A program made the translations under genes and the position numbers. This document shows, in pieces, positions 1 to 64,000 of a stretch of 64,000 nucleotides of DNA. Positions within the stretch are counted from its first letter, which is position 1; every line of letters begins with the position of its first letter. Source of the stretch: Monocercomonoides exilis PA203 (taxonomy: Eukaryota > Protista > Preaxostyla); contig LSRY02000045.1 of the NCBI GenBank assembly GCA_001643675.2, positions 620,001-684,000 on the forward strand. The letters run 5' to 3'. The notes beneath the pieces are model-generated. The model was not told the DNA's origin, did no database searches, and saw only the letters and a program-made list of their open reading frames with translations.

Positions 1-477
1 TTTCAGAAAAGTTCAAGTTATTTTTTTATTAATCAAATTTTATTACTCAAATAACTGTTTTTTTAACGGAAATATGAATCCAAACAATTTTTTGAATTTT
101 TTTTCATTTTTGAAAATCATCACTGAAATAAAAGATTTTTCAAAAAAATTCATTCTATTGAATAAATAAATAAGAAAATATAAATTTCTATCACGTTTAT
201 TGAAAAATAAAAAAAAAGAATTTTATTACCAATGGAAAGAAAAAATTTTTTTAGTAAAAATATCAAAATCATCAATTTTTTATATGAAAATGAATTCATT
301 TTCTTTTCAAATAAACTTCAATCAGTAAATTTTCATTCAAATTAAAAGAAAATTTTTCAATGAAAATGCGTCATTTTTCAAATATTGATAAACAAAATTT
401 GCTGATGAGATAAAAATAAAAAAAATTTAAAACCACAAACACAAGCTATTCATTCCACAAAACAAAAAAATATACGT

Positions 478-866
478 TTCGAAATTGAATTATTCTTTTT
501 CGAATTCGAATTATTAATTCCGAAATCGAATTATTTTTTTTCGAATTCGAATTATTAATTCCGAATTTGAATTATTTTTTTTCGAAATTGAATTATTAAT
601 TTCCGAATTCGAATTATTAATTCCGAATTTGAATTATTTTTTTTCGAAATTGAATTATTCTTTTTCGAATTCGAATTATTAATTCCGAAATCGAATTATT
701 TTTTTTCGAATTCGAATTATTAATTCCGAATTTGAATTATTTTTTTTCGAAATTGAATTATTAATTTCCGAATTCGAATTATTAATTCCGAAATCGAATT
801 ATTTTTTTTCGAATTCGAATTATTAATTCCGAAATCGAATTATTTTTTTTCGAATTCGAATTATTA
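478..866. repeat. Minisatellite array of ~19-21 bp subunits (TTCGAATTCGAATTATTAATTCCGAAATCGAATTATTTTTT-like higher-order unit)
   Basis: Tandem repetition visible directly; rich in TTCGAA/GAATTC palindromes; same family as 4815-5112. Confidence 0.9.
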
Positions 867-1619
867 GATAAAATGTGAAATGAATTGGTTATTTCAAATT
901 ATTTGTGTTATTTCAAGTTTCAGCCACGAATTTTGAATTAACCCAGTTATTTTGAAATAACCTTGAAAAACTTAAATCTACTGGACGTTTTTTAAAAACA
1001 TTAAATAAAAATATTTTTGATATAAAAATGGTTTCAACTATATTTTGAATTTGAATATTTGACCTATCTTTATTATGAAAATTTGCATTAGATTAATTAT
1101 TGGAAACTTTTTTTTTGTTTGTGATAATGAAAAAAGTTTTAAGATTGCAAAAAACGAAATATATATATGAAGATTGTTCCCATTCGTTTCAAATATCATC
1201 AGTTTGCTTGAATGGTAATTGTTGATTCCTTACTTCTAAAGCTTTTGACAAATCACAAAAGATTTCCCTATAAACGTATCTACATATTCAATGATCTTCT
1301 TTTGTCAAAATAAACATGTGGAAAACAGAAATTATCGATTTTATTTTGTAATGACTCGAAGAAATCATTTCCAAATATTTTTTGTCAAACAGTTATGGTC
1401 TTCCAAAAAAAAGAAAGCGTGAAATTCTGTCAAAAGGATTTTATGTCAAATGATTTGCGCGAAATTCGACAAAAAGATAAGATTATATTTATGAAAATTT
1501 GGGCATATGAAGATGAAATCCTAAATTTGAAGAGTGAATTTAGTTGAAAGAAGAAATGCTATAGAAACAATGAAAAACGACTTATTCTCAAAATTTTTCA
1601 GAACTGAAAATCTGTCTTG

Positions 1620-2310
1620 GAATTGCGAACGGTAATGGAGAGAGTGCATGTGTGTTTGAGTGCTCATTCACTTCGTGTACACTCACAAATAATAATGGTG
1701 GAAGGATGTATTGTTATGGTGTTCCAGCTGCATTCAAAATGAGGAACATCCAGTTTATTTCGTGAAACACAACATCAACAGGTGGAGGATTGTATTTTAA
1801 ACAAATCAACAAACAATCCCAAGCAACAACCTTTATTGCTACTTCTTCTTCTTCTTCCATGATAGCAGATGCACAACTACTTCCACTTCATATGGACACG
1901 ATGTTTATAGTGAAGATGATTACAATCTCTTCTCGTCGGACAATCCGTTCTATGAATCGTCCACAACGAATAGCAACGATAAGAAAGTGTGCTATTGAGA
2001 AAATGGAGCATATCAGCATACAGAAAAGAAGGATTGGCTGAAGGAAGGGATGAATGATCGGTATGTTGGGGTGAGTGGAGATGATACAAACAATCTGTGT
2101 GGGATGAGTGAGGCAGCACCTTGCAAGACAGTGGGGCATGCAGTGGAGTCGAGCATGGTGCAGCTGAGCTTCTCGATAACGTTGCATAAGGGAAGCGTAT
2201 AAGAGAAGAGAAGAAGAAAAGCATTGAGGAAAAGAAGATGATTAATACAGGGAGAGGGAAAGAGGTGAATGTGATTGGGACGAGTTCACTTTCTTCTTCT
2301 TCTTTCAAAA
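1620..2310 (+). pseudogene. Decayed paralog fragment of the giant surface-protein gene (matches ~6770-7440)
   Basis: Near-verbatim nucleotide similarity, e.g. gagtgctcatt..cttcgtgt, gctgcattcaaaatgagga, ggagcatatcagcatacagaaaagaa, tgcaagacagtggggcatgcagtgg; contains stops (TGC>TGA) and frameshifts. Confidence 0.85.
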
Positions 2311-4814
2311 ACAGAAGAAGTGTTCAGTTTATCGAGATACCATTTAAGAATGAATTTCAAAAAGATTTATTGCAAAACAACGACTGGTTATTCATCTAAT
2401 GTGGTGATGGAGCTTACAGAAACTGGGAACTTTCATTTCATGGAGCATTCCAAAAGAAGATAGAAAGTTTTATGATAGCAGTTGTGGGACAATTGTCAAG
2501 TCTACAGAAATGAAGGCAAGCTGCGAGCAGGAATCAAACGGCTGATCATGGAGGTGACAAAATTCAATTTACGCAAGTCAATAAAGACGAAAGAATTCAG
2601 TTCAAAAATGCAAGAAAATGTTGCAGAAGCAATGAAGTCGCTATATTTTAACGATTTTCAAAATTCATAATTCTTTCGAATGTTTTTTAAAAAAAGAAAA
2701 TACTTTTCACTTGCGTTAATGATTTCTCAAAACATGATTTTGTAATCTTTTTCACTTGTGAAAGTTCAAAGTGAAAAGTTTCACATTTCATTTTTGAAAA
2801 ATGTTGTTTTAATGAATTTTTGAAGATTGCAAATACTTTAAAAGACTCGTGATTTTTATGTTTAAGTTTTAAAATAGATATTTTTCAAATAAAAATATTT
2901 CTTTGAAATTCAGGCAATTGAATGTTCTTCTCAAGTCAAATAAAAAGAAAAAATTTCAAAAAACTAGTTACTCAAAAACAAACAACTTCATATTTAGTAA
3001 TTTGTTTGAAAAAACAATCCATTTTCAAATTTATCACCATTCACAACAATGCAATTATCGAACACTTCTTTTTCCATCTTTTTCAATAACAAAAGTTTCG
3101 TAACTTTTCGTTTTGCCAAGAGGCTTTCATTCTCCGTATTTTCGGTTTTGCATGAATATTTTAGAAAATCTTTGTATCATCCACAAGTCCCTCATATGCT
3201 CATCTGATCGATCTTTTTCACCAAGACTGCATCGGCTTCTCAGATTTCTGACAAAACTTCAGCTTCACATATTGATTATCAACTGCGCATTTAAGAAAAT
3301 TCATGCATTGCTTGCTGATTTCTCCATCATCCCACTTAGCTTCCCTGAATTCCATACAACGATGCACGTGAGCACTTCAAATTCTTCATTCTTCAACTGG
3401 TAAAAGCAAAGATAATGCTTTGATGCAATAATTATCAACATTTCACTTAGTCTTCTTTTCCCACTTTCATTTGTCCCTTCCTCTGCCAATCAAAACCCTT
3501 TTCAAACTCTGACAATTCTCTCTTGCATCTCTTCCAAAACTTAACTCTTTTGAAATTACATCTTTGTAATCTCGTTGAAAACTTAAATGCTTATCAATAA
3601 CTGTCAAACAAACTGATTGATAAGGCGTTTCGAGTTTCGATGTTCTCGATGATTTTGAATGACTTCTGCCATCTCCTTCAAATGCAATTCTTGTTCAACA
3701 TGCTTTCAAACAACGAGAAAGAAATTAATAAATGAACAAAAATAATTCGATTACAAACTTTCCACATATCAACGTTGCTCACCATCAGCTTTGATAATTC
3801 CACTTCTTTTTGAGTTTAATTATTTTCTTCTTTCTTCATAGGAAACTTTCAAAAGACAAACCACGTAAATCAAAAGAAATATTAATGAATATGCAGCTCA
3901 GATAAATGAAACACACACAAAAATCAATCAGTCCTTTCATTCTGAAAACTTTCTGTTTCTGCTGTTTCTTTTAACAAAGTCCAAATTCAAAAAGCTATTG
4001 TCTTCGAAAAAAAAGAAAGAATGATTTATAAGATTCAATAATTCATTTAATAACTGTTTCGCACCAGCTAAGAATTTTGTATTTTTGAATATTTTTTATA
4101 TTAGCAAAAGCGTTAAATACAGAAAGATTCAATATCTATTTTCAAAACCAAAATGAGAGAAATCTTGAAAGAAGAGAACGACATTAATAAAAAATATTAA
4201 CTATAGATATAAGCAGTTGATGTCACTCAGTTTTTGAATGTATTATTGTTTTCATACAATATATGTCGGAAAATCATGAAAATATATTGATCATTTGCAT
4301 AACTTTATGTTAATCAATCAGAATAACTCAAAATATGACTAAGAAATATATAGTATTGTTTTATATTGTTTGTTGATTAAAACAGAATCAATCGTTTTTG
4401 TTTATTTTACTGTCACAATTAAAAACTGAAATTTTTGAATTCAAAAAATGTGTATTTAAATATAAATAAGTTCAAACTCATTTTTAAATGGATTCAATTC
4501 TTTGTATAACATTTGTCTTCATGTTTGAATTAATTATTTTGTGAAAAAATGATATTTTTTCACTTTCATGTTAAAAGATCAAGCTTTTTTGGAAAACAAG
4601 CAAAAAATGCTTTATTTGCTTAAAATATAACGTAATATTTAATGTTGATGCGTTTTTGACTTCCACCCTCAAAACATTGTTTTTTGATAAATGCAAGACT
4701 GTCAGGTCACAATTGAAAAAAACTGGTTTTTCTTAAAAACACTGCCTTTAATTTAAAATTACTGGGGGATCTTGAAATAAATAGTTTATTTTGAAATATA
4801 TTTTTATTTCACAA

Positions 4815-5112
4815 TTTATCTATTAATTCCGAATTTGAATTATTTTTTTTCGAAATTGAATTATTCTTTTTCGAATTCGAATTATTAATTCCGAAATCGA
4901 ATTATTTTTTTTCGAATTCGAATTATTAATTCCGAATTTGAATTATTTTTTTTCGAAATTGAATTATTAATTTCCGAATTCGAATTATTAATTCCGAATT
5001 TGAATTATTTTTTTTCGAAATTGAATTATTAATTCCGATTTTGAATTATTCTTTTTCGATTTTGAATTATTAATTCCGAAATCGAATTATTTTTTTTCGA
5101 ATATGAATTATT
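4815..5112. repeat. Second copy of the GAATTC/TTCGAA minisatellite array, immediately upstream of the giant gene
   Basis: Same subunits, orientation and higher-order order as 478-866. Confidence 0.9.
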
Positions 5113-5200
5113 TTTGGTGTATTGTCTCTCCAAATTAATTGAACCATAATTACATTTTATTTTTATTTGTTTTTTATTTTTGCTTCGTATAACGGATAAT

Positions 5201-5365
5201 ATGTGTTTGATTCCTTTGATAGTTTTTATGGCAATTACCATTATTAAAGGCGATGGGAAATACCAGAAGGTGATAACCGATCCATCGCATGACGCCTTCT
5301 GTGAACAATGCGATGAAAATTGTCTTATTGAAGGATGTATTTCGAAAACGAGTATGAAATGGCTT
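5201..5365 (+). CDS. Probable first exon (signal peptide MCLIPLIVFMAITIIKG) of the giant surface protein
   Basis: ATG at 5201 followed by a hydrophobic signal-like stretch; candidate GT donors at 5337/5366, an AT-rich intron-like segment, and the main frame is open from 5413. Splice sites are inferred. Confidence 0.5.
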
Positions 5366-5475
5366 GTATATATATAAATATATATTTAACAACTGATTTT
5401 TTGCTTTGTTGAGTTTATGCCTCTGATAGTGAAGAGCTGCTCGATTATAATCTTAATTATAAAAATTGCGAAAAA

Positions 5476-8400
5476 ATGAAAGCTTACAAATATCAAATAC
5501 GTGACTCTTCAATTTCCATACGCGCATCTATGAATACAGAACAAATGCGCAAAGAAAGTCAATTTAAAGGAAATATGAGATTAATTAATTCATCAATTGA
5601 GTTAAATCAAATTTTATTGAAGAATTATGATAATTGTTGTTCAGTGTGTGGAATGAAGGGGAGTGTGGTTGTGGTGAGGGGATGTGGTGTGGGGATGGGG
5701 AGAGGCAAGGAGGCAGGGGTGTTTGAGCTGGGCGGGTGCAGAGGGGTGTTTTGGAACATCACGCTGAGAGGGATTGGAAGGGGAGGAAATGTGTGTGGGA
5801 GGCTGTTTGGAGGAGAGGGGAGGATGGGGCAGACGAGGAGTGAGAGAGAAGGTGGGGGAGGAAGAGGAAGAGTCGGATGGGGAAGAGGAAGCGGAAGAGA
5901 TGAAGGAGGAGAGAGAGGAGGACAACGAGGAGGAGGAGGAAGAAGAGGTGGAGAAGGAAGAGGAAGCGAAGGAAGAGAAGAAGAAAGCGAAGGAGGAGGG
6001 AGTGTATTGGTGAGTGAGTCTGATTTCTCATCTTTTTGTGTGTCTTCAGCCCCGTTTCTGGCGCCTCCCCTGACACGCCTTGTATCTCTCACTCAGCTGA
6101 CCTTCTTCAACATCTCCACAAATCCACTGAAAGCAACACATCTGGGTGAAGGGCTGAGCCAAATTTCGTTTCTGATGAGTGGATGTGAATTTGTATCAGT
6201 GTGGGATGTGTATGATGGGTGCATTGTCCCCTCACTGAACAGCCCCTCATCGTCATTGGCTGCCTCGAACACCTCTTTTGTCAGGTGCTATCGATCACAG
6301 AATGTTGCAATCAGCGGGAGTGAAGGGAATCCATCGAGGCCAGCGAGACAGCAAATTTCTACAGATTTAACGAATTCATTCACTTGGTGTGTGTGGAATG
6401 GGTCAAAAACTACTGGAACAAGTAGTTCTTATTCAGATGGAATATCGAGTGGAGGTGCGATTAACATGTATGGTTTGTCATCAGGAACACTTTCAGTGAA
6501 ATTTTGTTCGTTCAATGACTGCTATGCAAACTATGCTGGGGGAGGTATTATGTGCTATAAAATCAGTTCAATCAAGATCGAGAACAACTCATTCAATGCA
6601 TGTACTGCTCAAAAAGATTACGGAGGAGGGATGTATGCTTATTCGATTTCTTCGTGTGTCAAGGTCAGTGGCTGTGAATTTAAGAAATGCAAAGCAAGTT
6701 ACGATGGAGGAGGATTATTTCTCCAATCTTTTAATGTTTCTGGATCTTCGTGTATTGGAACAGAAAATGGCAAAGGGGAAAGTGCTTGTGTATTTGAGTG
6801 CTCATTTACTTCGTGTTCTCTGACAAACCAATATGGTGGAGGGATGTATTGTTATGGCGTTCCGGCTGCATTCAAAATGAGGAGCCTCCAATTTATTTCG
6901 TGCTCAGCAGTGTCATATGGCGGAGGATTGTATTTTGATCCAAGTCGATCAACACCTCCAAGCAACAACATTTATTGCTATTTCTTTTTCTTCCACGATT
7001 GCAGATGCACAACCACTTCCACTCCATATGGCCATGATGTGTATTTTGAAGATTATTACAATCTCTTCTCATCGAATAACCCGTTCTACGAATCATATAC
7101 AACGAATACTAATGACAGGAGAGTGTGCTATTGGGTAAATGGAGCATATCAGCATACAGAAAAGAAGGGATGGTTGAAGGAAGGGATGAAGGATCGGTAT
7201 GTTGGGGTGAGTGGGGATGACTCGAGCAATCTGTGTGGGATGAGCGAGTCAGCACCGTGCAAGACAGTGGGGCATGCAGTGGGGTCGAGCATGGCGCAGC
7301 TGAGCTCGACAATCACAGTGCTGGGTGGGAAGCATGTGAGTGAAGGAGCGACGATCAGTGTTGGGGAAAAGAAGATTTCTGTTGTTGGGAGAGGGAAAGC
7401 AGTGAGTGTGATTGGGACGAGTGCACTTTCGACCTCTTCAACAACGCTGTTTAGCATATCTTCTGGCCAACTGGAGGTGGGGCATGTGGGGATCGATCAC
7501 AACTCGATGAGAAGCTCATCGCCGAGTGTGTTTGTGGTGTCTGTGGGGAGTGGGGCTCTTTCGCTGGAGGATGTGGTGATCAACTCTTCGACGCCAGGAG
7601 GGAGTGGAATGACGAAGTGTGTGTTTGAAGTGGCACTGAGGCAGTTGAAGACGATTGATGTGGAGATCAAAAATATAAAAATGAGTCAACTACTATTTGC
7701 AGAACCATCATCAGCCGGATCGTCATCAGGAGAGAGTTTGCTAGGGAATGTGACAGTTCGAAATGTGAATAGGACAACAGGTGATGGAGTGGTGATGGCA
7801 AAAAGCGTGAAGGGAGGAGAGACATTTGTGGTGTGGAACACAACAATAGAAGGGTGTGAGTGTGTGAATGGAAATGGAGGAGGGATAAAAGTTGAGTTGA
7901 CATCTTCTTCAAGCAAAGCTTTCATTGGAACATCAGCATCGCACAGCGGAGGAACAACAAAATTCAACAAAACGAAGTGCAGCGGATATGGAGGAGGAGT
8001 GATGTTATGGCTGGCAGATAGCTCGTTCAACTTTGAGATTTCATCAGTGAGTTTTGTTGGTTGCAGTGCAACATTGGGAGGGAAAGATGTGTTTGTGAAT
8101 GGGAGCAGGTTGGTGAGTGGGACAATAACAAGTTCAAAGCTGGATTTCTCACGAAATGTTTCTGTTTATGATGAGCTGATGGGATATGACCGGAATGAGG
8201 GAGGGATGGGAATATTCCCATTGAATGTGTTTTTTGACACATTTTCAGGAGCAGCACATGTGGGGAATAAGGTGAATGGATATGGAGGATATGACTCGTG
8301 GTTTTGTGGGTTTGGGTATTTTCCATGCAAAACGATCGCGTTTGCTTCACAGAACAGATTCAGTTCGTCAAAAAAGAACATTGTGTTGGATTCAGGGTTT

Positions 8401-11400
8401 GAGCTGGGAGAGGTTGTGTCGATGGCGGGGTCATATGAATGGGAGGTGTATTGTGGGATTAACAAGACAAATGTGAATGTGAGGGTGCCGAGTGGAATGA
8501 CATCTTCGTATTTGATAAATGTTCAGAGTGCAAGCTCAATAAAGAATATTGCGTTCCAAATTCCATTTTTGTTATCGAGTGCAACATCACTCATTTGTTT
8601 GACCAGTTCATCACTCACACTCACAGACTGCTCAGTTGTTCATATATCAGAGAGCACATCGAGTGTGGCCTTTGGATATAGCATTGTGAATGCGCAGAGT
8701 GGGAGTCTGAAAATGGAACGATTTGTGATTGGTGGAGCACTTGTATTTGGAGCTCATTCAGCGATTGAATTTTCTGAAGGAATGACGAGTGTGATATGTT
8801 CAGGGTGCAATATCAGCGGAGTCAAAAGGAATGAGGGAGATGGAGGATGGATGAAAGGAACAGTTGGGTCGAGTGGAACGTTGACAGTTGATGGATGCAA
8901 TGTGAATGGGTGCAGTTGTGGTGGTGGAAATGGGGGAGGAATATATGTTGGATTGAAGGGAAGTGGGAAAGTGGTTGTGAATGGAACGAGTGTGATTGAT
9001 GGGAATAAGGCAGAGAATAATGTGGGAAGTGGAGGGAGAGGAGGAGGATTATTTGTGTTGATGGAGAGCGAGGGATGTGGATTGACAATTGGGCAGAATG
9101 TGAAGTTTTCGAAAATGAATGGGAATGTGGCAACATATGGGAAGGATGTGTTTGTTGATTGTGGGAGTGGTGTGTTTTTGGAGTCAAAAGTGAATGCCAG
9201 CTCATTTTCATTTTTTGACACAAGCACAATTCCATCAGATGTGTTGAAACTGAGTGGGAGTGAGAATGGGGATGAAAGTGGAGTGATTCCACTGTTTGTG
9301 TATTTATGCACAATGGGTACAAAAGTGATTGTTGATGGGAATGGAGGAAATGGGATGGACCACGATCATTGTGGATTTGAGAAATTTGGCTGTTTGACAG
9401 TTGATTATTGTGCGAACTCAAGAATGAGTGAAAATTCAAAAGAAATCGAGGTTGTCTCATCTTCTTCAATAAATGATGAAATTGAAATATCTTCATTTGA
9501 TGTGAGTATTTCAGGCAGAATAGTGTCATCTTCATCAGAGGAAGGGGAGAGGATGAGAGTGAATGTGAGTGATGGAGGATCAACCACACAAAATTGTCTT
9601 GTTGGATGTTCGAGTTCACTGACAATGAGGAGACTTTCATTTGTTGTGAAAGGTCAGTTGAAATCAAGGAGAAGTGCATTCATCCATTCAACATCATCAA
9701 CACTCAGTGTGACGAACTGTTCAGTCTCATTTGAGAGTGGGGCATTGACCAATGGAAAGATCGGATACAACATCATTGAGATGGCAGGAGGGAATCTGAT
9801 TGTTGATGGATTTGTGATGGAAAGTGGAGCGACACTGAAGATGAATGGGAAATCGCCAATCACAATGACAAGTGGAGTGAAATTGGAGATATTGAATAGC
9901 AGAGTTAGTGGAGTGAAAGTGGAAGTTGCAGGTGGAAATGGAGGAGGGGGATGTTTGAATGTTGGGATGGGGGATAATGGGAATGTGAAAATTGAAGAAA
10001 GCAATTTTTCATCAAGATGCACAGGTGGAAGTGGAATGAAAGGGGGAGGGATGATGATATCAGTGGGAAATGGAGGAACATTGAGGGTGAAAGGAGTGAA
10101 ATTATCGGGATGTGCTGTGCCATCAGAGGATGTTGAGAATGGAGGGAGAGGAATGGGAGGAGGGATGTTTGCTGAACTTGCCGAGGAAATAGGATCATTT
10201 GTGATGGAAGGGATGGAATTCAGTGGGTGCAGCGCATGGAAAGGGAAGAATTTATTTGTGGAAGCACAGGATTTATCGGCTGTCATCAACAGCACTTCAA
10301 TTGGATTCAATCCAGAAATTGGAATAAATGTTGCAGACTTGAATGAACTTTGTGGACGAGAACGAAACAATTTGGAGCTGATTGTTCCACTTGTTGTGTT
10401 TCTTAGGACATTTTCATCACCAGCATATGTGAGTGGGAGAGAACAAGGAAGTGAATTCAGGCTGTGTGGATATGAAGATTACCCATGCAGGACAATTGGA
10501 AATGTTGGAGAAGTTCAGTTTCCGAGTTCAAAGAGAGTGATCAGACTGACAAGCACATTTTCATTTGATGAAGAAGTGAAGTTGAATGAACAATCATATG
10601 AGATTGATTCAAGTGACAAAAATGTTGGAATAAAAATCGAGGCAACAGGAACAAAAACACAAGAAGCATTGGTGATGAACAGTGTTTCATCAACATTGAC
10701 AGGGATATTATTTGAATTGGGAGGTTCGATTGGAGAGCGATCGTCATTTGTTCATTCTTCAGGAGGGACATTGAGATTTGCTGATTGTGGGATAAACATG
10801 GGGAATGGAGTGGATGCAGTGAATTATGAGTTTGCGAGTGCAAGTGGAGGGAATGTGGAGATTATCCGGATGAGTTGTGGAGGGAGTGAGAGAAAAGTGA
10901 AATTTGGAATGAAGGCATTCATTGTTATTAATGGAAATGGGGGTGCTTCGATTGAGGATTCGTTGCTTGAGAGTGTGGAAACAACAAATATGAAGGGATT
11001 GATTGAGTATTCGTCTTCATCGAGTCCATTGACGATCGGAAATGTGACAGCACAAGAATGTGTGATGGGAGGGAAAGGACTGATATGGAATGATAATGGA
11101 AAGAAGCTGAGGATGAGGAATTGCACGATTATGAAAATGAGCAGTTTGGAGGGAAATGGGAGTGTTGTGAGTGGAGAAGTTGGGGATGGATGTGCTGTTG
11201 AGGTGAATGATGTTGTGATTGAAGGATGTGGAACATTGAAGGGATGTGGAGGAGGGATGAGTGTGATATTGAAGGGAACAGGAGAAATGCGTTTGGGAAA
11301 GAGTGGAGTGGTGACATCATTTGAGAAATGTTCAGCTGGTGGTGAGGGATCAATTGGGGGATATGGGGGAGGAGTGAATTTGGATTTGAGTGACAATTGT

Positions 11401-14400
11401 GTGAATAACTTTGTGTTGACAACATTGATATTTGAATACAATGTTGCAGCCGAGGGAAGGGATTTGTTCATTTCGTGCAAGAAACTGAATGAAACAGTGA
11501 CGAAGGAGAGGTTTGGATTTGAATATAAATATGAAAATGGAGAAGGAGAAGGTGAATGGATGGCAGTTGATATGAAAGGGATTGACAGAGATCATTTTGC
11601 AGAGAGTGTTGATCTTGGGCTGTTTCTTGTTGAAATGAAGGGAATGGAGGTGTGTGTGTCGAAGGATGGATATGACACATTGGGATGTGGGAGCGATGGA
11701 TATCCATGTGAATCGATGTGGAGTGGAATAAACCACATTGACAGAAGTGGGACAGAAGGAGAAAGGAAAGTGAAAGTGAGGGATGAAGGGACAATTGAAG
11801 ATATCTATTCTTTCACAGATGCACTTGCGATTGATGGGTGTGTGAATGAAGGAGATGAAACCAAACACAAGCCTATTCAGTTTAATGAGAGAATCAAAGG
11901 GAATTCTGCATCATCATCTTCACCTGTTATTTCATCAACAGTATCAGTCAGCTTGTTATCATTGAAATTGCAGATTCCAAGTCAATTTGAGCCATATATG
12001 AATACACTGATCTCATCGAGCGGGGTTCTTCACCTCGAAAGCTGTTTATTTGAGATTCGATCATCAACGACCATTCAATATTCGTTGATAACAACAACCA
12101 GTGGAAGTTGCATATTGAAGGGATGTTGTCTGACAGATTGTTCATTTATCAAATCACCATTGGTGATGGCTTCTTCTGTTTTGTTCGAAAACAGCAACTT
12201 TTCAAATATCGAGAACAAGGGCAGTGGAGAAGGAGGTGTTGCAAAAGTGACATTGCAAAGGAATGAAAAATTGGTGATCAAATCAACAAATGCATCATCT
12301 TGCTCACTTTCATCAGGCAATGGAAAAGGCGGATTTTTATATTTGGATTGTCAAAATTGTTTGAAGGAGAAGCCATTTGTTTTTGATGCTGACGTAACTT
12401 TTAAGAATAACAATGCAGCCATTGGAAAGAATGTGTTCATTTTGGGAAAGGATTTTAATTCTTCTGTGACAAATGACTCATTCAACTTCAATTATTCATC
12501 AATGAAAGGCGATAAGACTCTGTTTGTGGGAAGTGATGATTTTCATCAAGAAAAGGATTTATTCATGTTCCTCATTCCACGCAGCTCATTTGAGATATTT
12601 GTTTCATTGAGTGGATTTGATGTTGCACGTTGTGGAAGTGAAGAAGAACCATGCTTCACAATGTGGAAAGGGATGAAAAACATGAAAGACGGAGAAGGAA
12701 ATAAAACAATTCAGATTGAAGGATCAACAATCATTCGAGATTCATTCAATGTGTCCAATTATCAGATCAAAAAGAGTGTGAAGATGGGAGAAGAGAATGT
12801 GAAAGCGATATTGAATTTTGAAAAGGCAACTGATAGTCAGCTAGAATATTTCATGGTGAATAACATTCAACTTGAATTGATAAACATCCAACTCCAATTA
12901 ACATCAAGATTTGACAATTCAGCCAAAACAATTATTTCAAACAGAGCTGGCGAGTTGGTGATTACTGGATGTTCATTCCATTCAGAGGCTGGAGTGAACA
13001 ATGGATTTAATTGTGTATTTGTGGATATGATTGGAGGCAATGTGGAAGTGAATGATTTGTCGATGGAATCATGCAATGTTGGAAACAGTATTTTTGTCAT
13101 TCATGATTCTGAAATAACTTGCCATTTTGTGAATGTTCGAGTGGAATCGCTGAATGAAAGTGGAGGATGTCTTCTTCTGATCAAAGGAACTGAATTAACA
13201 ACAAAGATAAATGAAGGAGTCGAGGAAATGAGTCTCAACATTGATAATTCGTCATTTTCAGGAGTGAAGAGAAGTGACAATGGAGCAAGCATTTTGGAGT
13301 CAAAGAGTGAGAATAAGATTTGTTTGGTTGTGAATTCGAGCAACATCACAGAAGACAAAGCAGAAATGAGTGAAAAAGGAGGGGCGATATTCTTCACATT
13401 GGGTGCATCAGGATCAATGAAGATGATTAAGTCCGAAGTCAGTCAATGCAGCTGCACCAATGGGAAAGGAGGAGGGGTGTATCTGGCAACAAAGGAAAGA
13501 GGAGAATTGAATTTCACATTTGTTGGAATGAAATTCAGTTCAAACACAGCAAGAGTGGGAAATGATATCTTCATTGAATGTTTCAACATCACGTCGCAGA
13601 TCAATGAAAGTCAATTTCAGTTTGATCTTCGAGAGAATCATTACTCACGAATTAATGCAATCTATGGAATTGATAGTTGTGAACACAAAGAAGATGCAAA
13701 TCTGATTGAGTTTGTGACTATCCATCAGAGTGACACAATTGTTGTGAGCAGTGAGGTTGGATCGAATGACAGACAATGTGGAACAAACACACTTCCATGT
13801 GATTCAATTGAGCATGGGCTGGTGCATTTGACATCTGAATATGTGAGTCTATTGTATGTTGACGCTGAGAGTGTGATTGGAAGAGAAATAAATCTGGAGG
13901 AGATGAGTTTGAGTTCGAAGAGCAGAGAAATGTGCAAAGTTGAAGTGAAACCAAACATTGAAAAAACAAAGGATGCATTGGTGATAACAACAGGAACAGT
14001 CTCGTTGGTGAAAGTAAATTTTGTGTTTGATTCAAATTTCATCTCTTCACACGAATCATTGATATCACCAGAGGGAGGGATTCTTGAGATAATAAATTGC
14101 TCATTTGACTCAAAACAATCGGATGGAGTTAATGAAGCTTTTGCAATCATTCCATTTCACATAATAAACATGGAAAAAGGAGAATTACAACTCATGGAAT
14201 GCAAGATATCAAATCTCATTCTTCAAAAATCTTCATTATATCTATCATCATCACTTCCATCAGTGATTTATTTGTTTGAAATATTCAATTCTTCAATTAA
14301 AACTTCTCTGATAGATATTAATGAATGTGGGCAATTGAATATGGAAAAGGTTCAAACAGAAAATATCACAGTTGAGGGAAATGATGAATCACTGATATCT

Positions 14401-16260
14401 TGCTTGACAATGAAAAAGACAATTCAATTGGCAAATTGCACAATGGGTGGAGTCAGTTCAAAGACCACAAAAGGGAAATTGATGAAACTGGACAATTGTT
14501 TGGATGTGAAAATGGACAGTTGCGTGTTTGATGGGAATTCAAAGGAAAGAAACGAGAAGAATTTGAATGAAGGGGAAGAGATGTGCAGATGGTCAGGATC
14601 TGTTGTGGATGTTGTGAAGAGTTCTGTGATAATGAAAGACACAACAATTTCAAATTCACCAAAAGGTGGAATAACAATGAGTGGAGGGGCATTGACTGTT
14701 AATGATGGAAGATTTGAAAACAACAAACCATCTATTGAAGGATATCCATCATTGAGAAGAAATATCATCTGTTCAGATTCAGGAACATTGAATGCGAAAA
14801 GTTTGAAAGGAGGAGATGGATTGGAGAGAAATACATCACTTTGGATGTTGAATGAAGGGTGCAATTTTGAAGGGATTGCTTCAGAGAGGGATTCATCATT
14901 CTTCATTCCTGTTCTGGAGAGTGTGGAAGCAAAAGAAGAGACAGATAGAATGAAATTGATATTCAAAGGAATGCTTCTTATTCCATGCAATTTGTCATTC
15001 TCAGTTGTGAAGAAGAAGGGAGAAGAGAAAGAGATTGAACATTATGATTTTGATTCAAATGGATTCTTATCGGAAAGAGAAGTTGAGGGAAGTGTGGCAA
15101 AAGATCTCATTAGCAATTGTGGAGATGAAATCGAGGTGAGTGTGCATATTTTATTTGGGAATGAAGAATCTCCTTCGTCAACAAATTCATTCGTTCTGAA
15201 GAATACAAGTATTTCTCCACCAAAAGATGATGAAAGAATCTCAAAGGGAGAGGATAAAATTGAATGGAGTTTGGTTGCCTTTATTGTGTGCATTGTTTCT
15301 TTTTTAATTTTTGTTGGTTTGTTTGTTGTGGTTGTGCTTTTGCGAAGGAAATTGAGAGAATCAGAAAAGAAAGTTGAGAAAGAAAGATTAGAAAATGAGC
15401 GGATAATGGGGAAGATTGAGAAGAGAAGAAGGGAAAATGGAATAGGGAGCTTTGAGATGAGTGAAATGCCATCCACATTACTGGAAGGGATGACAAGCCA
15501 AATTCCGCTTCTCATTGAAAACGATGAAGAAGATCTTCCAGAGCCTCCTTCAACGTACGATAACATCCTGAATGAGAATGATCTTCCAGATTTGGAATCA
15601 CTGTTGCCATTTTCTGAGAATGCTTCCACTTCTGGAGTTCATCAGAATAATTCACTCAATGTTATATCAGCCAGAAAGCCATTTCGAGAAAAGGAGAAAA
15701 AGAACATCAAAACATTGCATTCGGTGATTCATTCAGTTCAAGGTAATTTCACACTGGGAACAAGAGCGATGGATGTTGTTGATGGAAAAGAGGTGGTTTT
15801 GGCAGTTGCAGAGCTGTTTGAGCGTTTGATTTCGGTTGATGATGAAAGAGTGGAAATGATGGCAAGACAGCTGTGTCCGTATTCAATCTTTGTTGAGGAA
15901 GGAAATAATGAAATATTCGTATTAACAGAGGAATTAGAGGATGAGAAGCAGAAGGAAGAAATGAAGCGTTGGAATGCGCCTGAAGCTGGAGAAGAGGATT
16001 TGGAAAAAACAGTTGTCTTTACACTTGGACTGATTCTCCATGAGATGACAACAGGGGAAGTGCCATTGAGCGAATGTGATGCGGAGGAAGCGCAGGAGAT
16101 GATGAGGGATGGAGTGCGACCACTGACAGAAGGAATCGAAGGAGAAGACATGGTTGAGCTGATGGAGAAGATGTGGACAGATGAACCAAACGAAAGACCA
16201 ACATTGGCAGAGGTGAAAGAATCATTGAGAGAATTGATAGAAAACGATGTGTTGCCATAA
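5476..16260 (+). CDS. Giant type I membrane protein: Cys/Gly-rich parallel beta-helix (GGG[I/L/M]-repeat) ectodomain, single TM, cytoplasmic degenerate kinase (pseudokinase) domain
   Basis: 3594-aa open frame; repeated GGG(I/M/L)Y/F and CG-x4-5-PC-x-(T/S) modules; TM WSLVAFIVCIVSFLIFVGLFVVVVLL (~15265-15342); C-lobe motifs RWNAPE, VVFTLGLILHEMTTGEVP, PNERPTL, with no recognisable VAIK/HRD/DFG. Confidence 0.88.
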   Translation: MKAYKYQIRDSSISIRASMNTEQMRKESQFKGNMRLINSSIELNQILLKNYDNCCSVCGMKGSVVVVRGCGVGMGRGKEAGVFELGGCRGVFWNITLRGIGRGGNVCGRLFGGEGRMGQTRSEREGGGGRGRVGWGRGSGRDEGGERGGQRGGGGRRGGEGRGSEGREEESEGGGSVLVSESDFSSFCVSSAPFLAPPLTRLVSLTQLTFFNISTNPLKATHLGEGLSQISFLMSGCEFVSVWDVYDGCIVPSLNSPSSSLAASNTSFVRCYRSQNVAISGSEGNPSRPARQQISTDLTNSFTWCVWNGSKTTGTSSSYSDGISSGGAINMYGLSSGTLSVKFCSFNDCYANYAGGGIMCYKISSIKIENNSFNACTAQKDYGGGMYAYSISSCVKVSGCEFKKCKASYDGGGLFLQSFNVSGSSCIGTENGKGESACVFECSFTSCSLTNQYGGGMYCYGVPAAFKMRSLQFISCSAVSYGGGLYFDPSRSTPPSNNIYCYFFFFHDCRCTTTSTPYGHDVYFEDYYNLFSSNNPFYESYTTNTNDRRVCYWVNGAYQHTEKKGWLKEGMKDRYVGVSGDDSSNLCGMSESAPCKTVGHAVGSSMAQLSSTITVLGGKHVSEGATISVGEKKISVVGRGKAVSVIGTSALSTSSTTLFSISSGQLEVGHVGIDHNSMRSSSPSVFVVSVGSGALSLEDVVINSSTPGGSGMTKCVFEVALRQLKTIDVEIKNIKMSQLLFAEPSSAGSSSGESLLGNVTVRNVNRTTGDGVVMAKSVKGGETFVVWNTTIEGCECVNGNGGGIKVELTSSSSKAFIGTSASHSGGTTKFNKTKCSGYGGGVMLWLADSSFNFEISSVSFVGCSATLGGKDVFVNGSRLVSGTITSSKLDFSRNVSVYDELMGYDRNEGGMGIFPLNVFFDTFSGAAHVGNKVNGYGGYDSWFCGFGYFPCKTIAFASQNRFSSSKKNIVLDSGFELGEVVSMAGSYEWEVYCGINKTNVNVRVPSGMTSSYLINVQSASSIKNIAFQIPFLLSSATSLICLTSSSLTLTDCSVVHISESTSSVAFGYSIVNAQSGSLKMERFVIGGALVFGAHSAIEFSEGMTSVICSGCNISGVKRNEGDGGWMKGTVGSSGTLTVDGCNVNGCSCGGGNGGGIYVGLKGSGKVVVNGTSVIDGNKAENNVGSGGRGGGLFVLMESEGCGLTIGQNVKFSKMNGNVATYGKDVFVDCGSGVFLESKVNASSFSFFDTSTIPSDVLKLSGSENGDESGVIPLFVYLCTMGTKVIVDGNGGNGMDHDHCGFEKFGCLTVDYCANSRMSENSKEIEVVSSSSINDEIEISSFDVSISGRIVSSSSEEGERMRVNVSDGGSTTQNCLVGCSSSLTMRRLSFVVKGQLKSRRSAFIHSTSSTLSVTNCSVSFESGALTNGKIGYNIIEMAGGNLIVDGFVMESGATLKMNGKSPITMTSGVKLEILNSRVSGVKVEVAGGNGGGGCLNVGMGDNGNVKIEESNFSSRCTGGSGMKGGGMMISVGNGGTLRVKGVKLSGCAVPSEDVENGGRGMGGGMFAELAEEIGSFVMEGMEFSGCSAWKGKNLFVEAQDLSAVINSTSIGFNPEIGINVADLNELCGRERNNLELIVPLVVFLRTFSSPAYVSGREQGSEFRLCGYEDYPCRTIGNVGEVQFPSSKRVIRLTSTFSFDEEVKLNEQSYEIDSSDKNVGIKIEATGTKTQEALVMNSVSSTLTGILFELGGSIGERSSFVHSSGGTLRFADCGINMGNGVDAVNYEFASASGGNVEIIRMSCGGSERKVKFGMKAFIVINGNGGASIEDSLLESVETTNMKGLIEYSSSSSPLTIGNVTAQECVMGGKGLIWNDNGKKLRMRNCTIMKMSSLEGNGSVVSGEVGDGCAVEVNDVVIEGCGTLKGCGGGMSVILKGTGEMRLGKSGVVTSFEKCSAGGEGSIGGYGGGVNLDLSDNCVNNFVLTTLIFEYNVAAEGRDLFISCKKLNETVTKERFGFEYKYENGEGEGEWMAVDMKGIDRDHFAESVDLGLFLVEMKGMEVCVSKDGYDTLGCGSDGYPCESMWSGINHIDRSGTEGERKVKVRDEGTIEDIYSFTDALAIDGCVNEGDETKHKPIQFNERIKGNSASSSSPVISSTVSVSLLSLKLQIPSQFEPYMNTLISSSGVLHLESCLFEIRSSTTIQYSLITTTSGSCILKGCCLTDCSFIKSPLVMASSVLFENSNFSNIENKGSGEGGVAKVTLQRNEKLVIKSTNASSCSLSSGNGKGGFLYLDCQNCLKEKPFVFDADVTFKNNNAAIGKNVFILGKDFNSSVTNDSFNFNYSSMKGDKTLFVGSDDFHQEKDLFMFLIPRSSFEIFVSLSGFDVARCGSEEEPCFTMWKGMKNMKDGEGNKTIQIEGSTIIRDSFNVSNYQIKKSVKMGEENVKAILNFEKATDSQLEYFMVNNIQLELINIQLQLTSRFDNSAKTIISNRAGELVITGCSFHSEAGVNNGFNCVFVDMIGGNVEVNDLSMESCNVGNSIFVIHDSEITCHFVNVRVESLNESGGCLLLIKGTELTTKINEGVEEMSLNIDNSSFSGVKRSDNGASILESKSENKICLVVNSSNITEDKAEMSEKGGAIFFTLGASGSMKMIKSEVSQCSCTNGKGGGVYLATKERGELNFTFVGMKFSSNTARVGNDIFIECFNITSQINESQFQFDLRENHYSRINAIYGIDSCEHKEDANLIEFVTIHQSDTIVVSSEVGSNDRQCGTNTLPCDSIEHGLVHLTSEYVSLLYVDAESVIGREINLEEMSLSSKSREMCKVEVKPNIEKTKDALVITTGTVSLVKVNFVFDSNFISSHESLISPEGGILEIINCSFDSKQSDGVNEAFAIIPFHIINMEKGELQLMECKISNLILQKSSLYLSSSLPSVIYLFEIFNSSIKTSLIDINECGQLNMEKVQTENITVEGNDESLISCLTMKKTIQLANCTMGGVSSKTTKGKLMKLDNCLDVKMDSCVFDGNSKERNEKNLNEGEEMCRWSGSVVDVVKSSVIMKDTTISNSPKGGITMSGGALTVNDGRFENNKPSIEGYPSLRRNIICSDSGTLNAKSLKGGDGLERNTSLWMLNEGCNFEGIASERDSSFFIPVLESVEAKEETDRMKLIFKGMLLIPCNLSFSVVKKKGEEKEIEHYDFDSNGFLSEREVEGSVAKDLISNCGDEIEVSVHILFGNEESPSSTNSFVLKNTSISPPKDDERISKGEDKIEWSLVAFIVCIVSFLIFVGLFVVVVLLRRKLRESEKKVEKERLENERIMGKIEKRRRENGIGSFEMSEMPSTLLEGMTSQIPLLIENDEEDLPEPPSTYDNILNENDLPDLESLLPFSENASTSGVHQNNSLNVISARKPFREKEKKNIKTLHSVIHSVQGNFTLGTRAMDVVDGKEVVLAVAELFERLISVDDERVEMMARQLCPYSIFVEEGNNEIFVLTEELEDEKQKEEMKRWNAPEAGEEDLEKTVVFTLGLILHEMTTGEVPLSECDAEEAQEMMRDGVRPLTEGIEGEDMVELMEKMWTDEPNERPTLAEVKESLRELIENDVLP

Positions 16261-17301
16261 TGAACAAGAGAAATTGATGCATTCGGATCTAAATTGCACG
16301 TTTTCTTTTCACTTTAAATTCGTAATATTTTGCATTCATTACTTCACATTCATCATTTCATTTCATCCATTTCATATGTTGTCTCAATTTTTTTAAATAA
16401 TTAACTTTTCTTTTTCATCGTAATTATAAACTTTGTCAATTTCAAATGAATCAATTTCCTTTTTTCTTTCGTTTCATTCACAAAAAATAATGTGATTTCG
16501 AAGAAAAAACAAATTCGAATTTGAATATGTTTTATTTAAAATAGAGCAATAACTTTTTGATTTCGAAAAGAAGAAAAATTTTTATTACAGAATTTTATTT
16601 CTTTTTTTGATGATAAATAAAATAGAAATAGTGATTTATCTTAATAAAATCAACTGCAAAAATGAAATAATGCATTGTTCGCTTCACTTCACCATCGAAT
16701 TCGCCTTTTCGCTTTTTTCGCGAAGACCGGAAAGCAGGGAGCATTGCCTTTCGGAGCCTTCTCCAAAAGACTGTGCAGGGATTTGGTGAGGGAAATATAA
16801 TCAAAGAGCAGAAAGAAAAACCACTCTCGCTTTCGCGAGGCGTGGAAAAGAAAACTGCGTGTCCTTTGCTCTGCCTCCCGCTCTTCTGCTGCAGGAACAG
16901 AGCAAGTTCGCTCGCCACACTCTGTATGGACCAGTCTGACTCTTTTCTTTGCACTTTCTTGCCATGAATTAGAGGAGTAAGGTTCTTCTTAACGGTCTCA
17001 CTAGCTTTCCTGTTTGTAAATACAGGTTCTGGGTGCGCTTAATATCCCTGGACGGTTTCTCTTTTCCTATCTCCTCTGCTATCTCGCCACTTTTTCCTCG
17101 TCCTATTCTTCACCATTTGTTTCTCTCTTTCACACCCAGCCGCTCTGAGTCTCTCCATCCGCGTTAGTATTATTTCGGAGCAAAACTGCTTTGTTTCTGC
17201 GTTCTATCAATTAGCAAAAAAGCGAATATATGAACGCATAGAGCAGGTTCGCTCCTCGATAATGAGTCTCGAAATCCCTCGTTCTCTTCTCTCCTCTGAT
17301 C

Positions 17302-18376
17302 TTAAACCCTCATGCCTAGCACCTTGCCGTGCGGCGGATGACCAGAGGGACTGCGGATGAAGGTGCGGCCTCTATCCCTACTCCCTCCCCCTCTTGCGCT
17401 GTTTTCGGGGGTTCTCGATCGGGTCTTCTGTACTTGAGCGGGCATGACAATTTGTCCTATGCTTCTCTCTCCGCGTTTCCCCCGATCGGTTTCGAGCTTC
17501 TTTTGCAAGGCAGTTTGTCTACGCTCCGTAAGCTCCATAATGTTGCGGGGAATTAAGGAGGGTGTCTCATCACCCTTGGGGAGTTGTGCTATATCGCTCT
17601 CGTGCTGCGAACTCCTCTCTCGAATTGGCACTCGTCTCTTCGATCTCTTTCTCTTGCTCATGTCCCCTTCTCCCCCAGATTGTGATATCTCTTCAGGATA
17701 CTCTTTTGTTTCAGATTCTGTATTCTCATTTCCAATATCCTTTCTTTCGCTATCCTTCTCCGACTTGTCTCCCTTTTCAGCAAGGGGTACTGTGCCACCG
17801 ATTGTCTCCAGGATCCAATTTGTGTCTTGAACCGGTAAAACGGTGTAATACTCCTGGACCACCCTCGAACCTGGCGCACATCTCGTATAAGCATTGATTG
17901 CTTTCCAATCTGCATCTTGTTGTCTTGCTAAATGTGTTATCACAGCGTGTCTTATCGAGAACGCGGTATATGTGTCGGGTATTTCGTTCTCTCTCAAAAT
18001 AGCCGAAAGTTCTTCTTTGATCCTCTTCAAGTTTGCAGGTTGTCTCTCACTGATATTGAACCACACATGTTCACCTTAAATAGCTGTCTTTGAATAATCC
18101 TTCCAACGTTGGAGCGCTGCAACAGCATCTATACGTGGGTTTGGATGTTCATTAATAATAACTATTATAATCTCCTCAGGATGTTTTTGTTTTTGCTTGT
18201 GTCTGGTCAAATTTATCCTTGAATATCGTTGTCTCCATTCTCATTCTTTCCTGTTCCGCTGTCCTTTCGTCCCCAAAAATCATTGTCAGGATGAGAGCTC
18301 TCCTCTGGAGGATCTGTGGGTCCGTCATATCATGGTTGGCTTCTGCCCATTTGGTGATTATTGTGAGATCCTTCAT
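17302..18376 (-). pseudogene. Tyrosine recombinase catalytic region of the DIRS-like element (disrupted; N-terminal part in the 18373..20622 frame)
   Basis: RRALILTMIFGDERTAE (first Arg box), YTAFSIRHAVITHL (HxxR box with H>F), INAYTRCAPGSRVVQEYY (W>C, catalytic Tyr); stop and frameshifts. Confidence 0.8.
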
Positions 18377-18743
18377 CGAATTGAATCGTTTGCCCCTTCT
18401 TGTCTTCTCTCCAACATAGGTTTTAAGTTATATATTTCAATGTCCTTTGCATCCATTTTCGTCTCTCCGAAAAGGTTAATAGGATTCAGTGCTTTCCGCA
18501 CTATCTGATTAATCACTCCACAAGTCAGGTTAGTATTTGAAAGCTTTTCAGTGAACTCTGTCATAATCCACTTGGCATCTCTGGTTGTGAGGGGGTCGGT
18601 ATCTTCCATGCTCTCTCTATCAAGAAATTGCTTGAATCTTCGAAGCGATCTCCACGTGTCTCTTTCGCTCTTTTGATTTCTGAGTATTGCTGCTGCTATA
18701 TCTCTTGCTCCAACGTATTCTTCCCATGTTAGGAAGAGGTCTC

Positions 18744-19508
18744 TTACTTGTATATTCTCTTCTCCAGTGTGACGGATATCACCTCTCCTGGGGGTAGTTT
18801 CCAGCCTTCCCTTCTCATCTTCGCTGCTGGTGTCATGCACTCCTGAAAGGTCCCCAGGGTCTTTATCGAATGCCCAGACTGCAGTAGCGGGGTCCAGGTC
18901 TGCCCCCGCCAGGCTGGCAGAATCAGAATCGTTTGTTCCCTCTGGGCTTCCTTCATCTTCTCTTTCAGGGTCCGTCCAATGTTTCTCAGGAACGGGTGGA
19001 CAAGCACTATGTCGTCTTCTGGTGTTCCTCTCTCTTTCTTCCTTCTCACGGAGGATAGTCTCCAAGTACTTCCGCAGGGCACAGGCGCAATCTGTTCTGA
19101 GATTGTTTCTAGTGTTCTCTGTGCGACTATTTGTAATATCTCTGCGACTTTCTCCCCTTTCAGTGCATAATCCGGCTTTTTCGCCATCCGGCTGAGTGCA
19201 TCTGCTTCCGTGTTCTGGTCTCCCGGGAGATGTTCCGTTTGTATCGTAATGTCCAGGCTGTTCAGTTTCTTCTCTAATGCTCTCAGTGTTGGAATGAGCG
19301 ATGGCGCTCCCCTCTTCTTCTGTATTGTCCATCTGGTGGACATGTTGTCTGTCTTCAGACGAATATGGTCTATCTTCTGTTGTTGCAGCCATGCTTCCTT
19401 TTTCTCTTGAGTCCTCAACACTGCTCTGGACTCCATCTCGTTTATTGCAAGCGTGCTTTCCTGGAGGGCCCAACTCCCGTGGACATATATTTTCTCCTCT
19501 CTGCTCAC
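18744..19508 (-). pseudogene. DIRS RNase H followed by a DNA adenine methylase-like C-terminal domain
   Basis: INEMESRAV, KTDNM, HLPGDQNTEADALSR; then IVLVHPF...ILILPAWRGQTWTPLL, resembling the DIRS MT domain. Confidence 0.75.
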
Positions 19509-19535
19509 AATCGGAACTGTTTACATAGAACCCCA

Positions 19536-20622
19536 TCACAGCTTTGACGAGTCCGTTATAAACTCTGCTGGCCTTGTTCTCTTCCTTAGACACCTCTGTC
19601 TGTTCTCTTGCAGAATTTTCCTCCAATGTATTAATTCTCCCAGAATCATTGGGTTGGGTATCACTGTCCCGTTCCAGCCTCCGCGGGCTATTGCATGCCT
19701 CAGCACGTATTGCATGCGCTTCATCCACAAGCTCGCTGGTGGGTGTTGTAACCTCACAAAATTCAGCCTCCCGAGGAGTGCTGCTAAGTCCCTCGTCTTT
19801 TGTCTCCTCCTCTTCTGTGCCTGTGCTATCCAGATTCGCACATCCTCCAGGAGCAACATTCTCTTCCTCTCTTGGAGCGTCACTTCCATCTTCTCTGAAT
19901 TCCAACTCCATCCCAAAAACTCCACGCTCCTTGCGGGTTCTAGCTTCAGCTTCTCCTCCGACAGAATCCAGCCCAGATACCTCAGGAACTGTTCCATTTC
20001 CTGAGAGATCAATCTCAATGCATCCCTGTCTAGGTGCATGAGGAGAATGTCGTCCAGGTATATTTCTAGCTTCACTTTCAAGTGTTCTCTGATAAACGAT
20101 GCTACCCGTCTCATTATCTTCGTGAATACTTTGGGCGCGTCCTTTGCTCCAAATGGCATCCCCACGTAAGCTTAGCATTGACTTTGAAAGCTGAAGCACA
20201 GATAGAGACTGAATTGCTCGTCCACTTTGACATGTTGATAAGCACTCGATATGTCCAGAGTTGTTATCCAGTCGTTCTCCTCCAGGAGTTCCACAACTGT
20301 CTCCTGGGAATCCATCTTGAAGTGTTTTCCCTGCACTTCCTCGTTTAGAGCTCTGCAATCCAGGATCTTCTTCCACTTTCCGTTTTTCTTTATCACCATG
20401 AATGTCGGGCTGAACCACTTCACCTCCGACTATGACACTGGATTCACCACTCCGTCCTTCACTTCCTCCTTTAGAAGGGATGAATAATTCCTCGTCATCT
20501 CCGTCGTCCCCCGAAACTCTTGTCTGTGTTTTCTCTCCTCGAGCAAGATGAAGGAGTGGGGACTTTTCCATCGAGCTCTTATTCCACGGCTCACTAGTTT
20601 GTCTCCCCCAATCTTCTTCCAC
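19536..20622 (-). pseudogene. Reverse transcriptase of the DIRS-like element (in-frame stops)
   Basis: FSPTFMVIKKNGKWKKILDCRALN, LDISSAYQHV, GMPFG, IYLDDILL, VEFLGW; TAA at 20172-20174 and TAG near 20430. Confidence 0.88.
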
Positions 20623-21268
20623 TAGCTCAGCCTGTTTGCAAGCCTCCCAGGAAGTGGCTTCTTCGGTGGTCCAATATCTTCGCTCATCCTCACTTCTTGC
20701 TTCTTGCGTCCATATTGCATCTGTGTATTCCCTTCTCCTTCGAGAATATCTGCAGTTACTGTCTTCGAGCTCTCCTCCAGGGTGCTCCCAATTGGGTACT
20801 CGATATCAGTCCCAAAAGCTCATTGGACTCCCTTCTCCTTCTCCTTCTCGTTTCCCATATCACTCCTCTGTATCGTCACTCGGAGATATGAGGAGTCTCC
20901 TTCTATTCTCGTTGCCTCGTGTTGCACATCTTCAATCGATATCTCTCCCGCAGAATCCCCTTTGGTTTCTTGTTCTCTCTCCTTCTCCTGGTCTAGCAAG
21001 CTCACTACCTTTCCGATGTTCACGTATTGTTTCGACACTTCCGTTTCTGATCTCATCTCTCCAAGAGCTGCAGTTTCTTGTTATGTGGTCATTTTACTGG
21101 AATTTGACTCTCTCACTCTTCTCTCGGTCTTGCGGCAAAGCGCTGCTCTTTCTTTTATCTCTGCACTCTCTCCTCTCTTCCTCCTCACTCCTGCGACCAT
21201 TTGCTGGCTCCAATTGTTGATTCCACTGCTGTCTTTCCATGAGTCCTTGGAGGAGCAGGTGGCAATGG

Positions 21269-22426
21269 TCAAGTGATAGGGACTGGACTCCCAGCATTGG
21301 TTGGGACGAATTGTGCTTTGAACCAAGGTGTTTTCTTCTTCGCTCTGAAATCTATGAAGCTCCTTCTGTATCCCCTTCTCTGGAGCTGTCTGCATACGAA
21401 TCCCTGTGTGCTACTGCTCGAATTGTGTCTTCTCGGGGTCCCGCTTCTGGCCGTTGCAAGGCCGAACACTGCTAAGGAATAAGGAGATGCATCGCACCCT
21501 GCTGCATCTCCCTCTGCTTGAAAAAAGCTAGTGCTCTCTTCCAGTTTTTTTAGGTTCTCCGGCTCCTCTTTAGACATTCCTCCTTCTAAGAAGCCTTTCG
21601 CGCTTTCCCAACCCGATTGGTGTATTCCTTTCAGTAAGTTTATTCTGCTGATGCAGTCAGCGATAAGCGCATAGGCGCAAAACAATCCTCTCAGTCGTTC
21701 CTTCTCCTCCTCGGACTGGTGAGTTCTCTTCAGCTCCGTGGCTGTTAGGGCTGCGATTGATTTTGCAGATTCAAAGCCCGATTCCAGGGCAGGCTGGAGG
21801 AGTTCAATTACTCGGCTCGCTTCTGGTGAGTCTCTTCTCCCTTTTGATGTTATGGATGTTCTGGACAGCGCGTTCCAACTTGTGTTCGTGTGTCCTGAAA
21901 AAAACTCTTTCTCACACTCGGGAATAAATGTATTTGGTATGTCTTCGCTCATTCTTTTCGAGCTAACTTTCCAAAACTCAATGAACTTCCTAAACTCGCC
22001 CTCCTGTCTCCGGGGTATCAACCACTCCCTGGGAAAAATTCTTGCAAAGTCTTCTTTTCCTTCTCTTTCTTCCTTAAATTCTTGCTCTTCCGAATCCCAC
22101 TCGCTATCCTCTTCGTCCTCCTGTCTCTTCGTTCGGCAATATGTGCGACGTACTCTCTCACGCTTTTCTTGTTTCCCTCTAGCGGTCACGTCAATAATAT
22201 TTGTTACAGATTCAGACTTGCTCTGTCTTTACCGAGATCTTCTTCTTTGTCGTTCTCTCTTTTCTTTTTTCATTGGTGTCACTTCTATTACTTCGGCAAG
22301 ACTTGCCCATGTTTGGCTGCTTGCGAATTCTTCCATCATCCTTTCAACTCTCATCAGTATCAACGTAAGATCAAAACCCTTTCCCTCTCCGTCTTTGTTT
22401 GTTTTCCGAACAGGTTTTTATTCCAT
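21269..22426 (-). pseudogene. gag-like ORF1 of the DIRS-like element
   Basis: Position 5' of RT; frame extends from ATG 22426 through two TAA codons into ORF 21269..22189; charged, helical sequence with no diagnostic motif. Confidence 0.55.
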
Positions 22427-22860
22427 TTCTGATGCGGAAAATGATGTCAAAGAAAATGTGAGTTTTAACGAAGTTTGATCTTAAACCACACATTATTCAT
22501 AAACAAAACTCAGAATTTATAAGCAAACCTGCTCCTTGCGTTTGTTGATTCGCGGAATTGCGAATTTTGCAAATAACTGTGAACAATAAAATTTCGCATA
22601 CCCCCAAAATTTATATGAGTTTAAAAATAATCACCAATATTGATTTTTATAAAGAAATATTTGATTTTTCTCATTTTTGCGAAAAAGTTAACAATCAGCA
22701 AACAGTAGTTTGTTTGATAAATTCTGAATGAAAAAATGTTTAGATGTTTCTTTTTAAAAACTTCCAAGATAATAAAAAAATAAAAGTTATAGGTGTATTT
22801 GATGTCCATTCATAATATTTGGCTATTCTTCAGAACATTGTGATAATAAAAAAAGTGATT

Positions 22861-23108
22861 ATATGGATAATTTTATTTGAAAAGTCGCAAATGTTTAATT
22901 TTCAAGTGAACCAAAAATTTCATATTTTGCTCATATTTTTGTTTCCACTCTCGAATCTTTTTCAGAATGAATGAAATAGCATTATCCAGAAATAAATTCC
23001 ATATTTGTGAAGTTTGGTATACGTCAACAAAAATTTGAGCCAAATATGAAATTTTTGATTTATTTGAAAATTAAACAATTGCGACTTTTCAAAAAGATTT
23101 ACTCATAT
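22861..23108. mobile_element. MITE copy A (~248 bp, ~70-bp TIRs, ATAT flanks)
   Basis: atatggataattttatttgaaaagtcgcaaatgtttaatt ... aattaaacaattgcgacttttcaaaaagatttactcatat. Confidence 0.8.
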
Positions 23109-25620
23109 TTAAGAAAAAAACATTTTTATGGATTGGAATTTTGAAATACTTTTTGATACTTGAAAAAAAACAATTTTTTAAAATCACACATATATCAGAA
23201 TAATATTTCAAATATTTATTAAAAATTGATAATTATGAAACAAAAACAGATACAAGGATGCTTATTATAATGTTGTTATATTTTATAAATTGATTTATGA
23301 GATTAAAAAACATAAAAAATAATAAAAAGATGAATTGAACAATCTTTTGCGTTATTGAGAAATTTTTACATAAATTTGAAATTTATGCATGACATTTTGA
23401 TTTAAGCAAGTGATTTTGAAAATTTTAAGAAAAATTGAAAAAAAGGCAGTAATTTTCAGTTTCTCTCTCTTATTTCATATTAAATTAAATTGTGGGAAGA
23501 TCTCAAATTTTTGCAATATTTTTTGTTGGTTCGAAAATAATTGTTAATATGTCACAATAATTTTGAAGTATTTGACGTATAATTTCCAGAACATTCTCCG
23601 ACAAATTTTGTTAAATAAATCATTTTTCGTATTTTTGTGACAATCGTTTATTTGAAAAAACATAATTTTTCGTTAAATACGTTTGTTGAAATGTTTTTTT
23701 ACAACATAAGATTATCAACAATTAACATGGGTGATTATTTTTGATTTCATAACTTTTTTCTTGGTGTGAATTATTCAATGGTGATAATTGTTTGATTTGA
23801 TAGGTCTCACAAAAATGGTTCATCCATTTTGATTGTTTCAAATAACAGATTTTTCAAATGAAAGTGAGAAATAAATACTTCAATTGTACAATAACTTATC
23901 AATGTTTTATCATAAATATTCTTCACAAATTTTTGAACCGAATTTTTTTAAAGAAAAAATATGATTTGTCAAAATTTTTTTGAAAAGTGACATCAGATCA
24001 AAAATTTGACCCATTGTGGTTAATTCAAAACCACTCCGTTTCCATTATTCTCATCCAAAACGAAAAAATTCACTATAACGCTTATCAGTTATTTGCAAAC
24101 TTCTTTTAAGAAGAAAATTTTCAAAGCAAAAAATTATATGGGTAATTCTTTTTGAAAAGTCGCAAATGTTTAATATTCAAATAAATCAAAAATGTCATAT
24201 TTGGCTCAAAATTTTATTCTCAAACACCAAATTTCACAAACACGAAATCTGTTACTTGATAATGCCATTTCACAAATACTTATGAAGATTCATAAGCGGT
24301 TATAGAAATTTGAGCAAAATATGAAAAGAATTTTTTATTTGTAAATTAAACAATTGCGACTTTTCAAAAAGATTTACTCATATTTAAGAAAAAAACATTT
24401 TTATGGATTGGAATTTTGAAATACTTTTTGATACTTGAAAAAAAACAATTTTTTAAAATCACACATATATCAGAATAATATTTCAAATATTTATTAAAAA
24501 TTGATAATTATGAAACAAAAACAGATACAAGGATGCTTATTATAATGTTGTTATATTTTATAAATTGATTTATGAGATTAAAAAACATAAAAAATAATAA
24601 AAAGATGAATTGAACAATCTTTTGCGTTATTGAGAAATTTTTACATAAATTTGAAATTTATGCATGACATTTTGATTTAAGCAAGTGATTTTGAAAATTT
24701 TAAGAAAAATTGAAAAAAAGGCAGTAATTTTCAGTTTCTCTCTCTTATTTCATATTAAATTAAATTGTGGGAAGATCTCAAATTTTTGCAATATTTTTTG
24801 TTGGTTCGAAAATAATTGTTAATATGTCACAATAATTTTGAAGTATTTGACGTATAATTTCCAGAACATTCTCCGACAAATTTTGTTAAATAAATCATTT
24901 TTCGTATTTTTGTGACAATCGTTTATTTGAAAAAACATAATTTTTCGTTAAATACGTTTGTTGAAATGTTTTTTTACAACATAAGATTATCAACAATTAA
25001 CATGGGTGATTATTTTTGATTTCATAACTTTTTTCTTGGTGTGAATTATTCAATGGTGATAATTGTTTGATTTGATAGGTCTCACAAAAATGGTTCATCC
25101 ATTTTGATTGTTTCAAATAACAGATTTTTCAAATGAAAGTGAGAAATAAATACTTCAATTGTACAATAACTTATCAATGTTTTATCATAAATATTCTTCA
25201 CAAATTTTTGAACCGAATTTTTTTAAAGAAAAAATATGATTTGTCAAAATTTTTTTGAAAAGTGACATCAGATCAAAAATTTGACCCATTGTGGTTAATT
25301 CAAAACCACTCCGTTTCCATTATTCTCATCCAAAACGAAAAAATTCACTATAACGCTTATCAGTTATTTGCAAACTTCTTTTAAGAAGAAAATTTTCAAA
25401 GCAAAAAATTATATGGGTAATTCTTTTTGAAAAGTCGCAAATGTTTAATATTCAAATAAATCAAAAATGTCATATTTGGCTCAAAATTTTATTCTCAAAC
25501 ACCAAATTTCACAAACACGAAATCTGTTACTTGATAATGCCATTTCACAAATACTTATGAAGATTCATAAGCGGTTATAGAAATTTGAGCAAAATATGAA
25601 AAGAATTTTTTATTTGTAAA
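23071..25620. repeat. Near-perfect tandem duplication, unit 1275 bp
   Basis: 23071 onward equals 24346 onward; the 1275 offset was checked at several anchors (atatgggtaa at 24136 and 25411). Confidence 0.92.
24136..24383. mobile_element. MITE hybrid copy (body of copy B, right end of copy A)
   Basis: Begins atatgggtaattctttttgaaaagtcgc like 25411 and ends caattgcgacttttcaaaaagatttactcatat like 23108. Confidence 0.8.
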
Positions 25621-25658
25621 TTAAACATTTGCGACTTTTCAAAAAGAATTACCCATAT
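25411..25658. mobile_element. MITE copy B with perfect TIR ends (GGGTAATTCTTTTTGAAAAGTCGCAAATGTTTAAT) and ATAT flanks
   Basis: atat|gggtaattctttttgaaaagtcgcaaatgtttaat ... attaaacatttgcgacttttcaaaaagaattaccc|atat. Confidence 0.85.
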
Positions 25659-26039
25659 ATCTGATTAATTGATCAAAATCAAAATATTTGTTTTTCAAAG
25701 AAAAACGGTTTCTCTTGATTGAACTTCTTTGCAATTATTAACAAATGAAATGTCCAAGGAATGCATCGATTATTTTTCCTGATAAACTTGATTTCCAATG
25801 TTGATTCGACTTTTCATTTGAATAGAATTTTTCATTTGCATTATACGCATGAACTTAACACAAATGCGAAAATTGAACACTCATATTCGATGCATCAAAA
25901 AATTTGATAAATTTAGTGGTTAGTATTTTATTCAAACAAAAAATATTTAATTTTTATTTATTATTCAATCATGCTTTAAAATTGAAAAGTTCACAGTTGA
26001 TAGTTAACATTTGTCTCTTTAATGGCATATAAGATAAAG

Positions 26040-26800
26040 ATCTCAATTCTTGTTCATTTACAGAATGTGGAAGCAGAACATCAGCCAACGGAGGGTCGAT
26101 GATGCTGTGTGTCGGGAATGGAAATGAAGTGAAAGTGAAAGGTGGATCTTTTGATGAGTGCTATTGCTCTGCATCATTTGGACTTGTGGGATTAATTCAT
26201 CTTCGATTGATGAAGGAAAATCAAAATTTCCTGATCTCCTCTTCCTTTGGCAAAAACACAGCCAAATGGGGAAGTGACATCTTTGTTATTTCACCCAATC
26301 TGGAATAAACAGCAAAATCAGAAAACATCACATGTGTGGAAGCCTCTTTGGATTCTCTTGAGAAAGTGAGAGGATATGACAACGGAAACAACAGTGTGGC
26401 CATTCCTGTCTGCATCTATCTCCTTCCCATTCCAACAGAAATATATGTGAGAAGCACCGAGGCATCTGATCACTCACATTGTGGAATTGTTCAATTCTCA
26501 TGTTTGACAATGAAGCGCTCTCTCACAAGGCAAACAGGAACAAAGAAAGTTGTAGTGAATAGAATGATCGCGATGAGTGATGAATTGGCCTTGAAAGAAT
26601 AGAAACATGAAATCAAAGGAAATGATGATGAAAGTGGCTGGACAGTCTCTGATTCAAGTTCAACGTCCAATTCAACGATGATAACATCAAGTGTTGAAAC
26701 AGAATTATTAAAAATTATCTTCTCTCTTTCATCTTCCCTTCCTCTTCACTCCATTTTCAATGTCTCTTCATCATCATCTCTTCTTCCTCCTCATCCCACT
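26040..26800 (+). pseudogene. Decayed fragment of another beta-helix surface-protein family member
   Basis: NGGSMMLCVGNG.., NTAKWGSDIFV, GYDNGN..IPVCIYL, DHSHCGIVQFSCLT parallel the giant gene's modules; in-frame stops. Confidence 0.65.
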
Positions 26801-27494
26801 ACTCTTCTTCTTCAATTCCAAACACAAAAATATGCACATTGATCTGATAGCGAAACTTCAATACACTTGCATCCCTTTCACCATTGTTATCTCATGCAGT
26901 TGCGCCACAGCACTGTCCCACATACAGCCTACAGTATCAAAACCACAAGTTCAGATACACTTTTCTCCTTTAACTACCATATAATCATCAACAAATCCAC
27001 TTCTACTCTTTGCAGATTCTTCTTCTCCAGTAACTCAGGAAGCAATTCTTTCTCCGCATCCTGCGATACATTCCTCCAATCTCCCCACTCTGCCTCCAGC
27101 ACCCTCCCTTCTGCTTTCACCCCACCATGAGCACTCACTCTCTATTACAACACACATTCGACAACCTAATCATCAAATGTACTTGATATAGCTCATACAC
27201 TTTTCTCAGCAAGAAGCATAACGTGCAAAACTACGAAAGAGTGCTATCATTCCTCAGTGCAATGCTTTATGTCCTTTTCACACTGCCACTTTGCAACGCG
27301 ATCGATCCTGTCGCTTTCATCAGCACCTCTGTCGACATCAACGAAGCTGAAGTGTTCATCATCATCACATCACACGCACACATGCGCACTACATGCATCT
27401 TCTCCCACTCCACAAACTTCATTGCCTTCCATTCTTCCTCATTCACCTTCCGCTCTTCGCTCACAACATTTAAAAACTCCTTCACAACCATATG

Positions 27495-28030
27495 CTTCAT
27501 CTTCTTCTTCTTCTTCGCCTTCTTCTTCTTCTTCTTCTTCTCTTTCTTCTCTCTCTTTCTCTTCTGATAATGATTTGTTTTCTTCTACTTTATCTTCTCT
27601 TTCTTCTTCTTCGTTTAATTCTTCTTCTCCTTCTTCTTCATTTATTTCTTCTTCTCTTTCTCCTTTTCCTTCTTCTCCATTAAATTCTTCTTCTTCTTCT
27701 TCTTCTTCTCTTTCTCCTTCTTCTCATAATGTTTTATCGACACCAATAAATAGTAATTCTTCATTTAATTCTTCTTCTTCTTCTCTTTCTTCTTCTTCTT
27801 CTTCTTCTTCTCCATTGAATTCGTCTCAATTGTTTTCCTCTTCTCCATCTTCTCTATCTTCTCCTTTTCCTTCTCAAATAAATTTTTCTTCTCCTTCTTC
27901 TTCATTTGTTTCCTCTTCTCCTCTTCCTTCTCCATTAAATTCTTCTTCTTCTTCTCCTTCTTCTTCTCCTTCTTCTTCTTCTCCTTCTTCTTCTCCTTCT
28001 TCTTCTTCTCCTTCTTCTCCTTCATTGACA
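27495..28030. repeat. TCT/CCT trinucleotide-based low-complexity tract (poly-Ser on +, Glu/Gly-rich on -)
   Basis: Visible (TCT)n and TCTCCTTCTTCT repeats. Confidence 0.85.
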
Positions 28031-28099
28031 ATATCCGCATTTCCCTCTGTATCAGCCACTACCCTCATCTTCCCTGCACCCGCTATCACTCAAACAACC

Positions 28100-31000
28100 A
28101 CGTAAATAGCAAGCACACACTCATCAACAGCTCACCGCTCTGAGATAAGCACCTCAAACACTCCATTTACTACCACTTTTGCGTTAGCCACGTTTCGCTC
28201 TATCTTTGATGACACATCGTCTTCTGTTTCTGCATCACTGTTGGCTCCGGCGATTGTGCTTGGGGGATGTTCAACTGCATCCATTGCATCTTCTTCTTCG
28301 TTTTCGTCTTCTTCCCTTCCACCTTTATCTTCCTCTGCTTCTTCTTCCTTGTTCTCTCTGACTTCTCTAACATCTCTTGCTTCCTTTTTTTTCTCTGCTC
28401 TTCTTTCCTTCTCTCAGACCATCCTGCAGATGTCCACATCCACCTCGCCTGTCCCTGCACTCACGCGACAGCCTCAGCCTTCATCTCAGTCTCAGTCTCA
28501 ATCTCAATCTCAATCATTGTCTTCCTCAAAGAATACGAACTCTCTCCACACCCGCACTTCCTCAGCCACATCGCAGCAGTCACTCACATTAACAAGCTCT
28601 CCCTCGCATCCTTCTCATTTGGTTCATCCAGGAAGCTTCCAACAATCTACTGCTGTTACAGCCCCAACTATTTCATCAAACTTGCCAGCTCCAGTCACTT
28701 TATCTGCTATCATCTCCGCCATTTCTTCCTCATCTCTTTCATCTGCTCTTATTGCGCCTCTTTCCTCTTCCGCAACTGATGCGCCGCCGCTTCTCCTTGA
28801 CACATACTATCCATCTTCGCAAACCTCGTCGCAGAAGCGCTTCTTCCATTCGCCTCCTCGTCTGTTCAAATCCACCACTCTTCATGATGATGTACCTCCA
28901 TCAATACTTTCGTCACACTCTTCCCATTCGTCGCATCAGGAGATGAGGAGGTCGATGGAGCTGTGCAAATGCCGTTTAGCCAATGAAACAAGCACATCAA
29001 CGGGCAACTCGTCAGAACACACACGCATTCGATATACTGTTCAAAGCAGGTGCTTCCAGAGATGCATGCGCTGAGGCTGATGAAGAGAGAGAAGAAGGGG
29101 AATGTGACAGATGAGATATTTGAGATGAAGAGGAGGATGTGAAGAGGGAACAGACACTCAATAAAAATAGAAATTGACGACGACGAAGAAGAAGAAGAAA
29201 CAAAATAATAATGCAGATCCTCTGCTGCCATCTTCAATGCCATGGGAGCATCCATCAGAACGACCTCTGAGAAAACATCGCAAGTTTGAAATGGCGCTCT
29301 AAGCATCACAGCCGCGTAAACCCATCGACTGTGCAGCATTTTACTGTCTTCTCAAATAAACTCCTCTTCTGAACAGAGCCTCTTGTCTGACATGTTGAAT
29401 GAACCCGCTTCCCCGCCTTCTGCACCTCCGCCTCAATTCACTCACCTAGCCATATCAGCTGCGTATCCGCATGAGACGCCCCATCAGACACATCCTCAAA
29501 CGCATGCACTGACAGCATCGCTGAATAATTGCTCAGAATCTCCTTCGCATAACCTTCTTCAATTCCTTCTCTGAACTACCGAACAACCTCGATTCCCTTC
29601 TCCGTTGTGAACTTCACGTTCGCAGAATCATCTATGCTCCATCACAACAGACGCTGTCACTCCTTAGCACAGTCTCCACTTCTTCATCACAATGTGCGCA
29701 TTTGCTAGGCGGATCAACTCATCCTGACTGATAATGACACCACGCACAAACTCGTGCTCCTCTGCTTTTGCTCGAGCTCCTCAACAAGTACGATAAACAT
29801 AACCACCAAGTTTTCCACAATAACCTGCTTCATCACTGCTTCACTCTCTGTCCCACGCTGCACGAGGATCTCGCACGGACCCTAAGCCAGATTCCTCTTC
29901 GGCTTTGTTCCTCAGCTGCATCTCCACCATTTCACCTGATTCTTAGCACAGCTTCATTACAGCGGAATGTTCAGCTCGCCCAGCACATCAAAAGTCTGCC
30001 CGTCTGCAATGCGCACAGGCATCATTCGTTGATTGCCTTTTTGGTTCAAGACACTGTTCATCAGCCATCGACCAGATAGAACAACCTCGTCACTCCTTCT
30101 TGGTGCACTCAATTTTCCTTCCCTTTTCCTCGTCTTCTTTTCATCACTCCGCATAAATCAAACAACTTTTTCACATTGCTTCTTCATCTCATTTGTCTTT
30201 ATTCTCAATTATTGACAAATGGTTCGCTCATTTTTTTACAACAGCTTCACAGAAATAATCATTTCAATAAAACTTTTCGTTGTAGAAATGCTCGAACATT
30301 CCTCTGAGTCTGCTGCTGAATCGTTCTCCTTCCTTTCCATGTTTTCGCTCCTCCAGCCCAGCCAGCGCAATCGCTTCTGGAGACAGAGCAACATCCTCCA
30401 TCCTCAGCCCCTCCACCTTCAACCTTCTCCTCTACAATTTCCCCCACTTCATTCACTGCAACACATCGCACTTTCACTTCGTCGTCCAGCTTCACCACCG
30501 CAAGCCTCGACTGAGGCGATCGCAACACCAGCCGCGCTATCGCAGACTGCAGCAGCGAAGGGTCAAACAGATCATTGATCGATGGGAATATATTCGCATA
30601 TGCTGAAGAAAAGAACCTCTTGCCCTCAGGCATCTTTCCCACAGAAGCTGCAAGAGTTGGAAGCTGCACATCCTGCGGAACGGAAAGCTTCTCCAAAAGT
30701 GCCACATAGCAGGCACACACACAACATATCCACATGCAGCACCACCTGCATCAAAACAGCATATCCTCGCAGCATCCTCAGCGACAGCAGCATGCTCTGC
30801 GCAAACACCACAGCAGTATCTGAAACCACAATCTGCAGCTGCCTCTGGATGTCGTCCATCGATGCTTCCAACGTGTATAATGCCTCCACTACAGATGCAT
30901 ATGAAGAATCAATTGTAGGCGCTGATGATGAATATGAAGATGAAGAGCAAACTAGCTGCTTGTCCCATTCAGCTTTCTCCTCTTCTTTTCTGCGCATCCG

Positions 31001-31140
31001 GAATGAAGAAGTTGATCGGCGTAATGCTCAATTAGAAGAAGACGAAGAAGATGAAAACTCTGAGAGAATAGACGACTGATGTTCTGCAACGGACACAAGA
31101 AATTTAATGAGATATCTCCAAACACATCAGCCAGAAGAAA
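28100..31140. pseudogene. Decayed GC-richer coding-like or repetitive-family remnants of unknown function
   Basis: Many short overlapping ORFs with Ser- or acidic-rich bias; no continuous frame and no recognisable domain. Confidence 0.3.
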
Positions 31141-34044
31141 CACAGACTATTTAAACACAACATCCACATTCTTATCAGAATGGTAGACCTGCAAAAAAAA
31201 CTGCTTTTTTAATGTTATATGAAAAGAATGAAGCGGGATATCTATCAACGACGAATGGAGACGTGATGAAAAGGAGAAGAAAACAACTCGTGCTTGGATG
31301 AAAACAAGTTGTTTGATGCAAACTTTATGAATCTTTATAAGAGAATAGATTGTTTTTTTGAGTTAGTAATAACGAAGATTTGTTTTAAAAAATAACATTT
31401 CATGTTTCATTTCAAAATGATAAAATGTATTTTTGCTCAATGTTTTCAACTTTTCGAATATCTTTCGATTGTTACGAGTATGGTTTTTATGTATTTTTCA
31501 TGTTTGAAAATTTCTAATAAAAAATTCAAGAATTCAAGGAGTTCAATTTTTTTCTTTCAGGAAAAGAAAATAACAAAAACTTGGATAACATTCATAAATT
31601 AATAATGAATATTCGAACAGATGAAATGAAAATGAAGAAATAAAAGCATGAAACTCATTTGATTCATATAGCTGGAAAGCAATTGCAAACAAGTGTGTAT
31701 TTCATAATAAAGTTTATCGTTTATATGATATGAACAAAATTGTTTCCTATTTTTCAATAAAAAGCGAAATAAATAACGACAATCAAAATTTTCAAAACTA
31801 AAATGGGAACGGAATGATCGATATTTTTTGATCATTTTTGATCTTTTGTGGGACAGAATTAAACTCATGGAACTTTTCAAAAAAATTTAGACATTTCTAA
31901 AATAATAACCCACATATTTAAAAACATTGAAAAGATATTTGTGAAAATTTTCATTATTGTTGAAACATAAAGAATTCATCAAAAATGAAAGAAGAGCACC
32001 ACCGATTATCCAAAAATTGTTCAAATGTTGATATTTTTTCAATAATGAATATCACCTGGAGGGGAGGGGAGTAATGTTTCCATTGCTTGTTAAAAAGGCT
32101 TGTAAGAAAAAAAGAAAAACAATTCAGATTTTGATAATAAGTGGTAATTATGCAACACTATTATGGTTATCAATGATATCTGAAACTGTAAATATTGTTG
32201 CTTCATCGATTTCCTCTAATTCTTCTTCTTAATATATCATTTCCTTTAATCTTCAAAACTATTTAAATCCATCTCTTTTGTTTATATCAATGAAAATATT
32301 ATCACCTCCTTTCTGTTTTCAAAAAAAAATTCAATGCATTATTCTGTATTTTCCTCCACTCAAATAACTTCCACAAACTCCATTCGATTAAAAAACTTGC
32401 AAATGTGTGAATTTCATCAGAAGAACAGCTTTTCATACTTTGTCGATGTATTGACTTTTTCTCCACATTTCACCTGAAGCAAAAACGCACATCTTCTTCA
32501 CATCCTTCTTCACAACAAACAATGGAAAAATTCCATTTTCCTTTGCTCTATGTCTCCACTTCTCCAGTCATCCTTCATCTTGGAAAAAATAAATGCCTCC
32601 ATCCTTTTTCTGTCTCCGGTGCAAGACATTCCATCACGGTCATCCCCTCACCTCGCTCCATCCCTGTCGCACCCCTGTCTCCACACCCCCAATGCAAAGT
32701 ACTGCGTTCAATGTTCCTTCTTCCTGTCTTCCTCCGCCTCAGCCTCCATCCCTTGTTCCGCAAATGCCTGGCGCGTCCAAACGGTTCACAAAATAAATTA
32801 TATAAGAATATGAAATATTTTCTTTCATTTTTCTTCTTCTTCAACCCCACTTTTCTCTCTTATCATGCACACTCTCGCAAAATCTTTTCCCCTTGCCCTG
32901 CCTCACGTGCCTCCTCTCTCTCCCTGCATTCGAAAATAAAAAAAAAACATCTTCTCTCCATATCTCTCCATCTCTCATCCAACTTTTGTCCTCCCCTCCA
33001 ATAAGCATATTCCATTCACTCCACCCATCTTATCTTCCCTCTTATCCCACCTCCTCCACAACAAATTCCATTTCTCTAACAATAAACACGGTCTAAACAC
33101 CTTCTCAATGACAAAAATCTCAAAACAAACCCCTCCCAACCTCATCCCTATCCATCTCCCACACATCCATTTTGCCTCTTTAACCTCCCAAAAATACCTC
33201 TCTCTCCTCCAAAAAATCTTCCTTTTATCTTTTCCTTTCCCTTCAAAGCCCAGCCTCCTCCAAAAACTCAACTCCGTCACTCCATACCACAAATCCATTC
33301 TTTTGTAATCGCGTTGTCTTCATATGCCCATTCAGCCACGACACATCGAGTTGTGCTCCTTTTCTTTTGTGACTCTAATTCGTTATGAAAAATAATCAAA
33401 CAATGCCAAATGCTCAAGAAATATCTACAGAATGAAAATTTCATGTGAGCAAAAATGAAGCTGGAATAAATGAAATATTTCCAGTGAAAGGGTTGGGTAT
33501 TACAAAAACAATGTCTGTTTAATGGAAGATGAAATTGTTCATTTTGATTGATGGATGGCTGTGGGGCTATGACATTTTCGATGGAAATGAAGAATTTTTG
33601 ATATATGTAATTTATATTGTTCTGTTGATTGTGAAGATATTTCCATCCGTATCCTCTCCAAAGTCGTGATTCAGACAATTTATATAAAATGGACGATTTA
33701 TTCTATGAAGAGCAGAAGAGCGAGGAAGGGAGACAAATGTTATCTTTCAAACATATAAGAGCCTGAATATATTTTATAATAAATATTTTTGTGACTCATT
33801 ATGGACTCAACATGAGAGATGGATAGAAATGCGATGAAAAATTTTTTTCGAAATCATATTTTTTTCGGTTCTCAAAAATATGTGGTTCTTAAGTTATATT
33901 TTGAATCAAATATCTCTGTCTATCATTTGAATGACTTTTTAATATTTTTTTAAGTGTCAAAAACAAACAAAATGAGTTTTCTTGTGTATTCCTTCTTTAT
34001 TATTTAATATTCTTTTTCAATAAAATAATAAAACTCTTATTTTT

Positions 34045-34286
34045 TGTCAAAATTTTTTTGAAAAGTTCCTATTGATTAATTTTCAAATAAAACAAAAATT
34101 TCATATTTCGATCAAATTTCTGTTTTCACTGACCAGATTTCATGAGAATGAATATAATATCATTATCAAGTATTTGTTTATATCACAGAAAAATTTGGTC
34201 AATGTGAACAGAAATTTGATCGAAATATGAAATTTTTGTTTTATTTGAAAATAAAACAATATGAACTTTTCAAAAAAATTTTGACA
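34045..34286. mobile_element. MITE (~242 bp, ~95-bp imperfect TIRs), distantly related to the 22.9-25.7 kb MITEs
   Basis: tgtcaaaatttttttgaaaagttc..ttcaaataaaacaaaaatttcatatttcgatcaaatttctgtt pairs with aacagaaatttgatcgaaatatgaaatttttgttttatttgaa..gaacttttcaaaaaaattttgaca; solo-end matches at ~23967, ~25242 and ~31870. Confidence 0.8.
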
Positions 34287-34450
34287 TTTGCTTAATAATT
34301 GAAATCTCATATTCAAAATCCCGAACTGTCAATAAAAATATTAAAAAAACAAAAACAATAAAAAGATAGTTATTATTACAGAACTGTAGAGAAACTCACA
34401 GAAGAAAGAAATATGTTTTCTTGAAAAATTGTAATTTGAGTGTCTGCCCT

Positions 34451-34535
34451 GGGAGGCTGATTCTGGACCCAAAGCCTTCAAGGGACTGTGCTGGACCGGT
34501 CACAGCACAGTCCCAGGACGGAATCAGCCTAGCCC
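34451..34535. other. GC-rich nested stem-loop (possible structured RNA or element subterminal structure)
   Basis: aggctgattc (34454-63) pairs with gaatcagcct (34521-30), enclosing gggactgtgctg/cagcacagtccc (34482-34514). Confidence 0.55.
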
Positions 34536-34691
34536 TCATGTTTTCGCACAAGTGCAAAAGAGGGTACTTTGAATATATTGTTTGCGGCAACAATTCAAAG
34601 CTTGAGCAACAGACGACTCAAGAAACTCAATTTCAATTAAACATATTTCACACAGAGCAATTAACAAAAAAACAGAAAAGAGAAAAATAGT

Positions 34692-37600
34692 TTATTTGAA
34701 AATCTGGTTGTCCAACTTTTTCCTTTCTTCAAACAATTTCAATGTGCATTTTCCAATGTTTTCTGATTGACCACTGCATTTTTGAGTACTGAAAGATTTT
34801 GAAGGTCTCTCATCTCTAACTCTCCTTTCCACAAACTGCATTTTAAATTCTCCTCTGTTATTAAATGGCGATCCTACTGATCTGTAAATATCACATCCGC
34901 GCTTTTCATAAAATAAAAATGTTTTCATGTTTTTTATTTCACTTTTTTTCCAAAGTATATTGTTTGACGGAATAAATCTTGTTTAATCATAATTGAAAAA
35001 TAAAAAAAACAAACAATAAAATTGAAATAAAACAATTTAAAAATTTATTCTTCAAATTATTTCACACCTCAAAAAATGACGATACAACTTTTCTCTTCCA
35101 TCAATAGAATTTCTTTTGAATGAGGCACAATGAGATGCATTTTTTTGAAAGAAGTCAATAAGTTCAGCAACATCATTAATGATTGTTTCATTATCGAGCT
35201 CATTTTGAATGCATTTTGACAAATAGCCAAACTCTCCATCGCATTCGCACTTTCCGTGCTTTTCGCAGAAAAATGAAAGAGTTGTGCTTTTCCCTTTCGA
35301 AAAAGTGGAATTGTCCGACAGTTAATAGTGAAGAAGATAGGAATTCCTAAAGTGGGGGCCTGTATCACAAATAAAATGAAAAGAATTTTTCTGATTGAAT
35401 ATCTGGTGATTTAACACTTCCTGAAGGCATCCGATAATAAAGCGATAATCGTGCGATCGCATATTAGAAAAAAAGTTGAATATATGCTTGACGCAATAGC
35501 CTTTCTCATCTTTGATGAACGAAATAACACACAATTGGGATACTTCAACTTTTTCATAAAAATCTTTGCTTATTTGATTTTGACGAATTGGCAGGGCAAA
35601 TTTTTCTTTGAAATCAAATAAAAGCAAAGCTTCATCGAAATCCAAATTATCTTTCAATTGATGGAAATAAAGATGTTGATGCTTTGCTAATTTCCAATGA
35701 TCTTCTGTCAGTTTCAACATAAACAGATCGCTTTCACTGAAGGTTTCGTTTTTTGCCTTGAGAAAATTCTTCTTTTTATGCAAACTTTCGAAAGTGACAC
35801 ACAAACCGTAAAGATCACTTCTCTTTTTAGCTTTTTTGAGATGCCTTTTTTTTATAAAATGTGCTCAACGACATCTTAATATCAAGCTCATTTCTTAACT
35901 TATCGTACAACTTTGCTTTTGTTGAGTTGATGATTCTTATTTGAGCTTTTGGTTGTGTTCTTTTGATAGGAAGATGAGAAGTCATAGTTGAAGATAATGG
36001 ATTTGATGGAGATGATGAAGCTTTTTTGTTTTTGGATTCGGCAGAAGTTGAGTTTGTTGACTTAAATGTTTAAATTGTTGCAGAATAAGTGGAATTGTGA
36101 TCCTGAAACATTGAAGTGTTTTGTTGAGGTATAAGAAACGTTGAATTGAATGACAGTCGATGTGAGCCATTAATAATGTTTGACAACAAATTTGGTGATA
36201 AAGGGTAACTTTCGAAATCGTTAAAATTGCTTTCCATTTTTTCATACAGTGATAGAAATGGCATTGCACCTTCATCTATGTGATGAGAAAACTCAGCAGA
36301 TATGTTATCAAATATTTGAGTCACTATTCCATCTTCACACATATACCATGTTTCATTTGGAAAAGAAGTTGCAGGAGGATTGCTGTTTTCACTTTTGCAA
36401 AAATTATAAAAATGTCCATTAATTTCGTCACCTTTGTGAAAAAGCTGTGCAATAAAAGTATAATTCTGCCCATGATTCACTTTTTTTTCAGAAACTTTCA
36501 AAACTCCATTTTCTTCAGCAAATGACAATGATAAACAGACTTGAAATTTGGAAAGCTGTTTATTTGTGATATGTTCGAGCGAAAAAGTCAAAAAGCGTGG
36601 AAAACGCTATATGTTAAATTTCGCTATTTGATTCGTGTCAACATTACACTTGGGGCAAAAGAACATTCGATTATTTGAATTGTCATTGTGAAGTTCAAAA
36701 GATTTGCTTAACGAATCATAAACATTTGAGCCATTCAATCTGATAATTGGAGTAGTTTCGCATGCACCGTTGAACTTTTTTTCGCATGCAGAACATATTC
36801 TTGGATAGTTAATTGTTGCATTCATAATATGTGCAAGTTCTGGAGTGACAGACGATAAATTATGAAACATCTTTGCGAACACACAGTACAATTCTTGTTG
36901 GCAACCAACTGATAGATTGTTTTTCTTGTACCAACAAGATAAGAATTCATTCGTCCATTTCACTTCTTCTTTCGAGTTTCGAGCTTTGTCCATTATTGTT
37001 TCAGGAGCGCAAAGAGAATGAAGATTCAATGATATTTGAGCGATCTTCCCCACTCGCCTTTTCAATTGACCACATCGTTGAAATAATGATCGAAACAGTT
37101 GAACCAAGGATGCAACACAACAGGTATTTCCAATGTTTGGCAAAGGTGAAATTGGACAATAATCCATAAATGGTTGTGCGTCAACCATATCAACAATAAT
37201 TTCATTTTCTTCAGAGATGGAAATCACATCACAAGAATTTGAATCATCACGAATAATTCTGGATGATTCATCTGTAGGTAATTCAATATCCATTGCTATG
37301 TCTGATATTTGAGAAAATGATTGCACTTCTTGTGTTCCATTGCACGTGCACTCAATTTGTTTACTCGTTATTATGGAAGAATGATCAATCGAGAAGATAT
37401 CATCTGTTTGATCAACGTCCAAGAATAAATCATTGTCACTATCATCTTCCATTTGTCCTTGCACGTTATCGTCTGCAAATGAATCCGAAATGTTGTTCGA
37501 AACAGTTCGATTTGATTCGAAAAAGCTATAAAGTGGATCAACGTCTTTTTCATGCAAATCGTCACAATTCAAAATTGTGAAATCGTCGTTATAAGTTTCG

Positions 37601-38343
37601 AGTGATTTTTTCTCTGATTTTTTCAAAAAGGATTTATGATTGAAAAAAATATGAAGTTGTTAATTTATTAACAAAAATTACAAACTTTTATTGTATTTTT
37701 TACAAATCTTGAACATTCAGAAGATTCTGTTGAGTTGGTCATTATGAATTTTTCAAACTTGATTTCATCTTCAAAACTTAATTCTGAGTTAAACAATAGA
37801 ATAAGTTGATGAATGGAAATAATCCTATTAATTGCATTTTGAACCAACAAACTTGATTTTGTGTTATAAAAAGATTGCCTTTTCCTTTGAGAAACATCGA
37901 AACTTAAATTAGAGGAGCTCTGTTTTGCGAAGTTATAATTGCCCAATGTGCAATTAAAGCCCAGTTTTTCCAGCTGACAGAAGCTGAATTCATGACAAAT
38001 TGTTTTCAATAATGCAACTTTGACATGTTTATTGTCTTCGGAGTTGTAAAGACTAGCCATTCTTAACAAAACGCATTTCCATTTTTCTGAAGTTGCCATT
38101 TTGAACAAAGGAAGTTAAAACCTCAATAAATGAAAAAACCAATAACAAACCATCAAAAATTTTCTGAATCTTTGTGAAAAACTTTTTTCCTTTATTTGTG
38201 TGAAGGAACATGAACTTCAACATTTTCACAGCCAGATGAGTGGATTTTTCCTCAATGAAATTCCAGACATCTGCGCACTTTTCACTTTTACGAGATGCAG
38301 ATAGATCCGAAAAAAGCATTTCTTTACCGAAACTTGAGAACAA
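34692..38343 (-). pseudogene. Sola2-like DDD transposase with an internal USP (peptidase C19) deubiquitinase domain; disrupted, probably intron-containing
   Basis: Transposase: IRIINSTKAKLYDKL..MSLSTFYK..KRSDLxGLC, LLFDFKEKF, FICDTGPHFRN, FFCEKHGKCECDG. USP: LPNIGNTCCVASLVQ, QQE, CxxC..CxxC, LFHKGDEINGHF, WYMCEDG. One frame runs from 37626 through TAG 36607 and TAA 36070 into the transposase. Confidence 0.75.
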
Positions 38344-41300
38344 TGTTTCTTAAGCACAAAACAAATTACTGAAGAGATAATGGTTTAACCCATCATTTGA
38401 ATAACAAACTTTTTTTATGAAATCTGTGAGAAATAGGAAGGAAACCGTTGAAATACAAAAATGCTAAATTCTTTATAAATAATATGGATTCTTATGAAAG
38501 TTGTATATTTTCATTTATATTTTTGTTCTTCTCTTTTCTCATAACTTGTTTTTATTAAAGCATTGGTGGAAACGAATATTAACTTGAATATTTTTAATGA
38601 CAAAGCAATGGAGAAGAGGCATGCCTATTATCTTTGAGGATAACAGTGAAGCATTCACCTTTTTTCTCAACTCGAATCTAAAATTATTAACGGAAGAAGA
38701 AATTCGTGAATAAATATTAGTTGTTCAAATATAACGAAATAATCTGAATTGGAGTTAAGCCATGAAGAAATGAAAACAATTCGGCATTTTGTTATCTTTG
38801 GAAAATGTTCATTCATAATTTCTATTACTGGAAAAAAGTTAAATGCAAGCACAACAACAAAACAAAGAGATTTTTCAATGAGTTCAACAGTCTGAATATA
38901 AATCTCAGTTTGATAACTTTCTTTTTTATTTTTTAAATTAACTGAAAATGCTTTGAATTCAAGGTTGAAGGAGCATTTAACAAAGAAAGCTTGTTTTGAA
39001 AAAGAAAATTTAATTATTGAAAAAATATTATCATTTGCTATATCAAAAAATGACTATTGAAAATTCATGACACATCAAAATTTGCTTCATCAAGAAGAAA
39101 CAGTTTATATCTGTATTTTTTCTCTTTTTTTATATGTTTTCACGAAATTTTTTTTAAAAAGTTGTTTTTTAAGAAATTGTGTGTTCATAACATATAATAA
39201 TACAAAATGATGCATTTCAAGCAACGAATAATCCTTCTTCTTCAACGCACAATATGAAGCTTCAACATTCATGCGATGAGAAAAGTTTTAAAAACAACTG
39301 ATCCATCATCTTTTTCTTTATCAAAAAATCACTTCAATCTATTTTCATCTTTCAACATTTCAAATAGAGAAACTTCATATAATATTTTTTTAAAATTTAA
39401 ACATTCTTTTGACATTCTTTCTTCATGTCTTTTGACATTAAACAATAATATTCTGTTCAATCTGCACTATCCTTGCTTTTCCGCAACATGGATGAATTCA
39501 ATGGGAAAGATTATAAAATCAGAAATGTTAATTTTCTAATGGAGAAAGATAAGAAAGCCTCAGTTCTGTTCTTTAAGTATCTTTTTCATTGAGTTCATAA
39601 TTCATTATTTTCATTGCAGATGATTTCAAAAATTTGTCTGATTCACAAGAGACTTTAAGGCCTTTCGGCAAGAATTTGAAAAATGTGAATTTTTGACTGT
39701 GTTTTTTTTGCAATAGAGCATAAAGATTTTTAACGAAAAATTTTAAATAAAGTATTGAAAAATGTTTAATTTCTTCAAAATTAAATGGATCAGAATTATA
39801 ACACTTTTTTGTCGAAGGATAAAAGCATTTTCCTTTAAAATTCAACAAATTATAAATTTTTCTTTCAATCATTTTCACAGAATTTTCAAAAATATCCATT
39901 TCTTAACTGTTCACATTTCATTTTTCCCACAGAATACTGATGCTTTGATTTTTCGGAATATCCCTTCCAACTCAGACTTTCGTTTCTTCAGCTTTCCCTT
40001 TTTGTTTCATGCAACGCTCCGCTGTTGAAATTCATCGAACTTATGCATTTGAAGGCTGATGTTTCAAGCAGATATTTAAAGAAAGGAAAAATCAAAGAAT
40101 AAGCATAAGCAGTTGAAAAAAAGGTCGAAAGCCATTGAGGATAGAGAAATGAGCATCAAAAAATGACATTTTTGAAGAATTCCATGAGACCACTTTTTGA
40201 TTATGTTAATTGCGAAAATTTTTGGTATCTGAAAAGCGAGAAATGTTTTCTTGCATTTGAACTGTCAAAGCTATATCGACAATTAGTGATTAATCAACGA
40301 AAATGGATTTCCGCAAATCTCTTTTCCACAAATATATGTTTTCAAAACTTTTTCATATCACATATTTGAAATAACAGTTATTTGTGGTGGACTGCAAACA
40401 AAATGAGGCAAACATCTGAACAATGGACAGATAAAGAAGAATTAGAAGAGGAGGGAGAATAAGAAGCGGAAGCAAAGGTGTGAACTTATTAAATGGTAAC
40501 AGTTACTCCGTCAAACCCCTTTCATGCATTTTTATTTAATTTTAACAAATATCTCTTCTGGTCGATGTTTTCCTTATTCAAATGCTCTATCAAAGTTATT
40601 CCTTGTGTTTTGTTTGATCCTTTGAAAAGTATTTTTGTTCCACACTTGTCTCTGAGTATCTCCAGCAGCAATGGACGACACACTCTGATCACATGCGCGC
40701 AGCGTCTGTGCATTCTCAGCAGTTCCTCTTAATGTTCCTGTGAGCTTATCTCGCTTTCTGCACAAAGCTCTTGAAGCCCCTTCACCCACTTAAATGACTG
40801 TATCTTCAAAAGAAACATACTCAACACATCTTTCTGAGTGATCATTGCAGGCATTGAATTTTTTCAGTGCCTCGTCAAAAAGCATCTTTAACGTGAGTGA
40901 AATCAGCCCGTTTTTTCATCTTTCTGCTTTTCTCATATTCGATCTGCTCCCTTCTATCGCATTTTGTATCACAAAAGAGCGAATCACAGCGGAATAAAAT
41001 GATTATGCACACAACTCAATCGAAAAGCCATTTTGGCAATAACAGAGTTCCTCCTCCTTCACTCAAGAAGAATGCTGCCTTAGAAGAGAAGAAGGGAGAA
41101 GATGAAATGGTTATGAAGAATTCACACGATAGATGCTGTTAGCAGGAATATCTAAAATTTTGTTGTTCAATTGCAGTTTTGTGTGATGTGCATGCAGTTC
41201 TCGATTGTTCAGAAAACATCAGCTTTGGTTTAATTTATATGTGGAAAGGAGAAGTGTTAAAAAAATAAAAGAACGAATGAAGCTGAAGAAGGTAACGGAG

Positions 41301-42568
41301 ATACAAAAGTTCAAAAAGAAGAAGATTATGATAAGGAATGAATGATTTTCAAAGCTTTTGAATATATCTCATTTCCTCGAGATATGAAGAAAAATTCGTC
41401 GTTGATAGAGAGGTTTTGTGTTTGAATAGGGAGCAAAGAAAATAAGATAACGATATGAGTTGAGTTATTGAGTAGGAAAAAGTTGAACAAATAGTGAAGT
41501 CATTTGGAATAACAGAATGAGATAATTCAGATGAAATAAATGTGATTATGAGTGACTTCAAATATTCAAATTCAATTTAGAAAAAAAAATCCATAACAAA
41601 TCTCTTTTTTTCTTTTCTTTTCTTTTTTCTTTTTTTAATTTCTTTTTCACATTTTTCTGAAAATTTGTGTTATCTAACTTTTCGTTTTCTCAACTACCAT
41701 TCTATCCGGCACTTTTATTTTTCCACTTCTTTTCGAATATTTAAACATCCTCCTCTTTTTTGATGGACATCTATGTTTCTCCTTCATCACTTTCATACTC
41801 CCAAATGGAATTGCGAGAAATGATGAAAAATGATCAAATGAAGAAATGATGATAACGATGGTGATTGCATCACCGATGAAGTGGATAACAAAGAAAATGA
41901 AGTAATTGAAGATGAAGAAAAATAGAAGTTGAGGCAAATATCCCATTTTCTTTTATTGAAATTTTGTCAATTTTATTAAAGTTTATCTATATATCATTCT
42001 TTTTTTCTTCTCTTTTGAAAACTCCTTCTCGTTCATTTATCAAAATGAATATATAACATTTTTCCTTTTCTTGCTTCTTTTTCTTTCTCTTTTGTTCTTG
42101 CTCCTCCTTTCTTTCATCTTTAATCACAAAAATCTTCAATTTTCAGATAAAATCAATAGACTGTGGAGATCGCATTCTAATTAAAAATGAATACATTTTC
42201 TGTCGATGTGGCAACTCTTTTTTTGGAGGGAAAATCACCTTCTTATTCCCATTTTGTTACCAGCTTCTTTGAATCTAAGTTGGATGAAAGAATTAGAAGA
42301 GAAATGGAAAAGAAAGAAGAAAAAGTCCAATTTGATTCATGAAAGCTTTTGTTGGTTCCAAAGTTTTTGTTGACATTTGAAAAATGAGTGTCATCAAGCT
42401 GGAATGTGTTGTTTGCACGCAGCATATCCCCTGGTCACGATTTTTCTGGCATTATCAAAACAGCATTCTTCAGATATCTGGGGCAGTTGTCGCGTTGTCT
42501 TGTGAATGAATGCAATCTGTCATCTGAGTTGAATTTCATGGAGAATGGATGTTAGCGATCGGAGAATA

Positions 42569-44753
42569 AGTAGTATATAATGCGAGTAATTAAACCCACA
42601 TTTAAAAATGTGGCCCAAATTACTCACATTACGGCTCCAAATAACATCAAACAAGAAAATTCATAAATTTCAACTTAAATTAAGTATTAATATTTGAAAA
42701 ATGATGTGTTTTTTCACATACTTTAGTGTGATCCAAAATATTTACTGTTTTAAATTATTTCAGTTCATTTTTTTAATTCATAATAAAAATGTCAGTTCAT
42801 GTTTTTTCTTTTTTAAATTAAAGCAAATTTGAAAAACTCATATTTATATTAGAACTAAAACGAAATGACTCAGTAATGCGGTATTCGATTTGACTAATAC
42901 CAATAAGTGAAATATAAAACCAAAAAGTGAGACTTAAAACCGTTTTGATTGAGTCAAGACCAATTGATTCAATTCTGGGTGCATGATCACCATGAAATTA
43001 AAAAAATGATAGTTTAAAAATTTTCAATTTTGAATTTATAAATGAAGTTTATTTCATAAAAATTATTATGTTCATGTTTCTTCTAGAAAAAAATGGAGTT
43101 TTAAAGTTTTCACACTTTTAAAAATCCTTTGTTCAATTTTCTATCTGTCAAAATAGAATGAATTCAAAAAATAAAAAGTGTATATCATTCTTTTGATTAT
43201 TATTTATTGATTTGAAGTGTTCAAATATAATGATCAAAATAGACCAATGTTATAATAAATTAAATTAAAAAGAAAAGCAAAACACAGATTCAAATGACTT
43301 AAACAACAAAATTATTCATTGAAAACACATCTATTCAAATAATTACACAAAAATGATAAAAATCGTTAAATTTCACACATTGCTCATAAAAAAATGAACA
43401 AACTTTATTGTTCTGAGGAAAATATCCATCAAAAACAAAAATTAACTTAAATCAGTGAGTTTCTCAACTATTTCAAAACCAACGGCTCTTACAATGAATG
43501 CGAATAAGTAAAAAATGTGGTATTTCAATGGAAAAAACCAAAATATCAATCACCAAATTTATCGACATTTTGTTCGTGATCATCAATAAATATCATTCAA
43601 ACACAAAAGCAACAATGAAATAAAAAACATATCAAAAAATTAATAAAAATGAACTGCTCTGTAACAGAAAACACAAAAAACTTCAAAGAATTTTGATCAA
43701 AATTGATATATAATTTTTGTATTTTAGATCACAAATTAGATTGAGAGAAAACCGAATTGATTGAGTCAAAACCATTAAAATAGACAAAAAACGTTTTGAC
43801 TAAAACAATTCGAATTGACCCGCTAAATTCGTTTAAGTTCTATTAAGCTTTCATAACTTAAGGGTTATACCATGGCCTTTCATAATTAAGGTCAAAGGTT
43901 CAATACCCGTTAGAGGCGACAAATTTTCAAACATTTGTCAAATCAAATAAATCATGCCTCTTTGCGATATATGAGACAGAGTTACTCATAGCTGCGCTGC
44001 AGTCAAATTCGCAGTGAATTTAGAACTCAAATTCAAAATCTAATTCACAATAATAAATGATAAGTGATTAATGAAAAGTGCTTAATGAAAAGTGCTTAAT
44101 GAAAAGTGCTTAATGAAAAGTGCTTAATGAAAAGTGCTTAATGACAATCAAAATTAAACAATAAATAATTAATCGATATCGATAATTAAAATTAATCAAT
44201 CAATAATAATAATTATTGAAATCAAATCAATTACAAAACAAAATCCCAAATATTGAAAATTTCCAAAACTTTCAGTTCTTCTAAAAAATTAAATTGGACC
44301 CTTTTTCATATTTATTTTTAAAATTAAACAGGATCTATTTATGTGGGGGGAAAATGACAGAGATTTTTTAAAATCGAAATTTTTTAAATTTCTATAAAAT
44401 TAGGAATAATGAGCAAACAAAATTTTAAGAATAAGAAATTGAAGCCATCAGAAATACTTGCGAAAACATTATTTCGACTTGACGTTATTCCTGCTTTTGG
44501 AAGAGGATCTTATCAAAAAAATAAGAAACTGTTGAAAGATTATGGAAAACAACAGATTCAAGAACAAGAGTTTTTAAATGCAATAGACGAAAATATATAT
44601 GACGATGTTCAACTCTCTAAAACACATGACGAACGAAAAGAATTGAGAAAACAGAAACTTTATTCTATTATTGAAGCTGCAAACACTTTCAAATTGAGAC
44701 GTGAAAGAGCAAAAGAGCTTGATGATCAAATAGCAGTCCTCAAAAAAGAAAAA
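42569..44753 (+). repeat. Left terminal inverted repeat (~2185 bp)
   Basis: Reverse complement of 61944-64000 (64000 pairs with 42710); the left boundary is inferred from the canonical AGTAGT start. Confidence 0.9.
44068..44143. repeat. 14-bp tandem repeat TTAATGAAAAGTGC, 5 copies in the left TIR and 6 in the right TIR (~62560-62643)
   Basis: Counted directly. Confidence 0.9.
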
Positions 44754-47700
44754 GCAAAATTATTAAATGATATTCCAGTATTAGCAGAAAAAATGATGAG
44801 ATATCATCAGATTAATAAAAAAGATACATATGGAGGTGAATTCGTTAGTACTGGAGATGAGCAAGCTCGTGAAGCTTGTAAGGACTTTAAAGAATTCTTG
44901 GAAATGAACACAGATACTGAACAAGCTTAATTATTGGATGAACAGTAACATGAGCTCAAAACCAATAATAAAATTGATTTCGAAATGTTGAATAACGAAA
45001 CACGTGCTAAACTGTTTCCTGAATTGAAAAAATATCTTGAATCACTTGTTGATAAAATTACGAAAGAAGATAAATATGTGTTCACATTGAAAATTGGGAA
45101 CAAATGGAGATCCAAAAAACTGACTCCAGAATTGTATAAACAGTTACTGTCAAATTTTACTGAAAAGAATTTTATGATAGACTTGTATGTTGATAATCAA
45201 AATATCAATTTTTCTGATCCTGAAGAGAGTGATATTCCTTCATGGAGCTTATATTCTGCTATCCACATTATGAAGCTCGAAGATTTTATAAAACTTCATC
45301 CTTCATCAAAAATTGATAAACAGATTTATAAAGATAAAGGAGGACACTTCTTCGATTATGTAACTGTTGAATCAGTTAAAAAGCCTGTGACTGATTATCT
45401 TAATAGACTTCAAATTTTTGATAAATTGACAGATAATAATAATAAAACTCGAAAAGAATTATTTGATTGCTACTGGATATATGCCTTAAATTCATCAGGA
45501 CTATTCGATGATGAAACACTTGACAAGATAAGATTGCGGGTGAAAAACAAATATTTATCGTCAACAAAAATAGATGCAATATGCGAAGAGTTTTATATAC
45601 ACTGCATTATTCATGAGCTTGATGATGAAGTAGTTGGACATAATAAGTGTAGAATGTCAGCTCCTCAAAAAGCATTAAAACGTAAAACATATCTAGGAGT
45701 TGATAAAAAAGAAGCTAAATATATATTTGAGCTTAATCTTTATCAAAAGCATTATTTTATGGAAGAGAGATCTCCAATCACAGAATATTATTTAGATCAT
45801 ATGAACACACTGGATGAAACAGAATACAATGTATTTTATGAAGGATCGCACAAGTGTAGAGCAAAAGGAAAGAGAACAAAAGAAGCACTAACATCAAGGA
45901 ATTTGGTAAAGAAGATGTTTGCAAAACAGCTTTTCAGACCTATAACTTATGGTGAATATCTAAAGATAAGCGACATCACCAAGCCTAGTGTCAAACAGAT
46001 TAACGATTTGCATTATAATCCAAAATTTTGTGTGAAATCGTTTAAGCAAATTGTGAAAGAAAAAGAATTTAATTCGATGCGTTATTAAAGCAAAACTATT
46101 TCAGACTATTATTATGCAGATTTCGAAGCAGATACAACAGGTATTCATAGAGCTTTTTACTGCTGTATAACAAACGAAAATGAAACAAAACACTTCAAAG
46201 GAGAAGATTGTGCAATTGAACTGTTGAACTATATTCCTGACAACTCTTGTGTATATTTTCATAATCTAAAATATGATTTCTGTATGATAGCTAAACATGT
46301 GGATGAACTTTCAAATCAAATCGCGAAAGACAACAGATTAATGAGAATCACAGTGAAATATAATAAGAAAACCATTGTATTTAAAGATTCATTTTCGATT
46401 ATTCCAAATGCATTAAAGCAATTCCCAAAGATGTTCAATTTAAAAAATACCCAAAAAGAATTGTTTCCATATAATTACTATACATTAAAGAGATTGAAAA
46501 ATAATACTGGAATTATTCGTGAAGCAGGAGAGTGTGAAGCTAAAAAGTGGAACATCGAAGATTATGAGCTTTTTAATAAAAATATTGACACTATTCCAGG
46601 ATGTCGATTAAGTGATAACACATTCGATATGTATAAATATTGTGGATTCTATTGTGAACAAGATACAAAAATATTAAGAGAAGGATTTCTCAAATTTCGA
46701 GAAGGATTCATGAATGATTTCGATATTGATATTCACGATTACTGTTCAATAAGCTCTCTTGCAGATGCCACACTGACAAAACAAGTGTATTCGAAGAATA
46801 AGAATTTGTATAAACTGGGAGGAATCATCAGAGAGTTTATGCAGCAAGCTGTTCACGGAGGAAGATGCATGATTGCATGCAATAAAAAATGGCACTCCAC
46901 ATCTCCTATTGTGGATTATGATGCTGTATCTTTATATGCTTCTGCTATGCACAGATTATATATGGTTGAAGGAACTCCAAGTGTAATTGAAACAGATGAG
47001 CAACACTCTTATGAGTTTTTACAGAATCAGAGTGCATATGTGGTGGAAATTGAGATTACAAAAGTGAACAAACACTATCCTTTTCCTTTACTCGTATTTG
47101 AAGATGATGAAGGAAATAATTTTAACAATGATGTTATTGATAAACCAGTGAGAACAGTTGTAGATAACATATATTTGGAAGACTAGATAGAGTTTCAGAA
47201 AATAGAATTCACAGTATTAAAAGGATATTTCTGGACAGGCAATCGTGATTACTCAATCCAAAAAGTCATCGGAGAAATATTTAATAAGCGAGCTGCATAC
47301 AAGAAAGAAAAAAATCCTTTAGAAGTTATATACAAATTAATCATGAATTCTCTCTATGGAAAAACAATTCAAAAGCCTGTTGATTATGAGATAAAATACA
47401 TTAATGAAAATGATATAGGAAAATATTGGAGCAAAAATTATAATAAAATTATTGAGTCATCAAAAATAGCAGATTCAAGAAATAAAACTCATGTAGAAAA
47501 ACACAGAAGCAGATAGACACTCATTTCACATTTAATTTATTTGGAATTCATATTTTAAGCATGTCCAAACGTATTATGAATGAAGTGATGTGTCTTGCAC
47601 ATGATCTCAACTGTCAAATCTATTATCAAGATACAGACTCTATGCACATTAGAATTGATGATCTATCAAGACTAGAAGAAGCTTTCAAAATAAAATACAA

Positions 47701-48166
47701 TCGTGATTTGAAAGGAACTCAGCTGGGAAACTTCCACTCTGATTTTCCAATGAATGCATTATTCGCAAGTGAATCTTATTTCTTAGGAAAGAAAATGTAT
47801 ATTGACAAGCTAGTACTTCCTGAAAATAAAACATCTTTCATGTTTCGCATGAAAGGGATTAAGCAGTCAGCTGTTGAAGCAAAAGCTAAGGAATCAGATG
47901 AATGCGAAGATTCTCTGATGAAATTATACAAGTGCATATATAAAGGAAAAACAGTTGAATTTGATCTCACAAATGGATCTCCTTGCTTTGAATTTGAAAA
48001 AGATTTTACTGTTGCATCTCTTGAAACTTTTAAAAGACGCATTAAAACATCATTAGAAATAGGAATACCCCCCGAAGGGATAGAGATCCTTTGGATCAAT
48101 ATCACAAGCAAGTGCTCAAATAAGAGCACAAATATAGAAAAAACATTTATGAAATTCATATTATAA
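44409..48166 (+). pseudogene. polB: Protein-primed family B DNA polymerase with long N-terminal (terminal-protein-like) region; 4 in-frame stops and 1 frameshift
   Basis: ORFs 44409, 44985 and 46224 share one frame; ExoI YADFEAD, ExoII FHNLKYDF, ExoIII YCEQD, motif A DAVSLYASAM, motif B KLIMNSLYGK, motif C YQDTDS, KKMY; frameshift ~47480. The first 173 aa could be a separate gene. Confidence 0.93.
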
Positions 48167-48215
48167 TCAAATATTATTTTTATTATAATGAAATAATCAA
48201 TAATAATAAATACAA

Positions 48216-49466
48216 ATGACATCAAAATAAACTAATTCATCGACACAGTCGCTGAGAGCACGTTTGCGCATTCAATCACTCATTAAGAGTTTGTTAGCTG
48301 CGTCTGATTCTCTGCTCACAGAAATAGAAGTGTACAAGAAAATAAATAAGATTCCCACAAAAACTCGAGTGTTCAAAACATATTTTGAAGCTCACAAAAC
48401 AGATCTCATATTTGATATCACTATTGAAGAATTATACAACAGATATAGACTGGAGTATTAAAAGAAATATAATCCGAAACAGTACAAGAAACAGTTAAGA
48501 AATAATTATGAACTCATAATAGATGAGCAAACTCCTGAGCAAAATAAATTTCTTCAAGGCACGGGATTTAAATCAAAAAAGAAACAAGAATCACTTTTTT
48601 ATCAAAAATACAATTCTCTTCCTGCTGGACACTCAAAATATCTCAAGAATAGTTTTCCAGATAAAGAAAATAAGCAATACTATTTTCATCATGTGGGACA
48701 AAAATACACATTTTTGATAGATCTTATGTTTTCAGATAATTTATGTTATCTTGTTGCAATAGAACTAAATAATAGATATCTGTTTGTGGAGCCAACTAAT
48801 TTTTCTTCGAAAGATGAATCAAGCAGTGGAAAAGTCACTCATTCACAGCGTTCAGCTTCTGCTGTTGTTGAAGCTTTAAACAGAATGATTATAAGGGGAA
48901 TGAAAGTTAGATACTTGAGAGGAGATAGCGAACGTGCATTCAATAGCACTTTGGCTCACAAATATTTTAAAACTCACAACATTTCTTTTCAATCTCTTGT
49001 AAGTACAGGATCTTCTCACACACAAATGGCTCCGCTTGATAGAGTTGTCAGGACTATAAGAGACATGAATTATGCATCAAATCCTCATAGTGAGTTTATT
49101 AATCCAGTCAGAATGAAGCAACTGGTGTATTATTATAATAATGCTCCTCATTATAGTCTTTCAAAAATAATGAACTTCGATATCAGTCCTCAGCAAGTGT
49201 ACGATAATGAAGAATTGGAAAATGAGATCATTCGTCGAATTCATCAGTTGAATTTTAATATTATTAATTCTCTTGATTACAAGCTTCCGATCAACACTAT
49301 TGTCGTTTTAAAAGCTCATTATGAAAGATTAGACAAGAGAAGAATGAAAATTCTACCTGAAACGTTTACAGTAATCGGATATGATAAAGGAAAAATAAGA
49401 GTTGAGAGCAACGTTGATAATAGAATACTGCTTGTCTCAAGATGTGAAATAGCGAAACACAATTAA
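48216..49466 (+). pseudogene. Retroviral-like (RVE) integrase, D-D-D type; two upstream in-frame TAA, catalytic part 48462-49466 open
   Basis: LIDLMF, YLRGDSERAF, APLDRVVRTIRD, YYNNAPHYSL..SP; 48216, 48264 and 48693 are in the same frame. Confidence 0.88.
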
Positions 49467-49495
49467 AAAAATTACGATAAAAAATTTTCTGCAAC

Positions 49496-50500
49496 TTATG
49501 CTGTGCGTCTCCAAATTGCCAAATAAATTGCAGGAGGATCAATTGTGTGTGTATGACTATTACTGCCTCCTGTTGTGCTGAGACTTGCGGAATGGTTATG
49601 GCTTCCTCCAACTGCTGTGTAAAAATGGGTTTCACCTGATGAATCCCAATTAAATTCCATTCCAAGAATATTTCCAGGTGATCCGATACTTTGTAATGGG
49701 TGATATAAAGCATGTGTGTGTTCTCCACTGTTATCTATTGTGATGCTGTGAGTATGGCTTGGTATTTGAGAAGTTGTTAATGTCGTTGCACCAGAAGTTG
49801 ATGATCCAGATGTTGTGCCTATCAAATCTGCAGAAGATGCAGCTCTTATAAATCTTCCATTTGTTATCATTTTCCACGATGTTCCTGGATATGTTTTTGA
49901 TGGATCTGAAGCATCATATTTAATTATTACGCTGTTTATAGGATATATAACATTAACGATTGTTGTTAAAGATATCTGTTTTGCATCAATTTCTGATTTG
50001 TTGTAATAATTCTCTAATGATATTTGTTCTTTCTCGATTTCTAATAATTCTGTTCCATCCCACCAGTAATCAGGATCATTTGTCTCTTTTAAATAAAACG
50101 TTTGTCCAGTTTGTAATGTATTGACATTATCTTGAACGGAAAGCCATTGACACATATCTTCATAACTGTCAAACACTCTTGCTTTATATCCAACTTTAGC
50201 ATTCAATTCAGCGAACATATATCGATTCAAGTCTTGATTTGCTGTTATTGTTTCATTAATATCTTTAATCTTTTCTATAACACTTTCTTTCACTTTATCG
50301 ATATTCTCTAATGAATTATATATTTCTTTTATATTTTTGTCAACATTATTGAAATTCTCTAATGATTCATTTATTTCTTTAATACTTTCTTTCACATTAT
50401 CGAAATTCTTTAACGATTCATTTTTCATCTCCTGTTGCTGTTTGTGCTGAAGGATCATCAGAGCTATATTAGCGTTGATTGTTTTTAATGAGGAACTCAT
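49496..50500 (-). CDS. Fibre/baseplate-like structural protein: coiled coil + PDYWWDG domain + phage baseplate/tail-collar-like C-terminus
   Basis: Intact 334 aa; IYPINSV..DPSKTYPGTSW..GRFIRA..TLTTSQIPSHTH..HNH..PPAIYLAIWRRTA matches the pattern of phage gp10-C-like baseplate/tail proteins. Confidence 0.72.
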   Translation of the reverse strand: MSSSLKTINANIALMILQHKQQQEMKNESLKNFDNVKESIKEINESLENFNNVDKNIKEIYNSLENIDKVKESVIEKIKDINETITANQDLNRYMFAELNAKVGYKARVFDSYEDMCQWLSVQDNVNTLQTGQTFYLKETNDPDYWWDGTELLEIEKEQISLENYYNKSEIDAKQISLTTIVNVIYPINSVIIKYDASDPSKTYPGTSWKMITNGRFIRAASSADLIGTTSGSSTSGATTLTTSQIPSHTHSITIDNSGEHTHALYHPLQSIGSPGNILGMEFNWDSSGETHFYTAVGGSHNHSASLSTTGGSNSHTHTIDPPAIYLAIWRRTA

Positions 50501-50540
50501 TTATATATTGATAAAAATAAATTGTATTTCTTATTTTTGC

Positions 50541-51698
50541 TTAATAAAATGGAACACTAACTGGATATGTTATATTGAACTCAATAGTTCCCTTATTGTA
50601 ATACACCACTTGTTGAGATTTTATTTCCACAGTTATGTATGATACACCATCGTATTTAATTCGAACAGAACATGAACAATAATTTTCATAACCATCACCA
50701 CATCTGACTGTTATGCTGAATACGAAGTGAGATCCATCTGTGTATGGAGGAGACAAATAACTTTTTGCATTTGATACTGTGAATTTTCCAATTTGAATCC
50801 AAGCAGTTTTGTCATTGCCCGAGAGACTTTCAATATCTCCTCTGACATACATAGTGGCAAGCTCTCCATATCGACTAATAAATCCGAATGTGTTTTTCAG
50901 CAAGCTATTTCCAGTGAAAGCAAGTTTTTCTGAAGTTGGAATTCTGACTGCTCCAACTTTATTGTCAACGTATTGTTTTGTCACCAAGTGATAAATATTT
51001 GTTGGAACTGCTGATGTTGTTATTGCATTTGCAAATGTTTTGCTTCCAGTGATAGTTTCTGTTCCACTCAAATGAACCACACTTTCGTCATTAGCTTTTG
51101 AAGAATCACTTGGATGAATATGATCTTCTCTTGCATATTTATCTGATGTTCCGGCATTAACAGAACCATCCATTAACGGATTACTTGTTCCTGCTTTTTC
51201 TGATAATTCATCAGGAAGAACGTCAACTGATAACTTTCCACTTTCATCTAATCCTGCATATCCATTTGCTTTATCTTTATTTGTTGTTTTTTCATATCCT
51301 TCCAACTCAATTCCAGTTAAATCAATCATGTCTTCTGATATGGTTAGATATGATGATGCAATTTTTCCATTATTGTCAAGAGGAACATATCCATTCGCTT
51401 GTCCTTTGTTCTCAATCTTCTCACAAGTTTCAACAATATTATCAATCTGAACTGCTTTATAGTACTCGTTAAGTTCTCCCACACTAAAGTCACTAACATC
51501 ACACTCAATTTTCTTTAACGCTGTTCCATCCCACCAGTAATCAGGAACATTATTTCCTTTTATAAGTATTAATTGTCCTTTTACGAGATTTCCTTTATTC
51601 ACATCGATCCAAGTTTGCATCTCTGAAGCTGAATCAAACACTAAATTTCTTGTGCCTGTCTGTCTGAGCTGTCTCTGATAAATATCTGATGTTTGCAT
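50541..51698 (-). CDS. Phage tail-fibre-like protein (likely start MQTSD at 51698)
   Basis: Intact; PDYWWDG domain; two KxxANGY(V/A)xLDxxGK repeats; PLMDG..GTSDKYAREDHIHPSD; VVHLSGTETITGSKTF; VTKQYVD; beta-rich C-terminal head. Confidence 0.75.
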   Translation of the reverse strand: MQTSDIYQRQLRQTGTRNLVFDSASEMQTWIDVNKGNLVKGQLILIKGNNVPDYWWDGTALKKIECDVSDFSVGELNEYYKAVQIDNIVETCEKIENKGQANGYVPLDNNGKIASSYLTISEDMIDLTGIELEGYEKTTNKDKANGYAGLDESGKLSVDVLPDELSEKAGTSNPLMDGSVNAGTSDKYAREDHIHPSDSSKANDESVVHLSGTETITGSKTFANAITTSAVPTNIYHLVTKQYVDNKVGAVRIPTSEKLAFTGNSLLKNTFGFISRYGELATMYVRGDIESLSGNDKTAWIQIGKFTVSNAKSYLSPPYTDGSHFVFSITVRCGDGYENYCSCSVRIKYDGVSYITVEIKSQQVVYYNKGTIEFNITYPVSVPFY

Positions 51699-51751
51699 TT
51701 TCAATGATATTAAAAAACTAAAATTAATCGTTTTAACTGTTTTTAAAGATA

Positions 51752-52583
51752 ATGTTAAAAACACTTGTGAAAGTCCCTCCAAAAAGATACATAAAACAAA
51801 TGAAGGTGGAATTAACAGATTCAGACACTCAAACCACTAATCAAAACACTCAGAGTAATAATGTGGAAAATATTAATGAAAGAAATCTTTTTTATTCCAA
51901 TGAAAATAGTATGCCTATTCCAATTTCTGTATCAGCGAATTTAACCAAATCAACACATACTTCAACTCCATCGATGTCTAGTACAATTAACGTAAATGTG
52001 GCTGCAGGAAACACTGATTCAACAAAGGAGGCAGCTTCAAGAAGAAACAGTCAGCAAGAGCGAGAACAATCAATTCCTGAACGGATCTCTGATCCTCGAG
52101 GGGACTTTGTCCCCGAAGCACTTCCTTCACTTCCAGAATCGTTCGATAATTTCACAGCTTATCCTTCTGTTCCATTTGAACCATCAGCGCCCTCTTCATC
52201 AACACATCCTTATCCATTGTATTCGTTGCGAGAATCAATAACTATTAATCCTGATGACGAAAACAGATTTAAAGATAAATATATCGAGTTACTCATTAAT
52301 GTGATCAATTCTCCAAAAAAAGTGCTCAAGAGTTGCATTGAACCCAGTAAGATGATTATTCTTCCTGCTGATGAATTAACAATATTGATTGCATTATTGT
52401 AAGGAGTCAACGATGTTGAAATCATTATTGAAGAACAAGCAGTATCGTGTTTAGGAAAAGTGAAGTTCATCAAAGATATCTCTCGAATATTAGTCGGTGG
52501 ATTAGATCTTCAAATAAAATATTATCACATTTACAACAGACTGTTAGGTTATCATGTCTCTCTTGTTCACACATTCTTGAATA
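51752..52583 (+). pseudogene. Polinton hypothetical protein (low-complexity N-terminus; frame continues past TAA at 52400)
   Basis: 216-aa ORF followed by an in-frame continuation GVNDVEIIIEE... Confidence 0.5.
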
Positions 52584-52938
52584 ACTCGAAAGAAAAATAA
52601 ATGTTATATATATTTTTGAAAGAAAAATCCTTCGCCTGAATTTCAGGCAACGATTATTAAAGTCATTTTTTGAAGATGCAGAACTTTCCGTATCATCATT
52701 TTTTGACATAAGTTGAATAAATCATTAGTTGAATGCAAAAATGATATCAAATCAACTGTTTTCATAGTCAAAAATGATACGACACAAGTGACTAAGTTTT
52801 TCATGTGCCGATGTGTGTCATGCCGTTTTTGCATATGAGATGTCCTGATTTCAGTCTCAATATTGATCAATCTTATGTCTAAAACTGCAAAAGACCGGCA
52901 CAATCAGCACTGCACAAGTGAGCGATTCAAGATTCTTT

Positions 52939-53072
52939 AAAAACAGGTTTGCAGGTCTGCGTATGTTACGTTACATAAATAATTGATTGATGAACTAATG
53001 TCAATGCACAGGGTGCACAGGGTGCACAGGGTTATTTCACTTCTTGTAAAATCAGTGGCCATACGGACATAT
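52939..53072 (+). repeat. Internal inverted repeat, left arm, with three TGCACAG(G/T)G iterons
   Basis: Reverse complement of 55824-55957. Confidence 0.92.
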
Positions 53073-53139
53073 GTGACATTATTGTTTGAAAAATATATCC
53101 AACATATAAGCTAAATACCCCTGAAGCAATAGAGATTCT

Positions 53140-55758
53140 TCAAATCGATAGTGCATCTACAATTTCATCTCCTGCAGTTATTGTTTGATGATACAAAGAC
53201 TTACATTCATCTTTCAATATATAATACCATGATCGTACTCCATTTTTTGTTTTTTGTTTATGAACGCATTTATCTTTGATCTGCAGTTGAAAATTTTTAT
53301 CTTTCATCTCACAAGGTTTATTTGCAAGAGCATCTGTACATTTCATACCTTCGCATAGGTCATCATAATAATCACAAATCCAGTTTTCAAAAGGGTTTTT
53401 GCTTGCCTCGATTATATCTTGTTTTGCTTCTGTTATTGGAATTAATCTAACGTTGAACTTTGAGAGATCTCTTTTCATGAAATACGTTAACAGATTATCA
53501 TAGAATTCCGTTGTAAATGAATCACATAATTGTTCAAAGAATGAAAAGTTATTTTTGTATTTTCCATTACATGCAAGCACAACGTATCTACGATCTCCTA
53601 TTTCTATTTTTAAAGGAAAAGAATTATTAGTTACGAATATAAAGTTAGCAACATTTTCAAAATTTCTTCTTGGTTGATTCTTTTCGTTTATTCTTATTAC
53701 TATATCTGTAATGACTGATTTTAATGCATTGAAGTTTGCTAGTCTATCTTCTCCACAGTTCTTGAGTTCGTTTAATATTATTAACATTTTGCTTTCTACA
53801 ACAGAATTAAAGTTACCTGTCAATTCTCCTATTTCTGTAACATTTCTGCTCGAATATCCAGCAAACAATTCAGATATTACATCTGTAAATCTATTCTAAC
53901 CAATCCCTTGAAGTCCTTTCAATACCAAGGCAGTTTCATTTTTGATTCCAGGATGTTGAACAATATTAGCAATCCAGTTAATAACATATTCATATAGTTC
54001 ATCATTTGAATCTGCAATTACCTCTCGAACAAAGTCAAGAAACATTGATATTATTTTCATGGCGACTTGTTCAAGAATTCGATACTTAAACCCTTGAAAC
54101 ATAGAATACATGTTTGGAATATCTAAAGCATTAAACATAACACCTTGTAATGTTAATTTGGATAAACCTGTGAGTAGAATGTCATATGCAGTTATTGTTT
54201 TCGATTCAGTCTTCCACGATTGTATCATCTTTAGATTTTTCTTCATATTTGTATCTGTGACGAAAGCAATACACCAGCATTTGTCAAATATATTATACTC
54301 TTTTTGTATATACATTGATCCAGTTTCAATAAATCGAAAAACTCTTGAAAGATCAGTAAATACTTCACTATTGTTTTTATACTGGCCACTTTCTGATTTG
54401 TTTCTTATATCTGTTTGTGAAAATGAATCATATAAATCAATTGGTTCGATACACTTTTCATATTCAACTGCTTCTTTTTCTTTTGAACTTTTCAAAAGTT
54501 TCATTTTCTTTATCTCAGGAACAACAGTGTTTTGATAATATTCTGGACACCAGATCTTAACAATCTTTTGTAAGACATAAGGTGTTGATTTCTTATTCAA
54601 ACAGTTCTCTCGTGTTTTATCCCAATTCAGATCAGCATTGGCTGTTAAAGTATTATTGCTTTTTATCTCTTGATAATACGCTTCGATGTCTTCTTCTTGT
54701 ACTGATTCGATATTAATGAGACTGTTAATGGCGCAAAACAATGGGAATAACGATAATTCTTTATCGATACTGAAATGACAATAATTATGAATTGTAACAT
54801 TTGTGATTCCACAAACAAGCACTTCAGCAAACTCTTTCGGCATCGAGCAGAGTCCATCAGCTGTTAGATGTATGTTCGTATCATCATTAAATGAATCATA
54901 TCGAATATCAATACCAAATATGTTTAGTATATCTTCCAATGATGAAAGATTCGATTTGTCAAGATAGTTATTCAAGTCAACATAATTTTTAACTATTTTT
55001 GAATCTCCTTTGACTCTTTCACGTATTCTGGTCTCAGCCTGTTCAATGAATAGATTGATTGCAGAATCATTATATCGACCAGTTATATCACACTCTTCTT
55101 TTGCTTTCTTTTTCAGTTTCTCAGGAATATGTATTGTTGCATCCTTGCTCTCTTCTTCAGTGAACTTTATTATTTTTGTTTCGGCTTGAACAAGACATCG
55201 TCGATTTCCATTCACACAAGTAAACACATCTATCTCATAGTCGGAACACTTGTAGACTTTTGTTTGTGAATCAGTCTTTAATGGATATTCATCTCGGTCA
55301 CAATAGATATGTAATCCACCATTTCCTGTCTGAACTAATCCAACATTTTCTGGTAATCTTAAGAGAATTGATTGTCTGATTTTTTCTTTTCTTTCTTCGT
55401 CGACTGCTTTGTTTATATCGATATCAACTACAGCTGGATTATCAATTTTGCTGATATCAATATATTGTCCTGTTTTTTGTCCTGTTTCATAAATCGTTTC
55501 ATCTGTATCCTTGTTCTTAAATTCTCGAGACACTTTCTTGTAATTGTATCATGGTTTTATACATCCATTTATTCGTTCACCAATAGTTTTCTTTTTCATC
55601 ATTTCTTTTCGTATTCTCTGTTTTTGTTCTTCCTGTACAAACATCTTTTCTATTATTGGATCTTCGTCAACCATTAATGCTGGATTCTTTTTAAAAGATC
55701 AGAATTTATGACCATCGTGTTTTCCATTTGTCTTTTTAGTGGAAGCAAAAAAATCCAT
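53140..55758 (-). pseudogene. AEP (Prim-Pol-like) primase fused to a D5-like SF3 helicase; 3 in-frame stops
   Basis: VVDIDI and VQTGNGGLHIY (AEP motifs); Walker A GLQGIG*N with the Lys replaced by TAG 53896; Walker B IILNEL; motif C IFVTNN; DRR. Frame opens at ATG 55758 and crosses two TGA. Confidence 0.88.
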
Positions 55759-55823
55759 TTTTTTTAAAACAAAACTTATTTTTGATTTTAGTTTTCAAAT
55801 GCATTTTTTCATATATATGACCA

Positions 55824-55957
55824 ATATGTCCGTATGGCCACTGATTTTTTAAGAAGTGAAATAACACTGTGCACCCTGTGCACCCTGTGCATTGACATTA
55901 ATTCATCACACAATTATTTATGTAACGTAACCGCAGCAGACGAGCAGACATGTTTTT
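55824..55957 (-). repeat. Internal inverted repeat, right arm
   Basis: Reverse complement of 52939-53072. Confidence 0.92.
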
Positions 55958-56099
55958 TCTATTAATTAAAATGACCCGGTGAACTGACATTCTTTTTCGA
56001 TATTTCTTTTGTGAATCGTTAATGTTTCTTTAACATAAATGAAAAAAATATTATTAATATTGTCATAAATAATGAAAACAGTTTTGATATATTTTTGAT

Positions 56100-56627
56100 T
56101 TAATACTCCAACATGTATTTCATTACGAACTTGACATTAGACATATCCAAAGGAGTTTCATCAAAATTTTTGAACCAAACTCTGAAGTTATCTTGTTGAA
56201 AAAACTGCTGATATTTATCTCTCTCTTGAAATTCATTACAATACCTAACAAGTGAATCATTATCTTTATCTTCATGAATGAAATCCCCATGTAATGAAAT
56301 GTGTTTAGGCTCTTCAAGTGCAATAGTATTTATTAAATTTGAAGATTCAGTGTTGTTTAATTCAATTTTTCGAATTAGTTTACACCATATTACATGAAAA
56401 TATCTTTTGCGTTTTGAATTTATAAACGCTTTTGGAAGAATAGTGATTAAAGTTGATGTTGTGTGATATCTTTTAACAGGCACACAGTTCTCATAATTTA
56501 TATCTATGTTCGATGAAATATCACACAGGGTCAAGGTCTGCAGAGCAGCCTTCGCTGGATGCACTTCATGTGCAGTCATTTTCTGAAAATTAAAATCCCA
56601 AAGCATTTCAAAAATGAAATTAAACAT
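56100..56627 (-). CDS. Polinton hypothetical protein (beta-rich; minor capsid/penton candidate by position and size only)
   Basis: Intact ORF downstream of the capsid candidate; no motif recognised. Confidence 0.55.
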   Translation of the reverse strand: MFNFIFEMLWDFNFQKMTAHEVHPAKAALQTLTLCDISSNIDINYENCVPVKRYHTTSTLITILPKAFINSKRKRYFHVIWCKLIRKIELNNTESSNLINTIALEEPKHISLHGDFIHEDKDNDSLVRYCNEFQERDKYQQFFQQDNFRVWFKNFDETPLDMSNVKFVMKYMLEY

Positions 56628-56757
56628 TCATCGATTCAGGTGTTGGAAGTCTTGGAGGATCTTCATTTTTTATTGCTGCTGTTAATAATAAACACTGGAA
56701 TGTTTGGACAATTGTTGATATTATTAATGTTGTGCAAAGGACAATTTCAAATAACAT
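56620..56757 (-). CDS. Small 45-aa hydrophobic, putative membrane protein
   Basis: Manual translation MLFEIVLCTTLIISTIVQTFQCLLLTAAIKNEDPPRLPTPESMNV*; below the ORF-track cutoff. Confidence 0.4.
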   Translation of the reverse strand: MLFEIVLCTTLIISTIVQTFQCLLLTAAIKNEDPPRLPTPESMNV

Positions 56758-56826
56758 TTATGTATTTGTAATGATTGACTATTTCATTATTGATAAAAAT
56801 TAAAAATATATATATAATTGGTTGGT

Positions 56827-58587
56827 TTATTCTTCTAATTCTCCAGCTGGAGTATATCCTAACTCACTTAATACATCTTCTGTAGTATGATCTTTAACAT
56901 ATTGAACATTTAATCCATCTTTGAGACTAAAAATCCAAAATGATTGTTGAACCATGTTGAATAGAGGAGCAGGGGGATGTCTTGCATTTTGAGTGAGATC
57001 ATCTCTAACGTTGTAATAAGTATCTGTTTCTCCACTGTAAATGGGAGTTCCTCTGAGTTCAACAGAAACAGGAGTATTTCCAGTGTGAATTCCATAAAAA
57101 CAGATTCCAGTTCCACAACTTCTCTCACACTGTGTTGTGAACATGAATGATGTTTCATCAGTAGTTGGAAAGAAGACTTCAGAAGCATTATTTTTGACAC
57201 TTGTGAGACTCTCTTCATACTCCTCAGTGGCTGGGAATAAAGAATCAAGATCTGAAGCATTAAGCATCATCTGGAAAAACATTGCATCTGTAGTATTTAA
57301 AGGCTTTTCAGGGAATCGTCTATCACCGATGTAGAGTTGGAGCTCTTTATATTGAGGGTTATCAAATGTTGTCCAATGACGAGTATCTTTTTGGAATAGA
57401 GAAACTGTTGACATAACATGATTAAAGCATAAGTTGTCATGGCACTGTTGAAATCCTGAAGGAGTAGGAGCACTTCCTAATCTTTTTGTCTCAATTCTTT
57501 GTGAAGGAACTACAAATGGATGAGAAGAGAAGTATTCAACAAGATTAGTTTAGCACTGAGAAGACACATTTTATCCCGCAATAGAGATCTTACAGTCTTT
57601 CGTCTGGCAAAATGTGACTGTGGGAGTAAACTCAGGAATAATAGTTTCATAATTGAATCCATCAACAGTTCCTTCAGCAGTTAAGTCATAATTAAATACA
57701 AACTGACGTGAAGGACAGTTTATTTGTGTGAACTTCTTTGCATACTCAAAACATGAATCAGGAGTAGTAAGGATCATCTTCATTACGCTATCGTAGTTTT
57801 GTCCTTGTGAAGATTTGAAGAAGTTTCTTCGTTTTCCTACAGTTTTGATCATGGACATTTTTGGAGATACTCGACAGTTAACAAGTGCTTCAGGTTTTAT
57901 GGTGTATTTGAGTTTCAAATTTCCGAATAAACGATTTGGATAATCAATAAATCCTGAAAACAGAAGAATATCATCAAGAGGAATAGATATTGGAATATCA
58001 ATATCAAGATAAGATCCTGCTTTAATTAGTGTTATCGGAACGTAGACTCCACAAGCAGAATTATCATATTTGTGCACATTATCATATAAAGAGTGTATAT
58101 GTTTTCGATTATCTTTCTCAGTTTTTGGCTTGATTGTGTTATATATAAATGATTCAATAGTTGCATTGGGCTGACGAGTAGAATCAATAATCTTATCTTC
58201 TCCATGAACAACACAATAATCTGAGATAATATTTGATCCTGATCTCAGTCCGATGAACATAAATTGAGACTCAAGCAGTTTCTTTCCTGCTTGTGAGATC
58301 TCATTATCGCGTGTAACAAGATCATGAGAGAAATTAATTCTTGCAGTAATGACTGTAGTAATAAATGAATCGTGAATTTGTGTGACATCCACATTTGCGT
58401 TAGTCATCGATATGTTTATTTCATGAGTGTAATCCAAAGGAAGTTTTTCATCAGGAATAGCTTCAGAAATAGAATAATAGTGTCTTCCATCGTTGATTGC
58501 AGTCATTTTTGAATAAGTTTTTAATGCAGCCTCAATATTTCCGACAGGCTGTAACCCAAGTGATTTTGTAACATGCAGATTTGACAT
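56827..58587 (-). pseudogene. Probable major capsid protein (divergent double jelly-roll), ~586 codons, two in-frame TAA
   Basis: ORFs 57571..58587 and 56827..57414 are one frame (IAG*NVSSQC*TNLVEYFSSHPFVVPSQRIE); largest beta-rich structural-type ORF near the ATPase. The fold is inferred. Confidence 0.6.
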
Positions 58588-58645
58588 TTCGTATTTAATA
58601 GAAGATAAAAACTTGAAGAATATAATATTTTATCGCTATCAAAAT

Positions 58646-58999
58646 ATGTCAGCTGGAATTTGGAACAAAATGAAAAACTTTTTCTCGAATACATTTAATA
58701 CTGTGAAGAATGGAATTAAATGGGTGAACGATAAGGTAGTGAAGCCTCTTATTCGACCGGTATTGAATACTGTATCACCATTCCTTCCTGGTCCTGGAAA
58801 ACTAATTAATAACGTTGTCAACACAGTGAGTGATTTTGCTGATAATGCTCTTGGAAACAGAAGCAGAAACATCTCTTACGATCTGCAATATTCCAACAAT
58901 TCAGGAACATTAAACAGATCAGGAGGAATGAATCGAGCAACATCGAGTACATCAGATATTCTAAAGCAAGGATTGCTTAACAGAAGAGTTCAACTTTAA
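58646..58999 (+). CDS. Small basic protein with N-terminal amphipathic helix (adenovirus protein VI-like membrane-penetration candidate)
   Basis: MSAGIWNKMKNFFSNTFNTVKNGIKWVNDKVVKP. Confidence 0.6.
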   Translation: MSAGIWNKMKNFFSNTFNTVKNGIKWVNDKVVKPLIRPVLNTVSPFLPGPGKLINNVVNTVSDFADNALGNRSRNISYDLQYSNNSGTLNRSGGMNRATSSTSDILKQGLLNRRVQL

Positions 59000-59075
59000 A
59001 AATAAAATTATTAATGGAATCCACAAAAATATTTTTCACTTGATGTTATTATTTATTTTTGTATTTATAATTTGT

Positions 59076-60083
59076 TTAGAATTGTTCTTCTTCGATATCC
59101 ATCTTGTCAGAAATCGCTGAAGATAAAGAAGACGAAGAAGCTGATGATGATGAACTTGAGCCTTGATTAGATTTGATAAATATTTCAATTAAAGGATTCT
59201 GAAGATCCGGATTTGTATTAATTAATGGGACGAAATTTGTCAAAGGATTTTGAGAAGTGAATATCATTTTTGCAACTTGAATCGTTGTTGGAGCATATCT
59301 TTTTATGAGAACATCGAAATCGTTATCAGTTAATCGAGAGTAGAATGCTTTCCAATACTTTCTGTGCTTTGATATCACATTTCCTTTATCGATAAACATA
59401 TTGTAAATACCGATGTTTGGATTGATAGCCATCATCATATCATGAATCAAACACTGTCTGTATATTACAGAATTTATTTTTGTTAGATGCTGACTGTAGG
59501 TGAATTTCTTATTTTCACATAATTTTCTCACCTCATCACTTGTGTCGAAACTTTATTGAAACCTCTCAAGGATCTGTGAAACTACTCTCTTTTTGAAATC
59601 AATATCCATTCTGTCAACTTGTCCTTTATGAAGATTCTTCAAATAATCAACATATTTGTTCTCACGTCTGTCATTCAAGTTTGGAAATTTATCAATATAA
59701 TTACACATTAGTTTTCTTCTCTTGCGCTCATCTCCTGTTGTATATCCATCAACTGCATATATATCGTTATTTGGAGTTTTCCAAATGATCTAATCGGGAG
59801 TATCAGGGTTGTTATCATGATCTATTGAATCGAAACTCCAATCTTTTCCTTCTTTCCAAAGTTTATTTCGTTTCAGATAGTTTTTCCCTGACTGTTCACT
59901 CATTAAACCTTTAATATATCGTATTTCCTGTTGTTGATCAAGTATAATATGTTTCAATTCATCCATTCCAAGTTTTGCTTTTGGGCCACCTGCATGTGCC
60001 TTTTTTCTATTGGTGGTATCTGATGAAAATAGTGAAATTCCTTTTTTTGGTAACTCAAGCAGATTTAGACTGTTAAACATCAA
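59076..60083 (-). pseudogene. Polinton hypothetical protein (~335 codons, two in-frame stops)
   Basis: ORFs 59790..60083 and 59076..59531 join in one frame through TAG 59790 and TAA ~59552 (manual translation). Confidence 0.6.
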
Positions 60084-60144
60084 TAGTTCTTTTATACAAG
60101 ATAAAAATGTTTTAATCAGATTAAAATACTAAATAATTATCATT

Positions 60145-61119
60145 ATGAAAAGTGGACAGATTCTTCCTGCGTTCCTCGTAGGAAGCAGCGAGAGATCGCA
60201 GCTTCTTAAAGAAATCAACTCGAGATCCTTAGAGACAATCGTGAATAGAAGAAACAGAGAGGCAGAATTAGATATCACGTATGAGATTCAATCAGATATA
60301 CATCCAGATCTGTTTTTCATACGTATTTCTGTTAATTTGCTTGTAGGAGGAAGAGGAAGTGGAAAAACATATAGTGTTTTGAAAGAACTAGCTAAAGTGA
60401 GTGCATTAGATGAATTATATCAAGAATATGATGTCACTCCTGAGTTGCATTTTGGAGGCTATTCATTATTTGTGTATGTGTCTGACAAGAGTTGTGATCA
60501 AACATTTGAGAGGATGAAGAAATTTATTGAATTTCCAATAGTGCAAGTGAGATATAATGAAGCTTTAAAAACACTAACTGATATCAGTAATGCCAAAGAA
60601 CTATATCGTGACATACGCAATAGAAAACAACAGGATGAATCAGTTGTGAATGCTGTATTGGAGACACTGCATATAGAAGACTTTTCTCAACCTGTTCATC
60701 ACACAGCAGTTTTATTTGATGACTGCATGGAGATGTTCAAAAAGAAAGATGGATTATTTGGATTACTGTTTGAGAATAGACAGCCTATGATCACATTCTT
60801 CTTATGCTAACAAGATCCAAAAGGAATATGCTCAGAAGTGAAAGCTAATTTGGACACTCTGTGGATATTTGAAGGATTCTCCAAATTGAAGTTCAATTAT
60901 GTATATTATCAGTTGCAGACTAATCAAGATCGTGATACTCTATGGGAAGGCTACAAAAATTTAAGCAGAAGAGACATCATGCACTTCTCATATGATGATG
61001 ACGGGACAAAAATAAAGACCATTATTAATGCTAAAAAGGATGACCCCCGACAGGGATCAGAACTAAGCGATAAGAACAGAAGAACAGCTATCAACGTGAG
61101 ATATGTTAGAAATATTTAA
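60145..61119 (+). pseudogene. A32/FtsK-like genome-packaging ATPase (one in-frame TAA)
   Basis: Walker A LLVGGRGSGKT, Walker B AVLFDD, Arg finger ENRQ, FFLC*QD, KANLD; 60145 and 60838 are in the same frame. Confidence 0.88.
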
Positions 61120-61463
61120 AGAATTCTATTATTTTTCAAAGTTTCTACAACGATTTCCATTTGTTTTGACAAAATATAGATTGCATCAATAATTTCAGAA
61201 TCGTTCGATAAATTTTTCGACAAGATATTATTTGAAGATTTCTTTAGTGATATCTTGTTATTGAGTTTAGTGATTCTATATCCTTCTATGTGATATTGCT
61301 TATTGAGTTTACATGTTGATAGCTTATTCATCTCTTCTTCATTATCTGTTAGATATTCTTTAAACTCCTGAACTGTTTCAAATGTTTTAATATCAGGTGA
61401 AAAAGGTTCAATTATTGTTATATCTGGTAATTCTTTTTTAACAATTTTGGCTGTTTTTGACAT
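61116..61463 (-). CDS. Polinton small hypothetical protein (115 aa)
   Basis: Intact ATG ORF preceded by the TTTTATC motif. Confidence 0.65.
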   Translation of the reverse strand: MSKTAKIVKKELPDITIIEPFSPDIKTFETVQEFKEYLTDNEEEMNKLSTCKLNKQYHIEGYRITKLNNKISLKKSSNNILSKNLSNDSEIIDAIYILSKQMEIVVETLKNNRIL

Positions 61464-61520
61464 CTTTTAAAAGAAGATAAAAATAAAAATCACTTACGTT
61501 TTATTCACTTATGATATTCA

Positions 61521-61868
61521 TTACTGTTTTATATCTTTACTTTCATCAGTGCTATCTGGTATGTTCTTTTTAAAATCTTTTTCAGCACGAAGTGCCGGGA
61601 ACAGCAAACTGTTTTCACAATATTTTCTATAAGCCTCTTCAATAGAAATATATTTAGCATTATTGAGAATTGTTTGGACCTCTTTTAAAGTGTCTTCACT
61701 TTCGAACATGTTTTTTGAAAGCATTTTTATGACAGTTAGTTGAATTGAATGTGAATGCTTTTTAAAGAACTCATTTTGTAATTTGTATCTTTCTTGACTT
61801 TTTCTTATTTGCTGCAGTTGTTTTGCTTTTGCTTCTTCTTCTGATTCATATAACTTTTTTCTTCCCAT
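61521..61868 (-). CDS. Polinton small basic/helical protein (MGRKKLY..., possible DNA-binding)
   Basis: Intact 115-aa ORF. Confidence 0.6.
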   Translation of the reverse strand: MGRKKLYESEEEAKAKQLQQIRKSQERYKLQNEFFKKHSHSIQLTVIKMLSKNMFESEDTLKEVQTILNNAKYISIEEAYRKYCENSLLFPALRAEKDFKKNIPDSTDESKDIKQ

Positions 61869-61916
61869 TGAATTTTAAATTGAATAAAAAAATATTTGAA
61901 TTATTTTTTTATCATA

Positions 61917-62288
61917 TTATTTTTTCTTTATGTTGAAATTTATTTTTTCTTTTTTGAGAACTGCTATTTGATCATCAAGCTCTTTTGCTCTTTCACGTCT
62001 CAATTTGAAAGTGTTTGCAGCTTCAATAATAGAATAAAGTTTCTGTTTTCTCAATTCTTTTCGTTCGTCATGTGTTTTAGAGAGTTGAACATCGTCATAT
62101 ATATTTTCGTCTATTGCATTTAAAAACTCTTGTTCTTGAATCTGTTGTTTTCCATAATCTTTCAACAGTTTCTTATTTTTTTGATAAGATCCTCTTCCAA
62201 AAGCAGGAATAACGTCAAGTCGAAATAATGTTTTCGCAAGTATTTCTGATGGCTTCAATTTCTTATTCTTAAAATTTTGTTTGCTCAT
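61917..62288 (-). CDS. Truncated duplicate of the first 115 codons of the 44409 ORF, carried in the right TIR
   Basis: Identical protein up to ..AVLKKEK, then 8 unrelated residues. Confidence 0.75.
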   Translation of the reverse strand: MSKQNFKNKKLKPSEILAKTLFRLDVIPAFGRGSYQKNKKLLKDYGKQQIQEQEFLNAIDENIYDDVQLSKTHDERKELRKQKLYSIIEAANTFKLRRERAKELDDQIAVLKKEKINFNIKKK

Positions 62289-64000
62289 TATTCCTAATTT
62301 TATAGAAATTTAAAAAATTTCGATTTTAAAAAATCTCTGTCATTTTCCCCCCACATAAATAGATCCTGTTTAATTTTAAAAATAAATATGAAAAAGGGTC
62401 CAATTTAATTTTTTAGAAGAACTGAAAGTTTTGGAAATTTTCAATATTTGGGATTTTGTTTTGTAATTGATTTGATTTCAATAATTATTATTATTGATTG
62501 ATTAATTTTAATTATCGATATCGATTAATTATTTATTGTTTAATTTTGATTGTCATTAAGCACTTTTCATTAAGCACTTTTCATTAAGCACTTTTCATTA
62601 AGCACTTTTCATTAAGCACTTTTCATTAAGCACTTTTCATTAATCACTTATCATTTATTATTGTGAATTAGATTTTGAATTTGAGTTCTAAATTCACTGC
62701 GAATTTGACTGCAGCGCAGCTATGAGTAACTCTGTCTCATATATCGCAAAGAGGCATGATTTATTTGATTTGACAAATGTTTGAAAATTTGTCGCCTCTA
62801 ACGGGTATTGAACCTTTGACCTTAATTATGAAAGGCCATGGTATAACCCTTAAGTTATGAAAGCTTAATAGAACTTAAACGAATTTAGCGGGTCAATTCG
62901 AATTGTTTTAGTCAAAACGTTTTTTGTCTATTTTAATGGTTTTGACTCAATCAATTCGGTTTTCTCTCAATCTAATTTGTGATCTAAAATACAAAAATTA
63001 TATATCAATTTTGATCAAAATTCTTTGAAGTTTTTTGTGTTTTCTGTTACAGAGCAGTTCATTTTTATTAATTTTTTGATATGTTTTTTATTTCATTGTT
63101 GCTTTTGTGTTTGAATGATATTTATTGATGATCACGAACAAAATGTCGATAAATTTGGTGATTGATATTTTGGTTTTTTCCATTGAAATACCACATTTTT
63201 TACTTATTCGCATTCATTGTAAGAGCCGTTGGTTTTGAAATAGTTGAGAAACTCACTGATTTAAGTTAATTTTTGTTTTTGATGGATATTTTCCTCAGAA
63301 CAATAAAGTTTGTTCATTTTTTTATGAGCAATGTGTGAAATTTAACGATTTTTATCATTTTTGTGTAATTATTTGAATAGATGTGTTTTCAATGAATAAT
63401 TTTGTTGTTTAAGTCATTTGAATCTGTGTTTTGCTTTTCTTTTTAATTTAATTTATTATAACATTGGTCTATTTTGATCATTATATTTGAACACTTCAAA
63501 TCAATAAATAATAATCAAAAGAATGATATACACTTTTATTTTTTGAATTCATTCTATTTTGACAGATAGAAAATTGAACAAAGGATTTTTAAAAGTGTGA
63601 AAACTTTAAAACTCCATTTTTTTCTAGAAGAAACATGAACATAATAATTTTTATGAAATAAACTTCATTTATAAATTCAAAATTGAAAATTTTTAAACTA
63701 TCATTTTTTTAATTTCATGGTGATCATGCACCCAGAATTGAATCAATTGGTCTTGACTCAATCAAAACGGTTTTAAGTCTCACTTTTTGGTTTTATATTT
63801 CACTTATTGGTATTAGTCAAATCGAATACCGCATTACTGAGTCATTTCGTTTTAGTTCTAATATAAATATGAGTTTTTCAAATTTGCTTTAATTTAAAAA
63901 AGAAAAAACATGAACTGACATTTTTATTATGAATTAAAAAAATGAACTGAAATAATTTAAAACAGTAAATATTTTGGATCACACTAAAGTATGTGAAAAA
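61944..64000 (-). repeat. Right terminal inverted repeat (runs off the window)
   Basis: Reverse complement of 42710-44753. Confidence 0.93.

Follow-up and report, generated by a model that had tools for sequence, protein, structure and literature searches.

Among Polinton-like viruses (PLVs), the closest described relatives of the locus analysed here form the Metamonada group of Bellas 2023 (PMC10120064). The sections of that paper on which we draw report one major capsid protein (MCP) cluster in Monocercomonoides exilis versus three in Trichomonas vaginalis, and its Table S4, in the portion relevant here, lists six M. exilis matches in the Metamonada MCP cluster, which is built from T. vaginalis and S. 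strix seeds, with 820 Streblomastix strix and 651-1,107 T. vaginalis matches in the same column (the 40th by our own count). These sections give MCP counts for M. exilis and no gene map, and a 2026 framework preprint leaves the group, as one of few among PLVs, unplaced and asks for more genomes. Analysing the sequence of a 64-kb stretch of DNA (the window), we found that the M. exilis genome holds a 21.5-kb endogenous PLV with terminal inverted repeats (TIRs) on both sides. Those sections of PMC10120064 mention neither its candidate penton and vOTU-type motif nor its nested cassette, its hairpin insertions or the history of its TIRs.

The element shares with animal Maverick-Polintons and adintoviruses (Polintoviricetes) a putative RVE-type integrase and a putative packaging ATPase, both by motif, a predicted double jelly-roll (DJR) MCP, long TIRs beginning AG and a protein-primed family B polymerase (pPolB) with an apparent order of terminal protein (TP), vOTU, exonuclease and polymerase. 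Unlike them, it has no adenain/Ulp1 motif, its MCP has no Pfam or PDB sequence match, and it carries an additional AEP-SF3 gene and two phage-like fibres. An AEP-SF3 gene within its own inverted repeats inside a pPolB-integrase element is also found in PLVs with a second, repeat-bracketed replicase (10.64898/2026.10.13.758929), but here no endonuclease was seen close by and no clean target-site duplication (TSD) surrounds the cassette.

Host, boundaries and gene content

The host is a metamonad: for two proteins of the window, identical NCBI records exist on a contig of 810,774 bp, and they cluster with M. exilis proteins. These exact look-ups matched one of ten and two of eight window proteins in two rounds, with no sister integrase, pPolB or penton sequence among the matches. 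The AGTAGT start proposed in a first-pass annotation reads at 42569, with AGAATA directly before it. Read-derived contigs span this left junction in three of four runs, all from one sample, and summed depth rises in the bin beginning at 42569 from 45 to 610 in X1 and from 96 to 1385 in X3. TIR symmetry places the right end at 64141, past the window end (64000); for this end, no terminal loose ends of read-derived contigs occurred among the matches listed. The element is near-complete in span, as had been proposed, but this copy is broken: its 14,205 coding nucleotides contain 11 or more in-frame stops, and pPolB has a frameshift near 47496. Searches found no Rfam families or tRNA genes. Its features are as follows (strand in brackets where one is assigned):

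42563-42568: candidate 6-bp TSD AGAATA, left copy, from sequence; right copy beyond the window
42569-44761 (+): left TIR, 2,193 bp, AGTAGT start, from self-comparison; junction bridged by contigs
42851-43841: non-coding MITE-like insert of 991 bp in the left TIR, from sequence and contig comparison
44409-48166 (+): pPolB gene, starting within the TIR; PF03175; four in-frame stops and one frameshift
48231-49466 (+): RVE-type integrase, D..D..38 aa..D, by motif only; one in-frame stop
49496-50500 (-): tail-fibre-like protein 1; Gp10_C and phage tail-fibre PHROGs
50541-51698 (-): tail-fibre-like protein 2; profile matches; three sister copies
51752-52600 (+): orphan ORF with a hairpin insertion, probably reading through a stop at 52400
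52939-55957 (-): AEP primase-SF3 helicase gene (53140-55548) in an inverted-repeat bracket, from profiles and self-comparison
56100-56627 (-): candidate for a compact penton with a single jelly roll, next downstream of the MCP; alignment match by eye
56827-58587 (-): DJR MCP, 586 codons, by structure model; two in-frame stops, no frameshift
58646-58999 (+): small protein with an amphipathic N-terminal helix, conserved next to the MCP in relatives
59076-60128 (-): orphan ORF; two in-frame stops
60145-61119 (+): packaging-type P-loop ATPase, by motif; one in-frame stop; four sister copies
61116-61463 (-): orphan of 115 aa, from the ORF list
61521-61868 (-): small basic protein; similar ORFs adjoin the MCP in metagenome contigs L001, L002 and L004
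61936-64000 (-): right TIR, cut by the window end, holding the insert and repeating a shortened beginning of pPolB

Profile searches bore out the annotated polymerase, primase-helicase and fibres: pPolB, the polymerase expected of a Maverick/Polinton although broken in this copy, matches PF03175 (E 2e-37), the primase-helicase matches a PHROG primase, DUF5906 and VapE-like proteins, and two tail-fibre-like genes are recognised, the second with a homologue near the MCP in related metagenome contigs. The integrase with D at its third catalytic position (PLDRVVRT) and the packaging ATPase (Walker A and B) do carry the motifs first noted in them, but they are recognised by motif only, with no relevant match for either in Pfam, PHROG, NCBIfam or PDB, no HMM match for the integrase and only weak P-loop Pfam matches for the ATPase. 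From its motifs and gene context, the ATPase may be of the A32/FtsK-like packaging type. The third D of the integrase may be common to the family, or it may have arisen privately in this decayed copy through an A/T change.

The pPolB gene appears to encode a presumed terminal protein, a vOTU-type domain, an exonuclease and a polymerase. A vOTU-type Cys motif exists near 45465-45485, with its His codon at 45750; Tyr replaces the conserved Cys in this copy, and both the Cys and the His before the exonuclease are kept in eight of eight pPolB homologues. We call the putative domain from this motif and from its position, which agrees with the TP-vOTU-exo-pol order laid out in 10.1101/2024.03.18.585575; neither Pfam nor Atlas gave the region an OTU name. 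Its role would probably be terminal-protein cleavage, not capsid maturation. In one relative (P0203), an AEP domain is fused to pPolB.

Here, the AEP-SF3 gene has a stop codon at the position of the Walker A lysine and lies between the arms of an internal 141-bp inverted repeat (52939-53079 and 55817-55957) that are 88% alike. A deletion of 52117-56561 in a sister copy (one contig, one run) was considered as a sign of cassette mobility and rejected, as it removes neighbouring genes and is no clean excision. Searches for long relatives that would allow synteny comparison returned none for the MCP, pPolB or ATPase in viral contigs and none for the MCP or integrase in genome contigs; metagenome contigs gave five related loci of 1.3-3.1 kb each. 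The element offers a gene-by-gene map for the unplaced Metamonada group, including a candidate penton, a candidate membrane-active protein and a pPolB with a vOTU-type motif.

Capsid proteins and maturation protease

The 586-codon capsid candidate withstood its fold check, since the 56827-58587 protein models as a DJR MCP, as in Preplasmiviricota and PLVs. All 30 Foldseek matches listed are DJR proteins (best E 5e-6), as are the top 14 rows in VIA (Z 10.4, rmsd 5.4, 283 aligned); the second, C-terminal jelly roll (residues 367-545) is modelled at low confidence (pLDDT <50). In sequence, the protein is 96% identical to MONOS_9166, and 37 of its 42 matches are S. strix proteins at 29-41% identity; a tree unites the M. 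exilis and S. strix MCPs and three further proteins on one branch with support 99. The MCP has no Pfam match, its profile has no relevant PDB match, and DUF4106 is absent from all 27 MCPs checked.

MCP homology to S. strix proteins is what the element shares with the Metamonada group as described in the relevant sections of PMC10120064. Together, the S. strix homologues, the tree branch and the Table S4 column place the element in this known, still unplaced group of PLVs; the direct comparison was made with S. strix proteins, and the T. vaginalis link is the shared Table S4 column. The first-pass annotation had proposed a protist-specific lineage with a divergent capsid. Its DJR MCP and lack of adenain fit that proposal, but the lineage is not new, lying within the published Metamonada MCP cluster.

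That annotation had also found no clear penton, and in the following searches this stands. The homologue search passed none of six candidates, 56100-56627 had no phage match, its single-sequence model reached pLDDT 37, and Atlas recognition stayed below threshold with no useful family. As a positional candidate, 56100-56627 is plausible as a compact penton. The 58646-58999 product is a candidate membrane-active or minor capsid protein. The likeness of the small basic protein at 61521-61868 to MCP-adjacent ORFs comes from tblastx rows for L002 and L004 and from comparison by eye for L001.

Nor is there an adenain/Ulp1 Q..CG motif in any of the six frames of the element, in line with the reported lack of an adenain-type cysteine protease, but the vOTU-type cysteine protease motif in pPolB had been overlooked. 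Searches of the ORFs against families found no protease; a fibre matches, over a short stretch of 40 aa, a PHROG that bears the label peptidase. A very divergent protease may lie among the two long orphan ORFs. A missing maturation protease is ordinary among PLVs, because, of the major PLV groups, the 2026 framework preprint credits Gosseviruses alone with a cysteine protease in their core, and Tlr also goes without. A small family with a culturable host makes two questions testable: can virions form when no maturation protease is present, and can defective copies be moved in trans? M. exilis can be grown in culture.

A decayed interior between identical ends

Judged from its reading frames, this copy cannot complete a cycle alone, since its pPolB, integrase, helicase, MCP and ATPase genes are all interrupted by stops. 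It belongs to a family of about six copies that are 2-10% apart, one of them fairly intact; healthier sisters exist, as one scaffold encodes an intact 586-aa MCP (MONOS_1525), an ATPase (MONOS_1524) and a fibre (MONOS_1528). Over 477 MCP positions, this copy has 15 private residues versus 4 and 5 in two sisters. As every one of the 11 stops counted is either TAA or TAG, and S. strix elements use TAR=Gln, we considered an intact element under a non-standard code that reads these codons as a residue. Sisters and homologues have differing residues at the stop columns (Tyr, Leu and Lys-type), not one, and the copy also has a frameshift and ends its normal genes with the same codons; we rejected this extremely improbable account on these grounds.

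The ends show no comparable decay. The long TIRs, a feature of Maverick/Polinton elements, do have the annotated length of 2.2 kb, but 991 bp of each arm is a nested insert; minus this insert and one copy of its repeat, the left TIR is 1,199 bp. It holds a subterminal stem-loop (42578-42631) and a 14-bp tandem array near 44069-44147. The insert has a 14-bp terminal inverted repeat (13/14) and ATT flanks on both sides, and the right TIR carries the same insert at 62870-63859, 99.9% alike. In the sample, the left end of the insert occurs in many copies (depth 3,634 versus a flank of 40 in X1), and it is missing from a sister contig (X4: loose end at 42851, sequence resuming at about 43846). Compared with each other, 42569-44761 and 61936-64000 (open end) have no substitutions over 2,027 matched bases and differ by one 1-bp gap and one additional 14-bp unit; four mismatches all fall within the innermost 23 alignment columns. 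Given at least 11 in-frame stops in the copy, about 55 TIR differences would be expected. Because none is seen in 2,027 bp, and because both arms carry an insert that a sister lacks, the comparison points to recent TIR homogenisation in this copy.

We favour, with a probability of roughly 0.65, a broken Metamonada-group PLV copy whose ends were likely equalised by recent recopying with the proteins of healthier sisters. The integrase would excise and insert the linear genome; pPolB would copy the genome by strand displacement, using as primer the terminal-protein domain at its own N-terminus, later removed by the vOTU domain. The displaced strand could pair its TIRs into a panhandle, in which one TIR would serve as template for rewriting the other. 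MCP trimers would form a capsid whose vertices hold the compact penton and the fibres and which needs no maturation protease, and the ATPase would pump the DNA in. With its own genes interrupted as described, this copy would have moved as a defective passenger that brought along its mutations, and a MITE in its TIR would have reached both ends.

The lack of TIR substitutions, the shared insert and the decayed interior could also follow if an old insertion had decayed in place and, with no re-mobilisation, gene conversion within the chromosome or pairing of the arms as a hairpin had kept its TIRs identical. We consider this account unlikely. Its arms are long (2.2 kb) and 17 kb apart, but full homogenisation to the inner boundary requires a recent full-length tract, and the internal 141-bp inverted repeat, though far shorter than the TIRs, is 88% alike, so that homogenisation does not reach every inverted pair in the element.

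A partial assembly artefact, in which a young, largely intact copy acquired its stops from mixed copies or polishing, or its TIRs were collapsed, seems less probable still. According to the relevant part of Bellas 2023 (PMC10120064), many stops in EVEs are artefacts of assembly, and re-polishing removed such stops there; here the window letter of the stop alleles at 47185, 57551 and 57571 is in no read-derived contig, in a family of about six copies 2-10% apart. Contigs drop variants, so that lack of contig support does not prove a window letter absent. Among the 40 variant rows listed, of 1,128 in X1, 16 have depth to spare for the window letter and the other 24 have none. Yet at about ten of the sites listed for X1, one of them the stop at 44928, whose window letter is present in contigs, the window-private alleles have roughly the depth of a single copy, and several exact-match single-copy contigs exist. 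Mixing copies would also shuffle existing alleles and create no new stops. The window TIR alleles at 42734 and 42935 are minority alleles within the family, not its majority, and an exactly matching contig has twice the flanking depth (77 versus 39.7); both observations count towards TIR homogenisation in this copy. Should a genome that decayed long ago be able to bear identical TIRs, TIR identity would be unsafe as a marker of Polinton age or activity.

Hairpin insertions in viral genes

Copies of the element differ by GC-rich insertions of 33-66 bp, often double-hairpin and flanked by short direct repeats. Those in this copy, all polymorphic, are:

48064-48097: double-hairpin insertion, 34 bp; 4-bp direct repeat
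48237-48278: GC-rich insertion; two weak hairpins
52079-52114: 36-bp double-hairpin insertion that keeps the frame; direct repeat of 3 bp
56519-56551: 33-bp hairpin insertion that keeps the frame of the penton candidate; repeat of just 1 bp
60161-60202: 42-bp double-hairpin insertion that keeps the frame of the ATPase; direct repeat of 4-5 bp

M. exilis is not known to have mitochondria. The insertions share with mitochondrial GC clusters and double-hairpin elements (PMC4478555) a length of 30-45 bp, GC-rich palindromes, presence/absence polymorphism, short flanking direct repeats and nesting. GC clusters form sequence families, whereas the inserts here have no common sequence within the element, with similarity neither to one another nor to the window flank, and they lie in a nuclear-integrated virus, often in frame in genes. 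The interior holds five double hairpins versus 1.65 +/- 1.3 in shuffled sequence, a modest excess that 3 of 60 shuffles reach, and at two of the five sites of insertion the fold is no stronger than in shuffled versions of the same site (z -0.63 and -0.65).

We put forward, as a doubtful possibility, that in oxymonad PLVs the AEP adds a few random GC-rich bases at a staggered break, snaps back and repeats this to form hairpins, while dead genomes are moved in trans. This tentative reading would jointly cover self-written double hairpins of 30-45 bp, trans-moved passengers and TIRs rewritten together with a host MITE; it takes the inserts to share structure and not sequence, to have short target duplications and to lie often in frame in core genes. 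If made de novo, hairpin insertions would be a new source of sequence in viral genes. At 60161-60202, a sister copy carries a second insertion nested inside the first.

Family and capsid protein

The element, an endogenous Polinton-like virus (PLV) that starts at 42569 and runs past the window end, is real and adds a new member to a group that is known but still without placement. The accessible text of Bellas et al. 2023 (PMC10120064) defines a Metamonada group of major capsid proteins (MCPs), with six M. exilis matches in the same column as those of S. strix and T. vaginalis; the copy in the window is probably one of these six. As far as its available part goes, a 2026 preprint (10.64898/2026.06.19.733378) still leaves the group without placement, and a literature search largely outside subscription journals found no paper on a Monocercomonoides Polinton/Maverick or its major capsid protein. 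Among the 42 homologues found for the 586-codon MCP ORF (56827-58587, two in-frame stops), 37 come from S. strix, 4 are others and a single one, at 96%, belongs to M. exilis; an MCP profile search gave 680 clusters at 50% identity. In a FastTree phylogeny of 82 MCPs, which took in no named outgroups, three M. exilis rows form a single branch that joins 7 S. strix and 3 other rows with support 99. Window proteins exist as NCBI records of their own, on an 810,774-bp contig, and cluster with proteins that M. exilis has on four other scaffolds; one scaffold carries a full-length MCP (MONOS_1525), an ATPase (MONOS_1524) and a fibre (MONOS_1528).

The double jelly roll (DJR) that the first-pass annotation had predicted for this ORF was borne out in the modelled fold, despite low pLDDT (mean 52.5 from 27 sequences; below 50 at residues 367-545). 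All 30 rows listed by Foldseek are DJR proteins (best E 5.4e-6), as are the top 14 from VIA, whose alignments cover both halves; against PBCV-1, VIA gave Z 10.4 and rmsd 5.4 with 283 positions aligned.

Identical ends on a broken genome

The AGTAGT start and long terminal inverted repeats (TIRs) claimed earlier are both present: AGAATA, the candidate left target-site duplication (TSD), precedes AGTAGT at 42569, the left start, and the left TIR (42569-44761) pairs with 61936-64000. Contigs from three of four public read runs (all one sample) span this junction, where depth steps up sharply, and TIR symmetry predicts a right end beyond the window at 64141, where ACTACT and a second TSD copy would be expected. 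The TIRs show no substitution in 2,027 matched bases, differing by one 1-bp gap, one additional 14-bp unit and, within the innermost 23 columns, four mismatches. Each carries an insert.

Inserts in the TIRs
42851-43841: 991 bp, non-coding, MITE-like, left TIR
62870-63859: the same insert, right TIR

The insert is flanked on both sides by ATT and ends in a terminal inverted repeat of 14 bp, its two copies are 99.9% identical, and it is absent from a contig of one sister (another M. exilis copy of the element family) that continues uninterrupted through the site. In the sample reads, its left end has 40-90x the flank depth and foreign loose ends, the pattern expected from a host MITE; it probably represents a MITE family of M. 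exilis that has yet to be described. At about 43870-43920, both TIRs show by eye a B-box-like motif reminiscent of a Pol III promoter, where ARAGORN and Rfam detect no gene.

The window copy has 11 in-frame stops in 14,205 coding bases, implying about 1.4% private substitutions, and 15 private MCP residue changes versus 4 and 5 in two sisters. Had both TIRs decayed in place, about 55 differences between them would be expected; none was observed. The broken interior, the lack of substitutions between the TIRs and the 991-bp insert held by both place the equalisation of the TIRs later than the arrival of the insert and later than most of the decay. The window TIR alleles are minority alleles within the family, and a contig exactly matching this TIR has twice the flank depth, which argues against collapse to a family consensus. 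Gene conversion in place could have equalised the TIRs; we favour over it a recopying of the broken copy in trans, during which the TIRs would have been rewritten from each other through a panhandle, as happens to the ends of protein-primed linear genomes. Counting against this reading, three of the stop alleles listed have no contig support, no depth remains for the letter seen in the window at 24 of the 40 variant rows listed for run X1, and many such stops proved artefacts in the available part of Bellas et al. (PMC10120064). Homogenised TIRs on a broken genome are one of two traits worth following.

Hairpin insertions

The second such trait is a set of hairpin inserts. At least five sites in the window copy carry 33-66 additional bases (among the 15 joints listed out of 21), and sisters have other short inserts at no fewer than five further sites (among the 12 rows listed out of 23), some of which appear in sister ATPases as in-frame peptides and nested inserts. 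Scanning the 17-kb interior gave five double hairpins, four overlapping insert sites, a modest excess over the 1.65 in shuffles (3 of 60 shuffles reach five) that was not seen in four host regions scanned. Three of five insert sites fold better than their own shuffles (z -2.25 to -3.21), unlike the remaining two. The four joints that are exact carry direct repeats of 4, 3, 1 and 5 bp (chance 0.03, 0.08, 0.5 and 0.01, respectively). We found no sequence common to the inserts, or to inserts and flank; they resemble the mitochondrial GC clusters described in the accessible part of PMC4478555, which, unlike them, form sequence families. The literature searched, in the parts available, yielded no description of such inserts in Polintons.

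Our leading guess, a tentative one, is de novo snap-back synthesis by the element's AEP, the alternatives being host mini-elements and repair-associated insertions. Some AEPs have terminal-transferase activity, according to the accessible text of 10.64898/2026.10.13.758929. The primase-helicase gene (AEP-SF3) is enclosed by a 141-bp inverted repeat, 88% alike, an arrangement that the same text reports from other PLVs. Reduced depth there, together with the single-copy sequence of the window copy, suggests a swapped or variable cassette. Two rearrangements in sisters end at or near hairpin inserts: one is an inversion-type joint (52039 / 60206) present in all four runs, the other a deletion of 4.4 kb (52117-56561) present in one run.

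Replication and morphogenesis genes

An ORF from 44409 begins within the TIR in the frame of the protein-primed polymerase (pPolB), and its first stop is a sense base in sister contigs. Eight full-length pPolBs can be aligned to the N-terminal part of this pPolB; all eight have a Cys motif and, about 80-95 residues further on, a His right before the exonuclease, in the place of the vOTU domain described in the available part of 10.1101/2024.03.18.585575. By motif and position, we take this region as a putative vOTU-type domain, to which neither Pfam nor Atlas gives an OTU name; the window copy has Tyr in the conserved Cys column. One pPolB homologue, P0203, has a fused AEP-like domain similar to the element's primase (residues about 1450-1707), and its 1,707-aa form occurs in 9 of 14 cluster members. 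The integrase motif reads D, D, then D 38 residues later; this third D may be private to the window copy, because Asp and Glu codons lie one A/T change apart, the type of change seen most often between copies (289 of 854 sites in X1). Across 44400-62400, such transversions exceed either transition class, and the other three runs are similar.

Morphogenesis candidates
56100-56627: candidate penton directly downstream of the MCP, from position and by-eye strand pattern
58646-58999: small ORF of 117 aa matching N-terminal extensions of MCP-hit proteins

The penton assignment is reasonably probable: the position agrees with the penton rule in the accessible part of PMC4028283, and the strand pattern and C-terminus resemble, by eye, the alignment in its supplement, whose central insertion is absent here. 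Other tests did not confirm it: homologue and phage searches gave this ORF no relatives, a model from its sequence alone had pLDDT 37, and Atlas named no family. The 117-aa ORF matches such extensions in nine MCP-hit proteins, which look like fusions made by gene models. The first 18 residues of this ORF, which may resemble the lytic helix of adenovirus protein VI, have a hydrophobic moment that 151 of 4,091 other 18-mers reach. Walker A and B motifs can be seen in the ATPase, which has weak P-loop matches only, and two fibre-like genes are similar to phage tail proteins, one having a homologue near the MCP in metagenome contigs. The first-pass annotation reported no adenain-type cysteine protease, and we likewise found no adenain motif in the element, but the putative vOTU-type domain of pPolB means that the point on cysteine proteases needs amending. 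Its suggestion of protease-independent maturation is likely correct, yet not distinctive, since a missing protease is common among PLVs (10.64898/2026.06.19.733378) and true of the known element Tlr (PMC4028283), on the available text of both.

Other features of the window
36607-37452 (- strand): 281-aa ORF, no Pfam match, Cys-box-like motif reminiscent of ubiquitin-specific proteases
22849-25659 and 34030-34286: palindromic ~250-bp repeats, three spaced 1,275 bp, probably a further MITE of the host or a tandem unit
328-998 and 4699-5204: host arrays of a 20-21-bp tandem repeat
5476-16260: 3,594-aa host protein with C-terminal kinase-like domain
1613-2302: degenerate partial duplicate of that protein
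16300-22500 (- strand): retroelement, presumably DIRS-like, that shows the reverse-transcriptase motif YLDD and has a 732-aa ORF in overlap (18373-20571)

Follow-up and report, generated by a model that had tools for sequence, protein, structure and literature searches.

The window analysed here, a stretch of 64,000 nt from contig LSRY02000045.1 (positions 620,001 to 684,000, forward strand), comes from the oxymonad Monocercomonoides exilis PA203. From 42 kb to the window end it is occupied by a broken Maverick/Polinton element of ~21 kb (Table 1). The 2-kb terminal inverted repeats of the element align over 2,043 nt with one mismatch and two indels, and the sequence AGTAGT at 42569, which we take to be a motif of Polinton termini, may mark the real left end. 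The polymerase B gene has a possible alternative start at 44409, and one stop in the likely primase-helicase gene falls inside its Walker A motif. The integrase label reflects what we take, by eye, to be D-D-E-like motifs in an ORF that has no match of note in Pfam or NCBIfam. In the same way, the packaging ATPase label reflects what we assume, again by eye, to be Walker A and B motifs in an ORF with no family match in the profile library. The 175-aa ORF at 56100 had no match in PHROG, Pfam, NCBIfam or PDB sequence searches. No baseplate, tail tube or sheath gene was found in the element by PHROG, Pfam and profile scans.

Table 1 Features of the Maverick/Polinton element (positions in the window)
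Feature	Position	Strand	Remarks
Left terminal inverted repeat	42710..44753	+	Extent is the part that can be paired inside the window
Protein-primed DNA polymerase B	44985..48166	+	PF03175, E 1e-47; 2 stops, 1 frameshift
Likely retrovirus-type integrase	48231..49466	+	1 stop
ORF A, 334 aa	49496..50500	-	Coiled-coil-like repeats, PDYWWDG module, Gp10_C tip; likely trimeric fibre
Gp10_C domain of ORF A (PF21939, aa 181-333)	49502..49960	-	Four HxH motifs
PDYWWDG module of ORF A (aa 109-156)	50033..50176	-	Predicted homotrimer; collagen XV/XVIII trimerisation-like fold
Three 51-nt (17-aa) repeats in N-terminal extension of ORF A	50272..50421	-	Likely coiled-coil stalk
ORF B, 385 aa from ATG	50541..51698	-	Module, ANGY repeats, REDH motif, BppL_N-like neck, beta-rich head
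C-terminal beta-rich domain of ORF B	50544..50933	-	Likely receptor-binding head
BppL_N-like segment of ORF B (PF18338, aa 204-226)	51021..51089	-	Below curated cut-off
PDYWWDG module of ORF B (aa 20-65)	51504..51641	-	pLDDT 87-94
Likely primase-helicase	53140..55533	-	DUF5906, E 1e-17; VapE-like, E 1e-7
Intact 175-aa ORF, likely minor capsid (penton) protein	56100..56627	-	Assigned by position and size only
Major capsid protein, Metamonada group	56827..58587	-	2 stops
Likely packaging ATPase	60145..61119	+	1 stop
Right terminal inverted repeat	61944..64000	-	Continues past the window edge

The ORF at 56827 had been treated in the first-pass annotation as a product of its own, but it is only the 3' piece of a single broken gene for the major capsid protein (MCP; 58587-56827). 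Compared by eye rather than scored by program, this capsid gene tracks the Streblomastix MCP (Bellas et al. 2023; PMC10120064, Table S3), with which it has the motif FIYNT.KP..EK.NRKHIHSLY in common. That study reports an E value of 2.6e-12 for the Streblomastix MCP against the Sputnik MCP; our own searches of the profile library, PDB sequences and IMG/VR with the window MCP gave no match. In its Table S1, Monocercomonoides exilis has 6 MCP genes and Streblomastix strix 820, and the MCPs of the two species share one column of its Table S4. Given these catalogued M. exilis capsid genes and the Metamonada-type MCP, the element is a member of the already catalogued Metamonada Maverick/Polinton group. 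The word 'fiber' is absent from the main text of PMC10120064, and spike genes are undescribed there.

Two genes of the element, ORF A and ORF B, had been described as intact tandem genes with a common module of ~48 residues around the motif PDYWWDG. Both points hold. The ORFs lie on the minus strand with 40 nt between them and zero internal stops, and their products align in BLASTP with 30 of 76 residues identical (E 9e-12). The two modules are also visible in the DNA as a 59-nt repeat of 80% identity, and a motif search located in ORF A or ORF B every motif that had been quoted for them. Paralogues of both ORFs, at 90-97% identity, are present in Monocercomonoides exilis.

ORF A matches the whole Gp10_C profile (PF21939) at E 9e-11, with 43.3 bits against a cut-off of 27, and 7 of its 8 PHROG matches are tail families. 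In a comparison with 48,161 chains, its top structural matches were the C-terminal domains of T4 gp10 and gp11 at Z 5.4 (all structural Z scores reported here are below 8, the trust level of the tool). These three lines of evidence bear out the homology to phage tail-fibre and baseplate proteins proposed in the first-pass annotation. The model of ORF A, built for aa 95-334, has a mean pLDDT of 64.8 and a pTM of 0.31, and is confident in the module and the Gp10_C core. Compared with T4 gp10 and gp11, ORF A has the tip domain only, carried on a coiled coil and the module. Metagenomic proteins (P0149 and P0032) are built in the same way, with a short stalk, then the module and then a Gp10_C-type end; P0149, encoded on a 17.7-kb contig, is 31% identical to ORF A over 261 columns (E 7e-40). 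In IMG/VR, P0032 matches 16 loci, with the match confined to its Gp10_C part, and no relative of P0149 or P0166 was found there.

ORF B carries, in order, the module, two ANGY repeats, the REDH motif and a segment resembling BppL_N (E 1.3e-4; 21.9 bits against a cut-off of 25.8). The repeats, the REDH part and the BppL_N-like part each match PHROG tail or virion families, with E values from 2e-11 to 2e-4. The repeats are present also in DUF5907 proteins, so that parts of ORF B may have a source that is not strictly phage. For the last 150 residues, only two of 47 candidates of 211-674 aa proved to be related, both of them paralogues. Outside the module the model of ORF B is poor (mean pLDDT 44.9). 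With this low-confidence model, Foldseek placed the TP901-1 receptor-binding protein and the adenovirus and reovirus heads first, at non-significant E values of 0.08-0.8, and in a second aligner unrelated beta-sandwiches matched the head at equal or higher Z. The predicted C-terminal domain is likely to be a receptor-binding head, and ORF B as a whole is likely to be a trimeric fibre. What it may have in common with TP901-1 BppL is a BppL_N-like segment ahead of a beta-rich C-terminal domain, both by non-significant matches; it differs from BppL in carrying about 200 additional N-terminal residues.

The domain matches bear on whether the two proteins bind receptors at all, because A and B could be capsid decoration or adaptor proteins. 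T4 gp10 is a baseplate connector, the best matches of ORF A, T4 gp10 and gp11, are both structural baseplate parts, and Pfam and NCBIfam revealed no carbohydrate-binding or enzyme domain in either ORF. However, relatives of Gp10_C are placed at the ends of tail and fibre proteins in PHROG and in the loci that we inspected, and receptor-binding heads lead the weak fold matches of ORF B. We consider a role confined to decoration or adaptation quite improbable.

The first-pass annotation had offered trimerisation as one function of the PDYWWDG module, and this is supported by a predicted homotrimer and by the predicted fold. Three copies of the ORF A module were predicted to bind one another with a homotrimer score of 0.79, against 0.12 for the best of three controls, and the runs gave at least 84% contact agreement and a pLDDT of at least 81. 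Of 30 proteins solved as pairs, 21 reached the mark used for homotrimers, as did 0 of 23 single chains, a calibration made with two copies rather than three, in which a pass may reflect likeness to solved folds. For both modules the trimerisation domains of collagen XVIII and XV rank first among structural matches, with Z scores of 4.7-5.8 and matches that span nearly the whole ~55-residue target. The ORF B module aligns with the collagen XVIII domain at Z 5.8 (rmsd 3.6, 56 aligned), and a TM score of 0.63 by target, with an rmsd of 2.1 over 50 columns and an E of 1.4, was obtained for the module against the collagen trimerisation domain. The next-best matches are small phage tailspike domains, at Z 2.5-3.6. 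Foldseek returned nothing at E 0.001 for the models of ORF A or ORF B.

As predicted, the module is like the collagen XV/XVIII domain in having a small alpha/beta fold of ~55 residues and in being trimeric; it differs from that domain in that identity is 10-13% and Z only about 5. No sequence or profile link between the module and the collagen trimerisation domains was found. Pfam searches with 26 module sequences at E 10 gave no collagen trimer family and only weak SH3 matches, and a PDB sequence search gave nothing meaningful for ORF A, ORF B or the module profiles, as for the MCP and the 56100 ORF. A far-reaching extension, in which PDYWWDG would be homologous to the collagen XV/XVIII domain, would have been moved by Polintons from gut phages to eukaryotes (Monocercomonoides, Streblomastix) and would act as a universal plug for swapping phage-derived heads, seems to us improbable.

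A different role for the module would be that of a shared plug, which trimerises and also docks both fibres on the same vertex protein, giving two interchangeable spike types. This depends in part on where translation of ORF A starts. Database gene models of ORF A open at M95 in all five copies, and with that start both modules would be N-terminal, as the ORF B module is, which would suit an anchor. Read from the first ATG, ORF A instead has 94 residues before the module, including the three 17-aa repeats (residues 27-93), which have a coiled-coil appearance; if translation begins there, the module is not N-terminal. This extension is AT-rich (GC 26%) and has 7 non-synonymous and 0 synonymous changes among the differences listed between copies, which favours the shorter reading, and its coding status is less sure than that of the rest of the ORF. 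The upstream ATG, however, has an AT-rich context, as the other starts do, and is 40 nt away from the ORF B stop, and the frame-keeping 17-aa repeats suggest that the extension is coding.

Precedents for a like fold in an N-terminal position also speak for a docking plug. A phage case of a collagen-trimerisation-like fold in print is the K1 lyase tailspike (PMC8822698), and in the Klebsiella phage lyase of that article the fold forms the domain at the N terminus, which is putatively particle-binding. Chain ranges place a like fold at the N terminus of Mtd, of the streptococcal phage hyaluronan lyase fibre and of Kp7 gp52. Against this stands the placement of the module in its own relatives. 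The module profile found the module in 148 of the 149 relatives listed, where it is internal in 106, near the C terminus in 33, near the N terminus in 6 and within short proteins in 3. It lies within 30 residues of the N terminus in only 9 of the 148, and is internal or C-terminal in the other 139. The four metagenomic proteins nearest to ORF A in architecture have 28-45 residues before the module. We regard a dedicated vertex plug as unlikely, and prefer to see the module as a clamp for three chains.

The module belongs to a large family: at E 0.001, a search among 50% clusters gave 524 relatives. Among the 99 of the 149 listed relatives that were scanned with Pfam, no family spans the module, 15 have a tail or fibre domain in another part of the chain and 78 have no Pfam match whatsoever. 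In IMG/VR, 314 of 335 module pattern matches were confirmed. The viral loci kept from these searches number 80, the majority being near-copies of one large phage, and in 5 of the 8 loci scanned the module gene is surrounded by baseplate, sheath or tape-measure genes. In the clearest phage locus (L001) it is another, N-terminal domain that belongs to the tail-attachment family; this domain occupies aa 3-168, far upstream of the module in the chain. Proteins of Streblomastix strix also contain the module. INPHARED phages gave no match to it, and no relative was confirmed in GTDB genomes with exact-word patterns from the protein, an insensitive test. The core genes of the element were unmatched in the 80 viral module loci and in 71 metagenome loci; hence no free Polinton-like contig with the module was found.

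A tree of the module (62 columns; 45 of 166 module rows) resolves few of its branches; in it the A and B modules cluster together (support 91/63). A duplication within the lineage is the probable source of the two modules, a reading that the tree backs weakly. A single oxymonad origin of the Monocercomonoides and Streblomastix modules is neither supported nor rejected (p-AU 0.26). It is plausible, as had been proposed, that a bacteria-rich habitat was where the fibres were acquired; the module tree gives neither donor nor direction.

The core genes of the element are decayed, with 11 stops and one polymerase frameshift in about 4,490 codons, in agreement with the earlier statement that most of them carry stops. 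These stops are all TAA or TAG. An alternative genetic code was considered and rejected, because other copies, on contigs from four DNA runs of one sample, carry sense codons at the four stops that fall among 40 listed rows of 1,436, which indicates decay rather than recoding. Also against recoding, the stops sit in motifs that, as we assume for the residues concerned, call for differing amino acids.

The contrast between broken core genes and the stop-free ORFs A and B had been read as a weak hint of retention, and could mean that the host keeps A and B for its own use, perhaps as adhesins for bacteria that are secreted or sit on its surface. This hint is not supported. If the core rate applied to A and B together, they should carry 1.5-1.9 lesions, and zero lesions has a probability of 0.15-0.22; three short ORFs (56100, 61116 and 61521) are likewise intact. 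Gene models of ORF B are truncated or deleted in three of the four other copies.

Selection on the two genes can be gauged roughly from the differences between copies. The differences listed for A and B (40 of 111) comprise 24 non-synonymous and 16 synonymous changes, and those listed for the core genes comprise 13 and 22, respectively, with 4 stop rows and one ORF A row excluded. Among the differences listed, the synonymous excess in A and B (16 of 40 against a neutral 25%, p 0.02) points to selection at some time, which is compatible with host use. However, the rough dN/dS among the differences listed comes to 0.49 in A and B and to 0.19 in the core genes (Fisher p 0.065), a constraint that fits the virus's past and is nothing special to A and B. 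Selection did act on the fibre genes in the virus's past, and if it differed from that on the core genes it was the weaker of the two. Retention by the host is rejected on the chance intactness of A and B, the broken ORF B copies and the weaker constraint, and we hold it to be very improbable indeed. The fibre genes look like passengers in a dead copy, intact by chance while the element decays.

We propose, with a probability of about 0.7, that the intact ORFs A and B encode two trimeric virion attachment fibres built of phage-fibre modules, and that the PDYWWDG module is predicted to act as a clamp for three chains and not as a special anchor. Each fibre chain would pair with two like chains through the module. 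In ORF A a putative coiled-coil stalk would lead into the module and then into an intertwined tip of the gp10 type, whose HxH motifs would presumably, as we assume from the Gp10_C family, bind metal on the three-fold axis. In ORF B the module would be followed by short shaft repeats, a BppL-like neck and a weakly predicted beta head. The short N-terminal stretches before the module are candidates for docking on the capsid vertex, and the fibre tips may bind the host surface, by analogy with other Polinton-like viruses.

Phage-like fibres in Polinton-like viruses have been published, including BppL_N, phage tail repeats and paired fibres (Bulzu et al. 2025; PMC12220804), so that the headline finding of this analysis is already known. 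That work also names phage tail repeats in Trichomonas vaginalis, and fibre or tail-collar genes are noted in related elements (PMC8502044, PMC3671162). The fibres of the window are like those of Polinton-like viruses in being modular genes of phage-tail domains in a Polinton-type genome, and two per element are proposed in PMC12220804 too. They differ in being short (334 and 385 aa), whereas the Polinton-like virus fibres described there are long and multi-domain, and in using Gp10_C and the PDYWWDG module, with no S74 chaperone, laminin G or collagen matches. The Ltf fibre of Gezel-14T was detected in virions, according to its preprint (bioRxiv 10.1101/2022.07.28.501842).

Neither Gp10_C nor PF21939 occurs in the text, as distinct from the figures, of two supplements of PMC12220804. 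No report of Gp10_C or of the module in Polinton-type viruses was found in the text of the open literature, and no description of ORFs A and B or of the motif was found there in searches that did not query the motif string itself. What is new here is an unnamed family of putative trimer clamps with a predicted fold, together with a predicted Gp10_C-tipped fibre in an oxymonad Polinton.

The fibres encoded by ORFs A and B leave the understanding of Polinton-type viruses unchanged, and add a gut-protist case in which such viruses and tailed phages draw attachment fibres from common parts. If the homology of PDYWWDG to the collagen domain were true, it would offer a concrete path from phage tail fibres to a domain of eukaryotic matrix proteins. 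The module itself constitutes a family of ~50 residues that has hundreds of members but lacks a Pfam model, and for which a fold and a role are now predicted. It can be used to pick out fibre genes where phage proteins are annotated as hypothetical, and it is a candidate for a small trimerisation tag.

The terminal inverted repeats that bound the broken Maverick/Polinton element differ by one substitution and two indels over 2,043 nt. The stop load of the core genes implies about 1.3% decay, a level at which some 53 differences would be expected between the repeats. One possibility is that the copy was already dead when it was mobilized in trans, by replication and insertion; the other is that the repeats have been homogenized, through conversion or through assembly polishing. 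One ORF begins within each repeat. The left-hand ORF shares its reading frame with the element's polymerase B gene, and its stop is read through in other copies of the element in the same host. The ORF may therefore be the N-terminal part of the polymerase.

Differences between copies in the compared interval comprise 400 A-to-T plus T-to-A changes versus 304 A-to-G plus T-to-C changes in run X1; each of the four DNA runs, which come from one sample, shows this trend. This excess of A/T exchange fits with every stop being TAA or TAG. Insertions, or deletions that span 33–42 nt, occur in other copies at several sites; among them is unrelated sequence joined within ORF A, a likely fibre gene.

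The likely primase-helicase gene is flanked by a 141-nt inverted repeat (88% identity), near which contigs assembled from the reads of the four runs join opposite strands, suggesting that this region may be an invertible or exchangeable cassette.

Features of the element and its surroundings (window positions)
Feature	Position	Strand
Single large ORF	5476-16260	
Overlapping ORFs	17300-22200	minus
Broken ORFs	34045-40000	
96-nt inverted repeat	34045-34286	
Terminal inverted repeats	42710-44753 / 61944-64000	
Left-repeat ORF	44409-44984	
Right-repeat ORF	62288-61917	
Inter-copy base changes compared	44700-62000	
Insertions and 33–42-nt deletions (several sites)	48000-61600	
Junction within ORF A	50374	
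141-nt inverted repeat	52939-53079 / 55817-55957	

Outside the element, a single ORF of 3,594 aa contains repeats and probably a membrane segment, and its end is kinase-like; judged by eye, it is likely to be one member of an expanded host kinase family. Overlapping ORFs with motifs like those of reverse transcriptase, RNase H and tyrosine recombinase presumably represent a DIRS-type retrotransposon, a putative label. Broken ORFs similar to transposase and cysteine protease, together with a 96-nt inverted repeat, are likely to be a decayed DNA transposon.

The PDYWWDG module shared by ORFs A and B also occurs joined to LTNKTL repeats in six metagenomic proteins (P0042, P0065, P0072, P0108, P0127 and P0166), which possibly derive from other protist viruses.

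Follow-up and report, generated by a model that had tools for sequence, protein, structure and literature searches.

A primase-helicase gene between inverted candidate origin repeats in a decayed Polinton of Monocercomonoides exilis, likely inverted in some sister copies

Polintons that carry a D5-like primase-helicase gene are already on record (described in the accessible text of PMC4405056). It remains open why some of them keep such an enzyme besides a protein-primed polymerase, and how replicases are swapped between viruses. We analysed a locus that raises both questions within a 64,000-nt stretch of contig LSRY02000045.1 from Monocercomonoides exilis PA203, referred to below as the window. 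With moderate confidence, we explain a 3-kb segment of it (the cassette) as a self-contained module of a primase-helicase and predicted origin repeats, which occupies a fixed slot and is flipped and exchanged there via its inverted arms. What was observed is the arms themselves, the family and fold of the gene, a slot shared with three sister copies, mosaic gene halves and junction contigs.

The element that encloses the cassette is a decayed Polinton-type virus. An earlier note, made from the letters of the window, had called it a Polinton, and this is borne out by a family B DNA polymerase of the protein-primed kind (pPolB), a double jelly-roll capsid gene and long terminal inverted repeats (TIRs). 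The element exceeds 21 kb, probably starts near 42568 at AGTAGT, and has TIRs of at least 2066 bp that are 99% identical. Around the cassette it contains the following features:

42710..44761, + strand: left Polinton terminal inverted repeat
44409..48166, + strand: protein-primed-type family B DNA polymerase (PF03175, E 1e-32), broken by stops and a frameshift
48216..49556, + strand: rve-like integrase candidate, from motifs and position
51752..52639, + strand: left neighbour gene with two in-frame stops; no Pfam family
56100..56627, - strand: right neighbour, a 175-aa ORF; no family match
56827..58587, - strand: double jelly-roll major capsid protein gene with two in-frame stops
61936..64000, - strand: right Polinton terminal inverted repeat, 99% identical to the left one; runs off the window

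The TIR (44409-44761 and 61936-62288) includes the first 117 polymerase codons and a 14-bp tandem array of ~7 copies. Since it covers the polymerase start, the right end has a second copy of a short ORF for the polymerase N-terminus. Relatives of the polymerase number 219; most are 40-50% identical and unnamed, and they sit on contigs of 2-17 kb, forming a large unannotated group of related elements. The gene at 48216..49556 is probably an rve-like integrase as read from its motifs and position, and gave no match in Pfam, PHROGs or the PDB. The ATPase of the element is likewise putative, assigned from motifs and position. Two fibre-like genes with phage tail/baseplate domains lie inside the Polinton at 49496-51698, and the position of the right neighbour suggests that it may encode a minor capsid protein. 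A model of the intact sister capsid P0333 (96% identical; mean pLDDT 54) gave Z scores of 12.1 to faustovirus and 11.1 to mavirus, and the first 13 rows of its fold search were all double jelly-roll proteins. The nearest named relatives come from Monocercomonoides exilis (capsid 96%) and Streblomastix strix, which points to an oxymonad as the probable host. Capsid proteins of endogenous viruses in metamonads are already known, and the Metamonada capsid group also has capsid relatives in Streblomastix (as far as the accessible text of PMC10120064 goes).

The cassette and its surroundings comprise five features:

52793..52925, no strand: outer block beyond the left arm that carries opposed, degenerate TGTGC / GCACA motifs
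52939..53072, + strand: left arm of the inverted repeat, 3' of the primase-helicase stop codon
53005..53031, + strand: candidate iterons, three tandem 9-bp units TGCACAGGG, in the left arm, 108 bp past the stop codon
53140..55674, - strand: AEP primase - SF3 helicase gene (NrS-1/D5-like), a pseudogene here; probable start 55674
55824..55957, - strand: right arm of the inverted repeat, 5' of the gene start; iteron triplet at 55865-55891

The arms are true reverse complements, as the earlier note had described them, with 120 of 134 positions identical (blastn E 3e-45) and two copies in the window. Its division into a near-identical 108-bp core and a diverged outer part also agrees with the alignment (102/108 in the inner part, 18/26 in the outer 26 nt). 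Each arm holds the three tandem 9-bp units that had been claimed, TGCACAGGG, the final unit of the right arm being TGCACAGTG, and GTTACGTTAC and TGGCCA motifs are present in both arms. GTGCAC palindromes had been counted as three per arm; there are only two in each. A 14-mer of the repeat occurs four times in the window, every time inside the arms (chance expectation 0.06). The left-arm triplet adjoins a stretch of 77% AT (52966-53004). Degenerate GCACA/TGTGC motifs related to the arm repeats extend beyond the left arm (52804-52919), and the outer block is possibly the rest of a two-sided origin. Its opposed set at 52804-52825 is degenerate, and the spacer there, at 69% AT, is not richer than the element. 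In sister copies the outer block has different repeats, of the CTTGCTCC / GGAGCAAG type, and in one sister copy outer-block sequence is found on the capsid side. The repeats in each arm point one way only, and a fuller origin-like block exists only 3' of the gene. There is no support for a hairpin origin at 52760-52940, where folding is no better than that of shuffles (z -0.21).

Between the arms lies one long gene, in line with the claim that they enclose only the primase-helicase, and a six-frame profile search found no second copy of it in the window. The protein fuses AEP primase and SF3 helicase domains (PF19263 and PF05272 matches), and the closest solved protein is NrS-1 (E 4e-27). A model of the relative P0003 matches the folds of NrS-1, ASFV PrimPol, the pRN1 primase-polymerase and, weakly, SaPI PriRep; its predicted C-terminus is made of helices and a beta hairpin. 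The enzyme family is large in metagenomes, with 1184 representatives at E values up to 1e-30. A search by protein alignment for the DNA around relatives on viral, metagenome and genome contigs gave no confirmed relative and three distant phage loci at 24%. A search with a degenerate helicase motif returned 8 + 1 + 0 loci with three distant helicases, at none of which were there flanking inverted repeats.

The gene is not intact, which the earlier note had overlooked. The frame 55758-53140 has in-frame stops at codons 20, 70 and 621, the third of which falls in the Walker A motif. An alternative code with TAA/TAG as Gln does not rescue the gene, as a TGA still interrupts it and decoding in the host is standard: an ORF of 3594 codons in host DNA has no internal TAA/TAG and is terminated by TAA. 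The stops are therefore real, and the window copy is dead. At its C-terminus this host ORF (5476-16260) encodes a fragment of a protein kinase. Translation of the primase-helicase probably does not begin at the ATG at 55758, which had been taken for the start, since two sister proteins begin at Met codon 29 (55674), and this ATG is absent from one sister contig. Measured from 55674, the gaps to the arms are 149 and 67 bp instead of 65 and 67, so the symmetric spacing of the arms noted earlier would be accidental.

The resemblance of the repeats to origin iterons of a primase-helicase replicon, also proposed in the earlier note, holds at the level of sequence. The 9-bp unit holds TGTGCACC and the type-1 repeat of phage P4 is TGTTCACC; 7 of 8 bases are identical, the two being one base apart. 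The 9-bp spacing of the arm repeats is also the spacing between the first two repeats of P4 crr. In P4, both crr and ori are needed. We found the exact 16-mer of the repeat in 60 viral loci, 38 of which are collagen-type coding repeats. Helicases at the 16-mer loci were identified by scanning 59 selected proteins. Among the other 22 loci, three mutually unrelated ones (L059, L022 and L047) have the 16-mer at most ~45 bp past the point where a primase/SF3 gene ends; in a further three phages, which are related, it lies 1.8-2.0 kb behind such a gene. In most of the primase/SF3 loci the motif is clustered on both strands (L047 has just 2 plus 1). A second motif set of 56 loci gave 0 SF3 matches with a profile that detected 4 of the 6 helicase loci of the first set; this set is no clean control because one of its members, L112, itself has an origin-like array behind a helicase. 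There, at L112 1486-1570, roughly eight repeats of the TGGAGCAAG type form a non-coding array, which is preceded by an AT-rich stretch and lies 400 bp behind the gene for an AAA_25 helicase. Both-strand TGCACAG clusters were seen on phage contigs at L059 2234, L022 3001 and L047 500, and in L003, L049, L024, L044, L048, L031, L004 and L034, where they sit behind primase-helicase genes or before terminase genes. Such clustered arrays may represent an origin motif that AEP/SF3 replicons have in common.

The phage and satellite systems resemble the cassette in different respects. Origins of SaPIs lie directly behind rep and are recognised by a C-terminal winged helix, and SaPI5 PriRep with its ori shares with the cassette a fused primase/SF3 helicase and short iterons right behind the gene (both from the accessible text of PMC9371898). 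SaPI5 has, according to the same text, a single origin with the opposed iterons around an AT-rich core that SaPI origins require, whereas the cassette has two one-directional blocks that lie 2.8 kb apart, face each other across the gene and reside in a eukaryotic virus. The alpha gene of P4 (X51522) is like the cassette in that repeat blocks flank the primase-helicase gene on both sides. P4 crr consists of 120-bp repeats 45 bp behind the alpha gene (X51522), and these are direct and adjacent, unlike the inverted, separated blocks of the cassette. No sequence similarity was detected between P4 alpha and the enzyme family of the window. By analogy with SaPI PriRep and P4 alpha, the C-terminal domain of the helicase would bind the 9-bp repeats, load itself and prime DNA synthesis internally. 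Such internal priming could give the virus a second replication start, besides protein priming at its ends.

Sister copies, that is, the other annotated capsid loci of the oxymonad genome, allow the slot to be compared, with the gene neighbourhood judged by accession order. A primase adjoins the capsid gene at all three of these loci, and none of the three is an empty site. Identities among copies (BLASTP) are 96-98% for the capsids, 90-97% for the fibres and 54-92% for the primases, where the values of 54% and 68% include a foreign C-terminal part of P0341. This protein shares the primase half of the window enzyme and has an unrelated C-terminal part from about residue 420, near which contigs also diverge. 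P0342 combines a primase of another clade with a window-type helicase, based on domain trees with 100/99 support (18 and 20 rows, picked from 24 by coverage). Near-identical capsids and fibres next to divergent and chimeric primases indicate that the module is exchanged faster than its neighbours. The repeat sequence may change along with the helicase half. In one sister copy, KAH7822621-22 and KAH7822630-31 form an identical inverted duplication of a split capsid gene, with starts facing inward, which is either a head-to-head dimer or an assembly artefact.

The orientation of the cassette was read from short assembled contigs, as which the region is present in four runs (X1, X2, X3 and X4) of one sample. 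A contig of 251 nt begins with ~72 nt of right flank (56094-56022), passes through a private arm variant with 16 differences in 106 nt from the window arm, and ends with 72 nt, the first 30 of which match 53073-53102, beside the stop codon at the 3' end of the gene, at 29/30. Its depth is 4 in X2 and 78 in X3 (the depth of single-copy contigs), and the same joint recurs in X1, which makes three of the four runs; contig depth was not taken as copy number. A second contig (448/394 nt), found in X2 and X3 and thus in two of the four runs, connects 56121-55969 with opposite-strand sequence of 52760-52898. Both contigs place far-end sequence of the cassette on the capsid side in some copies. As judged from these joints, sister copies likely carry the cassette inverted. 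The invertible segment, one of three options in the earlier note, thus gains some direct support from two junction contigs, while no listed contig spans the cassette. The joints listed do not include the reciprocal junction, at which the left flank would meet the gene start. Alternatively, the 251-nt contig could come from the left junction in a copy that is not inverted and has a lengthened inverted repeat; 56072-56094 and 52739-52765 are weakly alike over 23 nt. A joint between 55490 and 55916 (X3) may reflect a diverged copy in the window orientation. In sister contigs, GGAGCAAG-type repeats occur in the outer block and also in an arm before a primase start that is 94% identical. These copies may be the ones with the other C-terminal half, a link that runs through 30-letter loose ends untied to named copies.

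Would a single duplication account for the second arm? It could be a neutral by-product, the origin behind the gene having been duplicated once in front of it in the course of recombination or capture; the odd junctions would then be later decay or assembly noise. The one-sided position of the fuller origin-like block fits this account, the copies are decayed and indel-rich, and the inverted capsid duplication indicates that palindromic rearrangements or mis-assemblies occur at least once in the genome. The second arm is, however, not unique to the window copy. Arm variants occur in several copies (at least three among the contigs), and where their repeats differ the inner core is still retained. 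Repeats before the gene are also present in a copy of another repeat type, the junctions recur in three and two of the four runs, and each window arm is backed by exact contigs. We therefore regard a neutral duplication as improbable.

A different question is whether the cassette moves on its own. It could be, now or in the recent past, an autonomous 3-kb replicon of the transpoviron type, which copies itself from the arms and integrates either way round, in Polintons as well as at other sites, possibly with the Polinton integrase acting in trans. Transpovirons are likewise small units bounded by inverted repeats around a replicase; unlike them, the cassette has only a primase-helicase between its arms and no transposase or integrase of its own there. 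D5-type genes are annotated on 13 contigs of the oxymonad genome, and the capsid family on just four of these; the genes on the nine contigs with no listed capsid may be solo units or remnants. However, the capsid list is incomplete, and a fibre gene lies on a fifth contig with no listed capsid. A family of about ten loci, 74-94% identical to P0003, has no listed capsid gene on seven of eight contigs. In one contig, found in X4 only (joint 53030-53201), the 3' end of a window-type helicase is connected to a stretch that matches the repeat triplet over 24 nt. Many full-length environmental homologues sit on contigs scarcely longer than the gene, although short contigs are usual in metagenomes. 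Several observations speak against the self-copying mobile unit suggested in the earlier note: the same slot is filled in all three sister copies, no joint listed skips the cassette at the arms, no clear target-site duplication flanks it (4/5 bases match), and the cassette lacks an integrase. Summed contig depth over the cassette, a poor measure, is not above that of the flanks. Two joints that were considered as an empty site, 52117-56561 and 56557-52079 (X1 only, side 39), are not located at the arms. A mobile replicon of this kind is unlikely in our view. Equally doubtful is its boldest form, a one-gene replicon of the phage-satellite type that is autonomous in a eukaryotic genome and invades the Polinton slot either way, its origin repeat changing together with the helicase half.

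Inversion could also be a regulated switch that points the gene at a promoter or away from it and thereby alternates between protein-primed and primase-driven replication. The element has two replication systems, and it appears that both orientations exist. Against this, neither a tyrosine nor a serine recombinase was matched among 12 element proteins scanned with PHROGs or in Pfam scans, which divergent recombinases can escape. Moreover, the arms are near-identical, so that flipping alters little beside the gene, and both neighbour genes end toward the arms. We consider such a switch very unlikely.

Under the preferred explanation, a fixed module that is flipped and exchanged, no dedicated recombinase would be required. 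Ordinary homologous or replication-linked recombination between the two inverted repeat blocks would flip the module, and recombination in the arms would also let other modules or half-genes be swapped in. Invertible herpesvirus segments and chloroplast flip-flop isomers show that inverted repeats yield two orientations with no dedicated recombinase. Those repeats are kilobases long, whereas the arms of the cassette measure 134 bp around a single gene.

Repeat-bracketed replicases have already been proposed, and what is added here is the likely inversion isomers and the motif link. Inverted repeats were proposed as origins for PLV primase-helicases by Barth et al. 2024 (accessible text of PMC11296320). 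Barth, Ha and Aylward (bioRxiv 10.64898/2026.10.13.758929) report, in the text available, non-terminal repeats that bracket one replicase in polisuviruses (Polisuviricotina) with two replicase classes, an element that comprises nothing other than an AEP gene, AEP genes with no integrase, and domain swapping within replicases. A term search of that text found inversion, metamonads and 'origin of replication' nowhere; here, sister copies suggest both orientations, and the repeats are linked to a P4-like motif. The known Polintons with a D5-like primase-helicase share with our element the pPolB, the double jelly-roll capsid, the long TIRs and the D5-like gene (accessible text of PMC4405056). Neither there nor in the accessible text of PMC10120064 are internal repeats around the gene or isomers described. 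Our literature search, which left most subscription papers outside, found no paper on Polinton inversion isomers, on Polintons in this host or on P4 repeats.

For the two questions raised at the outset, the locus supplies an origin candidate that can be named, the 9-bp repeat that is close to the P4 iteron. It also supplies a few sister copies that differ in the helicase half and apparently in the repeat, and recombination between inverted origin blocks as a likely physical route of exchange. The idea of a mobile replicase can thereby be tested in a single cultured protist, for which there are a long-read genome and intact relatives of the enzyme. If true, an autonomous unit of the phage-satellite type would be the vehicle behind the turnover of replicases in small DNA viruses of eukaryotes.

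Other repeats in the window are of different kinds. Four AT-rich, MITE-like palindromes of ~245 bp (22861-23108, 24136-24383, 25411-25659 and 34045-34286) are 70-80% alike; three of them lie within a 1275-bp tandem repeat, and none resembles the arms. The host DNA also contains two arrays of alternating 20/21-bp repeats, at 450-880 and 4800-5110, about 4 kb apart.
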